The translations under genes were made by a program, and so were the position numbers. Below are positions 1-64,000 of a DNA stretch of 64,000 nucleotides, piece after piece. The stretch comes from a virus. Taxonomy: Duplodnaviria; Heunggongvirae; Uroviricota; Caudoviricetes. Position 1 is the stretch's first letter, and each line of letters begins with the position of its first letter. The stretch is from IMG/VR virus record IMGVR_UViG_2974588491_000001, positions 250,380-314,379 of that record. One strand, given 5' to 3'. The notes under the pieces were generated by a model, which saw only the letters and a list, made by a program, of their open reading frames with translations, was not told where the DNA came from and searched no databases.

Positions 1-65
1 ATGATGACAGTACTGAGCAAGGCACTGGAACGTTTAGTACGGGTCCGAAATAATCGAAAAAACCC

Positions 66-94
66 TTGACAAATCATGTGGGTGCTGTTAGAAT
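66..94 (+). promoter_or_regulatory. sigma70-type early promoter
   Basis: TTGACA-N17-TAGAAT upstream of telA. Confidence 0.7.
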
Positions 95-145
95 GTTTAC
101 ATCAAGACGGCACTCCTAATTAACTTAGAATGAAGGATTTAAAAG

Positions 146-1288
146 ATGGCAATTGACGACGTTAACAATGGTTTCGAAGAAGTTAAGCCACAGCGTAAAA
201 CTGGAACTCGTAAGCGTAAACCTGCGGCAACTAAAGCAGAACCAGTAACTATCGAACAAGAAGAATTCGCACAGAGCGAAAAACAGTTACCATCTCTGCG
301 TGATGCAAAAGGTACTTCAATGGAACTGACTGTAGCGAATATCCATACTTTGGGTTCCGATGCTGGTCAGAACATTGGTAAACTTTCTGAAGAAATTCTT
401 TCTAAAGTTAAAGTTGCTGATACTGGTGAACTCGGTGATGGTATTTCTAATATTCTGACTTTGACTCGTAAAGTCGATATTACCCGCCTGGGTGAACAAC
501 GTAATGGTCTGCTTTCTCGTGTTTGGAATATCTTTGGTGATACCAAACAGAAAGTACTGGATCAGTTCGAAACCAGTAAAGACCAAATCGAAAAGATCAC
601 TGGCACTCTCAGTACTGGTATTGATCGTATGCGTGGTGAAGCAGTATGGCTTGAAAATGCATATGATGCGAACATTGAATATCTGCATGAACTGGAAGAT
701 ATTCTGGTAAACGTTGATGAAGTTAAAATCATTGAAGATCAGAAGTTGGCTAAACTCATGGCTGATCCTGAAACTCCAATGAACGTACTGGATGACCAGC
801 GTATGCTTACCGATGCACTGGATAAGCAAGCCGACAAACTTCGCCGTCTGGTACAACTGGCAAAACTGACCGCACCGCAGATTGCGTCAATGCGTAAAGT
901 TAACATGAACACCGTTGAGAAGTTTGAATCTCTCAACACCGTTGTTATCCCAGCGTGGAAAAACAACATGAGTCTTTCTCTGATTAGTTTGCAGCAGAAG
1001 AAAGATAACGAATTGTCGAACATGATCGACAATGAAACAAACCGTCTGTTGAAAGACAACGCGAAAACTGTTGCACAGAACATGAAAGACGCAGCAGCGG
1101 CGAACCAACGTGGGGTAGTGGATTTGAGTACTCTTCAGTCTATCCAGAACGATATGTTGAATGGTATCAAAGAAACCATTCGCATTGAAGAAGCTGGACG
1201 CCAAGAGCGTAAACAAGCTGCAATCGAAATGCAGAAAATGGATCAAAATCTGAAAATCGCACTTCGCGATATTGCTCAGAAAAAATAA
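146..1288 (+). CDS. telA: Toxic anion resistance protein (TelA/KlaA family)
   Basis: 380 aa coiled-coil; motifs QIEKI..L, LENAYDAN..Y..EL, TAPQI..M..N..VEKF...IPAWKN typical of TelA. Confidence 0.8.
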   Translation: MAIDDVNNGFEEVKPQRKTGTRKRKPAATKAEPVTIEQEEFAQSEKQLPSLRDAKGTSMELTVANIHTLGSDAGQNIGKLSEEILSKVKVADTGELGDGISNILTLTRKVDITRLGEQRNGLLSRVWNIFGDTKQKVLDQFETSKDQIEKITGTLSTGIDRMRGEAVWLENAYDANIEYLHELEDILVNVDEVKIIEDQKLAKLMADPETPMNVLDDQRMLTDALDKQADKLRRLVQLAKLTAPQIASMRKVNMNTVEKFESLNTVVIPAWKNNMSLSLISLQQKKDNELSNMIDNETNRLLKDNAKTVAQNMKDAAAANQRGVVDLSTLQSIQNDMLNGIKETIRIEEAGRQERKQAAIEMQKMDQNLKIALRDIAQKK

Positions 1289-1306
1289 TCCAAAAAGCAG
1301 TACTAC

Positions 1307-1335
1307 AAAAGCTCCCAACACTTGGGGGCTTTTTT
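1307..1335 (+). terminator. intrinsic terminator
   Basis: AGCTCCCA-loop-TGGGGGCT + T run. Confidence 0.75.
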
Positions 1336-1354
1336 CATATGGAGAAATAAAAAT

Positions 1355-1687
1355 ATGGATAACCTATACACTCAAGAACTACTAACTAAGCTATCAGAAA
1401 TCATTTCAGAAAATGATATGGATGATGATAAAGAAGGTAAGTACAATGATGAAGGTATCAAGTACATCACAGTTGTAGAAGGTGATTGGACAGACGAAGG
1501 TAAGTACTCTTTCTGTGACTGGACTTTCTTCTTCCCTGAACTAAATGTATATGTCTATTGCTCACAATCTCGTAGTGGTTCTTACTATAGCGATTACTAC
1601 TATGACGACCCTGATTTTAGCTTTGTAGAACCATACACCGAAACGGTTGTAGTTACAAATTACCGTACTGTTAAGGTGACTGCATAA
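1355..1687 (+). CDS. hypothetical acidic protein
   Basis: ORF track; ATG at 1355 after GGAG RBS. Confidence 0.7.
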   Translation: MDNLYTQELLTKLSEIISENDMDDDKEGKYNDEGIKYITVVEGDWTDEGKYSFCDWTFFFPELNVYVYCSQSRSGSYYSDYYYDDPDFSFVEPYTETVVVTNYRTVKVTA

Positions 1688-2361
1688 TGAATCTTTTTTC
1701 TTTAGACATTGAAACACTTGGTACTCCAGAGAACTCAGGTTATGGAATCGTAATTCCGAACTATGCTATTGTTAAAATCCCTGAAGTACTAACACATGAA
1801 TTAGAATGGATTTATGTTCAACTACCAATTCAAGATCAGATTGATGTAGGTCTTAAAATGGATGCAAGTACTATGAACTTCTGGTTCGATACTTGTGCAC
1901 AGGAATTCCCTCTAGCATTGTGTGAAATGCAGCAATCATTTAAACTTAAAGCACCAACGGTTCTACACTCAGATGGTGATACTCATGAATCCACCAATAT
2001 TCCACTAGTCGTTAAGAATTTCTTACATGGACAGGAAGAACCAAAGTTCAATACTAAAGTCTTTGGAAATGGTTGTAACTTTGATTGTAGTATTCTACAA
2101 GAGAACCATCGAGTAATGTTCGGTGACGGTAATTTGTGGCAATATGCTGCACCAAACAATGTTCGTTCACTAAGACTTCTTCTTTCTAAAGAAGATGAAG
2201 AATTAATGAAAGATACGATTGATCCATATCTTAGCCGGTTCTGTGATTCTATTGATGAAGTGGGTTGGATGTTTGATCTTTGTTTACATAATCCTCTGTT
2301 CGATGCGGCTAAAGAAGCGTTGTTCGTAACTTATATTATGAACTTAAAAAAATCAGCTTGA
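1687..2361 (+). CDS. DEDDh/RNase H-fold 3'-5' exonuclease-like protein
   Basis: N-terminal LDIETLG, GNGCNFDCSIL, C-terminal HNPLFDA. Confidence 0.7.
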   Translation: MNLFSLDIETLGTPENSGYGIVIPNYAIVKIPEVLTHELEWIYVQLPIQDQIDVGLKMDASTMNFWFDTCAQEFPLALCEMQQSFKLKAPTVLHSDGDTHESTNIPLVVKNFLHGQEEPKFNTKVFGNGCNFDCSILQENHRVMFGDGNLWQYAAPNNVRSLRLLLSKEDEELMKDTIDPYLSRFCDSIDEVGWMFDLCLHNPLFDAAKEALFVTYIMNLKKSA

Positions 2362-2387
2362 CAAACAGCCCCTTAACGTTGTACAAT
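2358..2387 (+). promoter_or_regulatory. sigma70-type promoter
   Basis: TTGACA-N18-TACAAT. Confidence 0.6.
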
Positions 2388-2417
2388 AGCCCTGTTAACC
2401 ACTAATAGGGCTAGATC

Positions 2418-3515
2418 ATGAATTTCCTCATTATTGCTGCACCAGCGTTATTGATCATGATCATCATGAAATATAAGTACTCACATCAAATAACAACTAA
2501 GGAATTAGGTTTTCATTTCTTAGCAGTGTGCGTAAGTATTGGTATCATGATGGGAATCACTTACACAAGTTTATACGTATCAATGGCTGATACTGAAATT
2601 TTAAATGGTAAAGTACTTTCTAAATCTCGTGATGTTGAATGGTGTACTTCACAAAGTTCTTCATGTAAACATTACACATGGCATGAACGTTGTTCGTACT
2701 ACACAGATAGTAAAGGTAAACGCCAGAAGTCGTGTGAATCATATAAAGTTTTTGATTATCCATACGAAGTAGATTGGACAGTACGGACTTCAGTTGATTC
2801 ACATACTATTGAACGTGTAAACCGTCAGGGAACTAAAGTACCGCCACGTTGGGCACAAATTAATATTGGTGATCCAGCAAGTACTGAACACCGTTATATC
2901 AATTACCTTTTAGGTAATAAAGATTCTTTATTCTACGAGAATGAATACGAAAAAGAATTCACCGAAGAATACAAGAAAGAGTTACCAAATTACCCACAAG
3001 TTTATGATTATTATCGTGTAAACCACGTAATAAATTTGACAAAGGCTGATGCCACAGGGTATAATGATTACATCAACATGGCACTGCGGGAAATGGGAGC
3101 GAGTAAACAAGTTAACATTGTACTGATTATGTATCCTGCTACTAATGTTGATTTGGTAAAAGCAACCACAGCAAAATGGCGTGGCGGTAAAAAGAACGAT
3201 GTAATTATGTTCGCTGGCTTGGATGAAGATGGTACTGTAACTAAGTTTAGTAGTACTTCATTCGGCAAGGGAATGAAAAATGAATACTTACATAGTACTT
3301 TACGAATGACTGCACTAACTGAGAAAATGTCTCTGAACTTAGTACAGTTACTTGTAAAAGACGTAAATGATAATTTCAATCGTCTTCCTAATAAGGAATT
3401 CGAATACTTGAAATATAAATTAGAACCTAGCCTTTGGGTAGTTATTTTATGCTCAATCTTAGCTGCGGTATCTTCAATCTTAGTTGGTAATTACATGAGG
3501 AAAGTTGATTTATGA
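2418..3515 (+). CDS. membrane protein with large extracytoplasmic domain
   Basis: two N-terminal and one C-terminal hydrophobic helices, Cys-containing soluble domain. Confidence 0.7.
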   Translation: MNFLIIAAPALLIMIIMKYKYSHQITTKELGFHFLAVCVSIGIMMGITYTSLYVSMADTEILNGKVLSKSRDVEWCTSQSSSCKHYTWHERCSYYTDSKGKRQKSCESYKVFDYPYEVDWTVRTSVDSHTIERVNRQGTKVPPRWAQINIGDPASTEHRYINYLLGNKDSLFYENEYEKEFTEEYKKELPNYPQVYDYYRVNHVINLTKADATGYNDYINMALREMGASKQVNIVLIMYPATNVDLVKATTAKWRGGKKNDVIMFAGLDEDGTVTKFSSTSFGKGMKNEYLHSTLRMTALTEKMSLNLVQLLVKDVNDNFNRLPNKEFEYLKYKLEPSLWVVILCSILAAVSSILVGNYMRKVDL

Positions 3516-4066
3516 AAGCAGGAACAGCAGTACTTCTGTCATTCGTTGCAGTGATCGCGGTGGGTGCTTTGGGTTTTGCGGGTATGTATAAGAGTTCTTA
3601 CGATACTGCAAATAATTACGAAGCAAATATCAATCGTCTGAACAAAGCAAGTGAATCGCAGCTTAGTACTTATACTTTGAAAGTACAAGAACAAGCACAA
3701 ATTCCTGCTATGTATTCTGAAGATCTTCAGAAAACTATTAAGGCGTACTTCGAAGGTCGTGGTAAACAAGATGAAACATTCATCCGTTCCTTCGTAACAC
3801 AGAACGTACCTAATCTGTCACCTAAGATGTATGAAAATCTGATGGTAACAATTGATGCTGGTCGTGATGCGTTTAACAACGTACAGAAACAGAAGATCGA
3901 TACCTGTTCTGACTATGATGAATTCCGTGGTAAATTCTGGAGTAGCTTTACTCTGCCAGGGAAGTTCCCAAGCAAGAATATCGAAAAGCTCTGCCAGGTA
4001 GTTTCTGATGCACGTACTCAGAAAGCATTCGAAACTGGTGTTCAGGAAACTATTAAATTCCGCTAA
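3512..4066 (+). CDS. membrane-anchored LemA-like coiled-coil protein
   Basis: N-terminal TM helix then YDTANNYEANI helical domain; coupled to previous gene. Confidence 0.5.
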   Translation: MKAGTAVLLSFVAVIAVGALGFAGMYKSSYDTANNYEANINRLNKASESQLSTYTLKVQEQAQIPAMYSEDLQKTIKAYFEGRGKQDETFIRSFVTQNVPNLSPKMYENLMVTIDAGRDAFNNVQKQKIDTCSDYDEFRGKFWSSFTLPGKFPSKNIEKLCQVVSDARTQKAFETGVQETIKFR

Positions 4067-4115
4067 TAGTTTATAAGCTGGCCTTAGTTGGTCAGCTTTT
4101 TTAAGTAAGAAGTGC

Positions 4116-4144
4116 TTGACAAATTGAATATAAAATGTTATAGT
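4116..4144 (+). promoter_or_regulatory. sigma70-type promoter
   Basis: TTGACA-N17-TATAGT. Confidence 0.65.
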
Positions 4145-4178
4145 ACTAGCAAGATATGAAATTAAGTGAGGGTTCACT

Positions 4179-4358
4179 ATGTCGTACTTAATATTAGTTC
4201 TCGCAATGAAAGCAGGTAACTTAGCTCCTACGTCTGTAACAATGAAACTTGATGTAGATGTTGATAACTGTGAACAGGTCTTTATTCCTGAAGCAAAGAA
4301 ACAGTATGCGAGTACGCCTCTTACAGTAATTTCAGCAAAATGTTTTCCGACTAAGTGA
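4179..4358 (+). CDS. hypothetical protein (59 aa, below ORF-track cutoff)
   Basis: GAGG RBS, MSYLILVLAMK...CFPTK*. Confidence 0.55.
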   Translation: MSYLILVLAMKAGNLAPTSVTMKLDVDVDNCEQVFIPEAKKQYASTPLTVISAKCFPTK

Positions 4359-4369
4359 GGGTTTAACAA

Positions 4370-4717
4370 ATGTGGGCGTTTCTATCGATCATGCTTCTTT
4401 GCATGGTAATAAACTTTGGAATTTGGTACGCAGTTTCGCGTTGGTATCTTAAAGACGACTTTGTTATCATCATTGGTGATAACATGAAACGCTTCATGAA
4501 AACAATGCTAATTGCAATTGTAATTTCAATTCTGTTGTGTTCTGTTAAACTTTATAAAATGGCTTCATGTCAAACTAAAGGTTGGATTACGAATGCCAGT
4601 ACTCAATACTCATGGGTAATGGATCAATGCCAGGCAAAAAATAGTACTGGAGTATACGTAGATATTGAACGTACTCGTGGTACACCTGGTGAAGAAAATC
4701 ACGACACAGCACAATAA
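4370..4717 (+). CDS. hypothetical membrane protein
   Basis: two hydrophobic segments; GAGG RBS. Confidence 0.65.
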   Translation: MWAFLSIMLLCMVINFGIWYAVSRWYLKDDFVIIIGDNMKRFMKTMLIAIVISILLCSVKLYKMASCQTKGWITNASTQYSWVMDQCQAKNSTGVYVDIERTRGTPGEENHDTAQ

Positions 4718-4765
4718 TAAATAAAACCCTCCTAGTGAGGGTTTTTTATATTTTAGGAGATTTGA

Positions 4766-5398
4766 ATGCCAAAAAAATTAGTTTATGAACATGGAATTAA
4801 TGATTCAGACGAACCTATATGTAAACAAGAAAAAATTAATGGTAAATGGAAGGTTATTTGGAGATGCCCAATATATACTATGTGGAGAAATATACTAGAA
4901 CGATGCTATTCGCAAAAACTTAAAGATAAATTTCCAACGTATAAAGATTGTACAATTCACGAAGAATGGTTGTATTTTTCAAATTTTAAGTCATGGGTTT
5001 TAACACAACCATATCAAAACCGAGATATTGATAAAGATTTATTATATAAAAATAATAAACACTATTCCCCACATACTTGCATTTTCGTTCCTCATGAAAT
5101 CAATACATTTATTTTGCAATCTTCTACCATTCGCGGAGATTATGCATTAGGTGTATCTTATAATGCTTGTAGAAAAGCAAAACCTTTTTATTCTTATATT
5201 AGCGTTGAGAATAAAAAACTTCATCTTGGCGTTTTTGATAATGAATATGAAGCACATTTAGCATGGCAGCACAAAAAAATTTATTTTTGTAACCAATACA
5301 TTGAGAAATACACCGATGATAAAAATATTATTTTAGTGTTAGAAAAATATAGAGATTCGATACAAAAAGATATTGACGAAAATAGGTTTACTATATAA
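4766..5398 (+). CDS. HNH homing endonuclease (C-terminal AP2-like DNA-binding region)
   Basis: YKDCTIHEEWLYFSNF, DIDKDLL, YSPHTCIFVP, HLGVFDNEYEAH; more AT-rich than neighbours. Confidence 0.8.
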   Translation: MPKKLVYEHGINDSDEPICKQEKINGKWKVIWRCPIYTMWRNILERCYSQKLKDKFPTYKDCTIHEEWLYFSNFKSWVLTQPYQNRDIDKDLLYKNNKHYSPHTCIFVPHEINTFILQSSTIRGDYALGVSYNACRKAKPFYSYISVENKKLHLGVFDNEYEAHLAWQHKKIYFCNQYIEKYTDDKNIILVLEKYRDSIQKDIDENRFTI

Positions 5399-5883
5399 TG
5401 TTTGAATTTGATGAAAATCCGATATACAATCCTGAAGAAGATGGCATCACTCATATCAACATATATAGTCAAGCGAAAACTGAATTAGGAAGAATGCTCT
5501 CCAATTTTTATTACTCACCTTTCACATTTGAACCTTATGGGGAGTTTGCATCAGGGGAATCGTTCTGGTACTGGTATTTAACTGGTCAACAACACAATTC
5601 ACTAAAAACCTTGCATGGTTTTGAAGCCAAAAAAGAAGGACGTAAATATCGTAATGACAGATTGGATGTACTTGGTCTAACTAATGAAGATTTAGAAGTT
5701 ATGGAACAGATGTTAGTACACAAGATTGCATACAATCCCAATATTGCGAAATTACTAAAAGAAAGTACTTTGCCGTTTGTTCACTATTATTCTTATCATG
5801 GTAGAGTAATAGTGCCAGATGGGGTAGACTGGTTATCCACCAGCTACGAGGATATCAGAACAGTCCTTAAAGAAACGAACTGA
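5398..5883 (+). CDS. NADAR-like (T4 gp30.3-like) protein
   Basis: HINIYSQAKTELGRMLSNFYYSPF...FASGESFWYW. Confidence 0.55.
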   Translation: MFEFDENPIYNPEEDGITHINIYSQAKTELGRMLSNFYYSPFTFEPYGEFASGESFWYWYLTGQQHNSLKTLHGFEAKKEGRKYRNDRLDVLGLTNEDLEVMEQMLVHKIAYNPNIAKLLKESTLPFVHYYSYHGRVIVPDGVDWLSTSYEDIRTVLKETN

Positions 5884-5901
5884 CCAAAGAATGGTCAATT
5901 T

Positions 5902-5909
5902 TATAAATA
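5902..5909 (+). promoter_or_regulatory. T4-type late promoter
   Basis: TATAAATA just upstream of the 578 aa gene. Confidence 0.55.
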
Positions 5910-5930
5910 GTTCTACATTTTTTATACAAC

Positions 5931-7667
5931 ATGGAGTGTTATATGAATAAAACCAAAAATGTTCTACAAGTGGTTGTCAATTTTGAAACTGCTGAATCAG
6001 TACAAGAGCTTAAAAATCTAATCCAATCTAAAGTTGGTGATGTTGATATTGTTCGTTACTCAGTTAATCCAACCAACGTAGTTCTTTATGTTCTTGCTGA
6101 ACCGTCAGCCAATCTACATACTATTCAGGTAGAAGATACAGGTAAAACTTACAGTACTATCAATGTAGTCGAATCTATTGTAGAAGACGGTACTAAAGAA
6201 TATACAGGTACTGTTCAAGAGGCATTTGCTGAAGTTCAAACTTCTGAACCAAAACCTGCCAACGTTATCATCTTTGAACACGATCCTAAGCTCGTTGCAT
6301 TACTTAATAAAGAATATAAACTATCAAACGTTAGTGTTTATGATGGTTTGGTTTCTATCAGTACTGAAGATGAGATTGTGCTAATTGAACCACAAGTTAA
6401 TGTGACTATTGATTATAGTACTTATAATGAGAGTACTGGTACAGTCAAACTTGTTCAAACCAAAGATGAAGAATCTTCTATAATTGAAGCTTTTAACAAT
6501 CGTGTTGCAGAAATTCAAGAAGAAGAATTGTCTAGTCGTGATTTTTCTGAATTAGTAAGTGCAATTGACAATATTGATAATGACCGATTATCATTAACCG
6601 AACAGTTTAAGGATAGTATTTTTGGTCCAGGTATTGCTAAAGCAGAAGACTATGCACGTATGAGTACCGAACGCAATACTATTAATCTAATGTCTGACAT
6701 TATGAATACGTTTAATGCTATTGAAAACGATTTACCTTACAAACTACCAGTTGAAGCACTTGCTAAGATGGATGAACATGAACGCAACGTGCATGAAATG
6801 AAAAACATTCTTCTAAATGTACAAGGTTTAGGTGAAGAAATTTCTATGGCAGCAGCATTGAAAGAAGACGTGTCTCATACAACAGTAAAAGAAGTAGCTG
6901 GTGCGTCACAATCTGGATTTGTTGATGAAGATGATGATGATATAGAATCTCTATCAGCTTATAGTATTGGTGATACCGTAGTTGAAACAGTAACTCTAAA
7001 AGTTGCACTAATTAGCTTTAATGCTTTTGATGAGTATGCTGCAAATCACAATATTGTTGGTTGGGATCTATTCACACCAACTACACTACTAATCAAGTAC
7101 ATGGAAGAAGGTGTAACTTCTGAAGAAAAAATTAAGAAATTTCATGAGATGATGGATAGTCTTGATACTGGTTGGGTACAGAAAGTTTCAGATGAAACTA
7201 AATTCTTATCAGAATTCAAGCAAGTACTAGACCGTGATGTAACACAAGAGTTCTTAGCTCGTGTTAAGAAACACAATGTCTTTGTTCGTGAAAATCTAGC
7301 GAAAATTCGTTCTGCACTTCTAGATATGGAAAAAGACTACGAAGAACTAAAAGATGAAGTCAATCTAACCATCGATTGGGAAAATCTAACCGCATTTGCA
7401 TCCAAAAAGGAACGTATTGAGCATCGTGTAAGAGGTGTTCAAATGGTGTTCTCTGGCTCTAATCGTCCAGATGCAAACGTTGTAAGAGTTGATTCTGAAT
7501 ATGAAGGGAAAGATTTTTACATTCCATTTAGTTTGATTACTGATGAAATTCGTGAAAAATATGTACTAGATAACGAACTTCTATACATTGAAAATGTTCC
7601 AGACTTCGCATTCTATGAAGTACCTGTAAATGGTCATGTCATGATTATTGAAAAAACTGACCTATAA
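5931..7667 (+). CDS. large acidic hypothetical protein (possibly late/virion)
   Basis: 578 aa ORF; late-promoter motif upstream. Confidence 0.75.
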   Translation: MECYMNKTKNVLQVVVNFETAESVQELKNLIQSKVGDVDIVRYSVNPTNVVLYVLAEPSANLHTIQVEDTGKTYSTINVVESIVEDGTKEYTGTVQEAFAEVQTSEPKPANVIIFEHDPKLVALLNKEYKLSNVSVYDGLVSISTEDEIVLIEPQVNVTIDYSTYNESTGTVKLVQTKDEESSIIEAFNNRVAEIQEEELSSRDFSELVSAIDNIDNDRLSLTEQFKDSIFGPGIAKAEDYARMSTERNTINLMSDIMNTFNAIENDLPYKLPVEALAKMDEHERNVHEMKNILLNVQGLGEEISMAAALKEDVSHTTVKEVAGASQSGFVDEDDDDIESLSAYSIGDTVVETVTLKVALISFNAFDEYAANHNIVGWDLFTPTTLLIKYMEEGVTSEEKIKKFHEMMDSLDTGWVQKVSDETKFLSEFKQVLDRDVTQEFLARVKKHNVFVRENLAKIRSALLDMEKDYEELKDEVNLTIDWENLTAFASKKERIEHRVRGVQMVFSGSNRPDANVVRVDSEYEGKDFYIPFSLITDEIREKYVLDNELLYIENVPDFAFYEVPVNGHVMIIEKTDL

Positions 7668-7677
7668 TGTCTCCATA

Positions 7678-7703
7678 TACCAGCCTAGTGCTGGTATTTT
7701 TTT
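7678..7703 (+). terminator. intrinsic terminator
   Basis: TACCAGC-CTAGT-GCTGGTA + T run. Confidence 0.75.
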
Positions 7704-7714
7704 AAGTAAGATTT

Positions 7715-7744
7715 ATGAAACGTACTGAAAAAACATGGTATAAT
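7715..7744 (+). promoter_or_regulatory. WTGAAAC-class promoter
   Basis: ATGAAA-N18-TATAAT with TGG; one of 10 copies. Confidence 0.7.
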
Positions 7745-7749
7745 GTCAG

Positions 7750-8245
7750 TACAAGAATTATTAGATACAACTCTGATTGACAAGGATAGTCCTTGATGAG
7801 TAAAGAACCTGAACCTATCGAAAACGTAGATGGCAGATGAGTAGTTCAATCAGTACGATGTGCAAAAGAAACCCGTTAGAGTACTAGCAATCATACAAAC
7901 GCGATGTAAGTCTACGAATCACGGCAATGCGGCACAATAAAGGAATACACTAAGCATATCAAGTATTCCCTAGATAGACATATAAGGTCACTTACCAATA
8001 CGCTAAGGGAGCCAGAAATGGCACAGTACTAATTTGGTCGAATAGATCAGTACTGAGTGTGGGAATGTTTAAATCCACGACCGTTGCATATGACTGTGAT
8101 AGAGAGATTACCGAGCAACCCGCTTTCGCTCTCAGAAATTGTACAATGAAGTTGTATCTAAAATTCAGAGAAATTCACAATTCGACAGATTCCGACGACT
8201 ATCATCGTCAGAAAAAATTCGTACACACTTGTGTACTTTTTTTAT
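7750..8245 (+). ncRNA. candidate large structured ncRNA (~500 nt)
   Basis: promoter- and terminator-bounded gap without credible ORF; 12-bp long-range helix 7761-7772/8150-8161 and many hairpins. Confidence 0.6.
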
Positions 8246-8405
8246 GTCTTTATTCCCCTGCGGGGGGATGAAAATGTCCTCAACAAATCTCGTCAGTATA
8301 AATTGTGTTAAACATATAAAATGTGAATTGAGTTAAGTACGAACAACGTGAGTACTAACGAAAATTCTTTGACATTCGAAGAATGGCAAATGAAAAGGAA
8401 TAGAA

Positions 8406-8645
8406 ATGATCACTGCAATATGTGAAATGTCAGATCAGGCTTGTGGTATTGAAGCAGTACGGATTATTGAAAATACACCTGAATCCATTGCGAGTTTTGA
8501 AGAAGAAATGGATGAAATGATGTGTATGTTTGGTTATCAATTGTATTTCTATAATTCGATAATACCAGATACCAATAGTAATGAATCCATTGTTTATCAG
8601 TGGATGCGAGATAATGAACAATATGAAATTGATGTGGATGTGTAA
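8406..8645 (+). CDS. hypothetical protein
   Basis: ORF track, RBS. Confidence 0.65.
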   Translation: MITAICEMSDQACGIEAVRIIENTPESIASFEEEMDEMMCMFGYQLYFYNSIIPDTNSNESIVYQWMRDNEQYEIDVDV

Positions 8646-8647
8646 TT

Positions 8648-9088
8648 ATGCCTAATATGAGTTACTGCATGTTTGAGAATACCTCAAAAGATATGCAAGA
8701 TATTATTGATAAAATGTACGAAGATGATTTTGATCCTGATGAACTTTCTCGTTATGAACGTAGATACTACGATCAGTTATGGGATCAATGCGAAACTATG
8801 CTTCAGAGACTTGAAGAACTTCAAGAAATGATGGATGAACGAGAAGAAGCAGAGCAACGCCGTTTAGAAGATGAAGAACTTAGACGTGAAGAATATGACA
8901 TGCATCGTGCAATTGTTGGTACTCAACGAGCAGATGAAGATTTTGGTCATACCTTCACTCGTCATGATGATAGTAGTACTGACAATCATTCAACACATAC
9001 TTTCAGTCGTGCTGATGACTGTTCTAGTTCAAGCTATGATTCTGGTAGTAGCAGTAGTGATTCAGGAAGTTCTTGTTCAGGAGATTAA
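8648..9088 (+). CDS. hypothetical protein with Ser/Asp-rich tail
   Basis: ORF track. Confidence 0.7.
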   Translation: MPNMSYCMFENTSKDMQDIIDKMYEDDFDPDELSRYERRYYDQLWDQCETMLQRLEELQEMMDEREEAEQRRLEDEELRREEYDMHRAIVGTQRADEDFGHTFTRHDDSSTDNHSTHTFSRADDCSSSSYDSGSSSSDSGSSCSGD

Positions 9089-9089
9089 T

Positions 9090-9293
9090 ATGTTTAACGA
9101 AGATGCAGTAAATGCTTTTTATGCTGGTAAAGAAGATGGTTATGAGGAAAAACAGTACTCTAATCCTCACGCAGAAATGGTAGACTTTCTTGCTAAAAAT
9201 GGTGTAACCGTATCAGTATCTAACAAACTACATGAACAGTACAAACGTGGTTATGAATGGGGTAAAGCTCAGAAAGATGAGGAAAAATCCTAA
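9090..9293 (+). CDS. hypothetical protein
   Basis: ORF track frame, GGAG RBS before ATG 9090. Confidence 0.6.
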   Translation: MFNEDAVNAFYAGKEDGYEEKQYSNPHAEMVDFLAKNGVTVSVSNKLHEQYKRGYEWGKAQKDEEKS

Positions 9294-9640
9294 TGAAGCA
9301 AGAACCTTATATCATTCGTGAAGTAACACATATTATCCGTGAATATAATCCAGAATATGGTGATGACCGTATCTGTGAATGTGGTCATTCATATGATCGT
9401 CATTTTGATTCATATGAAGATATGGAAGCAGTAGGTTGTAAGTACTGTGATTGTTTTGAATTCATCGAAGTCTTACCTGGTCAAAAAACTGGTAAAGATG
9501 CAGAAGATGATGGTTATGACGATGGTGTTTCGGGTTTGCCAATGCGTACCGAATATGAAAATACCAAATGGAAAGAAGTTTATGAACGTTGGTATGAATA
9601 TGGAAACAACAAAAGATCTGCACAGGACTACAAATTTTAA
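9293..9640 (+). CDS. hypothetical protein with Cys/His zinc-binding motifs
   Basis: CECGHSYDRH...GCKYCDC. Confidence 0.7.
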   Translation: MKQEPYIIREVTHIIREYNPEYGDDRICECGHSYDRHFDSYEDMEAVGCKYCDCFEFIEVLPGQKTGKDAEDDGYDDGVSGLPMRTEYENTKWKEVYERWYEYGNNKRSAQDYKF

Positions 9641-9641
9641 T

Positions 9642-9956
9642 ATGACTGATAATGAAGCACTAAAACTAGCAGTGAAAATGCATGATGAATTTAATGCATT
9701 AAGTACTCAATTTGATTTAGAATTTGAACTACATAAACATATGTGGTTTAAATCTGGTTCTGATATTTGCGAAAACCGAGATAATAATAAAGAAGACCTC
9801 TTTGAAGGTGATGGTAATACTTATGGTTGGGAAGTTCGTTATATTCGTTATGAAGATGATGATTTCCTTCTCGCAAAAGTTGATAATGGTTGTGGTGACC
9901 AGTACTTTGCATTATTTTTAAAAGAGTTTGAGGTTAGTGAGTATGAAGACTGCTGA
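9642..9956 (+). CDS. hypothetical protein
   Basis: ORF track frame. Confidence 0.65.
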   Translation: MTDNEALKLAVKMHDEFNALSTQFDLEFELHKHMWFKSGSDICENRDNNKEDLFEGDGNTYGWEVRYIRYEDDDFLLAKVDNGCGDQYFALFLKEFEVSEYEDC

Positions 9957-10293
9957 TGAAGTACTTCACGAATTAAATTCAATCGTAGATGGATGGTCTT
10001 TATCATTTGACACTACTGAATACGCAATTCAATTAGGTGATTCATCTGGAGCAGCTTATGTCTTTTTTAATCAGACCCTATTGATTGAAATGACATATTG
10101 GACACACTCAAAAACTTATTCTGCATTACACCGCAAAGTTGTATTTGGTGATCGCCAAAATGCAGAAAGTGGCGAACGTGAATCTGCATTCGATGCTTAT
10201 ATTGGCTTGCAATGGATAATTAGAATGAAAGCCAAAGAATTATTAAACATTATTAATGAAATGAACAAGGATAGAAAGAATGGCAACTCGTAG
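9943..10293 (+). CDS. hypothetical protein
   Basis: ORF track frame. Confidence 0.65.
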   Translation: MKTADEVLHELNSIVDGWSLSFDTTEYAIQLGDSSGAAYVFFNQTLLIEMTYWTHSKTYSALHRKVVFGDRQNAESGERESAFDAYIGLQWIIRMKAKELLNIINEMNKDRKNGNS

Positions 10294-10999
10294 TAATATT
10301 AACGTTAAAGTTGGTGATGTATATCATACTATCTACTGTCACTTTGACGGTTATCCAGAAGGTGTAGGTAAAACTCTAGTACTAAATTATAATTCACAGG
10401 AACTGGCAGAAAAACTAGTTTCCTTTGGTGATATGTCATCTATTGATGATTCATGTGATGCACCAGCAGGTCATAGTTATGATAAACCAGTAAAAGGTCA
10501 TTGTGTATATTATGGTCGTGACCGTGGAGAAACTGGTACAGATATGAAAGTATCTGATAAACCACGTTACGAAGAAGAATACTGTTATGTATGGGAAGGT
10601 AATGGTTGGTACGTATCTGGTTATGATCTTGATCACAAGTTAGTATTAGATGTATTGGATATTGAAGTAATGACTGATGAAGTAGGTGATGAAGACGAAG
10701 AACCTATTTCCGATGGTGATAAAGTATTCAAGTACTTTGGTTGTTCAATTGAAGAAGTAATTGCAATTAACAATGAATGGGCTGTTACTTTCAATACACC
10801 AGATGAACGCATGACTGATGCATATAACGAACGTATTCGTTGGATGGTTCGCCATCGTGAAGCACCGTATCAGGGTCTTGATGAAGATGGTATTTGGCAT
10901 CACTCTTTCTTTGGTCGTACTTTGTACGAAGCAGTAAAACGTGGCGAAGAATATCTAAAACGTGGAAAAGATTGGGAAGCGGAACAGCATGGCAATTGA
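10280..10999 (+). CDS. conserved phage hypothetical protein
   Basis: MATRS...IYCHFDGYPEGVGKTL motif. Confidence 0.75.
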   Translation: MATRSNINVKVGDVYHTIYCHFDGYPEGVGKTLVLNYNSQELAEKLVSFGDMSSIDDSCDAPAGHSYDKPVKGHCVYYGRDRGETGTDMKVSDKPRYEEEYCYVWEGNGWYVSGYDLDHKLVLDVLDIEVMTDEVGDEDEEPISDGDKVFKYFGCSIEEVIAINNEWAVTFNTPDERMTDAYNERIRWMVRHREAPYQGLDEDGIWHHSFFGRTLYEAVKRGEEYLKRGKDWEAEQHGN

Positions 11000-11237
11000 T
11001 GAGAAATTGTTTGATACATTTCCCATTGATGAGCTAAAAGTTCCACAAGATAACCATAAAGTTTATATGAAACGGTACTGGATTGTATACGAAGGTTCAG
11101 TACTTCGTTTCAAGAAAACTAAAGCTTGGCAGTGTAATGGATTCAAACAGATAGTAGAACAGGTTATTGAAACCAATCCTATCTATGAAGGTTGTGAAAT
11201 ACAGTATTTCGAGTACTTATACGTACCAGAGGGTTAA
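10989..11237 (+). CDS. hypothetical protein
   Basis: ORF track frame. Confidence 0.65.
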   Translation: MAIDEKLFDTFPIDELKVPQDNHKVYMKRYWIVYEGSVLRFKKTKAWQCNGFKQIVEQVIETNPIYEGCEIQYFEYLYVPEG

Positions 11238-11241
11238 TACG

Positions 11242-11436
11242 ATGGATGAGCAATATATCTTTGATGAACCAAATGAATGCATTCAACGTGCTATTCGTGG
11301 TTTAGAACGTGCTGGTTTTAACGGTACTGAGAAAGAAGCACTTGATTACTTGCAAGGGAAATTCACCAGTTACAGCAGGGATGAATTGCAACAAATTTAT
11401 CGTCAGTACGGCGAAGTTGAAGATTTTGAAATTTAA
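11242..11436 (+). CDS. hypothetical protein
   Basis: ORF track frame. Confidence 0.6.
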   Translation: MDEQYIFDEPNECIQRAIRGLERAGFNGTEKEALDYLQGKFTSYSRDELQQIYRQYGEVEDFEI

Positions 11437-11452
11437 TATAAGGTAAAGAACA

Positions 11453-12472
11453 ATGTCACATTTTACAGTACTAGTACATCTGACTGAAGAAGAAGTTAAG
11501 AATAACATCCAAGAATGTGCAGCAATCAAACTGCAACCATATCATGAATTTGAATGTACTGGAGTCAAAGATCAGTACGTGGTAAAAGTTGATGAAACTG
11601 ATGAAAAGTTGTATGATTACAACACTGAAACAGTTGAAGCTGTTTATGATGAAGATGGAGCACTTCTTGGTTCTAAGTATTCTGAAGCATGTAAACGTTT
11701 CTGGCAACGTGCTGGTTATGGATATTCTTCTGAAGATAAATTTGAACTTCCAGAAGGTTATACACTACGTAAAACTCCATTAAACGAAATTTATACCTTT
11801 GAAGGTTTCCTTCGTGATTGGCACGGTTATAGTTTAGATGGAGAGTATTCATCTTTAGAAGATGGTAAGTTTTATCGTTTTACAAACCCAAATGCTAAGT
11901 GGGATTGGTGGACTGTAGGCGGTCGTTGGTCTGGTATGTTCCTTGATACTAATGGTCAGAAGCAAGACATTATTCAGAAAAAAGATTGGGATCTTGCTGG
12001 TGAAGCTACAAAAGCAATTACAGACTTTGCACCGTTCTTTGACCGCTTTGAAGAACACGCTGATAAATTCGACGGAGTGGTATTCATGTCATGGGATGAA
12101 TGCTGTGATAAGTTTAAAACTCCAGATGGTAAAACTGATTATAATTCTGCTCGTGAATTTTATCATAACCAAGAGTACAAGAATATTTTAAAAACCGTGT
12201 TCAGTTCTGTCGGTGATGGCGAGCATGAATGGCTACTACATGACCCTAATAACTTCTATAACGTATCACGTGAAGACTTCATGAAAGCTCGTATCTTCAA
12301 TCGCATAGGCACGTTCGCTGTACTGGATGACGCTGGGTGGCACGAGAAAGGCTCTATGGGCTGGTTCGCGTGTGTGAGCGATGAAAAGGCAGATTGGAAC
12401 CAAATTTACCTTGACAAAATCAACTCCATCCCTGATAATGATTACCTAGTTCTTGTGGATTGCCACATTTAA
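11453..12472 (+). CDS. conserved phage hypothetical protein
   Basis: MSHFTVLV..., NPNAKWDWWTVGGRW, LVLVDCHI. Confidence 0.8.
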   Translation: MSHFTVLVHLTEEEVKNNIQECAAIKLQPYHEFECTGVKDQYVVKVDETDEKLYDYNTETVEAVYDEDGALLGSKYSEACKRFWQRAGYGYSSEDKFELPEGYTLRKTPLNEIYTFEGFLRDWHGYSLDGEYSSLEDGKFYRFTNPNAKWDWWTVGGRWSGMFLDTNGQKQDIIQKKDWDLAGEATKAITDFAPFFDRFEEHADKFDGVVFMSWDECCDKFKTPDGKTDYNSAREFYHNQEYKNILKTVFSSVGDGEHEWLLHDPNNFYNVSREDFMKARIFNRIGTFAVLDDAGWHEKGSMGWFACVSDEKADWNQIYLDKINSIPDNDYLVLVDCHI

Positions 12473-12481
12473 GGATAAATT

Positions 12482-12853
12482 ATGAATACGTTTGAAATTT
12501 GTCGTGGAATCCGCAGGGTTATACTTAATAGTACTGCTGAAGTAATGAACTATCCTTCTTGGGGTTCTGAATTTGCATATAAACAAATTACCCAGCTTGC
12601 AGAAAGAATTAAAGATAATAGTACATTTAAATTTATTGACCCATCCGATTTAACTTTATCTGAAATGCAAGAATTAGGATTTGGGAAATGGGAAGAAGGA
12701 TCAAAGTTGATGCTTATTCCGCTATGGCTAATGCAGTTTATTGATCCTGAACTTGAAGTAACTTGTATTTCTGGTGAAGTGTACAAATTTAAAGATGCTG
12801 ACAATGATAATCGTTATGGTTGTCTTGCTTATGGCATTTTTCCCAAAGAATAA
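12482..12853 (+). CDS. hypothetical protein
   Basis: ORF track. Confidence 0.7.
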   Translation: MNTFEICRGIRRVILNSTAEVMNYPSWGSEFAYKQITQLAERIKDNSTFKFIDPSDLTLSEMQELGFGKWEEGSKLMLIPLWLMQFIDPELEVTCISGEVYKFKDADNDNRYGCLAYGIFPKE

Positions 12854-12870
12854 AAATTGAGAATTTAAAA

Positions 12871-13920
12871 ATGAAAGAATCAGGTTTGTTTTTTGGTAAA
12901 TTCGCCCCGTTACATACGGGGCATATTTCTGCAATTTTAAATGCAGCAACACAAGTAGAAGAACTTTATGTTGTACTGTGTTGGGATGAAAAGTTTCAAA
13001 GTACTTTAACCCCTGAATTGCAGAAGGTAATGACTTTACGTAATCGTCTTATGTGGTTGAAAGATACCTTCAAGCATATGAAAAAGATTAAAATTACATA
13101 TGTGAATGAAACACCAATTCCTGCTTATCCGGTAGGTTGTGATGATTTCACAAAGCTGGTTCGTAATAAACTTATTACCGAATTCCACCAGCCTTATGTA
13201 GATATGGTATTCAGTTCTGAAACTGATTATAACGATTACTTTAGTCAGTACTGGCCTGATTCTGAACATGTACTAATTGACCCACCACGTGAATTCGTGA
13301 ACATTAGTGCTACTCGTATTCGCAACAATCCATATCAACATTGGGATCTGTTAGCTCCAGCTTCACATAAACATTTTGTGAAGAAAGTTTGTATTATCGG
13401 AGTTGAAAGCACTGGTAAAAGTACTTTAACTATAAATCTGGCAAACCACTTCAGTACTCAGTACGTTGAAGAAGTTGGGCGTACTATTTGCGAAAATGAA
13501 TACCATTGGTCTGAAGCAATGATGAACATTGAAGATTATGTTTACGTTGCGATGGAACATAAAGTAAAAGAACACAAAATGGCTGCTACAGCTAATAAAG
13601 TACTTTTTAGTGATACAAATAACTTGATCACTTTATTCAGTGCTGAATGTAGCGGTCATACAAGTAGTCCTCTCCTAAGTCAAATGGCGTTCGCAGAGGA
13701 TTATGACCTTGTAATAATGCTTGACATTGATGTACCGTGGGTGTATGATCCACTCAGGTTGAACAACACCGCTGAACTGCGGGAAAAAACGTTCAATCAT
13801 TTAAAGTTTCTTTGTAAAGCACACGGCGTTGAATATACCACAGTAAGTGGTGACTTTAATACCCGTTTTAAAACGGCGGTTGAACTCGTACAAAATCTAT
13901 TACAAGGTAATAACAAATGA
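12871..13920 (+). CDS. nadR: NadR-like NMN adenylyltransferase / ribosylnicotinamide kinase
   Basis: FGKFAPLHTGH, ISATRIR, P-loop GVESTGKST, DVPWVYDPLR. Confidence 0.92.
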   Translation: MKESGLFFGKFAPLHTGHISAILNAATQVEELYVVLCWDEKFQSTLTPELQKVMTLRNRLMWLKDTFKHMKKIKITYVNETPIPAYPVGCDDFTKLVRNKLITEFHQPYVDMVFSSETDYNDYFSQYWPDSEHVLIDPPREFVNISATRIRNNPYQHWDLLAPASHKHFVKKVCIIGVESTGKSTLTINLANHFSTQYVEEVGRTICENEYHWSEAMMNIEDYVYVAMEHKVKEHKMAATANKVLFSDTNNLITLFSAECSGHTSSPLLSQMAFAEDYDLVIMLDIDVPWVYDPLRLNNTAELREKTFNHLKFLCKAHGVEYTTVSGDFNTRFKTAVELVQNLLQGNNK

Positions 13921-14720
13921 ACGCACTCGTCACAAGTTTAAATTTGTCACCAACATTACTGTTGGGATACATTCTGTTTTTAACTACGGTTTGTGGAATT
14001 TACATTTACCGTATTGCTGGAACTGATTTGAAACTTTCCCAAGTATTCAGTACTTGTGTAACAGACTTCAAAGGTTGGACAGTTAAAGAATATCTTTGGC
14101 TGTTTACTGCACCAGCAATCATTTGTGCCGTATCACTTATTATGGGTGGCGGTTGGGTAGAATTCGTCTGCTCAGTTACAAGTATTATCGGTGCTATTCT
14201 TGTAGCTAAGGGTAAAATCAGTTCTTATGTTTGGGGATTTGTCGGTACTGCTTTGTATCTGTACATTTCTTACAAATATAAATTATACGGTGAAACGATC
14301 ACATACGCATTGCTTTTCTTACCGATGCAAGTATCAGGTTACTATTACTGGATTGTAAACAGTAAAGAAAAAGATACTGACGTAATTAAGAAAGTGATGA
14401 CAACTAAACAACGTATCTGGTTGTTTGCCGGTACTGGTATTGCAATCGCTGCATATGCTGCATTCCTTCGTTATCTGGAAGGTGCAACGCCAGGTTTAGA
14501 TTCAGCAACATCTATTCTGAGTATTGTAGCAACAACTCTGATGGTAAAACGTTATGCTGAACAATGGTTGATCTGGATTCTGGTTAACACCGTTGCAATC
14601 GTAATGTGGGTACTGGCAGTACTTCATCATCAAGATCAAGGTTTCGCAGTACTGACTATGTGGATCACCTTCTGGTTGAACTCCGTATACGGTTGGTATC
14701 AATGGCGTAAAGGTAATTAA
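13917..14720 (+). CDS. pnuC: nicotinamide riboside transporter PnuC
   Basis: multi-TM, LDSATSILSI, EQWLIWILVN, YGWYQW; coupled to nadR. Confidence 0.92.
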   Translation: MNALVTSLNLSPTLLLGYILFLTTVCGIYIYRIAGTDLKLSQVFSTCVTDFKGWTVKEYLWLFTAPAIICAVSLIMGGGWVEFVCSVTSIIGAILVAKGKISSYVWGFVGTALYLYISYKYKLYGETITYALLFLPMQVSGYYYWIVNSKEKDTDVIKKVMTTKQRIWLFAGTGIAIAAYAAFLRYLEGATPGLDSATSILSIVATTLMVKRYAEQWLIWILVNTVAIVMWVLAVLHHQDQGFAVLTMWITFWLNSVYGWYQWRKGN

Positions 14721-14721
14721 T

Positions 14722-15033
14722 ATGTATGCACTCTATAATACTAAAAATAAACAATTTGCATGTTTAGGGTATATTCATACTGATGTTAGTGAGATTGAAG
14801 ATACCTGTGTTTCAGTACTTTCATATGTACAAACAGATTGTGTATTCATACGCAATGATAAGAAAGAATTAGAGCGTATTATTTGTGAAAAAGATTGCAG
14901 TGATGATTCTTATGATGATGAACTTGGTTATTTGGGAGATCTCAAAGGATCTCCATTAAATCCAATAATTATGTTTGAGTCGAACGATTATGATGAAACA
15001 ATCATCATTGAAGTACAACCCAAATTGTCTTAA
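14722..15033 (+). CDS. hypothetical protein
   Basis: ORF track. Confidence 0.65.
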   Translation: MYALYNTKNKQFACLGYIHTDVSEIEDTCVSVLSYVQTDCVFIRNDKKELERIICEKDCSDDSYDDELGYLGDLKGSPLNPIIMFESNDYDETIIIEVQPKLS

Positions 15034-15052
15034 TATATGTGACGAGGATAAT

Positions 15053-15295
15053 ATGAAATTCACTGAGTTTGTAAAATTTAAAGCAGTACAATTCCACGGT
15101 ACAGAAGTACATGTACCTGAACATATCAAGTACATCGCTGCTGATAAATCAGGTAAAGTAATTGGCTTTGAAAAAGAACCTGTACCTGATGCAGAATTTG
15201 AATGGTGGGATAATCCGACCGCAGATGATATGTACGATGTTGGTACTGTTGATCTGGAAGGAATGAACTGGACTGAAACTCTGGTCATTCTGTAA
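15053..15295 (+). CDS. hypothetical protein (paralog of 38823..39089)
   Basis: GTEVHVP..IKYIAADKSG. Confidence 0.7.
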   Translation: MKFTEFVKFKAVQFHGTEVHVPEHIKYIAADKSGKVIGFEKEPVPDAEFEWWDNPTADDMYDVGTVDLEGMNWTETLVIL

Positions 15296-15341
15296 GAAGT
15301 ATCCCTGTACTAAGTACAGGGTTTTTAATTGAGAGAACTAT

Positions 15342-15545
15342 ATGAAATATGAAGATTATCGTGACTTGCGTGATTGGTTTAATTTTGCACCTCGTAAGTT
15401 GAAGACCAACGTTAAATGGTTTATACTTGAACTTGGCTATGATAATAGTTCAGAATTGTGGAGTCACATTCTTGAGTGTTATCATATCCGCACCAATCGT
15501 GCAGTACTGAAACAATTAATTGACCATTACAAGGATTTAAAATGA
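15342..15545 (+). CDS. hypothetical protein
   Basis: ORF track. Confidence 0.6.
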   Translation: MKYEDYRDLRDWFNFAPRKLKTNVKWFILELGYDNSSELWSHILECYHIRTNRAVLKQLIDHYKDLK

Positions 15546-15979
15546 AATACTTTCGTGTAAATTGCGGGGATGCTTCCGGTATGTCAGAATTTTGGGAATA
15601 CTTTGCATTAAAGGAATACTCAATGTCTGATGAAGATTTGATGGATGAAGCCATTTCTCTTTTCACTGAAAATAATCATTGGGTTTATTCTCTGGATTGT
15701 GACCGCCGCCGTGCAGAAGAATTGACTGAAGAACAGTACAAAACAGGTTTGCTGTTCAATAAGATGTACCAATATCAGCATGAACTGAATGCGTTTCGTC
15801 GTGAGCACAATATCTATCCTACTATGGATATGGCAGTACTGTTCGCAAAGCGTGATCATAAATCTGGTTATGTTCGTGTTGGTCATCCTAACATTCATAA
15901 TGTTTATAAAGTGAATGCTGATGGTAATTTCATTTTTGTATATCATCACTGGTCTGACCGTGTTGGAGTACTGAAATGA
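15542..15979 (+). CDS. hypothetical protein
   Basis: ORF track. Confidence 0.7.
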   Translation: MKYFRVNCGDASGMSEFWEYFALKEYSMSDEDLMDEAISLFTENNHWVYSLDCDRRRAEELTEEQYKTGLLFNKMYQYQHELNAFRREHNIYPTMDMAVLFAKRDHKSGYVRVGHPNIHNVYKVNADGNFIFVYHHWSDRVGVLK

Positions 15980-16281
15980 TCCATATCATTTATGACATGA
16001 ATGACGGCGTTTCTGTGCCAGATAACAAGGTTAAAAACTTTGCAGCAGACATGGTATGGGATCTCGGTACTATCGATGAAGTTATTGAAGTACGAGTAGG
16101 TCAACTGAATATTATTCGTTCTGTTGCTTATGCAATGAAACACCGTAATATCCCGCATACTAATCTAACTATTAGTTATGCTCATAGTGATTCTAAAATC
16201 TGGTTAAATGCAGATTATCATTTAGACGGTGTTTTTGATTTTTGTAATCACGATATTGAAGTACTAATGGACATGCTATGA
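15976..16281 (+). CDS. hypothetical protein, tandem paralog 1
   Basis: MIHIIYD..D.KVK..A; similar to next two genes. Confidence 0.7.
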   Translation: MIHIIYDMNDGVSVPDNKVKNFAADMVWDLGTIDEVIEVRVGQLNIIRSVAYAMKHRNIPHTNLTISYAHSDSKIWLNADYHLDGVFDFCNHDIEVLMDML

Positions 16282-16589
16282 TTCATATTATATACGACAA
16301 AAATTCTCCAGTTGCTTTCAATGATGCTGCAATTATGAAAATTGCAGACAAAATTGTTAAAGAACATGGCAGTACTGAAGAAATTCATGAATGTACGGTA
16401 GGACAAGAATTGTTCTTGTCTGCTATTCGCTCTGCAATGTGTGTACAAGGCGTATCACATGAAAACCTTGTTGTATTTGCTGTTGATGATGAGAAAATAC
16501 ATCGAATTACTATTAATGACTGTTATAGTTTCGAAACATACGTTCATTTTCCTAATATAGTTTGTGAAATTTTAATGCCTTTATTTTAA
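16278..16589 (+). CDS. hypothetical protein, tandem paralog 2
   Basis: MIHIIYD...D..IMKIAD...VGQ. Confidence 0.7.
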   Translation: MIHIIYDKNSPVAFNDAAIMKIADKIVKEHGSTEEIHECTVGQELFLSAIRSAMCVQGVSHENLVVFAVDDEKIHRITINDCYSFETYVHFPNIVCEILMPLF

Positions 16590-16597
16590 GGAACTGT

Positions 16598-16942
16598 ATG
16601 CTAATTGTTCAGTACAAGCCAAACGATTCTTCTGTAGCAATTGCTGATGGAAAAATAAAAGAAGTAGCCGAAGAATGGGTGCGTGATATTACGTTTCATG
16701 AACGTAAGGTTGTTTCCATCAGTCAATTACTTATGATTGATGGTATTCGTGCCGCATTGGTGGATCTGTATGTTGATCCATCATTGGTTGTAATTGAGGT
16801 TTATAACGCAGATGATGAACTTATGGAATCTGTAAGCATCACTGATCGTTATTGCTTGACTTCTTGGAATTCATTTCCACAAGTCCAAGTCGATTGTTTA
16901 AGAACTACAATTAAGAGTAGAAAATATGGACAAAACAACTAA
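16598..16942 (+). CDS. hypothetical protein, tandem paralog 3
   Basis: IADGKIKEVAE...SQ..IDGIRAA. Confidence 0.7.
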   Translation: MLIVQYKPNDSSVAIADGKIKEVAEEWVRDITFHERKVVSISQLLMIDGIRAALVDLYVDPSLVVIEVYNADDELMESVSITDRYCLTSWNSFPQVQVDCLRTTIKSRKYGQNN

Positions 16943-17279
16943 TACAAGTAAAAGTTTTATTATTCGTTGTCATTGCTCTGATGCACGTGAACATGCTATT
17001 CATATTTGTCAGTACAATACTGGTGATGATACTGATGATTCAGAAATCGGTCTTTGTACTATCAATCTTAGTATGGAAATTCGTAATCCGTGGTATAAGC
17101 GTGTATGGATAGGTCTGAAATATATGTTCGGATATACTGACCATATGCATTACATGGATACAATGGTAGATGTTGATGTTTTGAAAGAAGTAGTTTCTAA
17201 ACTAGACGATAACCGTACTGAAGAACAGAAAGCCGCTGCTAAAGAGCAACGTGAATGGAATAAATTTGAAGTATTGTAA
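16926..17279 (+). CDS. hypothetical protein
   Basis: ORF track. Confidence 0.7.
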   Translation: MDKTTNTSKSFIIRCHCSDAREHAIHICQYNTGDDTDDSEIGLCTINLSMEIRNPWYKRVWIGLKYMFGYTDHMHYMDTMVDVDVLKEVVSKLDDNRTEEQKAAAKEQREWNKFEVL

Positions 17280-17638
17280 TGGAAAATATATTTGAGGGTC
17301 TAGAGTACGTTAAAAAATACGTACTCTTTGAAGATACAAAAAGTGTGTACTGGTATGATATTATTACTAATACATCAAATAACGTTGTAGTTATAAGTAA
17401 TAAAAACTTCGATCCATATGTAACGTTAATTGCTGATGGCTACACACTCAAATATGATGGAACTGAATTGAAATTGACCTGTCTTATCGCAGGAAAATCA
17501 TTTGATGACATTTGTGACCCAAATATTACCGAAGAATGGTTTTTCCAGTTGAGTACTATTAAAGACTTTGGTGCGTTGGAGTACATTGAAATTGAATTTG
17601 TAAAAGAAGTTTATAAAAGATGTTTTAATACTAATTAG
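17279..17638 (+). CDS. TEExxFQxST-motif paralog family protein
   Basis: NITEEWFFQLSTIKDFG. Confidence 0.7.
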   Translation: MENIFEGLEYVKKYVLFEDTKSVYWYDIITNTSNNVVVISNKNFDPYVTLIADGYTLKYDGTELKLTCLIAGKSFDDICDPNITEEWFFQLSTIKDFGALEYIEIEFVKEVYKRCFNTN

Positions 17639-17648
17639 GGGATTTAAT

Positions 17649-17954
17649 ATGCTTAATCCAATTTTTGAATCTATACTCAATGACGAGCGTTATGAAAGAT
17701 ATGACGGAATCAATGAAGTTCTGATTTTAAGTACAGTTGATTACGAAGTGAAAGTAACCAAAGAATACATGAAATTGGATAAAGTGCAATATAATATGAA
17801 TTTGGTTAATCCACATCATGGAATCCCTTTACACCGCGAGACTGTTGCGGTAATCTACTATGAAACATTCCTTGCGTCAGACGACGAGGAAACATTTGGC
17901 ATCACGAAAGACGATGTGAACGCCGTTTTAAGCTATTATCGGAGTTTAGGATGA
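17649..17954 (+). CDS. hypothetical protein
   Basis: ORF track. Confidence 0.65.
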   Translation: MLNPIFESILNDERYERYDGINEVLILSTVDYEVKVTKEYMKLDKVQYNMNLVNPHHGIPLHRETVAVIYYETFLASDDEETFGITKDDVNAVLSYYRSLG

Positions 17955-18400
17955 ATCAATTTGCAAGCGTAGTTGACCTGAAAGCAGACGAGTTGGAGTT
18001 TAAATTTAGTGAGTTCTACCAGCCCTGGAACAGTGTTAAACTAAATTACGATACCGTTGTGTTCACGGAAAAATTTAATATCAACATCAATATCTCTGAA
18101 CGCAGCAGTTCTGTACATTTTATGGATAACTTTGTCGATGATGGCAATAGTAAGCGTACTGTACATGTAGATTTCCGTACTGATGAAGACGAAGGTTACA
18201 CTGTATCATTATTCAAAATGAACCTTTCTGGTGATGAAAATGACTTCATTGAAGATTATGATGGCATTGATTATATTCCAGAGGTAGATCTCCGTCGCTG
18301 CTCGTTGGATGTAGAGACTTTACGGGCTATGGCAAAACTTGCTGTTGAGATTGTAGAAAATCTCAAGAAAAATGAAACGATTATAAATTCTGTGCTATAA
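17951..18400 (+). CDS. hypothetical protein
   Basis: ORF track. Confidence 0.7.
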   Translation: MNQFASVVDLKADELEFKFSEFYQPWNSVKLNYDTVVFTEKFNININISERSSSVHFMDNFVDDGNSKRTVHVDFRTDEDEGYTVSLFKMNLSGDENDFIEDYDGIDYIPEVDLRRCSLDVETLRAMAKLAVEIVENLKKNETIINSVL

Positions 18401-18401
18401 T
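18372..18401 (+). promoter_or_regulatory. WTGAAAC-class promoter
   Basis: ATGAAACG...TGTGCTATAAT, 18-nt spacer, precedes tRNA-Ser. Confidence 0.7.
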
Positions 18402-18411
18402 ATAAGTACTT

Positions 18412-18501
18412 GGTGAGTTGGGGGAGTGGTTTAACCCAGCACCCTGCTAAGGTGTCGGCCTCGCAAGAGGCCCGTGGGTTCAAATCCCACACTCACCGCC
18501 A
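18412..18501 (+). tRNA. tRNA-Ser(GCT)
   Basis: cloverleaf, loop CTGCTAA, long variable arm, CCA. Confidence 0.93.
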
Positions 18502-18515
18502 ATAAGAGAATAATA

Positions 18516-18932
18516 ATGATAATTTTAAAAGAGAATTTTAAGCTTCGCGAAAATGAAGAAAAAGAAGTAACGTACACAAAGACTACAAGTGATGAAGGTA
18601 AAGAAACACATCATTATTCGTATTTTGCTTGTACCTGTAGCGACGAAGATGAGAAGTACTGGAAAGATAAATTGAACGATGAGTTCAAAGATTATGATCC
18701 AGAAATTCATGCTGATTTCACAAGCCAGTTAGCGATGGAAATAGCCCATACATTTGATGGTGGTATTAGTATTAATGCTGATATGTGGTTCGGAATCAGT
18801 ACTTCCTGTAATATATGGAATGGTGAAACTTCAGAATCTGTACATGTTTATATGTATTGTGATGAAATTGCAATTGGTCTTCTCGCTATAGTTGAAATAC
18901 TTCGTAAGGTCACTGATAATGCCACAGATTAA
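18516..18932 (+). CDS. hypothetical protein
   Basis: ORF track frame. Confidence 0.65.
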   Translation: MIILKENFKLRENEEKEVTYTKTTSDEGKETHHYSYFACTCSDEDEKYWKDKLNDEFKDYDPEIHADFTSQLAMEIAHTFDGGISINADMWFGISTSCNIWNGETSESVHVYMYCDEIAIGLLAIVEILRKVTDNATD

Positions 18933-19746
18933 ATGGCTTGTGCAGGACACATCACGTATGTATTCTGCGATTGAGAATGAATTCACACCATTGGTTAGTT
19001 TAGGATATGAGGTAATACCGTTCGGTGTTATTCCCTTCACTAATACAATAACTGGAATTGATGATTTGAATCCTGACGATTTTTATATTATTCGTTCAGG
19101 TACAAAGATTGTACAATTACTTGAAAGTGGTGAACCTGATAATCTTTCTCCAGAATTAACTGCAAAGTTACGATTGGGTATTTCGTACAATCATCGTAAC
19201 TTTGACCAAGCGTATTATTCACAGTTAAACTTACCGCTACTGAATAGTACTCCAGAGATTTTAAATCTAAGTGATGAAAAAGATTTGTTTGCATCATTTA
19301 GCGTACCAAAGTTTGTAAAACCAAGTTCAGACCTGAAAGCATTTACTGCGGGTATTCTTGAACCTGGTGAAGTACTGAAGTATTTCATTGAAAGTCATTA
19401 CTACCGTTCTGGCTATCAGGAAGAAACTGCTTTAGTCCATGATGTAGTAGATATTATTGCTGAACATCGTTTCATTTGTCTTAATGGTGAAGTTATTACT
19501 GGTTCACAATATCGCCGTAATAACAGTACTGTTTATGATGCTAATATTCCACAAGATGTACTTCGTGCCGCAGATGAATATGCAAAATTGTATGAACCTG
19601 CTGAAATTTACACGATGGATTTGGCTGAAACACCGTCCGGTATCAAGATAGTAGAATATAACTGCTGGAATGGTTCAGGCTTGTATCATATGGATACTAA
19701 AAAGCTTTTCAGTACAATTCATGAATATTACAAAGGTAAACTTTAA
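18919..19746 (+). CDS. ATP-grasp domain protein
   Basis: FVKPSSDLKAFTAG, EHRFICLNGEVITGSQYR, YTMDLAET..GIKIVEYNCWNGSGLY. Confidence 0.8.
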   Translation: MPQIKWLVQDTSRMYSAIENEFTPLVSLGYEVIPFGVIPFTNTITGIDDLNPDDFYIIRSGTKIVQLLESGEPDNLSPELTAKLRLGISYNHRNFDQAYYSQLNLPLLNSTPEILNLSDEKDLFASFSVPKFVKPSSDLKAFTAGILEPGEVLKYFIESHYYRSGYQEETALVHDVVDIIAEHRFICLNGEVITGSQYRRNNSTVYDANIPQDVLRAADEYAKLYEPAEIYTMDLAETPSGIKIVEYNCWNGSGLYHMDTKKLFSTIHEYYKGKL

Positions 19747-21011
19747 TGGGTTCTTTTAACACAACTTGTGCAGTAAGTCATTCACCCATTCGTGAAGGTG
19801 ATAAAGTACGTTTATTCTTTTTAGTATCACAGCCACACTGGTATAAATTTGATCCACTTCGTCATTCATTGAATCAAGGGTGTCAATGTTATGCATGGGA
19901 TGATTTTAATGTAATTGGCGGCATTTCACTTGAAGCTAAGTATAGTGATTACAATACTTATGAATTCGATGAAGATAGCATTTATGCACGTTACATTCGC
20001 TGGCTTATTCGTTCTAATTACGTTATGAACGTTCCAGAAGAAGGTAAAGAATATAACGAATTCCACGATCACATGAATGTTCCTGTGGAAGATTTAACTT
20101 GGGAAAAGATTTTCGACATGCAACATAGCGGTCGTTTATTTTTACGAGGTTATGGTTCTGGTCCGCTTCCGTTCGTTGGTATTATGGCAATTCATGAATC
20201 TGTATATCAGATTATGTTGAATGAACCATTCGAGGTTTATGTTGGTCGTGAAGACGGCAATGATTATCCTTATAAAATGGTAAGTTTTGAATCAGCACTT
20301 GCTAAAAAGCTTGCGGTTAGTGATCAACAAGAACTTGAAAAATTAGTACAAGAATTTAAAGAGTACTGTAAAGACCAAGATTGGTCTGAAGAAAAGCAGA
20401 ATGAATGTGCATTACGAATGGCACAACACAAAATTGATAGTCGTTCTGAACGGCATCAATTGAATTTTGCATACACGAACGGGGTAACACCATACGCACA
20501 AATTCGTGATCTTTTAGCCTTTAATAATGAAAAAGATGACTCGGATGAAACTAAAATTGATTTTGGTGGTGTAACACTAGATGACATTAAAGCCAAAACC
20601 TTTGAAGGTGAATTCTTCAATCAGCGTTTTGATGAACGTAACTTTATGTATCGTCCTATCATGACTTCTGGACAAGAACATGATTTAGTACGTGATGGTA
20701 TTTTCTGGTCTAAAGTCAGTGCTGCAATTGGTTCTATCGGTTCTGAATGGGAAGAAGAAGAACATGTGGTAACACGTAAGTACTCTAGATCTTGGCAGGA
20801 AGTTACTATTGCTGAGATTATGGAACGATTAACTGATTGGTACGAATCCGATGATGAAGAATTTATTGAACAGAAAAATCTTTTCGATGAACTTCTAAAA
20901 GATAAAGATGTAGTTGTTATTTCAGCAGAAGATTTTGATAAACCAGAATATTCAGCAATTCGTTCCTTAATTTGGAACAAAAGTTTAGACCTGCATATTT
21001 TTGCAAAGTAA
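19746..21011 (+). CDS. conserved phage hypothetical protein
   Basis: 421 aa, MGSFNTTCAVSHSPI. Confidence 0.75.
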   Translation: MGSFNTTCAVSHSPIREGDKVRLFFLVSQPHWYKFDPLRHSLNQGCQCYAWDDFNVIGGISLEAKYSDYNTYEFDEDSIYARYIRWLIRSNYVMNVPEEGKEYNEFHDHMNVPVEDLTWEKIFDMQHSGRLFLRGYGSGPLPFVGIMAIHESVYQIMLNEPFEVYVGREDGNDYPYKMVSFESALAKKLAVSDQQELEKLVQEFKEYCKDQDWSEEKQNECALRMAQHKIDSRSERHQLNFAYTNGVTPYAQIRDLLAFNNEKDDSDETKIDFGGVTLDDIKAKTFEGEFFNQRFDERNFMYRPIMTSGQEHDLVRDGIFWSKVSAAIGSIGSEWEEEEHVVTRKYSRSWQEVTIAEIMERLTDWYESDDEEFIEQKNLFDELLKDKDVVVISAEDFDKPEYSAIRSLIWNKSLDLHIFAK

Positions 21012-21050
21012 CAAAGAAACAAATTTCTATAAACAAACAAAAGGTACAAG

Positions 21051-22241
21051 ATGTATAATCAAAGCGGTGACGTAATCACGATTGCTCGTGAATTTGGTAA
21101 TAAAATTGAGAAGATTCCAGCAGGTACTTATACTGTTGAACAGAATCCTCAAACGGGGCAGTACTATCTTCTATCTTCAGCACCTTTCACACGTCCAGAG
21201 AAAGTGTACGGTGAAATGGCTTCACGTAACGAGAAAGTAATTAATACTTATCTAAAACGTGAAGGTAAAAACACTGGCGTACTACTAAGTGGTACTAAAG
21301 GTGCTGGTAAAACTCAACTAGCAAAAGATGTAAGTATTGCTCTTGCTGGTATGGGTATTCCAACCATCATTATTCAGAACTGCTACACTGATGGTGGATT
21401 TATTAACTTCATCAAAGATATTAAAGACAAAGCTCTTATTCTTTTTGATGAGTTCGAAAAGGTTTATTCTGAGCGTGAGCATCAGGAAGCAATTCTAACG
21501 CTACTGGATGGTACTGGTTCGTACAATAAATTGTACATTCTAACCTCTAACAACCGTAACGTTTCTGAATTCCTACGTAACCGTCCTAGCCGTATCTTCT
21601 ACCATTTCGAGTACAAGAAACTTGCTAAACAAGTTATGTTTGATCTTCTGAACGACAAACTAGTGAACAAGTCGTTCATCCCACAGTTTGATACACTATG
21701 GGAAGTTGCGGAAACTATCAGTTTCGATATGATTCAGTGTCTAATCGAAGAACTGAACCGTTACCCAACTCAGACTTTCACTGAAACATTCCGTGAATTG
21801 AATGTTGAAGTTGAAACTCGTGAAGGTAACTCTTTCGCACTAACTGAGTTCACTATCGATGGTCAAGAGATCAAGTTCGATGCGAAGTACACCAACCGCT
21901 TCACTGCGTTCTCATTCATGTCTAAGTACGATTGTCTACGTGCGTATATCTACGCAGACGAAGGTACTCGTGAGAAAGAACTTCTAGCAATCGGTGCACG
22001 TGTATACGACATGGATTGGGAAGATGATGAAGTCGCCGCAGAAAGTGACTCTGAATCTGAAGAAGCAGTAGCACTTCGCGAGATTCAGTACTTCTTGAAC
22101 CTAGAGTTCGACAAGGCTGATACTGTTGTTAACAGTACTAGCATCACCATTAATCGTGCATTCGGTGAACATCGGGTTCATGCGAAATTCTCGAAAGTGG
22201 ATGCTCCAGACGTGATCGAAACCATGTTCGATGGTAAATAA
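21051..22241 (+). CDS. AAA+ ATPase
   Basis: Walker A GTKGAGKT, Walker B ILFDEFEK, LRNRPSRI. Confidence 0.88.
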   Translation: MYNQSGDVITIAREFGNKIEKIPAGTYTVEQNPQTGQYYLLSSAPFTRPEKVYGEMASRNEKVINTYLKREGKNTGVLLSGTKGAGKTQLAKDVSIALAGMGIPTIIIQNCYTDGGFINFIKDIKDKALILFDEFEKVYSEREHQEAILTLLDGTGSYNKLYILTSNNRNVSEFLRNRPSRIFYHFEYKKLAKQVMFDLLNDKLVNKSFIPQFDTLWEVAETISFDMIQCLIEELNRYPTQTFTETFRELNVEVETREGNSFALTEFTIDGQEIKFDAKYTNRFTAFSFMSKYDCLRAYIYADEGTREKELLAIGARVYDMDWEDDEVAAESDSESEEAVALREIQYFLNLEFDKADTVVNSTSITINRAFGEHRVHAKFSKVDAPDVIETMFDGK

Positions 22242-22295
22242 ATAAGAACAGAGAGAGGACTTTGTTAGTACTTGTACTTCCCCCTCTCTCGATTT

Positions 22296-22370
22296 GGGAG
22301 TATCGTATATCGGCTATTATGTTCGGTTCCAACCCGAAAGAGCAGGGTTCAACTCCTTGTGCTCCCGCCA
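22296..22370 (+). tRNA. tRNA-Trp(CCA)
   Basis: stem TTCGG/CCGAA, loop TTCCAAC, G73, CCA. Confidence 0.85.
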
Positions 22371-22437
22371 AATAAATTTGACTTCCCATGACAGTGCGTG
22401 TAGAATAGCCCTATCTTAAAAGTTAGGGTTTTATTCT

Positions 22438-22911
22438 ATGAAATTGCTCACGAAGGACGGACATAAAGTTTACTACAGCCAGTACCATCTGAAAGTACAC
22501 GCAGATGTTATTGAGTACTTAGAAGAAGCTATGAGCAAAATTGACAGTAAAGATGAATCATTCATTAAAGTAGCTGTTGATTTCAATAAAACCATCGGTC
22601 ATAGTACTTGTGTTAAAGTACAAGACGGTGATAAATTCCGTTATGCTAAACGTTTAGGTAGGAAATATCCAACACGCTTCGTAATGAATCGTGAACCTGA
22701 ACCGTGTAGTACTGTAACTGTTATTATGAAACGTACACCTAATAGTGATAAGTATGGATACTCTTTACTTACTGCTTATATCGGTGGATTAGCAACTAAA
22801 GAAGTACACGATCCTAAATTAGAATATGAAGAAGCTCATGAAGCAAATGAGTTCTGGAGTAAACATGCTTTAATTTGGGATGAAACGATATTAGAAAAAG
22901 AAGACGCTTAG
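22438..22911 (+). CDS. hypothetical protein
   Basis: ORF track; TAG stop inside terminator hairpin. Confidence 0.7.
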   Translation: MKLLTKDGHKVYYSQYHLKVHADVIEYLEEAMSKIDSKDESFIKVAVDFNKTIGHSTCVKVQDGDKFRYAKRLGRKYPTRFVMNREPEPCSTVTVIMKRTPNSDKYGYSLLTAYIGGLATKEVHDPKLEYEEAHEANEFWSKHALIWDETILEKEDA

Positions 22912-22934
22912 AGCGTCTTTTTTATTGGGATAGT

Positions 22935-23267
22935 ATGACAGTACAAGAATTAATTGAAGAACTTCTAAGATACAATTTAGAAGACGAAGTTGTAATTGGT
23001 GCGAGTTATACCTTTATTACAGCAGGCCAAAGACCAAGTACTAATGTTATAGGTACACAGAAAGGGTTTGATTGGGATAGAGGAAAAATATTCATCAGAA
23101 CTGAGCCGCATTTAGTACAACTAAATAACTACCAATATGGTGAGTTCTGTAAAGAAATTAGAGAACATGACTGGATTAGAAGTGATATACATCGTGGTAT
23201 AAAACCTCGTGGTGTAATTCCTCCAATGTTTAATCCTACAGCACCAGAAAATAAAACTGAGGAATAA
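22935..23267 (+). CDS. hypothetical protein
   Basis: ORF track. Confidence 0.65.
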   Translation: MTVQELIEELLRYNLEDEVVIGASYTFITAGQRPSTNVIGTQKGFDWDRGKIFIRTEPHLVQLNNYQYGEFCKEIREHDWIRSDIHRGIKPRGVIPPMFNPTAPENKTEE

Positions 23268-23270
23268 CCT

Positions 23271-23858
23271 ATGCCATATGGCTATTGCCCTTATTGTGGT
23301 GGTGAAGGTGTTACTGCTGCCCGTAATCCAGTTGGTCCAACCTATTGCGAAAACGGTCATGAATATCCGCATATGATGCGACAACCTACACCTAATCCAT
23401 TACCAGTACTAGCAGGTACTAAACGCTCTCTCCGTATCTATGTTGATATGGATGGTGTGATTGCAGACTTTGAAAAGAATCTTAATGGTCGTAATCCTAA
23501 AGCTGTAAAATTGATGCCTGGTACATATATTCGTTTAGACCCAATTCCTGGGGCTATTGAAGCGGTACGTAAACTTATTGCAATGGGTCATGATGTTTGG
23601 ATTGCTACAAAAACTCCAACACATAACTTACTTGCGGATTCGGAAAAGAAACACTGGATTAGTGAACATATTCCAGAGTTACTTCCGAAAACCATCATTA
23701 CTCCAGACAAAGGTTGTTTGCGTGGTGATGTACTAATTGATGATCGCAAGCATAAAGCAAATTGCGAATCATTTGAAGGACACTTTATTCATTATGGAAC
23801 AGAAGAATTTCCATCATGGGATGAAGTACTAAAATATATTGAGGAAATAGAATGTTAA
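23271..23858 (+). CDS. HAD-family 5'(3')-deoxyribonucleotidase with N-terminal zinc ribbon
   Basis: IYVDMDGVIADF, IATK, DVLIDDR; N-terminal CPYC..CENGH. Confidence 0.85.
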   Translation: MPYGYCPYCGGEGVTAARNPVGPTYCENGHEYPHMMRQPTPNPLPVLAGTKRSLRIYVDMDGVIADFEKNLNGRNPKAVKLMPGTYIRLDPIPGAIEAVRKLIAMGHDVWIATKTPTHNLLADSEKKHWISEHIPELLPKTIITPDKGCLRGDVLIDDRKHKANCESFEGHFIHYGTEEFPSWDEVLKYIEEIEC

Positions 23859-24406
23859 AAGAAGTACAGGACGTAATTAAACGCATTGAAGCATTTTTAG
23901 CTGAAAAAGAAAATTTCGAAACCGTTGTTGAACAAGATGGTCTAGCAATTCGGGTATTTCCTCGTGATGCTGAACCTTCAGTTTATCATGGTTATGAACT
24001 ATTCCTAATGGAAAAAGTAGTACAGAAACTTGGTCATACTCTGGACTTTAAACTATCTAAAGATGATGAAGGTATTGAACGCTTTATCGTAACAACTGAA
24101 GCTAACTTTAATCTAATGTCTTATATTCGCAGTACTAACGAATCACTTGCGGCTGCTTGTGCACAAAGCGATGAACTAAGTACTATTTTCCTATGTGAAA
24201 AACTAACTGAAGATTCACGTGGTGAATTTACTATTCTAACTGGTTATTCTAACGGTACTTGGACACGTTGCGACATTACTAAAGCTGAACTGCTTTATGC
24301 TGCAACTCATGACCTTGCTATTACACAGAACGAAAATGGTATCTTCTGGTACGAAGACCTAATCACTATGAATAACTCTCTTTTTGATGAAATCGAAGCA
24401 GAGTAA
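23852..24406 (+). CDS. hypothetical protein
   Basis: ORF track. Confidence 0.7.
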   Translation: MLKEVQDVIKRIEAFLAEKENFETVVEQDGLAIRVFPRDAEPSVYHGYELFLMEKVVQKLGHTLDFKLSKDDEGIERFIVTTEANFNLMSYIRSTNESLAAACAQSDELSTIFLCEKLTEDSRGEFTILTGYSNGTWTRCDITKAELLYAATHDLAITQNENGIFWYEDLITMNNSLFDEIEAE

Positions 24407-24457
24407 TTCAATACAATATGAGTGGTTCAAAAAATCACTCATTTTTAAGTAAGAAAA

Positions 24458-24487
24458 ATGAAACGACAAAATTTTTTGTGATATAAT
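24458..24487 (+). promoter_or_regulatory. WTGAAAC-class promoter
   Basis: ATGAAACG...TGTGATATAAT, 18-nt spacer. Confidence 0.7.
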
Positions 24488-24528
24488 ATACACATGAACA
24501 GAATGAGACAGATTGGAGAATCAGCAGA

Positions 24529-25107
24529 ATGAAATTAACACTACGTAAAGCACATCGTTTAGTAAAAGAATTACAACAAAAAGCAGCAGTACGTTTCGCT
24601 GCAAAAGCAATTCATCATTCTGCAACGGATGAAGAAGTACTAGAAACTATCGCAGCAGTGAACAGCGAAAGTTTCAAAGCTGTTGAAACAGCACTTGCTG
24701 TACAAGATGCAATTTACGAAATTCGTAAAGCTCTACAGGAAGCAAATTCCAAAGAAGTTGATGGTAACTCCATTGATTCTCTACTGAATCAGAAGGTTCT
24801 GGTAGAAGCTCGTATGAAAGTACTTGCTGTCTTCCGTGAGAAGTCTAAATCCACCGATGAAGAAACGCAAAACCGCATTCTTCGTGAAGTGCAAGACAAT
24901 CATACCAGTACTTCTGAGTACCGTAACACTTACACACAAGTAAGTGGGCTATCAGCAGTAATGCATGATAATCTGAACAGTCTGTACATTCAGATGAAAC
25001 AAGAACAAGAAAGTGTAAGCGATAAACTTGCTTACATCAACAACAAACTTGAAATCGAAATTGATGACAAGTTCGCAGAATTGTTTAAAGAACTTCAGGT
25101 TCTTTAA
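24529..25107 (+). CDS. coiled-coil hypothetical protein (MKLTLRKA family)
   Basis: ORF track, GGAG RBS. Confidence 0.75.
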   Translation: MKLTLRKAHRLVKELQQKAAVRFAAKAIHHSATDEEVLETIAAVNSESFKAVETALAVQDAIYEIRKALQEANSKEVDGNSIDSLLNQKVLVEARMKVLAVFREKSKSTDEETQNRILREVQDNHTSTSEYRNTYTQVSGLSAVMHDNLNSLYIQMKQEQESVSDKLAYINNKLEIEIDDKFAELFKELQVL

Positions 25108-25439
25108 TAACTGAACACTGCTCCTTGAAGTGTGTTTACAATGGAGATAGGTGAGTAATTTAGATTAACTCACTCCCTAACTCCCCTTGCTAAAGAAGCA
25201 CATCGCCTACAAAGCGATGCTCTTATCTTCGTATGAAGAATGGTCAATTACAATTTATGTAATCTACTATTGAAAGAGTTTGCTCCATTTATACTGAACA
25301 GATATTATATCTTGCTTGGTTGTGGAAATGGCTTAACTCGATTGTGTGGTTGCTTGTTTGTATGGTTGCCTGGTTGCTTCGCTTCTTTAGCACAATCTTT
25401 TTACTATGTTTTTATATTGTTAAATAAAAATGTAGTACT

Positions 25440-25515
25440 GCTTCTATCGTATAATGGCTTATTACTTTGGCTTTGTAACCCAAAAATCTGCGTTCGATTC
25501 GCAGTGGAAGCACAA
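25440..25515 (+). tRNA. tRNA-Thr(TGT)
   Basis: acceptor GCTTCTA/TGGAAGC, loop TTTGTAA (31-39 mismatch), T-arm CTGCG-TTCGATT-CGCAG, ends CAA. Confidence 0.75.
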
Positions 25516-25543
25516 AAATAATCATATTATAAGGATGTAATAA

Positions 25544-25657
25544 GATGGTGATGCAGAAAATAATTCCCCATCTAATCTAAAAATACTTTGCCCGAATTGT
25601 CATTCAATGACACCGACATTTAGGGCAAGAAATAAAAACTCTAAAAGAAAAAGATAA
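25544..25657 (+). pseudogene. HNH endonuclease remnant
   Basis: in-frame DGDAENNSPSNLKILCPNCHSMTPTFRARN with no start or N-terminus. Confidence 0.65.
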
Positions 25658-25983
25658 TGACTGAAGAACAAATTAAAGAAATATCAGAATTAATTCCAAC
25701 CGTTTATCATGAACTGTTTTCCAGTAAAGAAGATATTGCTAATCGGTTTGAAATCCCATTGAGTGATATTGAAGATTTAGAAATTCTTTATGCATTTTAT
25801 GAGTATGAAGATTATTCCGGTTCTGCAACTGTATTCTATTATGATCCTAAAGACAATACTTACTATGAAGTTCGTGGTGGTCATTGTTCTTGTTACGGTC
25901 TAGAAGGTCAGTGGGACCCAGAAGAAATTGGTTATTTCAGTACTTTTATTGAATACGTACAGCGTGTAAATTACAAGTACTAA
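25657..25983 (+). CDS. hypothetical protein
   Basis: YEYEDYSG...GGHCSCYGLEGQW. Confidence 0.75.
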   Translation: MTEEQIKEISELIPTVYHELFSSKEDIANRFEIPLSDIEDLEILYAFYEYEDYSGSATVFYYDPKDNTYYEVRGGHCSCYGLEGQWDPEEIGYFSTFIEYVQRVNYKY

Positions 25984-26168
25984 AGAATTCCCTGTAGGTT
26001 AGGGTATGCTGCAATAGGTTTTCTGTTGCGGATTAGACAAGTCATCATTTCTGACTATAACTGAAATTTTTTAAAACGTCATACACAGCACAAGCTGTAT
26101 CGAAGAAATTCTGAGGCCAGTCAGCCAAGAAACAGAATGACATAAGAAAAGTACTTCGGTGCTTTTAT

Positions 26169-26292
26169 CGGGAATTGGTGTAATGGCAGCACAACGTTAT
26201 AACATAGATTCTTGTATATAGGAATTTCACAGCAACCAATACAATTGCATAGGGAGCCGTGAGATGAGGTTCGATTCCTTGATTCCCGACTA
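26169..26292 (+). tRNA. intron-containing tRNA-Pro(AGG)
   Basis: C1-G72, A73; removing 26197-26246 gives ACGGC-ATAGGGA-GCCGT. Confidence 0.7.
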
Positions 26293-26300
26293 ATTAACTA

Positions 26301-26323
26301 AACCAGCTTTATGCTGGTTTTTT
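26301..26323 (+). terminator. intrinsic terminator
   Basis: AACCAGC-TTTAT-GCTGGTT + T run. Confidence 0.75.
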
Positions 26324-26490
26324 CATTTCTGAGGTCATACCATGAAGATATTAAAAGTACACAAAAGTATCGGATATTCAATTTTGCCGTTTAAGCAGAA
26401 TCCTACTTATGGTCGTTGCTCCACTTGCGGAAGATATGATAATGATGGTGGTCCATTATGTGGTAATGTATTTTGCCCAGGAGGGAACTG

Positions 26491-26745
26491 ATGAATCCTA
26501 ATGATTTAAACAATTCTGAAAATTTTACATGGTGTTATACTTGGTCAGACCTTCGTGAGAATTATGATAAAGTAAAACTAGTTAATCCAGAATTCATTGA
26601 ACTGTATGGATTTGCTATTCCAGATGATGTGAAAGTTGGTGATGTTTTTGCAGTCACAGAACTTACTGAAGATGGTGGAACTCGTGTTGACCGTGGATTT
26701 GTTATTCCACGTCAATATCTTGATTACTTTGAGGCTAATTGCTGA
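26491..26745 (+). CDS. hypothetical protein
   Basis: ORF track frame. Confidence 0.6.
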   Translation: MNPNDLNNSENFTWCYTWSDLRENYDKVKLVNPEFIELYGFAIPDDVKVGDVFAVTELTEDGGTRVDRGFVIPRQYLDYFEANC

Positions 26746-27536
26746 TGCACTTTTTGATAATGGATAAGTACTTTAACGAAGATGGATTTCGTATCATGAA
26801 AGAATACATGGTACAGAATAATATTCCTCATACTTCAGTTAAGCCTGTGCCATTTATTAACATATTCGTACCAGAAGACGTTAATGATTATTCTGATTCT
26901 ACATATGAAAAGTACTTCGACAAAAGCATTCCTACTATGTCATTTGGTAGTTATGCATTAGCTCATCAGCTAATTGAAGCCGGTTATACACCTGGTGGAT
27001 ATATTAATGATAATCATAATATTGAAATACAGATGCGTGAATGGGGTTCTGAGAATTTCTTAAATGGTAATTGTATCTTCACTACTATGGGTGAAATTGA
27101 GAATCCTGGTTGGGATAATATTTTCATTCGCCCTGTACATGATACTAAAGTTATGGTTGCTCGTGTAATGGAACAACGTAATTTTAATGCTGAAGTTGAT
27201 GCATTCTTTTCATTCTACGGTGATCCAGAATTTGAAGTACTATTAGCAGAAGCACAAGAAATACTGGCAGAATATCGGTTATTCATTGTTAACGGTAAAG
27301 TTGTATCACATTCTTTATATAAAGTTCGTGGAACATTTTGTATCAATCCTGAAGTGCCAAAAGAAATTATTGATATTGCAGAAGAACTCTGTACTAAATG
27401 GGTTCCAGCCGATGCATTTGTTATGGATTTTGCGGAAACAGATAACGGCTTTAAAGTACTGGAAGTTAATAACATAAATTGTGCTGGATTTTATGCAGCC
27501 AACATACCAGCAATAGTTGAGGCATTCCGTGCGTAA
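26745..27536 (+). CDS. ATP-grasp domain protein (paralog of 18919..19746)
   Basis: FIRPVHDTK, EYRLFIVNGKVVSHSLYK, FVMDFAET..FKVLEVNNINCAGFY. Confidence 0.8.
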   Translation: MHFLIMDKYFNEDGFRIMKEYMVQNNIPHTSVKPVPFINIFVPEDVNDYSDSTYEKYFDKSIPTMSFGSYALAHQLIEAGYTPGGYINDNHNIEIQMREWGSENFLNGNCIFTTMGEIENPGWDNIFIRPVHDTKVMVARVMEQRNFNAEVDAFFSFYGDPEFEVLLAEAQEILAEYRLFIVNGKVVSHSLYKVRGTFCINPEVPKEIIDIAEELCTKWVPADAFVMDFAETDNGFKVLEVNNINCAGFYAANIPAIVEAFRA

Positions 27537-27906
27537 TCATCTTAAAGAATTTCTTGAAAAACATAATACAGTTGCGTATGAATTACAAACTGATGTTAGA
27601 AAAAGTATTGAAGATTTAGAGTTCGTTTATATAAAACTTACGTGTGTATATAATGATTATATGACTCTGCACTATTATACAGATAGTGATAATTTACAAA
27701 TATGGGATGAGATTGATAAATCGGTATACATATATAATGACTTTTCAAAGTTATCTGATGAAGCATACCATTTCCAACAAATGACAGTACTAGACCATAT
27801 CGGATTTGAACATGATGAAGTGCAGCCGATGATGGATATTATAAACCGGATTAAAAGAAAACATGAAACCAAATCTACCAAAAGAACCAGATCCAAGACT
27901 AATTGA
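27517..27906 (+). CDS. TEExxFQxST-motif paralog family protein
   Basis: SDEAYHFQQMTVLD. Confidence 0.55.
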   Translation: MRHSVRNHLKEFLEKHNTVAYELQTDVRKSIEDLEFVYIKLTCVYNDYMTLHYYTDSDNLQIWDEIDKSVYIYNDFSKLSDEAYHFQQMTVLDHIGFEHDEVQPMMDIINRIKRKHETKSTKRTRSKTN

Positions 27907-28324
27907 AAGTATGTGTCTACGTTATGACCATTCTCATGCTATGCGTGTACCACGCTTTAAGAATGGGTCATTTGAAATTGAAACAGAAGAAGAATTTGAA
28001 CGCCGTAGAGATGCAAATCGTCGTGTAATGCGTCAATTGTATGAAGAAGTATCCGGTAACGGTTTCTATCAATATCCAAATCCAAAGGACAAAATGAATA
28101 AATCTATTTGCTTAACTCTACCTGAAGGTGATCAGTCCGACCTTGAAATTGCAGTTTCTCGTTTTATTGAAAGCCTTAATATTGGTTCTGAAGAACCGTG
28201 GGGTGAATGCTATGTACTGCAAGGTAATATCTTACATGGTGTTCAATGGTCATTAACTGAAGATGGTGATTGTGAAATTGGGTGCTCATGGCACGAAAAT
28301 GATAATTACTCTGGAGAAGCATGA
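27863..28324 (+). CDS. hypothetical protein
   Basis: ORF track. Confidence 0.65.
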   Translation: MKPNLPKEPDPRLIESMCLRYDHSHAMRVPRFKNGSFEIETEEEFERRRDANRRVMRQLYEEVSGNGFYQYPNPKDKMNKSICLTLPEGDQSDLEIAVSRFIESLNIGSEEPWGECYVLQGNILHGVQWSLTEDGDCEIGCSWHENDNYSGEA

Positions 28325-28593
28325 TGAGTACTAAAGTAACATTTAAAGTCACTGATGAAGATATGGAATATGCACGTTCTATTTGGGATAGTGCTGATTA
28401 TGTACTTTCTGAAGTGAACCGTATATTAGCTGAACGTGGTATTGATATTAAATTTGATGTTGATAACTGCCATGATGATGAATATCTTGAAGAGTACTGG
28501 AATGAAGAACATCCAGATTATAATCGGGGTATTGTCATTGTAGAAACACCTAACGATGATGAATGCGACTTCATGGACAAATTGATTAAATGA
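28321..28593 (+). CDS. hypothetical protein
   Basis: ORF track. Confidence 0.65.
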   Translation: MMSTKVTFKVTDEDMEYARSIWDSADYVLSEVNRILAERGIDIKFDVDNCHDDEYLEEYWNEEHPDYNRGIVIVETPNDDECDFMDKLIK

Positions 28594-29105
28594 CAAAAAC
28601 TGATCCAAATCTAAATGATGATTTTATCGATTACTTAGCAGATGTATATCCAGATGCAGCCTGGAGTATTACATACATTCACTGGCATGAAAGTGTTGGT
28701 GAATACTGCGTGTATATCGATGACAAATGGCGTGATTATGTTCCAGAAGAATATATCTTCAAAGCAGGGTTCGAACATTATACACGGTGGGTGAACTATT
28801 GGAACAAATATCGTGAACAAGAACTTGAAATGTATCTGGTAGGAAAACATGTTAGAACGCTTATCAAATTTTGTACGGAAAAAGGTACTGTATCATCTGA
28901 TTATTTGGGCTATGTACAGTACTTTATTGATACTATACGGAGTCGGGCGATTACTTCAGAAATGCAGGATTTTGCCTTAACACGAGCTAAAGAGTGGTTA
29001 GAACAAAATGGATACACGGCTGGTGCAGGACTTGTGGTTTCGGAAATTGGAAATAAAAGTGAGCAACATTCTAGGATTCAAAGAACTTCTCGACAAGTTC
29101 TTTAA
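28590..29105 (+). CDS. hypothetical protein
   Basis: ORF track. Confidence 0.65.
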   Translation: MTKTDPNLNDDFIDYLADVYPDAAWSITYIHWHESVGEYCVYIDDKWRDYVPEEYIFKAGFEHYTRWVNYWNKYREQELEMYLVGKHVRTLIKFCTEKGTVSSDYLGYVQYFIDTIRSRAITSEMQDFALTRAKEWLEQNGYTAGAGLVVSEIGNKSEQHSRIQRTSRQVL

Positions 29106-29514
29106 ACATGATGCAGTACTTCGAAAAACAGTGAATCGTTCAACTGCTTGTTATTTCAAATTCGGAGTACAGGAACATTTGGAAGTAAAAATTACTGAAC
29201 ATGGGCTTGTTGAATTTAAATATAAGCCTAATGTGTATGATCACTATCATCTGAATTATGATATTAAAAATGATTCACTAATTCGATATAAAACATCTGT
29301 ATCATATGCGGGTCAAAATCATAATCGTGCTGCCCCGCAAAATGAGTTAGTACTAAGAAACTTAAAACGTCTTTGTACTGAAGAAGGATTTTTTCAAGAA
29401 ATGACACGTCAGGACTTGACAAATCTAGAAGAAGCTGATATTATACGTTTCTTAGATTTGGTAGATAAGATTATAAAAATCAGGAACGAAGCAAATGACA
29501 AAGCCAGTACTTGA
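29008..29514 (+). CDS. hypothetical protein (TEExxFQ-like motif)
   Basis: TEEGFFQEMTRQDL. Confidence 0.6.
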   Translation: MDTRLVQDLWFRKLEIKVSNILGFKELLDKFFKHDAVLRKTVNRSTACYFKFGVQEHLEVKITEHGLVEFKYKPNVYDHYHLNYDIKNDSLIRYKTSVSYAGQNHNRAAPQNELVLRNLKRLCTEEGFFQEMTRQDLTNLEEADIIRFLDLVDKIIKIRNEANDKAST

Positions 29515-39089: not shown

Positions 39090-39336
39090 TAGTGAAGTTT
39101 ACAATGCAGCTATGATCTATCGTGAACTTCGTGCTAAACGTGGTTGTAGTAAAGATAAAAAGTACTGGAATACTGAATTAAGAATTCGTGTTGCAGTAGT
39201 TAATCATGAGATAATCATGAATCGTGGAAAGGCTGGAACAGATAAAGAACGTCCTGAACTTCAGGATGCATATGATTATCTGGCTGAAGGTTTAAAAGAA
39301 GCCATGACTTATGCTGTTCCACTTAAATGTCAGTAA
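39082..39336 (+). CDS. hypothetical protein
   Basis: ORF track frame. Confidence 0.6.
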   Translation: MTNSEVYNAAMIYRELRAKRGCSKDKKYWNTELRIRVAVVNHEIIMNRGKAGTDKERPELQDAYDYLAEGLKEAMTYAVPLKCQ

Positions 39337-39350
39337 AATAAAGAAAAAAC

Positions 39351-39380
39351 TTGAAACGGCGATAAAAACTGTGGTATAAT
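39351..39380 (+). promoter_or_regulatory. WTGAAAC-class promoter
   Basis: TTGAAACG...TGTGGTATAAT, 18-nt spacer. Confidence 0.7.
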
Positions 39381-39406
39381 AAAGGCATCGGTAAGGAGAT
39401 AAACAA

Positions 39407-39607
39407 ATGGCAAAGAATGGTCGTTTGGGTCGTTACACGGTGATTATTAATGGTGATTATGGTTATCTGAGTAAACATGTTAAAGCACATAGTTATTCTG
39501 AAGCTGAAGAAGTCGCCACGGAAGAATACAAAAACGAGAATCCTGAAGATAAAGATGTTGGCTGTGCTGGAATTATTCGCGGCTGGCATGTAGTTTGGGG
39601 TGCTTAA
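39407..39607 (+). CDS. hypothetical protein
   Basis: GGAG RBS. Confidence 0.65.
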   Translation: MAKNGRLGRYTVIINGDYGYLSKHVKAHSYSEAEEVATEEYKNENPEDKDVGCAGIIRGWHVVWGA

Positions 39608-39615
39608 AGAATTAC

Positions 39616-39690
39616 GCCTTTGTAGCTCAGCGGTAGAGCGGGGATCTCTAAAATCCTTTGTCGTGGGTTCGAATCCCTCCATCGGCACAA
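39616..39690 (+). tRNA. tRNA-Sup(CTA), putative amber suppressor
   Basis: GGGAT-CTCTAAA-ATCCT; canonical D and T loops; two acceptor mismatches; ends CAA. Confidence 0.75.
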
Positions 39691-39701
39691 ATTGAAAATA
39701 T

Positions 39702-39886
39702 AAGTGAGCTTTAGTGGTTCATTGGTAAAACAATGCGGGTAGTAGTGTTATTGACCTAGCACGTATCGGTTTCCTTAACTTTAGCCGATAAAGATTGGGG
39801 GTTTGAATCCCTCTACCCGCCGCACTAAAGGTAGCGTACATAGTACGAGCAACTAACACGAGGCGTCGGATTCCACGCCTACACTT
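39702..39886 (+). ncRNA. nested tRNA-like structured RNA
   Basis: inner cloverleaf 39735-39820 with 15-nt anticodon-position loop, inside CTTTAGTG/CACTAAAG and AAGTG/CACTT stems. Confidence 0.55.
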
Positions 39887-39903
39887 ATATTAAACTGTAC
39901 AAT

Positions 39904-39990
39904 GCGGGTGTGGCGGTATTGGTAGTACGCAAGGGATTTAAAATCCCTCAGACTTCGGTCTTGTGAGTTCGAATCTCATCACCCGTACCA
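39904..39990 (+). tRNA. tRNA-Leu(TAA)
   Basis: AGGGA-TTTAAAA-TCCCT, variable arm, CCA. Confidence 0.92.
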
Positions 39991-39992
39991 AT

Positions 39993-40104
39993 GCATAAAT
40001 GACGGAATTGGTAAACGTAGAGTCTGACAATAGCGAAAGCGACGATAGGACTTCGGGAGTAGCCGTGAGGTTCCCTTGTAGGTTCGAATCCTGCTTTATG
40101 CACC
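39993..40104 (+). ncRNA. class II tRNA-like RNA with 24-nt expanded anticodon loop
   Basis: acceptor GCATAAA/TTTATGC, Leu-type D arm, T-loop TTCGAAT, oversized anticodon and variable arms. Confidence 0.6.
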
Positions 40105-40127
40105 TTTTTAATTAAGCGGAGTTTATC

Positions 40128-40361
40128 ATGGATAAATGTACTGTTTGTAATGGTGATGGTTGGCATTATGGTGGTGATGGTACTATGTACGAATGTGAAC
40201 CATGTAATAGTACTGGTGTAGTTCAAACAAATCGTCGTGTACTTTCTGAAGAATCTTTCAATCAAGTACAAGAAGCAATTAACAAACCAGCTAATCCATT
40301 TTTAATGCTGCGTAAACTTATGCGTCGTAAAAGTACTAACAGTACTTATATCAAGAAATAA
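40128..40361 (+). CDS. small zinc-finger protein (CxxCxGxG)
   Basis: CTVCNGDG..CEPCNSTG. Confidence 0.65.
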   Translation: MDKCTVCNGDGWHYGGDGTMYECEPCNSTGVVQTNRRVLSEESFNQVQEAINKPANPFLMLRKLMRRKSTNSTYIKK

Positions 40362-40368
40362 TTAATTC

Positions 40369-40445
40369 GGCCCTTTGTACTGTCGCGTGAAAGTACTCTG
40401 CTCATAACAGATGTAAGGTGGGTTAGACTCCCACAAGGGCCACCA
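40369..40445 (+). tRNA. tRNA-(CAT), probably Ile2 rather than Met
   Basis: loop CTCATAA; acceptor GGCCCTT/AAGGGCC resembles ileX-type; CCA. Confidence 0.8.
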
Positions 40446-40471
40446 ACTTTTTAAATGGATTTTGTGTTTTA

Positions 40472-40876
40472 ATGAAAATGGATTTAGAATATCCGTACAA
40501 CCAAGATTGGCAACGCGGATACCTTGTGGTTAATCCAGAAGGAAGAAAAACAGTTATATTGTTTAATTCGGATAATGATAGAAGCTCTACTGCATATGCA
40601 CGATATTTACTAGCAGTAAAAGAGGGTAGATATTTAACTGAAAATGAACAAGCTGATCATATAGATGCGGATAAAACTAATGATAGTATTGATAATCTGC
40701 AAATATTAACAATAGAACAGCATAAAGAAAAAAGTTTATTTGAATCTCCTGGTAAAACGTATGTTGAATTTATATGCCAATATTGTGGGGAATCATTTAA
40801 AAGAGAAATTCGCCAAATTAAACCATACACTAAGTATTGTAGTAGAAGATGTGGATGGGATAGTTTAAAAAAATAA
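40472..40876 (+). CDS. HNH endonuclease with C-terminal zinc finger
   Basis: ADHIDADKTNDSIDNLQILT; CQYCG..YCSRRC. Confidence 0.82.
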   Translation: MKMDLEYPYNQDWQRGYLVVNPEGRKTVILFNSDNDRSSTAYARYLLAVKEGRYLTENEQADHIDADKTNDSIDNLQILTIEQHKEKSLFESPGKTYVEFICQYCGESFKREIRQIKPYTKYCSRRCGWDSLKK

Positions 40877-40887
40877 CTAAGAATTAT

Positions 40888-41054
40888 GCCGTGTACAGGT
40901 TCGATTCCTGTTCATTCACTGAGAGAAAGTACTCGAAAGGTGCACACAGTACAGTACGAGTATCAATAATGGTATTGTGATAGGGTGACAAGAAGATATT
41001 CTTGAGTGGTTGGTACTACGTTCATCTGAAATGGGTTCGAACCCCATTTGCGGC
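40888..41054 (+). ncRNA. structured RNA with two T-arm-like hairpins
   Basis: ACAGG-TTCGATT-CCTGT and AAATGGG-TTCGAAC-CCCATTT within GCCGT/GCGGC closing stem. Confidence 0.5.
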
Positions 41055-41235
41055 TCCTATTAATTGAGGATTGAATATGATGCAGTACTTAAAAGAAAAC
41101 TTGTGTTTTATTTTGTTCGGTATCTTATTCTTATGCGTCTGTGGCATTATTACTAATGCAATTATTGACGGTGTACAGCGTAACATCACTCAGAAAATGA
41201 TTGATGACACATATCGTATTCACAAGTGAGATCAT

Positions 41236-41436
41236 ATGACAATCAAAGAAATCCAAAAAGTACTCAGTACTTCGTTTAAAAACGGGGTATACATTCGCCG
41301 TCCAAGTTTTAACAACATTGAACTTTATATTAATAAAGATGGTAAAGTGTGGCAATGTGAAAAACTAACTGGTCACGTGTTCGAAACAGAACTCATGAAG
41401 CATGAATTTAATCATGATGATTGGGAAGTTGTATAA
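41236..41436 (+). CDS. hypothetical protein
   Basis: ORF track. Confidence 0.6.
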   Translation: MTIKEIQKVLSTSFKNGVYIRRPSFNNIELYINKDGKVWQCEKLTGHVFETELMKHEFNHDDWEVV

Positions 41437-41651
41437 TGAATACTATGTTTGTAATACAACTTATTATTTCAGCCATTCTCGGTGTAGCTTCAAGTATTTT
41501 GTATCCAGGTTTTAAATCCGGCTCATATAGCAGTATTTTTCTTGCTATAATCTTTATATCTATTTTCCTAATGGGTAAAGGTTTTGGTGAATTGTGTACT
41601 GCAATGAAACTTCGTGAAGATAAACCAGAATCGGGGTTTAAAAAGAAATGA
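41436..41651 (+). CDS. small membrane protein
   Basis: two TM segments. Confidence 0.6.
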   Translation: MNTMFVIQLIISAILGVASSILYPGFKSGSYSSIFLAIIFISIFLMGKGFGELCTAMKLREDKPESGFKKK

Positions 41652-41845
41652 GTCCAGTACTAGCAATTATTTGTATTTGGGCGTTTATGTTTTCGATTTA
41701 TTATATGAGTAAATCTATTAAAACTATAATCGCTGGTGAATTTCGTAAATTCGGGTCTGCTGTTGGTATGTTTGTACCATTTGCAATTGTTTGGATTGAT
41801 GCGTTTCTTCGTATCTTTTCGGTTCAACACACAGGTTTGTGGTAA
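41648..41845 (+). CDS. small membrane protein
   Basis: hydrophobic. Confidence 0.6.
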   Translation: MSPVLAIICIWAFMFSIYYMSKSIKTIIAGEFRKFGSAVGMFVPFAIVWIDAFLRIFSVQHTGLW

Positions 41846-42285
41846 TGGAAATTCTAACCCCTGATAATATGCCAGTTAAAGTACTGGCTGAAATGGCATT
41901 AAATGAAGGTTTATATCATTCACCAGCATGGACAATGATTTCATGTTATCGTGATATTATTACTAATCCAGATGTTGAAGAAACTTCAGTCATGCTGGTA
42001 CTGCGTGATGATGAACAGAATTGCATTGGTGCTACATTCTTCAATGATGAATTCTGTGATTATTATTGGGGTACTAACATTCAGATGTTTGTTAAGCCTC
42101 AGTATCGCGGTCAGGGGTATGCAAAATTATTATTCACACAACTGAATAATTACTTGAAAAAATCTGGCTGGAATGGTACACTGTTTTGCGGTTACGGTGT
42201 TGAAGGTTCAGGTAATTTTTGGTATCAAATGAACAAATTACATTTGAATGAACCTGAACAGTACTGTCAAGTTTGTTTAAATTAA
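41845..42285 (+). CDS. GNAT acetyltransferase-like protein
   Basis: MFVKPQYRGQGYAKLL (motif A). Confidence 0.7.
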   Translation: MEILTPDNMPVKVLAEMALNEGLYHSPAWTMISCYRDIITNPDVEETSVMLVLRDDEQNCIGATFFNDEFCDYYWGTNIQMFVKPQYRGQGYAKLLFTQLNNYLKKSGWNGTLFCGYGVEGSGNFWYQMNKLHLNEPEQYCQVCLN

Positions 42286-42292
42286 AAATTTA

Positions 42293-42377
42293 GCGTTTGT
42301 GGTGAAATTGGTAAACACAGGAGACTTAAAATCTCCCGCCTTTAGGTTTGTCGGTTCGAGTCCGACCAGACGCACCA
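42293..42377 (+). tRNA. tRNA-Leu(TAA)
   Basis: GGAGA-CTTAAAA-TCTCC, CCA. Confidence 0.93.
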
Positions 42378-42391
42378 ATCATGAGGTTTAT

Positions 42392-42604
42392 ATGGATAAG
42401 TACGTAATCTCTTATGTTGATAGTACTGGTAACACACATTATCTTATAAGTTCAGGTGCACAGACTTATACTGCCAATGTTGGCGAAGCTACAGAGTTCG
42501 ATCATGAAACTGCAATTGCATTGCAAAACTATATTACTCGTGTGAAGAAAACTGAAGCTCAAATGTCACGTGTTGAAAAAATCTATCATAAGGTTCAAAA
42601 CTGA
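42392..42604 (+). CDS. hypothetical protein
   Basis: GAGG RBS, ORF track frame. Confidence 0.6.
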   Translation: MDKYVISYVDSTGNTHYLISSGAQTYTANVGEATEFDHETAIALQNYITRVKKTEAQMSRVEKIYHKVQN

Positions 42605-42849
42605 TGAAGACTTTGAATAAACTGATTTTGGGTGTAGCAATTGCTGCTGCCCTAGTTAGTACTGCAAACGCAGAAAGAATGCGACCCGCACGATATATTG
42701 CAGAGTGCTCCACTCCGAAAGGAGTTTATGAAGAAAAAGTGTATGATTACGACTACTATAATGGTAGTAGTATCAAAGTAACACCACTTCTCGGAAAGCA
42801 AATTTTATTTGTAAATGCTTTTTGTGTATTTTATCCATTGGAAAATTAA
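42604..42849 (+). CDS. secreted hypothetical protein
   Basis: signal-peptide-like N-terminus. Confidence 0.65.
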   Translation: MKTLNKLILGVAIAAALVSTANAERMRPARYIAECSTPKGVYEEKVYDYDYYNGSSIKVTPLLGKQILFVNAFCVFYPLEN

Positions 42850-42851
42850 TA

Positions 42852-43079
42852 ATGAAAATTATCGAAGATGCAGTACTGGCTAAAATGAATCTGCAACGTC
42901 TGAAAGCACATCGCACTTCAGTACTTGCACATATTAGTAAAAACTTTTATGAAAACGACGAAGATGATATTCGCCGTCCAGTAAATCACGATACTCAAGA
43001 ATTTAAAGATGCTATTGAGTATCGTAATAAAGTAAACAAATACTACGACTCTGCTCGTACCGCAATTAAGGTTAAGTAA
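42852..43079 (+). CDS. hypothetical protein
   Basis: ORF track frame. Confidence 0.6.
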   Translation: MKIIEDAVLAKMNLQRLKAHRTSVLAHISKNFYENDEDDIRRPVNHDTQEFKDAIEYRNKVNKYYDSARTAIKVK

Positions 43080-43339
43080 TGTCTGATAAGTTTATTCTTG
43101 AAACACGCTTTTGTATGGTAAGCAGTGATGTTAATTCAGTAGGTAAGATGCTTGGCCTGGAATGGAACTATGTTTGTGGTTTAGTTTCTGAGGCAGGATT
43201 GTACGGCGAAGATGGTGCTGGTTATACTATCGTTGAACGTGATGAATATGAATTTGATTCAGAACTGGATCAAATCTTTGACAAAATTTTTGCAGACAAT
43301 CCAGAATGTAATGTAATTTATATTTTAGACGACTGCTAA
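43079..43339 (+). CDS. hypothetical protein
   Basis: ORF track. Confidence 0.65.
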   Translation: MSDKFILETRFCMVSSDVNSVGKMLGLEWNYVCGLVSEAGLYGEDGAGYTIVERDEYEFDSELDQIFDKIFADNPECNVIYILDDC

Positions 43340-43345
43340 AAACCC

Positions 43346-43374
43346 TTGACAGTACTGTAACTGTATGATATAGT
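43346..43374 (+). promoter_or_regulatory. sigma70-type promoter
   Basis: TTGACA-N17-TATAGT. Confidence 0.6.
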
Positions 43375-43401
43375 ACTGTTTATTAAGTGAGAGAACAAAT
43401 C

Positions 43402-43605
43402 ATGACTAAAGCAGAATTGATTGAAGCATTGAAAGATTATCCAGATGATGCCTGTATTGAAATAGTACATGGTTCTGGTGGCAATCATTATGATATTGGT
43501 AAAGTAGTACATTATAATGATTATGGTATTCAAATTGCAGAACTGGCTATTAGTGAACCTAAAACTGTGCCAGAATCTATTATTCGTGGTATTCGCGAGG
43601 CTTAA
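43402..43605 (+). CDS. hypothetical protein
   Basis: ORF track frame. Confidence 0.6.
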   Translation: MTKAELIEALKDYPDDACIEIVHGSGGNHYDIGKVVHYNDYGIQIAELAISEPKTVPESIIRGIREA

Positions 43606-44406
43606 ATGAACGAGTTCATCGAGAAGTTTATTACAGGTTATACTGGTTTGAGTTCTAAAACTCGTAACCATATTCGTTCTTTCAACCGCCGAATCAGTAA
43701 TTACAAATTTGTAATGATTCATCCAGTACTTATTAAAGATGATTATGAACTGATGGTGGGATTTGTTAATGACAACTCCAATATCTGGCCTTTGGGTGAA
43801 GAAGAACAGCGTAAAGCGTTTGAATTCATTGGTCATCGTGGTCATGAATTCCTGCGTACTGATGATAAGCTGGATACGGAAATGTTCAACCAAACGTTGT
43901 ACATTGAAACTTCCCGTTTCTCTCCAATTGCTTTGGAAACCGGTTCTTGGGAGCAATTACTGAATGCTCCGAAAATCGAAGATGGTGACTTTGAACTTCT
44001 CAGTGAACCATTTAGTACTTTCTTTAATCTGGATGAACATTACAACAACGATTTTGACGTATGGGAATTCTTTCAAGAAAAGAATAAACCATCTGACGTA
44101 GAACTGCGTGTTGTCTGGAAAGATGTTGACAGTGACCATAAGTACGGGAACATTAACACACTAATTTTCTGGCAGGGTGAATTCATCGGATGGGTGAATA
44201 GTGGTTCTAAATGGTTGGCAACACACGTGTATAATACTGTGAATGCTGAACGTTGGGCTGCATTCATGCAGTACTTGTATCAGTGTTCCGGTCAAACGCC
44301 AAATAATACATTACGTGGAATTTACGTGGTTGACATGAATAGCGTTACTGACGTTGAGAGTGTTATCAGTATTCCTGGATTAACTGAACCAGATTACGGT
44401 GAATAA
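43606..44406 (+). CDS. hypothetical protein
   Basis: 266 aa ORF. Confidence 0.75.
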   Translation: MNEFIEKFITGYTGLSSKTRNHIRSFNRRISNYKFVMIHPVLIKDDYELMVGFVNDNSNIWPLGEEEQRKAFEFIGHRGHEFLRTDDKLDTEMFNQTLYIETSRFSPIALETGSWEQLLNAPKIEDGDFELLSEPFSTFFNLDEHYNNDFDVWEFFQEKNKPSDVELRVVWKDVDSDHKYGNINTLIFWQGEFIGWVNSGSKWLATHVYNTVNAERWAAFMQYLYQCSGQTPNNTLRGIYVVDMNSVTDVESVISIPGLTEPDYGE

Positions 44407-44710
44407 TATGACATTCATGCATTTTGTTAACTTCGGAAAGAAAAAACCACAAAGTGATGAAAAAATTATTATTCATCTTGAACATTCTGTTTTTGAAAGT
44501 GGCATTACTGAAGAATTGGAAGGTATAATCGCAAAAGCATTAAAAGATGGTACATGGTCACGTACTACGCTTATACCACCATCACCAATAAGTATCAATA
44601 TGAGTACTGGTGAAGGTACACCATTGCCACTAGGTCAAATGTCAACGGATATTTTAATTGACATGTGTAATGAAATCCTTAAACGTTTGCAGGATGATAC
44701 TGATGAATGA
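44399..44710 (+). CDS. hypothetical protein
   Basis: ORF track. Confidence 0.6.
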   Translation: MNNMTFMHFVNFGKKKPQSDEKIIIHLEHSVFESGITEELEGIIAKALKDGTWSRTTLIPPSPISINMSTGEGTPLPLGQMSTDILIDMCNEILKRLQDDTDE

Positions 44711-45110
44711 ACTGATTGAAACTTGGATGCACAATGTTAAAGTGTATCCACCTGCGGAAATCTTTTTTGAAAAGTACGGGAAAGAAGCAAAAGCTGAAGA
44801 ACGTATTAAGCAACTTTGTGAAGATGTTTATCGTTTCTGCTTCCCTGAAGGTACTAAAAACCCGTTGGGTGATCTTGGTCAATCGTATCGTGAATTTGAA
44901 GTTGCATATCTTATGGGCTTCGACGGCATGAAACCAGAGTACATCACAAAAGTTAAAGATGCGTTCCTTGCTGATGTGAAGTACGCAATAACTGAACTGG
45001 AAAAAATGTTCAAAAAGGATCAAATCCTTCAGCAGTACTATGCACCGTGGAAAGTCAAATTCGCGGATATTAACTCAGCCGTTTATGATATGACTAAGGA
45101 TTATGTATGA
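44703..45110 (+). CDS. hypothetical protein
   Basis: ORF track frame. Confidence 0.65.
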   Translation: MNELIETWMHNVKVYPPAEIFFEKYGKEAKAEERIKQLCEDVYRFCFPEGTKNPLGDLGQSYREFEVAYLMGFDGMKPEYITKVKDAFLADVKYAITELEKMFKKDQILQQYYAPWKVKFADINSAVYDMTKDYV

Positions 45111-45334
45111 AAATCTTAGCCATTGAACGTTATGGTGATTTTGATATGCCATATCTGGTATTATTCAAAGGTTCAGAAGAATCCCCTGAACCATCGGTAG
45201 TACTTGCTGAACTTGAAGCAATCAATGAACCAACTTGGTTGGAACAAGAGAAACTTCATAATCAAATGGTTCGTATTTTGACTAGTCATGGCTATACAAA
45301 ATTTGAACCACCAATGGTCACTATTAGTGATTAA
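45107..45334 (+). CDS. hypothetical protein
   Basis: ORF track. Confidence 0.6.
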   Translation: MKILAIERYGDFDMPYLVLFKGSEESPEPSVVLAELEAINEPTWLEQEKLHNQMVRILTSHGYTKFEPPMVTISD

Positions 45335-45343
45335 TATTTAAAA

Positions 45344-45461
45344 GCAGTGATCGTCTAGCGGCCCAGGACACGAAAAGCGATTCTTGATTAAGAATCTTAC
45401 GGCATCTATAACTTTCATTTCACGAACGTAACGTAGGTTCGAATCCTACTCACTGCTCAAA
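45344..45461 (+). tRNA. intron-containing tRNA-Glu(TTC)
   Basis: Glu-type D arm GTCTAGCGGCCCAGGAC; ~42-nt insert 45373-45414; TTTTCAC loop; perfect acceptor and T arms. Confidence 0.7.
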
Positions 45462-45480
45462 TTATAAAAGGCTTTTTAAA

Positions 45481-45774
45481 ATGAAAAGTATTTTATTCTT
45501 TCAATATGCAGCAACTGGTGAAGGTTGGCGTACAGAAATCCGTTTCTGTAATCAGTCAAGACTCAGTGATGAACAAGCGATAGAACAGTTTAAGCAGAAA
45601 CATCACGAGTACTTTCATTGTGGTATAGAAATGCATGACATTGATGAAGCGAAGGAAGACAAACGTTTTCTGCAACATTTGCAAGAACACGTACCTGCTT
45701 TACATCGTTATGTTGTGGGAAATCGTGGTTGTTTAATTGATATTGACTACGTTCATTACGTGAATTTCTCATAA
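45481..45774 (+). CDS. hypothetical protein
   Basis: ORF track. Confidence 0.65.
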   Translation: MKSILFFQYAATGEGWRTEIRFCNQSRLSDEQAIEQFKQKHHEYFHCGIEMHDIDEAKEDKRFLQHLQEHVPALHRYVVGNRGCLIDIDYVHYVNFS

Positions 45775-45849
45775 AAATCCTTGACTTGCGTCGGTTGACC
45801 TGATAGAATGTATTTACTGATTTGAAATATAAAAGTTAACGAGGCTATC

Positions 45850-46131
45850 ATGAGCAACGGTACTGGTATTGCAATGCGTATTCAGATATTACCTAGTGGT
45901 CTTATCATCGGTCATGTGGTTCCTGAAGAACATCCGGCAAATGGTCATATTACAATGAAAACTGATCACGTATATGAGTTGCAGTTTGAACTTGCATACG
46001 GACGTGAACAATTGCGTGATATTGGCGAAGCCGATGTGAAAATGTTTGATATTCAACCTGGTGGTTGTGGTCTGGATAAATTCATTGCTCTGGCTGGTGG
46101 TAAACATCTTACTGTGAAGAACGGAAAGTAA
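45850..46131 (+). CDS. hypothetical protein
   Basis: GAGG RBS. Confidence 0.65.
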   Translation: MSNGTGIAMRIQILPSGLIIGHVVPEEHPANGHITMKTDHVYELQFELAYGREQLRDIGEADVKMFDIQPGGCGLDKFIALAGGKHLTVKNGK

Positions 46132-46133
46132 CC

Positions 46134-46331
46134 ATGAAAGTACAATGGATCAAAATTAAAAATCCAGACGATATGCAATTCTTCGCTGGAAAGATTTATC
46201 CAAAAGATGATGCTGACTATCAGTACATCGAAGATGAATTTGGTACTCAGTACTCAGTAAGTCCTGATGGACTTAAAGAACTTCAGAATTTCGGATGGGA
46301 AATTGAGGTACAATATGAAAGTATACATTGA
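46134..46331 (+). CDS. hypothetical protein
   Basis: ORF track. Confidence 0.6.
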   Translation: MKVQWIKIKNPDDMQFFAGKIYPKDDADYQYIEDEFGTQYSVSPDGLKELQNFGWEIEVQYESIH

Positions 46332-46680
46332 TGATATTCGTGATCCTCAAAAGTACTTGACTGCTGAACAAGCTGAAGGTATTGTATGGCTCAAAGAATG
46401 GTGGGAAGCAAAACGTTTTTTGATTGAACATTCTTCTGAAATTGAAGTAATTCATTTTGACCATTATATGGATGAACCAACTTTAACTGGTACTGATCTG
46501 TTTATGATGGTTGCGGGTGATTGCATGTGGGGTGATAAAGAAAATTGGCCTAATGTGAAAACCATTTATCTTCATTCTTCGGATGAAGACAGTATTGAAG
46601 AATTGATGGAAAACTATGCAGAACCTATGCATAAGGCTGGTGTAGAAGTTATCAATAATAGTCAGAGGAATAATTACTGA
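46315..46680 (+). CDS. receiver-fold protein (cyclic-phosphate-processing type), paralog 1
   Basis: MKVYIDDIRDP...IHFDHYM...TGTDL...IYLHSS. Confidence 0.65.
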   Translation: MKVYIDDIRDPQKYLTAEQAEGIVWLKEWWEAKRFLIEHSSEIEVIHFDHYMDEPTLTGTDLFMMVAGDCMWGDKENWPNVKTIYLHSSDEDSIEELMENYAEPMHKAGVEVINNSQRNNY

Positions 46681-47036
46681 TGAAAGTATATGTTGATGAT
46701 ATTCGTAATCCAGAAAACCATCTCAGTGCTGAACAGGCAGAAGGAATCCACTGGAAAAAAGAATGGTGGGAAGCAAAGAACTTTATCTTCGATAACTGCG
46801 AAGAAATTGAAACTATCCATCTGGACAATTTCTTAGGTGATCGTACTCATACTGGTGCTGATATACTTCGTATGGTAACTCGTAGTTTAAAACGCGGTAC
46901 GTTCCCTAAACTGAAACAAATTTATCTTCACAGTTCTGACAAAGAAGTTGTGAATAACTTATATAACTCTCAGATTGAGTGTTGTAAAGAAGCAGGTGTT
47001 GAGTTAATTAAAAACTCACGTCCTAATCGTACTTAA
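46680..47036 (+). CDS. receiver-fold protein (cyclic-phosphate-processing type), paralog 2
   Basis: MKVYVDDIRNP...IHLDNFLG..TGADI...IYLHSS. Confidence 0.65.
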   Translation: MKVYVDDIRNPENHLSAEQAEGIHWKKEWWEAKNFIFDNCEEIETIHLDNFLGDRTHTGADILRMVTRSLKRGTFPKLKQIYLHSSDKEVVNNLYNSQIECCKEAGVELIKNSRPNRT

Positions 47037-47044
47037 TAAAATAT

Positions 47045-47169
47045 GGCGAGTTAGCTCAGTGGTAGAGCACGTATGAAACCCAGGATTCCTGTACTTGAAT
47101 CCCGCAGCAACTATACTCTCAAGCCTTTTAAGCTCGTGGTCATTGGTTCGAATCCAATACTCGCCACCA
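47045..47169 (+). tRNA. intron-containing tRNA-Lys(TTT)
   Basis: removing 47072-47121 gives perfect CGAGC-CTTTTAA-GCTCG; all other arms canonical; CCA. Confidence 0.8.
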
Positions 47170-47186
47170 AACATTGAGGAAAAGAT

Positions 47187-47420
47187 ATGTCTATCTTTGC
47201 TGAAATTAAACAAAGTTTTTTAGATGCAGTACGTACTGATGTGACTTTTGCTGATCCAGCAATTGCACGTGAGCAATCATCTAAGTCAGTAAACCCTACT
47301 ACTTATGATCGCTATCAGAAGTATCATTTTGACGCTGGTGAAATGTCTAAACTGGACAAAGTACTTGGCAATTTTATTAACCCTGTAATCGATAATATTA
47401 AAAAGGTTATCATTAAATGA
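47187..47420 (+). CDS. hypothetical protein
   Basis: GAGG RBS. Confidence 0.65.
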   Translation: MSIFAEIKQSFLDAVRTDVTFADPAIAREQSSKSVNPTTYDRYQKYHFDAGEMSKLDKVLGNFINPVIDNIKKVIIK

Positions 47421-55574: not shown

Positions 55575-55834
55575 GGAATTTAACAGCACAAAACATTTTG
55601 TCGCAGGTTCGAATCCTGCCAGAAATATTTAATTTGTAGATTACTTTATTATCATTTTCTAGATATTGATAATATTGAACATGTAACACCGTGGAGGTAA
55701 CAGCTTTAGCGGGTTGTGAGATAAACGCAGGGGTTACAATATATGTTGCAACGACCGATATGGCTAATCATAACAAATTAACTTAGTTCTGTAGCTTAGC
55801 TGGTAGAGCAAATGATAACGAATAAATTCCAGTA
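55575..55834 (+). ncRNA. circularly permuted tRNA with ~165-nt spacer, bracketed by CAGCAA element
   Basis: CATTT-TGTC-GCAGGTTCGAATCCTGC-CAGAAAT ... AGTTCTG-TAGCTTAGCTGGTAGAGC-AAATG; bracket GGAATTT/AAATTCC. Confidence 0.72.
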
Positions 55835-55866
55835 TTAATTAAACTAAAAAAAAAAGGTGCAATACA

Positions 55867-56301
55867 GTGGAACACGCTTTTAAAATTAACATCGGAGATT
55901 ATTCTGATGATGGTCATGGTAAAAACGAAGTTATTATTGTTAAAAGTACTAAATCAGTACAAGATGTACTTAATGCGTTCATCAGTGCTGGTACTAAATT
56001 GAATGTAGTTCAACATGGTAGATTTGTAATTGCTGAAGAATATGAAGATTCAAAGCTAAGTAATGAACATGCTGACTTCCTTCGTAATGCAGGTATCGAA
56101 TTCGAAGATCTAGTTTATAACGATGGTGACGAAGAAGAACCTGAATACATGATTAACGGCACTAATGAAATCATCCATTTAGTAATGCGTATTGCACAAA
56201 CAGAATTAGACTTCGATTATCAAATTGCGAATGATACAATTCCATCATTCAATGGTTTTAGTGGAGCGGGTCCACAAATCGGATACGGTCTATTCTGGTA
56301 A
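55867..56301 (+). CDS. hypothetical protein
   Basis: GDYSDDGHGK motif; GTG start. Confidence 0.7.
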   Translation: MEHAFKINIGDYSDDGHGKNEVIIVKSTKSVQDVLNAFISAGTKLNVVQHGRFVIAEEYEDSKLSNEHADFLRNAGIEFEDLVYNDGDEEEPEYMINGTNEIIHLVMRIAQTELDFDYQIANDTIPSFNGFSGAGPQIGYGLFW

Positions 56302-56309
56302 TAAAATTT

Positions 56310-56375
56310 GGAATCTAGCAGCAACCATAAAATGAAATCAACTGTTAATTGAAAACCTCAAAAAATGGATTCCAG
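56310..56375 (+). ncRNA. minimal CAGCAA element enclosing Asn-like anticodon stem-loop
   Basis: GGAATCT-AGCAGCAA ... TCAA-CTGTTAA-TTGA ... GGATTCC-AG. Confidence 0.62.
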
Positions 56376-56381
56376 CCTTTT

Positions 56382-56693
56382 ATGAATATAAAAGAAATTG
56401 TAGAACAAATTGAAAGTACTATGAAAACTTCAGGTGATAATTACATGAAGGAGTTAATACTAACAAATAGGAAGAAATTACGTAACACATTCTGTGATGA
56501 ATGTAATTCTTACTCCGTGTTCATGATAGTACATGATGAATTATGGAACATCATAAGTGACGGTAACTTAGATATTTTCTTATGTCCTAAATGTATGGAA
56601 AATCGATTAGGTAGAAAAATAGAAATTGCTGATTTAAAAATTTGTAATGTAAATTACCCTTACTTTTTAGCATTACAAATGATTGAAAAATAA
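56382..56693 (+). CDS. hypothetical protein with zinc-binding motifs
   Basis: CDECN...W...LCPKCMENRLGR. Confidence 0.6.
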   Translation: MNIKEIVEQIESTMKTSGDNYMKELILTNRKKLRNTFCDECNSYSVFMIVHDELWNIISDGNLDIFLCPKCMENRLGRKIEIADLKICNVNYPYFLALQMIEK

Positions 56694-56723
56694 ATGAAAC
56701 GCCACAAGAAATTGTGGTATAAT
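56694..56723 (+). promoter_or_regulatory. WTGAAAC-class promoter
   Basis: ATGAAACG...TGTGGTATAAT, 18-nt spacer. Confidence 0.72.
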
Positions 56724-56743
56724 ATAAGTAAGAAAAACAACTT

Positions 56744-56818
56744 GACTGTATAGCTCAGAGGCAGAGCGGCTCCCTGTTAAGGAGAAGGTCGGGATTTCGA
56801 AATTCCCTACGGTCGCAA
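56744..56818 (+). tRNA. tRNA-Asn(GTT)
   Basis: loop CTGTTAA, G73, ends CAA. Confidence 0.88.
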
Positions 56819-56942
56819 AGAATCAAATTCACCAGGCGTACTATGGTGCAATACGGATAGCATGTTATTCTATAAGATTGGAATAGAATACGTATTAGAA
56901 CCTTGTAAAGTTCTTCTGTAAACTCAATTTGATACCTTCTTT

Positions 56943-57009
56943 AGAATCTAACAGCAAACACATTTAAACATATATTTTTGGGATATAAAACGTTAAAAAC
57001 GGATTCTAG
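56943..57009 (+). ncRNA. minimal CAGCAA element
   Basis: AGAATCT-AACAGCAA ... TATAT-TTTTGGG-ATATA ... GGATTCT-AG. Confidence 0.6.
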
Positions 57010-57038
57010 TCTTATTAAAAGCAATCGAGAATATTTAC

Positions 57039-57269
57039 ATGAAAACGATCAAAATGTATTTGCTACAACGTCCAGGCCGCGATGATGATTATATCTCAGT
57101 ACTAGATGATAAAATCAACGTTCAGTCAAGTCTATTAAAACATATGTGGAATGACCCAAGTAAGATCAATTTCAAAATTCTGACATTCCCTTATACATTA
57201 GAAACCTATTATGGTGATTCTAATGTTCTGGAAGATGCAGTACTATTATGGGAACATAATATAGATTAA
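57039..57269 (+). CDS. hypothetical protein
   Basis: ORF track. Confidence 0.6.
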   Translation: MKTIKMYLLQRPGRDDDYISVLDDKINVQSSLLKHMWNDPSKINFKILTFPYTLETYYGDSNVLEDAVLLWEHNID

Positions 57270-57275
57270 AAATTT

Positions 57276-57331
57276 AGAATCTAACAGCAATTAAAACTCA
57301 TTTGGATAATATGAAAACCGATAGATTCTAG
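57276..57331 (+). ncRNA. minimal CAGCAA element
   Basis: AGAATCT-AACAGCAA ... TCAT-TTGGATAAT-ATGA ... AGATTCT-AG. Confidence 0.6.
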
Positions 57332-57336
57332 TCTTT

Positions 57337-57412
57337 AGGCGTATAGTGTAATTGGTTAGCACACCAGGTTTTGATCCTGGTAATCGAGGTTCAAGTCCTT
57401 GTATGCCTGCAA
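57337..57412 (+). tRNA. tRNA-Gln(TTG)
   Basis: CCAGG-TTTTGAT-CCTGG, G73, ends CAA. Confidence 0.9.
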
Positions 57413-57430
57413 AATAAAATAAGGCAAATT

Positions 57431-57679
57431 ATGTTCGAACAAGAATACAGCAATTCAACTCCAGTACAAGATATGCTTGCATATTTTGTAACCGGTACAG
57501 TACGAATTAGCGATTATATGGTTGAAGAACCAAGAAGATATAATAAGTCACACATTGTTTATGCTCTTGATGAAAATGACGCAGAACGTAAGTTCATAGA
57601 ACATTATGAAAAGAAAACTTCAGAGTATGAACGTTACTACAGTGTAAGTAATGTAGAAGTTTCAGAAACCTTAATTTAA
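57431..57679 (+). CDS. hypothetical protein
   Basis: ORF track frame, AAGG RBS. Confidence 0.65.
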   Translation: MFEQEYSNSTPVQDMLAYFVTGTVRISDYMVEEPRRYNKSHIVYALDENDAERKFIEHYEKKTSEYERYYSVSNVEVSETLI

Positions 57680-57815
57680 AAAATTTCATTTCCTTGTGAA
57701 ACAAGCTCGCATGATTCCCCTAGCTTGTAAAATTGTATGATGGGAACCGCGTTGCACCTGTACAGGTCAGATTGTAAAGATCAAGTATGTACAGTACTGA
57801 GAGCGGCAGTACACT

Positions 57816-57890
57816 GCATCCATCGTATATCGGCTATTATAATTGGCTTCCACCCAATAGAACGGAGTTCGACCCTCCGTGGATGCTCGA
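57816..57890 (+). tRNA. tRNA-Gly(TCC)
   Basis: ATTGG-CTTCCAC-CCAAT, U73, Gly-type D arm; no encoded CCA. Confidence 0.88.
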
Positions 57891-58004
57891 AGATTAACAA
57901 ACAATAAGGTAAATTATATGCTATAGAATCCTAGTACTGGTCCTCCTGATAAGTTTAATTCAGAACAAACTACTAAATTAAACAATATCAAAAAGGAACA
58001 TATT

Positions 58005-58331
58005 ATGTTAAACAAAGAACAATACATTACTGTAAAAGCAACCTGGAAAAAAGTAAAAGAGCACACTGTACACGAACACATTATCTATAATGTACTTCGG
58101 GGTAAAGAGGCTGATGAAGGGTTTGTAGCTTTAACTGATTGGGGTCGTTTGAATGCAAGTGATAACAATCCGTGGTTCAACTATGATAACGCAGTACGCG
58201 AAATTCACTATCAGTTGAATGCTAAACGTTATAACTATGAAGGTACAGTAAAACATTATTCCGATGTTTTCGGCATTGATTTAACACCTGAACTAATTGC
58301 AGAAGTACTACAAGCAATTAAGTTCAAGTAA
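58005..58331 (+). CDS. hypothetical protein (possible amber-readthrough N-terminal extension from 57918)
   Basis: ORF track; upstream in-frame ATG CTA TAG AAT CCT... Confidence 0.7.
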   Translation: MLNKEQYITVKATWKKVKEHTVHEHIIYNVLRGKEADEGFVALTDWGRLNASDNNPWFNYDNAVREIHYQLNAKRYNYEGTVKHYSDVFGIDLTPELIAEVLQAIKFK

Positions 58332-58339
58332 CAGAATTT

Positions 58340-58396
58340 AGAATCTAACAGCAATTAAACTCATTTGGATAATATGAAAAACAATAGATTCTAGTA
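58340..58396 (+). ncRNA. minimal CAGCAA element (near copy of 57276)
   Basis: AGAATCT-AACAGCAA ... CTCATTTGGATAATATGAAAA ... AGATTCT-AGTA. Confidence 0.6.
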
Positions 58397-58418
58397 CTTT
58401 TTTAGCTAAGAGACAAAT

Positions 58419-58655
58419 ATGAAACGTGAATTCATGCATTTTATGCCTGAGCCAAAAGCGAAAGAACCAAAGAAAACAATGACTCCTGAAGCATTTGCTG
58501 ATATGGTTGAAGAACAAATCAGAAAAATGTTGGAAGATGGTGAAGAATATGGTGAACTTCGAATTGATATTCCTGAGAATTTAACTCCAGAACAAGCTGC
58601 ACAGTTTGTTGAAGAAATCATCAAACGTTTCAATAGTGAGGAAGATGATGAGTAA
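58419..58655 (+). CDS. hypothetical acidic protein
   Basis: ORF track. Confidence 0.65.
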   Translation: MKREFMHFMPEPKAKEPKKTMTPEAFADMVEEQIRKMLEDGEEYGELRIDIPENLTPEQAAQFVEEIIKRFNSEEDDE

Positions 58656-59133
58656 TACTACTGAAAGAACTTTACAGGTATTACGGATGTTCTTCAATAA
58701 TAAAGAACAACTACAATCAATGGTTGACAATGATACATTAAAATGTCATCCTTCTTTGAAGTTCTATGTTAAACATGTACTTGATGGTACTGTTGATAGT
58801 CTGGATATGCAACTATATTCACGTGACATTAATGAGTATCACAAGATTTTCTTAGACTTAAAAGAAAAGAGTAAGCCAATTCACGGTAACTTCTACGATG
58901 ACTTGCGTCAGCGTTACTTTGATTTACTTAACTGTACACCAATTGAAAATCCCAATGAACCACTAAATGATACACATTTAGCATGGATGTTAACTAAACT
59001 CTCAGATGATACAATGTCTGAAACTAAAAAGCATCGTTGGTTGGGATACATTCAGGGTTGTATGGCGTACCGTGGATTTATTACAGTGAATGAGGAACGT
59101 GATAATACACGTGAAATATTCAAAGGAAAATAA
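58648..59133 (+). CDS. hypothetical protein
   Basis: HLAWML...KKHRWLGYIQG motif. Confidence 0.7.
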   Translation: MSNTTERTLQVLRMFFNNKEQLQSMVDNDTLKCHPSLKFYVKHVLDGTVDSLDMQLYSRDINEYHKIFLDLKEKSKPIHGNFYDDLRQRYFDLLNCTPIENPNEPLNDTHLAWMLTKLSDDTMSETKKHRWLGYIQGCMAYRGFITVNEERDNTREIFKGK

Positions 59134-59134
59134 T

Positions 59135-59338
59135 ATGAAGTACTTTGTACGATACACATATAAAGCTGATTATAATAATGAAATTCATGATTATGATCGA
59201 ATTGAAGAAAGTGATATTATTAGTACTGAAGAAGAATTTGATGATATTTACGATGTGAAAACAGTACTGAAAGGTATGTTCACATGGAAAAATCTTCAAG
59301 AAACAGATTTTGATATTATAGCTTTAACCAAGCTGTAA
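59135..59338 (+). CDS. hypothetical protein
   Basis: ORF track frame. Confidence 0.6.
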   Translation: MKYFVRYTYKADYNNEIHDYDRIEESDIISTEEEFDDIYDVKTVLKGMFTWKNLQETDFDIIALTKL

Positions 59339-59345
59339 TATTTTT

Positions 59346-59420
59346 GGAGCCATCGTTCAACGGTTAGGATACGGCACTGTCACTGCTGAGATGGGGTTTC
59401 GATTACCCCTGGTTCCGCAA
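59346..59420 (+). tRNA. tRNA-Asp(GTC)
   Basis: loop CTGTCAC, G73, ends CAA. Confidence 0.9.
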
Positions 59421-59439
59421 AATAAACAAAGAGACATAT

Positions 59440-59823
59440 ATGAGTATATCAGCATCCATAGATTTTAAAATAATACAAAAATCTGATTTTGATGGTATAA
59501 ATTTAATCAGAGAAATACAAACATTCATAGAACGTATTCAGCGATTGTCTTATTATACTGTTGAATTCGATAATGATTTAAATTATTTTTCAATTTTTTA
59601 TGATAGATGGGATCATGTAAATCATGACCATATTAAACAATCTATTTCAGGATTACATTCATTTGATTTAGAATACAAAGAACATGTTTACGATGGCAGT
59701 ACTGAACCCTATACAATTAGATTAGTAAAAGGTACTGGTGAATGTATCAATCAAATGATTAAATATTATCCGTGGCTTGAAATAGAAGATGAATCTGTAC
59801 AGGTCGAAGATCTACATGAATAA
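59440..59823 (+). CDS. hypothetical protein
   Basis: ORF track. Confidence 0.6.
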   Translation: MSISASIDFKIIQKSDFDGINLIREIQTFIERIQRLSYYTVEFDNDLNYFSIFYDRWDHVNHDHIKQSISGLHSFDLEYKEHVYDGSTEPYTIRLVKGTGECINQMIKYYPWLEIEDESVQVEDLHE

Positions 59824-60079
59824 GAAAGCTAAGCAACGAATAATGAATAAATTAATCGAAGCTGAACCATCATTAAGTACTGACTATAAAAGACAGAATC
59901 GTTTTAAAAAGATTATTCTGATGAGTAGTAGATGTACTGGTGACAAGATGAATGAAGAACGTATACTTAATATGTTGCTTCGTCATATTGAAAATGCAAA
60001 ACAGTTTCATGCAGCAATAGCAAAAAGTGCAGTTCGTGAAGAACAATACTATGGTCTGTTGTGTGGTAAACCAAATTAG
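59816..60079 (+). CDS. hypothetical protein
   Basis: ORF track frame; TAG stop. Confidence 0.55.
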   Translation: MNKKAKQRIMNKLIEAEPSLSTDYKRQNRFKKIILMSSRCTGDKMNEERILNMLLRHIENAKQFHAAIAKSAVREEQYYGLLCGKPN

Positions 60080-60262
60080 TAACAAAGAGTGTAAGGGTTA
60101 GTACTCAGTATCATATTCCCCCTCTGCCATCTTCCCCCATATGTTATGGGTTCTAGTCGCAGACACAGTTAGTACTTTGTTACTCGCGATTTTCCCGAAA
60201 GGGTGACGGTGTGAATAGTGCACATCACTGCTGTACGTGACAGTACAGATTTTACAATAATT

Positions 60263-60341
60263 GTTTGTGTAGCTCAGTTGGAATTAGAGCATTTGTCTAC
60301 GAAACAAAGGGTCGCAGGTTCGAGTCCTGCCATGAACACAA
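60263..60341 (+). tRNA. tRNA-Arg(ACG)
   Basis: TTTGT-CTACGAA-ACAAA, ends CAA. Confidence 0.9.
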
Positions 60342-60360
60342 AATCTAAAGGATTAATGAA

Positions 60361-60579
60361 ATGAGTAAATTACTAGACATGGTTAAAGACAAACACGTTA
60401 AGTTTAGCCATTATAAAGAAAACGAGTTATGGTACAGTACTGAATGCGGCTTTATGTTTCCGGTTCCGGTATCTGATACAGGTAACGCAGAATTTAAAAA
60501 TGAAGACAAAGCCACGTTCTTCATGCGTTGGATTCGTAAACATCTAGAAATGCTTACGAAAGAACAAGAAAATGCATGA
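60361..60579 (+). CDS. conserved phage hypothetical protein
   Basis: LWYSTECGFMFPVPVSDTGNAEF...FFMRWIRK. Confidence 0.75.
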   Translation: MSKLLDMVKDKHVKFSHYKENELWYSTECGFMFPVPVSDTGNAEFKNEDKATFFMRWIRKHLEMLTKEQENA

Positions 60580-60922
60580 TGAAACTTGGAAGGATTATCC
60601 CGATAAAAGGGATTTTCCATCCGAAGACCAATGGAAGAAGGTGCACTACGTACTCAATGTTTGCCAAACGGTAGGTGTTAAGTACTGTACATCGTACTTC
60701 ACATATGAGTACTTTAGAAAGTACTGCTATGTACCGGATACGGGGTTTTGTTTTAACACACAATATGTGTATTTTGACGGAATTCCCCGATACATAGATA
60801 AAGTACATTCAGAAGAATCATTCTTTCAGCAAAGTACTGTACATGATTATCATGATCTCACATTCGAAGAAATCATGATACTCAAAGAAATCTATGAATT
60901 TATAGTAGGGGATTTTCCGTAA
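60572..60922 (+). CDS. TEExxFQxST-motif paralog family protein
   Basis: SEESFFQQSTVHDY. Confidence 0.65.
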   Translation: MHDETWKDYPDKRDFPSEDQWKKVHYVLNVCQTVGVKYCTSYFTYEYFRKYCYVPDTGFCFNTQYVYFDGIPRYIDKVHSEESFFQQSTVHDYHDLTFEEIMILKEIYEFIVGDFP

Positions 60923-60938
60923 GGGAAATCCCTTTTTT
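60909..60938 (+). terminator. intrinsic terminator
   Basis: GGGATTTTCC-GTAA-GGGAAATCCC + T run. Confidence 0.75.
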
Positions 60939-60952
60939 CGTTTAGGGATTAT

Positions 60953-61348
60953 ATGGCAAGCTTAGTACAAAAATTTAAAGCATTTACTGATATATCAAGT
61001 AATGACATTACAAGAATCTATGATGCTCTTTACATACAAAAAATATTAGTTAAGTTTCATCCTAATTTCACATTGTATGCAGATAGAGAAGATATTCTAA
61101 TACTAGATGTTCAGCAAAAAGAAGTACTAACATATATTGAATTCCATGAGAATCATATGCTTGTTAATGTATCACGAGATTTCACGGATGACGAAGTAAA
61201 CAGTGCTGAAGAATTTATTTTGAAGTACGATGCAACATCAGAATGGTTGTTCCAATTAAGTACTATTCACGATTTAGGATTTATTGAGAATCGTTATATG
61301 AAGTACTTGAATAAGTTACGTGACCTTTATAGTACTGACTATGATTAA
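60953..61348 (+). CDS. TEExxFQxST-motif paralog family protein
   Basis: TSEWLFQLSTIHDLG. Confidence 0.68.
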   Translation: MASLVQKFKAFTDISSNDITRIYDALYIQKILVKFHPNFTLYADREDILILDVQQKEVLTYIEFHENHMLVNVSRDFTDDEVNSAEEFILKYDATSEWLFQLSTIHDLGFIENRYMKYLNKLRDLYSTDYD

Positions 61349-61350
61349 AA

Positions 61351-61380
61351 ATGAAACGAAAAAATAAACTATGGTATAAT
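61351..61380 (+). promoter_or_regulatory. WTGAAAC-class promoter
   Basis: ATGAAACG...ATGGTATAAT, 18-nt spacer. Confidence 0.7.
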
Positions 61381-61401
61381 GTAGTTAGAAAATAAAAAAT
61401 T

Positions 61402-61476
61402 CTCCGGTTGGGTCAATGGTTGATCGCTTGTTTTGGGAACAAGAATATGGAAGTTCGATTCTTTCACTGGAGACAA
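61402..61476 (+). tRNA. tRNA-Pro(TGG)
   Basis: CTTGT-TTTGGGA-ACAAG, C1-G72, A73, ends CAA. Confidence 0.85.
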
Positions 61477-61478
61477 AA

Positions 61479-61554
61479 CGGGATGTAGCTCAGTTGATAG
61501 AGTGCGTCGTTTGGGGCGATGAAGCCGCTGGTTTGAGTCCAGCCATCCCGACCA
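61479..61554 (+). tRNA. tRNA-Pro(TGG)
   Basis: CGTCG-TTTGGGG-CGATG, CCA. Confidence 0.9.
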
Positions 61555-61569
61555 ATTAAGGATAACATA

Positions 61570-61887
61570 ATGAAACGTAATAGACAAATGATATTGTCCA
61601 GTACTTCAGAAACCGATATTAAAGTTACAAGAATCAACCATCGTTATCATGCAAGATTATTCGTTAACGGTATATTCTCAGATGAAATGGCTTGTGAACT
61701 GCGTTCTGATATTGGATGGATATGCAGAGAAATGATGCGTTGGTGCGATAAGTTAGGTGCTGGTAATAATCATACTGATAGTGCTCGACGTAGACATAAT
61801 AAAGATGATGCACCTCGCGGTAAAGTACTTTATTACGGTGAAATCCAAAACAATATTGAAAAACATAAAGCAAAGAAACAAAAATAA
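61570..61887 (+). CDS. hypothetical protein
   Basis: ORF track. Confidence 0.65.
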   Translation: MKRNRQMILSSTSETDIKVTRINHRYHARLFVNGIFSDEMACELRSDIGWICREMMRWCDKLGAGNNHTDSARRRHNKDDAPRGKVLYYGEIQNNIEKHKAKKQK

Positions 61888-61893
61888 TTCAAT

Positions 61894-61971
61894 GGTGACT
61901 ATGAGCGTAACTGGCTAACGTTGGAGATTGTGAAACTCCTGATTCGGGTTCAAGCCCCGATAGTCACACCA
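61894..61971 (+). tRNA. tRNA-His(GTG)
   Basis: encoded G-1, loop TTGTGAA, CCA. Confidence 0.88.
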
Positions 61972-61990
61972 TATTTGATAAGGAAGTACT

Positions 61991-62242
61991 GTGGCAAGTT
62001 TAGATAAAATTCTCACTAAGATGAGACAAAATAAAAGAGATTGGTCAATGCAAAGTTTGCTCACTGTAGCTAATAAGCTTAATATACCATACTCAAATTA
62101 TAAATCAAGTCATTATATTTTCAAATATGATGGTATAGTTGAAAACCTGAGTATCCCCGAAAACAAAAAAGATATTCATCCAGACTATATCACAAAGTTT
62201 CTTAGATTCGTCGATAGAGTCCAGGAATTGCAAAGCGGTTGA
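61991..62242 (+). CDS. hicA: HicA-family mRNA interferase-like protein
   Basis: LL..A..L...Y...SSHYIF......LSIP..K..I...YI.KFL. Confidence 0.6.
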   Translation: MASLDKILTKMRQNKRDWSMQSLLTVANKLNIPYSNYKSSHYIFKYDGIVENLSIPENKKDIHPDYITKFLRFVDRVQELQSG

Positions 62243-62256
62243 AAAACCGCTAAAAT

Positions 62257-62333
62257 GGGTCGGTAACTCAGTTGGTCAGAGTGGTACACTGAAAATGTAT
62301 TGGTCGCGAGTTCGAATCTCGCCCGTCCCACCA
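62257..62333 (+). tRNA. tRNA-Phe(GAA)
   Basis: loop CTGAAAA, CCA. Confidence 0.9.
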
Positions 62334-62404
62334 AAAAGTACTTGACAAGCAGTACGTTAAGTGTTATCATGTGCAGGTTGAATCTTAAACAGGAATTAAA
62401 CTTT

Positions 62405-62848
62405 ATGTCTGGTAAAATTAAAAGTACACTGAATTTTGTTAAAAGTTGGCCTACTGAGAATCGTCGTGAGGACACGCCCTTCACGATTCTCAGCAGTACC
62501 CAAGCTGAAGCGAATGCTGAAATCACCAAAATCATGAATGCATGGGTCAGTACTGAAACTGATTCAGACGGTAAGATTGTTTATCAATGTTATCTTAAAA
62601 GCGTAAAGACTGAAGAAATTTACGTTGCAAAACGTGTTCCAGTAACTTCTTTTGAGAAAGTACTGACGTATGAAGAACTGTTCGAATACATTGTTGAAAA
62701 CAAAGTACGTCTGGTTCCATCTCCGTTAGTTTGGGAAACCGAAAATGGTGAACCTGCAACGTTCGTAACGCACGATGTATATTTCGATAAAGAACGTTAT
62801 CAGGGTATGTCGGTATACGACTGTATTCACACCCATTTAAACAAATAA
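62405..62848 (+). CDS. hypothetical protein
   Basis: AGGA RBS; TTGACA-type promoter at ~62343. Confidence 0.7.
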   Translation: MSGKIKSTLNFVKSWPTENRREDTPFTILSSTQAEANAEITKIMNAWVSTETDSDGKIVYQCYLKSVKTEEIYVAKRVPVTSFEKVLTYEELFEYIVENKVRLVPSPLVWETENGEPATFVTHDVYFDKERYQGMSVYDCIHTHLNK

Positions 62849-63181
62849 TAAAAATAAAATGGGGATAGATATTATCCCCTAACGGAACTTTATGTTTGGT
62901 TTTTTTAGGAAGATCTTTTGTGGGCATTACGTGAGTATGGAAGTTTGTAAGATCCATTACTTACCTGGCAGTACTGAATTGATTTATACCAAAGTCTGTA
63001 AAGGTTGTGGAAAGAAGTTAGGTAACAGTACAACTAAACAAGTAGGCAAATATGAAAAATAAGCAAGTTCCTTCGTATGAACCGGATGACGGTCCATTAA
63101 CTCCTGAACAAATCGAAGCAATACGTAAGCTAAGTGGTGCTTCACATTTAACCGAAGCTGATTTTAAAAATAGTCTATTCG

Positions 63182-64000: not shown

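What the first reader, a model, noticed from the sequence alone, without database searches (positions are those of the whole stretch)
26169..58396. A 16-copy 'CAGCAA' RNA element that interrupts, permutes or miniaturises tRNAs: candidate new phage tRNA splicing/circularisation system
Seen: 16 dispersed copies share a 7-bp helix (consensus GRAATCT paired with AGATTCY), NRCAGCAA directly after the GAATC strand and WG(TA) directly after the GATTC strand. The helix covaries (GGAATCT/AGATTCC, GAAATCT/AGATTTC, AGAATCG/CGATTCT, GGATTCA/TGAATCC, GGAATTT/AAATTCC), which points to RNA structure. Three topologies occur. (a) GATTC-loop-GAATC order as a 42-50 nt insert in the 5' strand of the anticodon stem of full tRNAs (26169, 45344, 47045, 52282). 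(b) GAATC...GATTC order bracketing a 3'-half-then-5'-half permuted tRNA (51188, 51377, 51855, 53932, 54190, 55575), plus one copy at 51998 with no clear tRNA. (c) The same bracket around only an anticodon-like hairpin (52404, 56310, 56943, 57276, 58340). Where a tRNA is recognisable the element sits at positions ~26-32. Inference: (a) and (b) are the same junction opened at different points of a circle, like an intron and its permuted-intron-exon form. Excision plus ligation would give mature tRNA from (a), circular intermediates from (b) and tiny circular anticodon RNAs from (c). It does not look like a group I intron (too short) or an archaeal bulge-helix-bulge, and I recognise no described family. 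TACAG can also pair with (C/T)TGTA, suggesting a pseudoknot.
Basis: partly seen in the sequence, partly recalled or inferred. Interest (0 to 1): 0.97.

Follow-up and report, generated by a model that had tools for sequence, protein, structure and literature searches.

The report
Phage tRNA-mimic RNAs with Ro60-type handle
The 16 repeats are real small-RNA genes in which one constant "handle" (a short helix plus the bases ACAGCAA) is attached to whole tRNAs, rearranged tRNAs or bare anticodon hairpins; they most likely work as partner RNAs of a phage Ro60-like protein, and I found nothing that shows they are a new tRNA-splicing system.

Summary
All 16 copies are present, all lie on the + strand, and the 378-kb phage genome (a relative of GAP32) has no others. 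The 7-8 bp helix covaries, and the three topologies are circular permutations of one module.

The splicing and circularisation reading is neither shown nor excluded. Three things argue against it:
- The handle is the only part shared by all copies.
- Intron-free Glu and Lys tRNAs coexist with the interrupted ones.
- Some cargoes have non-canonical anticodon loops.
No endonuclease gene, bulge-helix-bulge (BHB) motif or known ribozyme was found.

The evidence points instead to a Y-RNA-like role:
- A covariance model of the handle hit 65 sites in 72 unrelated phage loci chosen only because they encode a homolog of this phage's DUF2828/vWA protein.
- All 65 hits lie on the gene's strand. In 30 loci a hit ends 200 nt or less upstream of the gene's start.
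- That protein folds like Ro60. In this phage its gene sits between an RNA ligase gene and a 2H phosphoesterase gene.

Best reading: these are Y-RNA-like RNPs that display tRNA or anticodon-arm mimics, probably in the conflict over tRNA cleavage.

Earlier notes of this scan found the same family on other DNA. I found no published description of the RNA.

The parts
26170..26289 (+). Type a: tRNA-like gene (Pro(agg)-like after removal) with a 50-nt handle insert at 26197-26246. Helix strands at 26206-26212 and 26221-26227; CAGCAA at 26230-26235.
   Evidence: (R1, 54 bits)
45344..45458 (+). Type a: tRNA-Glu(ttc)-like gene with a 41-nt handle insert at 45373-45413, between positions 28|29. The motif variant here is CGGCAT.
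   Evidence: (53.9 bits)
47045..47169 (+). Type a: tRNA-Lys(ttt)-like gene with encoded CCA and a 50-nt handle insert at 47072-47121, between positions 28|29.
   Evidence: (61.9 bits)
52282..52401 (+). Type a: tRNA-like gene with a 43-nt handle insert at 52310-52352. After removal the anticodon loop is non-canonical. The GAP32 ortholog has a perfect Lys arm and a different helix sequence.
   Evidence: (55.6 bits)
51188..51308 (+). Type b: handle closing a degenerate permuted tRNA-like body. It has its own TG-extended promoter at 51141-51170, and its 5' leader is complementary to the acceptor-like loop.
51377..51494 (+). Type b: handle closing a permuted tRNA-like body (5-bp T arm, 7-bp acceptor-like hairpin). 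It has its own promoter at 51330-51359. The leader-to-loop pairing covaries in phage BF.
51855..51958 (+). Type b: handle (AGAATCG/CGATTCT) around a T arm plus a short hairpin. It starts 3 nt after tRNA-Tyr.
51998..52154 (+). Handle (GGATTCA/TGAATCC) around a conserved cargo of about 130 nt that is not tRNA-like. The helix covaries in the GAP32 and BF orthologs.
52404..52465 (+). Type c: handle plus a short hairpin cargo.
   Evidence: R2, 57.1 bits
53932..54069 (+). Type b: handle around a T arm, a variable-arm-like hairpin and a D-like arm.
   Evidence: 33.1 bits
54190..54332 (+). Type b: handle around a permuted tRNA-like body with canonical T and D arms and an anticodon stem GCAGC/GCTGC. 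Weak Rfam YrlA match (31.4 bits).
55575..55830 (+). Type b: handle (motif variant CAGCAC) around T and D arms, with about 150 nt inserted in the acceptor loop.
56310..56373 (+). Type c: handle plus a hairpin with an Asn-type anticodon loop (CTGTTAA).
   Evidence: 55.7 bits
56943..57007 (+). Type c: handle plus a hairpin with a Gln-like loop (TTTTGGG).
   Evidence: 58.7 bits
57276..57329 (+). Type c: handle plus a short hairpin. It ends 8 nt before tRNA-Gln.
   Evidence: 60.9 bits
58340..58392 (+). Type c: handle plus a short hairpin; a near copy of the one at 57276.
   Evidence: 56.9 bits

Best explanation
The 16 elements are genes for small non-coding RNAs of one modular family. Each has a constant handle: a 7-8 bp helix, with ACAGCAA on the strand leaving the helix, an A-rich run on the strand entering it, and W-G after it. 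In the family consensus this reads TTA-GGATnnn-TW-CAGCAA ... AAAAAnn-nnnATCC-TGTT.

The handle carries a variable cargo taken from tRNA. The cargo is a whole tRNA, with the handle branching from the anticodon stem at 28|29; or a tRNA body with a closed acceptor end, which is the YrlA topology; or only an anticodon-arm look-alike.

I infer that the handle stays in the mature RNA and is the binding site for the phage's Ro60-like ring protein (DUF2828 + vWA, at G000:C1:102737-104251). This would give Y-RNA-like RNPs.

I further infer that the tRNA or anticodon-arm cargo is the effector part. It would engage proteins that recognise anticodon arms: host anticodon nucleases, modification enzymes, or the phage's own repair enzymes. 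In this phage the protein's gene lies between genes for an RNA ligase and a 2H phosphoesterase.

What is shown: the RNA-level helix, the conserved handle, the permuted topologies, the Ro60 fold of the protein, and the synteny of handle RNAs with that gene across phages. What is inferred: binding itself, retention of the handle, and the decoy or tether role.
For: (1) The handle is the only feature common to all 16 copies and to 52 aligned members from many phages. Cargoes range from full tRNAs to a non-tRNA RNA.

(2) Helix covariation.

(3) Protein P0002 was modelled at pLDDT 88.6. The 13 best Foldseek PDB matches are all Ro60/TROVE structures over the whole length (E 6e-10 to 6e-6, TM 0.33-0.59; only D. 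radiodurans Rsr, 2nvo, falls below 0.48), including Thermus phage phiLo Ro60. The MIDAS residues D303, S305 and S307 are invariant.

(4) Model R2 was run on 72 diverse loci picked only for encoding a P0002 homolog (1.22 Mb, both strands). It gave 65 hits at E<=1, all on the gene's strand, in 45 loci. In 30 loci a hit ends 200 nt or less upstream of the gene's start, and in 6 loci a hit lies just downstream.

(5) Reciprocal test: 5 of 5 contigs found through the RNA alone encode a homolog.

(6) In Felixounavirus JN01 the gene is followed by a tRNA cluster holding four handle RNAs with a different helix sequence (AGACCnn/nnGGTCT) but the same CAGCAA.

(7) Type b has the YrlA order, and there is a weak YrlA Rfam hit.

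(8) Gene context: RNA ligase (PHA02142 OB fold + PF09414), then the Ro60-like gene, then a 2H-SAK phosphoesterase. The ligase adjacency is conserved in GAP32.

(9) Intron-free Glu(ttc) and Lys(ttt) tRNAs coexist with the interrupted copies. Several cargoes are non-canonical while their handle is intact.

(10) A Ro60-like protein of Felixounavirus Bas63, encoded just upstream of its tRNA genes, counters the Ppl defence system (PMC11482910).
Against: - No binding data and no RNA ends exist for this family.
- In this genome the protein gene lies about 170 kb from the RNAs. The link therefore rests on other phages and on co-occurrence.
- 27 of the 72 loci gave no R2 hit.
- The handle lacks the GNCGAA or GGUCCGA motif of known Ro60 sites, and the protein does not match Pfam TROVE.
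- Canonical 7-nt anticodon loops, exact 28|29 placement and an encoded CCA (47045) would also fit tRNAs that are activated by splicing.
- Bas63 gp130 works against Ppl when moved alone into T7, so at least that activity needs no phage RNA (PMC11482910).
- The ligase and 2H neighbours are not conserved in two distant loci I examined.
Confidence: 0.6

Rival explanations
1. One reading: the handle is a splicing and circularisation signal. Cutting at both borders and ligation would give mature tRNAs from type a, circular permuted pre-tRNAs from type b and small circular anticodon RNAs from type c. The end-healing and sealing steps could fall to the phage's 2H phosphoesterase and its RNA ligases (Rnl1-like and Rnl2-like), perhaps organised by the Ro60-like protein.
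For: - In-silico removal gives perfect Lys, Glu and Pro-like cloverleaves.
- The same 28|29 junction restores Asp, His and Lys arms in unrelated phages.
- Heal-and-seal type enzymes are encoded.
- The topologies are exact permutations of one another.
Against: - No endonuclease gene was found (PF01974 absent; RtcB absent).
- There is no BHB motif and no constant local structure or distance at the junctions.
- There is no known ribozyme.
- The handle is more conserved than the 'exons'.
- Intron-free paralogs are present.
- Some products would have 8- or 10-nt loops or C33.
- Type c products would be circles of about 35 nt with no precedent.
- The synteny is with an RNA-binding ring protein, as for Y RNAs.
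Confidence: 0.15
2. The handle is a generic processing or stability tag, unrelated to the Ro60-like protein. Examples would be a terminal stem that ends transcription before the T-rich tail and blocks exonucleases, or a site for a host RNase.
For: - In types b and c the second helix strand is followed by WGT and T-rich sequence.
- Two units have their own promoters, placed so that the helix joins the transcript's two ends.
Against: - It does not explain the invariant CAGCAA and the A-rich loop.
- It does not explain type a, where the helix is internal and capped by a loop.
- It does not explain the strict same-strand position next to Ro60-like genes in dozens of phages.
Confidence: 0.12
3. A selfish mobile mini-element, or an undiscovered small self-cleaving or self-ligating ribozyme, that has spread through tRNA genes.
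For: - Many near-identical helices occur within one genome.
- The handle plus downstream segment at 52282 resembles that at 26169 rather than its GAP32 ortholog, which suggests exchange between copies.
Against: - There is no match to any Rfam ribozyme.
- The only supported structure is one helix.
- The copies are orthologously conserved at fixed loci in GAP32 and BF.
- The minimal members form a fixed gene pair with the Ro60-like gene.
Confidence: 0.08
4. A DNA-level repeat, such as a protein-binding inverted repeat or a recombination site.
For: At the DNA level the helix is an inverted repeat.
Against: - Compensatory changes keep the pairing while the sequence changes, and G-U pairs occur.
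- Strict strand bias: 16 of 16 copies here and 65 of 65 hits in other phages.
- The copies sit inside tRNA transcription units.
Confidence: 0.03

Closest known systems
YrlA-type bacterial and phage Y RNAs with Ro60/Rsr (Rfam RF02553; Chen et al. 2014, PMC4201824; phiLo Ro60 with Yrl1/2, PMC12135203)
   Same: - Small RNAs encoded beside, and on the strand of, a Ro60-fold TROVE+vWA protein.
- A terminal stem joins the 5' and 3' ends.
- A tRNA-like module in the order T arm, closed acceptor-like stem, D arm (type b).
- Several RNAs per genome.
   Different: - The handle is a different motif: helix + ACAGCAA + A-rich strand, with no GNCGAA or CGAA.
- The Rfam score is far below threshold (31 against 69 bits).
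- The protein is the divergent DUF2828 branch, which Pfam TROVE does not detect.
- The cargo is modular: unpermuted tRNAs with the handle branching at 28|29, bare anticodon-arm mimics, a non-tRNA RNA and, elsewhere, a handle in place of the acceptor stem.
- In this genome the RNAs lie in the tRNA region, 170 kb from the protein gene.
Protein-spliced tRNA introns and permuted or split tRNA genes of archaea and Cyanidioschyzon merolae (BHB motif, Sen/EndA endonuclease, circular intermediates; reviewed in PMC4090602)
   Same: - Short inserts at non-canonical tRNA positions whose removal restores the cloverleaf.
- Genes with the 3' half before the 5' half, clamped by a helix.
   Different: - No BHB motif and no EndA-family gene, in a bacterial host.
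- The insert is the conserved part.
- Many cargoes cannot make a working tRNA.
Phage T4 tRNA repair (Pnkp + Rnl1) and phage RNA-repair cassettes with a ROT/TROVE protein (Iyer et al. 2021, PMC7824862)
   Same: - An Rnl1-like ligase, an Rnl2-like ligase and a 2H phosphoesterase are encoded.
- The TROVE-like protein has been noted in some jumbo phages as a platform 'with a tRNA-like partner'.
   Different: In what I could read, the partner RNAs of this phage group had not been identified. Their handle and modular design are not described there.

Membership tests
YrlA / Y RNA-like (RF02553) | Scores at or above the Rfam gathering threshold (69 bits) | tested here: not met
   The best hit is 54221-54311 at 31.4 bits, E 8e-4. 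It covers only the T-to-D arm part. There was no hit at the gathering threshold.
YrlA / Y RNA-like (RF02553) | GNCGAAN0-1G (Ro60-site) motif near the 5' end | tested here: not met
   The 5' conserved motif is NR-CAGCAA in all 16 copies and in 52 family members. GGCGAA-like strings occur in only a few cargoes.
YrlA / Y RNA-like (RF02553) | tRNA-like module in the order (V) - T arm - closed acceptor-like stem - D arm, with the RNA ends joined in a stem | tested here: met
   Met for type b (51377, 54190, 55575, 53932). Not met for types a and c.
YrlA / Y RNA-like (RF02553) | Encoded close to, and on the strand of, a Ro60 ortholog | tested here: inconclusive
   In this genome the RNAs lie at 276-309 kb and the Ro60-like gene at 103 kb. 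For the family as a whole the feature is met: 65 of 65 hits are on the gene's strand, and in 30 of 72 loci a hit ends 200 nt or less upstream.
YrlA / Y RNA-like (RF02553) | Physically bound by the Ro60 protein | not testable with these tools
   This needs RIP, CLIP or EMSA.
Ro60 / TROVE+vWA proteins (for the partner protein P0002) | Ring of HEAT-like repeats plus a vWA domain (Ro60 fold) | tested here: met
   AF2 model at pLDDT 88.6. The top 13 Foldseek PDB hits are all Ro60/TROVE structures over about 520-570 columns.
Ro60 / TROVE+vWA proteins (for the partner protein P0002) | Match to Pfam TROVE (PF05731) | tested here: not met
   No match in the genome. The protein matches DUF2828 + DUF7788 instead. 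A profile search against PDB sequences gave nothing.
Ro60 / TROVE+vWA proteins (for the partner protein P0002) | vWA MIDAS motif DxSxS | tested here: met
   D303, S305 and S307 are invariant in 38 homologs. There is a weak VWA_2 hit.
BHB-type (archaeal/eukaryal) tRNA introns and permuted tRNAs | Splicing endonuclease of the EndA/Sen family available | tested here: not met
   PF01974 is absent from the phage genome. The hosts are enterobacteria, which lack it (general knowledge).
BHB-type (archaeal/eukaryal) tRNA introns and permuted tRNAs | Bulge-helix-bulge at the two junctions | tested here: not met
   By inspection of 12 type-a junctions there is no 3-nt bulge / 4-bp helix / 3-nt bulge arrangement. 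The linkers differ in length and sequence.
BHB-type (archaeal/eukaryal) tRNA introns and permuted tRNAs | Removal of the insert yields a canonical tRNA | tested here: inconclusive
   Met for 47045, 45344 and 26169, but not for 52282. Several relatives give 8-nt loops or C33.
Group I introns in bacterial or phage tRNA genes | Intron of about 200 nt or more with a P1-P9 core, in the anticodon loop | tested here: not met
   The inserts are 41-50 nt long and lie in the anticodon stem. There is no Rfam intron match.
Known small self-cleaving ribozymes (hammerhead, twister, pistol, hatchet, HDV-like, hairpin) | Match to the family covariance model | tested here: not met
   There is no such match up to E=5 over 51100-58500.

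The most novel reading that the evidence does not exclude
The handle is both a Ro60-like binding site and a processing signal. In this reading the Ro60-like ring, with the neighbouring RNA ligase and 2H phosphoesterase and an unidentified nuclease, cuts out the handle and rejoins the cargo. That would be a protein-guided tRNA splicing and RNA circularisation pathway in bacteriophages, giving switchable spare tRNAs and small circular anticodon RNAs.
Probability: 0.12. Interest if true: 0.95.

Novelty: new variant of a known kind. Interest (0 to 1): 0.72.

Why it matters
If the reading holds, several things follow:
- A protein found in at least 708 phage records, including Felixounavirus, T4-like vibriophages, jumbo phages, and Listeria, Staphylococcus and mycobacterial phages, gains a defined family of RNA partners with a simple, searchable signature.
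- "Pseudo", "undetermined" or intron-containing tRNA annotations in these phages can be re-read as Y-RNA-like genes. Some small CDS calls that overlap them, such as GAP32_431A, are probably wrong.
- The cargoes copy the anticodon arms that carry hypermodified wobble bases: Lys, Glu and Gln, and Asn, Asp, His and Tyr. From general knowledge, these are the classic targets of anticodon nucleases. This gives a testable idea for how phages counter tRNA-cleaving defences.
- It also offers an RNA component to examine for the reported anti-Ppl activity of a Felixounavirus Ro60-like protein (PMC11482910).
- More broadly, it gives a tractable bacterial and phage system for asking what Ro60-Y RNA particles do.

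Tried and rejected
- **Rfam.** Searches at gathering and at E-value thresholds found only tRNA, plus weak sX4 and YrlA hits.
- **Splicing machinery in the genome.** RtcB, TROVE and EndA Pfam families are absent.
- **Public RNA runs.** Only Logan contigs were available. All 'joints' near the elements carry foreign anticodon arms, meaning they are other organisms' tRNAs matching the D and T arms. No junction at a predicted splice site was seen, and one contig runs unspliced across 47045-47156. This is evidence neither way. The second read-laying run was not used, for the same reason.
- **14-mer scan of IMG/VR.** It is dominated by chance matches. Used as a negative control for R2 it turned out not to be neutral, because several of those loci are true family members.
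- **Regex scans for helix plus motif.** They were too noisy, giving about 10 false hits per 64 kb per strand, so covariance models replaced them.
- **Single-sequence structure prediction of P0002.** It failed at pLDDT 43. A profile search against PDB sequences found nothing.
- **A second helix between the two linkers.** For example TATG/TATA in 47045 and ATTAAT/ATTAAT in one D479 copy. It is not conserved across copies.
- **Pairing of the bases after CAGCA with the bases before the second strand.** It is present in only 4 of 16 copies.
- **K-turn reading of the internal loop.** Rejected, because there is no GA next to the helix on the non-bulged strand.
- **Brute-force ARAGORN over junction positions.** It is too permissive to rank junctions.
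- **Conserved ligase and 2H neighbourhood in distant homolog loci.** Not seen in the two loci examined.
- **Burroughs and Aravind 2016.** The paper could not be read because it is not held.

Full report
**What the window is.** The window lies at 250,380-314,379 of a 378,379-bp phage genome with terminal repeats. Its closest cultured relative is Cronobacter phage GAP32, at about 85% identity. Serratia phage BF, the Erwinia pEa_SNUABM phages and the Yersinia fHe-Yen9 phages follow. ARAGORN finds 24 tRNAs. Rfam adds three over-long "tRNAs" of 110-122 nt.

**Checking the observation.**
- CAGCAA is twice as frequent as expected (68 against 30).
The rest of the genome has no convincing copy.
- Each copy has the complementary strand either about 8 nt upstream (four type-a copies) or 40-250 nt downstream (twelve copies).
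An A-rich run (GAAAAC.A.) precedes the second strand, W-G follows it, and T/A-rich bases precede the first strand.
- The helix covaries. In a 17-sequence type-a alignment from this phage, GAP32, BF and Vibrio phage D479, all 9 pairs show double changes, with 84.5% of cells paired against 61% in shuffles. In open-form alignments 98% and 93.5% of cells are paired. In one BF copy the two strands are swapped (GGAATCT then AGGATTC).

**The inserts in tRNAs.**
- Removing 50 nt (47072-47121), 41 nt (45373-45413) and 50 nt (26197-26246) gives clean cloverleaves for Lys(ttt), Glu(ttc) and a Pro(agg)-like tRNA. The junction lies between positions 28 and 29 (29|30 in the last). The copy at 52282 gives a 10-nt loop.
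- The same design occurs in a very different phage, the T4-like Vibrio phage D479. It has four annotated 116-124-nt tRNA genes with other helix sequences (CCAATCT/AGATTGG, GTATCTT/AAGATGC) and the motif variant TACCGCAA.
- It also occurs in uncultured phages, with Asp(GTC), His(GTG) and Lys arms restored across 28|29.

**Why I do not read these inserts as introns.**
1. The pairs that "reappear" (27:43, 28:42 and 29:41-31:39) also form in the unspliced RNA, with the handle as a third arm. Complementarity therefore does not prove splicing.
2. The distances from the handle to the two junctions vary (5-11 nt and 8-12 nt). No common local structure such as a bulge-helix-bulge exists.
3. The handle is the constant part, while the "exons" are dispensable. 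Cargoes include degenerate permuted tRNA bodies, bare hairpins, a conserved 130-nt non-tRNA RNA (51998) and, in another phage, a tRNA body whose acceptor stem is replaced by the handle (L185:5185-5295).
4. Intron-free tRNA-Glu(ttc) (51682) and tRNA-Lys(ttt) (63443) are present in the same window.
5. Some copies have lost a canonical anticodon loop but keep a perfect handle. Examples are 52282 against its GAP32 ortholog, D479 copies with CCGTTAA or an 8-nt loop, and L200.
6. The phage has no EndA-type endonuclease and no RtcB, and the elements match no known ribozyme.

**The link to a Ro60-like protein.** Rfam gave a sub-threshold YrlA (Y RNA-like) hit on the copy at 54190. Type b has the YrlA order of T arm, closed acceptor-like stem and D arm (PMC4201824). 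D479 annotates an "RNA-binding protein" near its tRNA cluster. That protein is DUF2828 + DUF7788 and has a 42%-identical homolog in this genome, P0002, at G000:C1:102737-104251.

P0002 does not match Pfam TROVE. With an alignment of 38 homologs, however, it models at pLDDT 88.6. Its 13 best PDB matches are all Ro60/TROVE structures over the full length, including Thermus phage phiLo Ro60. The vWA MIDAS residues are invariant.

In this phage its neighbours are an RNA ligase (PHA02142 OB fold + PF09414) upstream and a 2H-SAK phosphoesterase downstream. The ligase adjacency holds in GAP32. An Rnl1-like ligase is encoded elsewhere in the genome.

**Testing the link.** I fetched 80 IMG/VR loci chosen only because they encode a relative of P0002. 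I then built two covariance models: R1 for the closed form and R2 for the open form.
- On the 72 loci that are not close relatives of this phage (1.22 Mb, both strands), R2 gave 65 hits at E<=1 in 45 loci. All 65 are on the strand of the protein gene.
- In 30 loci a hit ends 200 nt or less (mostly 20-90 nt) before the start codon. In 6 loci a hit lies just after the stop.
- R1 gave 6 hits, all upstream and on the same strand.
- In the reverse direction, 5 of 5 contigs that I had reached only through the RNA motif encode a homolog. Two of those matches are weak and cover only the vWA part.
- In Felixounavirus JN01 the gene is followed directly by a tRNA cluster with four handle RNAs. They have yet another helix sequence, but TTACAGCAA or ATTCAGCAA is unchanged.

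The minimal RNAs next to the gene are a handle plus a hairpin. The 7-nt loop of that hairpin is usually a canonical anticodon loop, such as CTCATAA, CTGTTAA, CTTTTAA or CTGTAAA.

**Mechanism proposed.**
- *Shown:* an RNA-level handle, modular tRNA-derived cargo, a Ro60-fold protein, and tight synteny of the two across phages.
- *Inferred, about 0.6:* the handle is kept and bound by the Ro60-like ring, giving Y-RNA-like particles.
- *Inferred more weakly, about 0.3:* the cargo presents tRNA or anticodon-arm look-alikes to proteins that recognise them. Candidates are host anticodon nucleases (as bait or decoy), wobble-modification enzymes, or the phage's own ligase and 2H repair enzymes.

The identities seen are Lys, Glu and Gln, and Asn, Asp, His and Tyr, plus Met/Ile-type CAT. 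By general knowledge these are the tRNAs with hypermodified wobble bases that anticodon nucleases target.

A 2024 preprint reports that the Ro60-like gp130 of Felixounavirus Bas63, encoded just upstream of its tRNA genes, counters the Ppl defence system. It also reports that gp130 does so when moved alone into T7. Its authors guessed that some "tRNA genes" might be Y RNAs (PMC11482910). That supports a counter-defence role for the protein. It also warns that not every activity of the protein needs these RNAs.

**Expression features in the window.** The copies at 51188 and 51377 each have a strong TG-extended sigma-70-type promoter 18 nt upstream of the helix. The other copies abut tRNAs and are probably co-transcribed with them. 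The second helix strand is followed by T-rich sequence. RNA-seq contigs from public runs were uninformative.

**Literature and earlier notes.** Papers describe YrlA with Rsr (PMC4201824), phiLo Ro60 with CGAA-motif Yrl RNAs (PMC12135203), and a TROVE-like protein "with a tRNA-like partner" in some jumbo phages (PMC7824862). I found no description of the ACAGCAA handle family or of its modular topologies. Earlier notes of this same scan had already flagged the family on other DNA and proposed the Ro60 link. I re-tested both claims here.

**Verdict.** The splicing interpretation is only partly supported. The best classification is a new variant of the Y RNA / Ro60 kind.

Noticed in passing
window 51171-51187 with 51252-51262; window 51360-51376 with 51446-51456: The leader just 5' of the handle is complementary to the loop of the acceptor-like hairpin: ATAAGGCAA/TTGCCTTAT in the copy at 51188 and TAGCAAC/GTTGCTA in the copy at 51377. 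In the BF ortholog both sides have changed (AAAGCAAC/GTTGCTTT). This points to a conserved long-range pairing or an alternative fold that crosses the handle helix.
   Followed up: partly
window 51998-52154: The cargo of this handle is not tRNA-like, but it is conserved in GAP32 and BF (blocks such as ACTCGGA...TCCCTTCG and CTTGGCAACT). It is an unassigned structured RNA of about 130 nt.
   Followed up: partly
window 39616-39688: A tRNA with anticodon CTA (an amber suppressor; ARAGORN calls it 'Pyl') is conserved as 'Sup-tRNA' in GAP32 and BF. I did not examine whether the phage uses TAG recoding.
   Followed up: no
window 39731-39826 and 39993-40102: Two more aberrant tRNA-like genes lie here, with normal acceptor and T arms but an oversized anticodon or variable region (one has a GCGAAAGC hairpin). 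Neither has the ACAGCAA handle.
   Followed up: no
G000:C1:100131-105488 (outside the window): An RNA-repair-like cassette lies here, in this order: ORF of 182 aa, RNA ligase (PHA02142 OB fold + PF09414), ORF of 202 aa, Ro60-like DUF2828/vWA protein, 2H-SAK phosphoesterase, ORF of 191 aa. In GAP32 a CCA-adding enzyme and a ribosome hibernation factor lie a few kb further on.
   Followed up: partly
L117:31887-32006 (GAP32) and L118:20001-20125 (BF): GAP32 annotates a 39-aa CDS (GAP32_431A) over the ortholog of the handle-bearing tRNA at 52282. BF labels the Lys ortholog 'tRNA-Pseudo', and the Yersinia phages label theirs 'tRNA-Undet'. These annotations probably hide members of this RNA family.
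   Followed up: partly
window 52310-52375 versus L117:31905-31975: The tRNA bodies of these orthologs are nearly identical. The handle and the anticodon arm, however, differ completely. The window copy resembles the copy at 26169, while GAP32 has helix AAATTAC/GTAATTT and a perfect Lys arm. This suggests module exchange between copies.
   Followed up: partly
L185:5185-5295: This is a fourth topology, in an unrelated phage. The handle closes a tRNA body in normal order (D arm, TCT anticodon arm, T arm), so it takes the place of the acceptor stem.
   Followed up: no
L119:15398-15853 (Vibrio phage D479): The gene annotated 'RNA ligase' matches the anti-CBASS protein Acb1 (PF23474, E 4e-40), which is a 2H-type phosphodiesterase and not a ligase.
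   Followed up: yes

What the first reader, a model, noticed from the sequence alone, without database searches (positions are those of the whole stretch)
47045..47169. Cleanest case: tRNA-Lys(TTT) with a 50-nt intron at position 28/29
Seen: removing 47072-47121 yields a fully canonical 75-nt tRNA with encoded CCA (CGAGC-CTTTTAA-GCTCG). The insert has the same length as the Pro insert and carries GGATTC/GAATCC plus CGCAGCAA. Established: tRNA-Lys(UUU) is the target of anticodon nucleases such as PrrC, and known bacterial tRNA introns are group I introns in the anticodon loop. Inference: a stored, nuclease-resistant precursor released by splicing, alongside an intronless copy at 63443.
Basis: partly seen in the sequence, partly recalled or inferred. 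Interest (0 to 1): 0.85.

Follow-up and report, generated by a model that had tools for sequence, protein, structure and literature searches.

The report
Lysine tRNA carrying a Ro-type handle
A giant phage's lysine tRNA gene is interrupted by a conserved 50-base hairpin module that is probably not a classical intron but the docking handle of a Ro60-like RNA-binding protein, making the product a hybrid of a tRNA and a Y RNA; whether the handle is ever cut out is untested.

Summary
Bases 47045-47169 are a tRNA-Lys(UUU) body split after G28 by a 50-nt insert (47072-47121). Removing the insert gives a canonical 75-nt tRNA with an encoded CCA.

The interrupted gene is conserved in at least 9 related jumbo phages and in a Vibrio phage, with compensatory changes in the tRNA stems. 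The insert belongs to a family: A-rich strand, covarying 5-10 bp helix, CAGCAA(C), AUA(A)C. Each of these genomes has 4-6 copies in tRNA genes (Lys, Pro, Glu, Tyr, Ile). The same helix and motif also bracket YrlA-like permuted tRNA mimics nearby.

It is not a group I intron and not a bulge-helix-bulge intron. The genome has no EndA and no RtcB.

Following leads from earlier notes of this scan on other DNA, I tested three things:
- The phage encodes a Ro60-fold protein (DUF2828 + vWA) in an RNA-repair cluster.
- All 5 other phages I tested that carry interrupted tRNAs encode it too.
- In 7 of 8 unrelated loci, the same helix-CAGCAA module lies just upstream of a DUF2828 gene.

Best reading (about 0.5): a tRNA-shaped Y-like RNA that keeps the handle. 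Splicing (about 0.3) is not excluded. The PrrC storage idea is untested and is not specific to Lys.

The parts
47045..47071 (+). 5' part of tRNA-Lys(UUU): acceptor 5' strand, D arm, A26, C27, G28
   Evidence: stems covary among orthologs
47072..47082 (+). A-rich 5' strand of the module (UAUGAAACCCA)
   Evidence: consensus UA.GAAAC across 23 inserts
47083..47102 (+). module hairpin: GGAUUC, loop CUGUACUU, GAAUCC
   Evidence: helix covaries: score 0.363 against 0.165 in shuffles, 0 of 500 shuffles as high; it becomes AAAUUAC/GUAAUUU in the Lys2 genes
47103..47121 (+). 3' strand of the module: CG-CAGCAAC-UAUAC-UCUCA
   Evidence: CAGCAA(C) plus AUA(A)C conserved; same motif beside DUF2828 genes elsewhere
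47122..47169 (+). 3' part of the tRNA: A29-C31, anticodon loop CUUUUAA, 3' strand GCUCG, variable loop, T arm, acceptor 3' strand, A73, CCA
46267..47036 (+). two tandem cRec (PF20274, cyclic-phosphate-processing receiver) genes ending 8 nt before the tRNA; probably co-transcribed with it
   Evidence: E 1e-9 and 1e-11; synteny in relatives; no promoter in between
26169..26290 (+). tRNA-Pro(AGG) with the same module (26197-26246)
   Evidence: 95-98% identical in the GAP32 and Eneladusvirus phages, 88-89% in Kaldavass and XbC2
45344..45458 (+). tRNA-Glu(UUC) with a 41-nt module (45373-45413)
52282..52401 (+). copy of the second module-bearing tRNA-Lys; body and module intact, anticodon loop expanded to 10 nt
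63443..63516 (+). uninterrupted tRNA-Lys(UUU) paralog

Best explanation
The locus encodes a complete tRNA-Lys(UUU) body. It is probably cut out of an operon transcript like any tRNA. Its anticodon stem carries a 50-nt 'handle': an A-rich strand, a covarying helix, then CAGCAAC-AUAC. The handle is the RNA signature that accompanies Ro60-like (DUF2828 + vWA) proteins, one of which this phage encodes inside an RNA-repair gene cluster. Most likely the handle is kept, so the RNA is a hybrid of a tRNA and a Y RNA. The handle would dock the Ro60-like protein, while the tRNA part, with a genuine Lys anticodon loop, is presented to factors that recognise tRNA. The likely role is surveillance, repair or decoying of tRNA damage during infection. 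Shown here: the anatomy, its conservation, the helix covariation, the Ro60 fold, and the module-gene association. Inferred: binding, retention of the handle, and the role.
For: 1. The gene is selected. Orthologs in 9 phages keep the cloverleaf, with changes on both sides of 12 pairs. One such change spans the insert: CG..CG becomes GG..CC in pEa_SNUABM_50.
2. The insert is about as conserved as the exons: 98% against 89% in GAP32, and 76-78% against 76-89% in BF and the Yersinia phages.
3. Twenty-three inserts share one design with a covarying helix. A covariance model finds 4 strong copies in this genome and 4-6 in each of 6 relatives.
4. The same helix plus CAGCAA brackets permuted tRNA mimics and short RNAs nearby. 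One of these gives a sub-threshold Rfam YrlA match of 31.4 bits, E 8e-4.
5. The 504-aa DUF2828 + vWA protein folds like Ro60. The model has pLDDT 87.8, and the top 13 PDB matches are all Ro60/TROVE proteins, with E-values from 1e-9 to 3e-5. It sits beside an Rnl2-family ligase and a 2H phosphoesterase.
6. All 5 other phages tested that have interrupted tRNAs, including Vibrio phage D479, encode DUF2828. None of 14 control genomes does.
7. In 7 of 8 unrelated DUF2828 loci, a helix-CAGCA[A/T] module lies within 900 nt upstream on the same strand. The reverse strand has none, and shuffles give a mean of 0.53 of 8 windows, maximum 3.
8. Excision cannot be the general rule. In unit 55573-55832 and in one D479 gene the module caps the anticodon stem with no separate loop. 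Copy 52282 keeps its body, stem and module but has a 10-nt loop.
9. In an RNA library, a contig of a related phage joins 55835 back to 55571 at about 10 times the depth of its flanks. That fits an abundant RNA, possibly circular, that retains the module.
Against: Removing the insert restores a perfect 5-bp stem and a 7-nt loop in all but two or three of the 23 compiled cases: the degenerate 52282 copy has a 10-nt loop, Kaldavass and XbC2 Glu2 keep a G27-A43 mismatch, and one D479 gene has C at position 33. The anticodon loops are otherwise canonical and have shifted between standard anticodons (UUU, GAU, UUC). Apparent aminoacylation identity elements and an encoded CCA are kept. All of this is expected of decoding tRNAs, and a 50-nt arm on the anticodon stem should not fit the ribosome. 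Binding of the handle to the DUF2828 protein is inferred from gene neighbourhood only. The protein gene lies about 194 kb from this tRNA. Pfam's TROVE model does not match it, and the YrlA motif GNCGAAN0-1G is absent.
Confidence: 0.5

Rival explanations
1. It is a true intervening sequence. The module is cut out at 47071/47072 and 47121/47122 by an unidentified endonuclease or by the RNA itself. The ends are healed (cRec, Pnkp-like kinase) and the nick in the anticodon stem is sealed by the phage Rnl2-family or Rnl1 ligase. This yields a decoding tRNA-Lys(UUU). The Ro60-like protein could be the platform for the reaction.
For: Removal restores a canonical tRNA in nearly all of the 23 cases. 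Anticodon loops are canonical and evolving. The phage has a full heal-and-seal set: Rnl1 plus an AAA_33 kinase, an Rnl2-family ligase, a 2H phosphoesterase, and three cRec genes, two of them directly upstream of this tRNA. The junction lies in a duplex, which is the preferred substrate of Rnl2 (established knowledge of T4 Rnl2). A back-joined RNA contig suggests RNA ligation next to this helix.
Against: No junction read was found. There is no EndA and no RtcB, and Rfam finds no ribozyme or intron family. The distance from splice site to helix varies: 6-12 nt on the 5' side and 14-18 nt from CAGCA on the 3' side. No pairing is conserved at the sites. No ortholog lacking the insert turned up in 17 phage records. 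The module occurs where excision is impossible or pointless.
Confidence: 0.3
2. This is the first reader's version: the interrupted form is a store that resists anticodon nucleases such as PrrC and is released by splicing when needed.
For: Carriers of the module include Lys(UUU), Glu(UUC) and Tyr(GUA), which are known classes of anticodon-nuclease targets (established knowledge). Uninterrupted Lys and Glu copies coexist with them.
Against: It needs splicing, which is not shown. Pro(AGG) and Ile carriers do not fit PrrC. Nothing here bears on nuclease resistance.
Confidence: 0.1
3. The insert is a selfish or decayed insertion and the gene is a dead pseudogene.
For: Several annotators call the orthologs tRNA-Pseudo, Undet or OTHER.
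Against: Compensatory changes occur in all stems, and both body and insert are conserved across phage genera and in a Vibrio phage.
Confidence: 0.05

Closest known systems
YrlA-type bacterial and phage Y RNAs bound by Ro60/Rsr (Chen et al. 2014, PMC4201824; Rfam RF02553)
   Same: A tRNA-like domain is joined to a stem that docks a Ro60-fold protein. The setting is RNA repair genes. Neighbouring units in this window have the same permuted layout of T arm, closed acceptor stem and D arm.
   Different: The target has the normal tRNA topology, with an open acceptor stem, CCA and a true anticodon hairpin. The handle is inserted in the 5' strand of the anticodon stem. Its motif is CAGCAA, not GNCGAAN0-1G. 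The protein is DUF2828 rather than Pfam TROVE, and its gene lies about 194 kb away rather than within 4 kb.
Class I RNAs of dictyostelid amoebae (Kjellin et al. 2021, PMC7919456; Rfam RF01414)
   Same: A short covarying stem sits next to a conserved single-stranded motif. From my memory that motif is CCUUACAGCAA; here some units read UCUUACAGCAA.
   Different: They are eukaryotic, have no tRNA part and have a different known binding protein (Rnp1A). Rfam gives only chance-level matches on neighbouring units (E 4.4 and 9.9) and none on the target.
Archaeal tRNA introns at non-canonical positions, and permuted tRNA genes of Cyanidioschyzon
   Same: An insert lies inside the anticodon stem. Interrupted and permuted gene forms share one RNA signal.
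   Different: There is no bulge-helix-bulge motif, and no EndA or RtcB is encoded.
Group I introns of bacterial and phage tRNA genes
   Same: They interrupt a bacterial-type tRNA gene.
   Different: This insert is 50 nt, not 200 nt or more. It lies in the stem, not the loop. The 5' exon ends in G, not U, and there is no terminal G. Rfam gives no match.
'Enigmatic' tRNA introns of Lak megaphages (Devoto et al. 2019, PMC6784885)
   Same: They are phage tRNA genes with short, highly conserved inserts of unknown mechanism.
   Different: No sequence comparison was made here, and the Lak inserts were placed by eukaryote-mode tRNAscan.

Membership tests
Group I intron in tRNA | Structured core of about 200 nt or more that Rfam's Intron_gpI model recognises | tested here: not met
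   The insert is 50 nt. cmscan finds only tRNA.
Group I intron in tRNA | 5' exon ends in U (G-U pair in P1) and the intron ends in G | tested here: not met
   The exon ends in G47071 and the insert ends in A47121.
Bulge-helix-bulge intron (archaeal or eukaryal) | Two 3-nt bulges around a 4-bp helix at the splice sites | tested here: not met
   By inspection of the sequence and its fold: no complement to GCAC or CACG near the 3' site, and the helix lies 11 nt from the 5' site.
Bulge-helix-bulge intron (archaeal or eukaryal) | A splicing endonuclease (EndA) and an RtcB-type ligase are available | tested here: not met
   PF01974 and PF01139 are absent from the complete 378-kb genome, and the controls respond.
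Y RNA / Ro60 particle | The genome encodes a Ro60-type protein (TROVE ring plus vWA) | tested here: met
   DUF2828 + DUF7788/vWA protein. The AlphaFold model's top 13 PDB matches are all Ro60/TROVE. Pfam TROVE itself gives no match.
Y RNA / Ro60 particle | The RNA carries the stem and motif that accompany the Ro60-type gene | tested here: met
   A helix-CAGCA module lies upstream of 7 of 8 unrelated DUF2828 genes, with none on the reverse strand and a shuffle mean of 0.53 of 8 windows. The target has the same module.
Y RNA / Ro60 particle | The RNA physically binds the protein | not testable with these tools
   This needs a gel-shift or a pull-down experiment.
YrlA subfamily | GNCGAAN0-1G motif near the 5' end, and a permuted tRNA-like domain with a closed acceptor stem | tested here: not met
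   The motif is absent from the target, and its acceptor stem is open with CCA. Only neighbouring unit 54221-54311 gives a sub-threshold YrlA match.
YrlA subfamily | Encoded within about 4 kb of the Ro60 gene on the same strand | tested here: not met
   The target is at genome position 297,424 and the DUF2828 gene at 102,737.
Canonical elongator tRNA | Cloverleaf with a 7-nt anticodon loop, U33 and conserved D/T loops | tested here: met
   Met only if the insert is ignored or removed.

The most novel reading that the evidence does not exclude
The hairpin-CAGCAA module is the guide element of a phage RNA cutting-and-joining system built on a Ro60-like protein. Bound to the handle, the particle would recruit the phage ligases and end-healing enzymes to excise the handle from tRNA precursors and to circularise the permuted tRNA-like transcripts. 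That would be a protein-RNA splicing pathway for bacterial-type tRNAs unrelated to group I or bulge-helix-bulge splicing.
Probability: 0.2. Interest if true: 0.92.

Novelty: new variant of a known kind. Interest (0 to 1): 0.72.

Why it matters
Y RNAs that mimic tRNA are known, but their job is not. Here the mimic is a full lysine tRNA, with a genuine anticodon loop and CCA end, carrying the docking handle of a Ro60-like protein.

The same design recurs on Pro, Glu, Tyr and Ile tRNAs in two unrelated phage lineages that also carry RNA ligases and end-healing enzymes. That gives a concrete, testable link between Ro60-type particles and tRNA damage control in the phage-host arms race. It also gives a first RNA partner and likely function for the large DUF2828 family, which had more than 6,000 matches.

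If the handle turns out to be excised, it would be a new way of splicing tRNA in the bacterial world. On the practical side, genome annotators currently label these genes as pseudo or undetermined tRNAs.

Tried and rejected
- RNA evidence for splicing: I laid contigs of four RNA libraries on 45000-56500. Contigs cover the unspliced locus (46947-47381, 46506-47180, 46670-47156) and none skips 47072-47121. Contigs drop rare forms and mature tRNAs are poorly captured, so this says nothing either way. Most listed joints are cellular tRNAs cross-matching.
- Bulge-helix-bulge motif: looked for by eye, not found.
- Pairing between the two ends of the insert: G|UAU with AUAC fits the Lys and Pro inserts but fails in Glu, Ea50 and BF. 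No terminal pairing is general.
- IMG/VR pattern scan: 119 matches, nearly all chance. Only one further tRNA-embedded case (L124).
- Circular re-joining of bracket units tested with ARAGORN: two units can be read as permuted tRNAs, but the junction is not defined.
- Nuclease hunt: Pfam scans of about 39 ORFs of the window found no endoribonuclease.
- Pfam TROVE and a PDB sequence search: no match to the DUF2828 protein. Only the fold comparison did.
- Loose genome-wide census of bracket modules: too noisy to use.
- No module directly upstream of this phage's own DUF2828 gene.
- Literature searches: no paper on this insert class or on DUF2828 function in the held library.
- Kaldavass annotation: nearly all hypothetical proteins, no help.

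Full report
**Observation.** The window lies at 250,380-314,379 of a complete 378,379-bp phage genome with terminal repeats. The phage is related to Cronobacter phage GAP32 and other Mimasvirus and Eneladusvirus jumbo phages.

At 47045-47169 the sequence reads as follows:
- GGCGAGU-UA-GCUC-AGUGGUA-GAGC-A-CG
- 50 nt, 47072-47121
- AGC-CUUUUAA-GCUCG-UGGUC-AUUGG-UUCGAAU-CCAAU-ACUCGCC-A-CCA

Rfam's tRNA model spans the unit at 50.2 bits with a 63-nt insertion. Plain ARAGORN misses it. The boundaries are unique. The joined exons give a 75-nt tRNA-Lys(UUU). The Pro insert of 50 nt and the uninterrupted Lys gene at 63443 are also as stated.

**It is a selected gene, and one of a family.** The same interrupted gene sits at the same place in these phages:
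- GAP32
- Serratia BF
- five Erwinia pEa_SNUABM phages
- Kaldavass
- Yersinia fHe-Yen9-03 and fHe-Yen9-04
- Xanthomonas XbC2

A similar gene is in Vibrio phage D479.

The cloverleaf is kept through changes on both sides of 12 pairs. One of these pairs spans the insert. The anticodon differs among orthologs: UUU, GAU and UUC.

In this window the same kind of insert interrupts Pro(AGG) at 26169, Glu(UUC) at 45344, and a second Lys-type gene at 52282. The orthologs of the 52282 gene in GAP32, Kaldavass and XbC2 are clean tRNA-Lys(UUU) genes. Their insert helix is AAAUUAC/GUAAUUU instead of GAUUC/GAAUC.

I compiled 23 inserts. The design, in order, is:
- the exon ends in G
- UA.GAAAC, 6-12 nt
- a helix of 5-10 bp
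- 1-3 nt
- CAGCAA(C)
- N-AUA(A)C
- 4-5 nt, then the second exon

The helix covaries: score 0.363 against 0.165 +/- 0.026 in shuffles, 0 of 500 shuffles as high, and slid controls at most 0.137. A covariance model finds four strong matches in this genome, all on the + strand in the tRNA region. It finds 4-6 strong matches in each of six relatives.

The insert is about as conserved as the exons. The Pro unit is 95-98% identical in the GAP32 and Eneladusvirus phages and 88-89% in Kaldavass and XbC2.

**Not a known intron.** It is too small and wrongly placed for a group I intron, and its end nucleotides are wrong. I see no bulge-helix-bulge motif. The genome has no EndA and no RtcB. Rfam finds no ribozyme or intron family.

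The distances from the splice sites to the conserved parts vary. No pairing at the sites is general.

**RNA data.** Contigs from four RNA libraries cover the unspliced locus and show no junction. That is uninformative, so it is listed under Tried and rejected.

The libraries do show a 292-nt contig from a related phage. Its first and last 30 nt coincide, and it joins 55835 back to 55571, at depth 132.6 against 10-14 for neighbouring contigs. The stretch is a neighbouring unit bounded by the two strands of the same kind of helix: UUGGAAUUUA at 55573-82 and UAAAUUCCAG at 55823-32. So an abundant RNA, circular or tandem in template, retains the module.

**Repair genes.** The two ORFs that end 8 nt upstream of the tRNA are cRec domains (PF20274). 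Iyer et al. predicted these to process cyclic phosphates (PMC7824862). The genome also has:
- Rnl1 plus an AAA_33 kinase
- a third cRec gene
- a cluster of an Rnl2-family ligase, an ORF, DUF2828 + vWA, and a 2H 'Swiss army knife' phosphoesterase

**The turn.** The same helix and CAGCAA motif also bracket stand-alone units in 51188-58394, in the order helix strand, CAGCAA, cargo, A-rich run, partner strand. Several cargoes are permuted tRNA-like domains. One gives a sub-threshold YrlA match.

Earlier notes of this scan on other genomes proposed that such a hairpin-plus-ACAGCA module belongs to RNAs encoded beside Ro60-like genes. I tested that proposal here in three ways:
- The DUF2828 + vWA protein models with pLDDT 87.8. 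Its best 13 PDB matches are all Ro60/TROVE proteins, aligned over their full length.
- All five other phages tested that have interrupted tRNAs, including the unrelated Vibrio phage D479, encode DUF2828. None of 14 control genomes does. D479 carries four interrupted tRNAs, among them Glu(UUC) and Pro(AGG).
- In 7 of 8 unrelated contigs, a helix-CAGCA[A/T] module lies within 900 nt upstream of the DUF2828 gene on the same strand. The reverse strand has none, and shuffles give a mean of 0.53 of 8 windows, maximum 3.

**Reading.** The module is a protein handle with a life of its own, not a signal peculiar to tRNA splicing.

Four observations favour its being kept in the mature RNA:
- In one nearby unit and one D479 gene it caps the anticodon stem with no loop left over.
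- The 52282 copy keeps its body, a compensated stem and the module, but has a 10-nt loop.
- No ortholog lacking the insert turned up.
- A stable RNA retains the module.

Four observations favour excision:
- A canonical stem and loop are restored on removal in nearly every case.
- The anticodons are standard and have evolved.
- The apparent aminoacylation identity elements and CCA are kept.
- A 50-nt arm on the anticodon stem is unlikely to fit the ribosome.

I put the retained handle at about 0.5 and splicing at about 0.3. The two could combine if the Ro60-like particle is the platform for cutting and joining; I put that combined reading at about 0.2.

**Proposed working.**
- Inferred: the tRNA is transcribed with the cRec genes, since no promoter lies between them. 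It is trimmed like a tRNA.
- Inferred from neighbourhood and co-occurrence: the handle docks the Ro60-like protein.
- Speculative: the exposed Lys(UUU) anticodon hairpin engages factors that read anticodons, such as synthetases, modification enzymes or host anticodon nucleases. The particle would then act as a bait, sensor or repair platform together with the phage ligases and end-healing enzymes.

**Novelty.** tRNA-like Y RNAs and phage Ro60 are known (PMC4201824; PDB 9L5Y). Three things are not in the literature I could search:
- a full tRNA with anticodon and CCA that carries the handle inside its anticodon stem
- the CAGCAA handle
- its link to DUF2828

The scan had noted the module before on other DNA.

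Noticed in passing
window 55571-55835: An RNA-library contig of a related phage joins 55835 back to 55571, with a 30-nt overlap between its two ends and about 10 times the flanking depth. This suggests an abundant RNA of about 262 nt, circular or tandem in template. The RNA holds a T arm, a D arm, about 170 nt of other sequence and the handle helix.
   Followed up: partly
window 46267-47036: Two tandem cRec (cyclic-phosphate-processing receiver) genes end 8 nt before the interrupted tRNA-Lys. The synteny is conserved in all relatives checked.
   Followed up: partly
genome C1:100,703-104,920 (L172): An RNA-repair cluster: Rnl2-family ligase with a PHA02142 OB domain, an unknown 202-aa ORF, a Ro60-fold DUF2828 + vWA protein, and a 2H 'Swiss army knife' phosphoesterase.
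   Followed up: yes
window 51188-58394: About a dozen stand-alone units are bracketed by the same helix with CAGCAA: 51188, 51377, 51856, 51998, 52403, 53932, 54188, 55573, 56308, 56941, 57274 and 58338. Some carry permuted tRNA-like cargo. Others carry only 38-48 nt and lie directly before or after tRNA genes.
   Followed up: partly
window 54221-54311: A sub-threshold Rfam YrlA (Y RNA-like) match of 31.4 bits, E 8e-4, lies inside one bracketed unit.
   Followed up: no
window 52282-52401: This copy of the second handle-bearing tRNA-Lys has a 10-nt loop (AUAUAUGAAA) on a compensated stem. Its orthologs in GAP32, Kaldavass and XbC2 have the normal CUUUUAA loop.
   Followed up: yes
window 39993-40104: A tRNA-like gene (Rfam 37.3 bits; ARAGORN reads Val GAC with a 19-nt insert) has an oversized anticodon loop and a long variable arm. 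Its insert is of a different kind from the handle.
   Followed up: no
window 39616-39688: A tRNA with anticodon CUA (amber suppressor type).
   Followed up: no
L171 (Vibrio phage D479, 222,497-223,931): Four interrupted tRNA genes of 116-124 nt carry the same module with other helix sequences: Lys-like, Glu(UUC), Pro(AGG) with the same AUAGGGA loop as here, and one in which the module caps the stem. The phage also encodes DUF2828.
   Followed up: partly
They also resemble the ...CCUGU/CCAGU ends of the bracketed units.
   Followed up: no
window 12820-14720 and 54536-55180: NAD-related genes lie among the tRNAs: a NadR-like NMN adenylyltransferase with AAA_28, a PnuC-type NMN transporter, and an ART-PolyVal ADP-ribosyltransferase set between two bracketed RNA units.
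   Followed up: no
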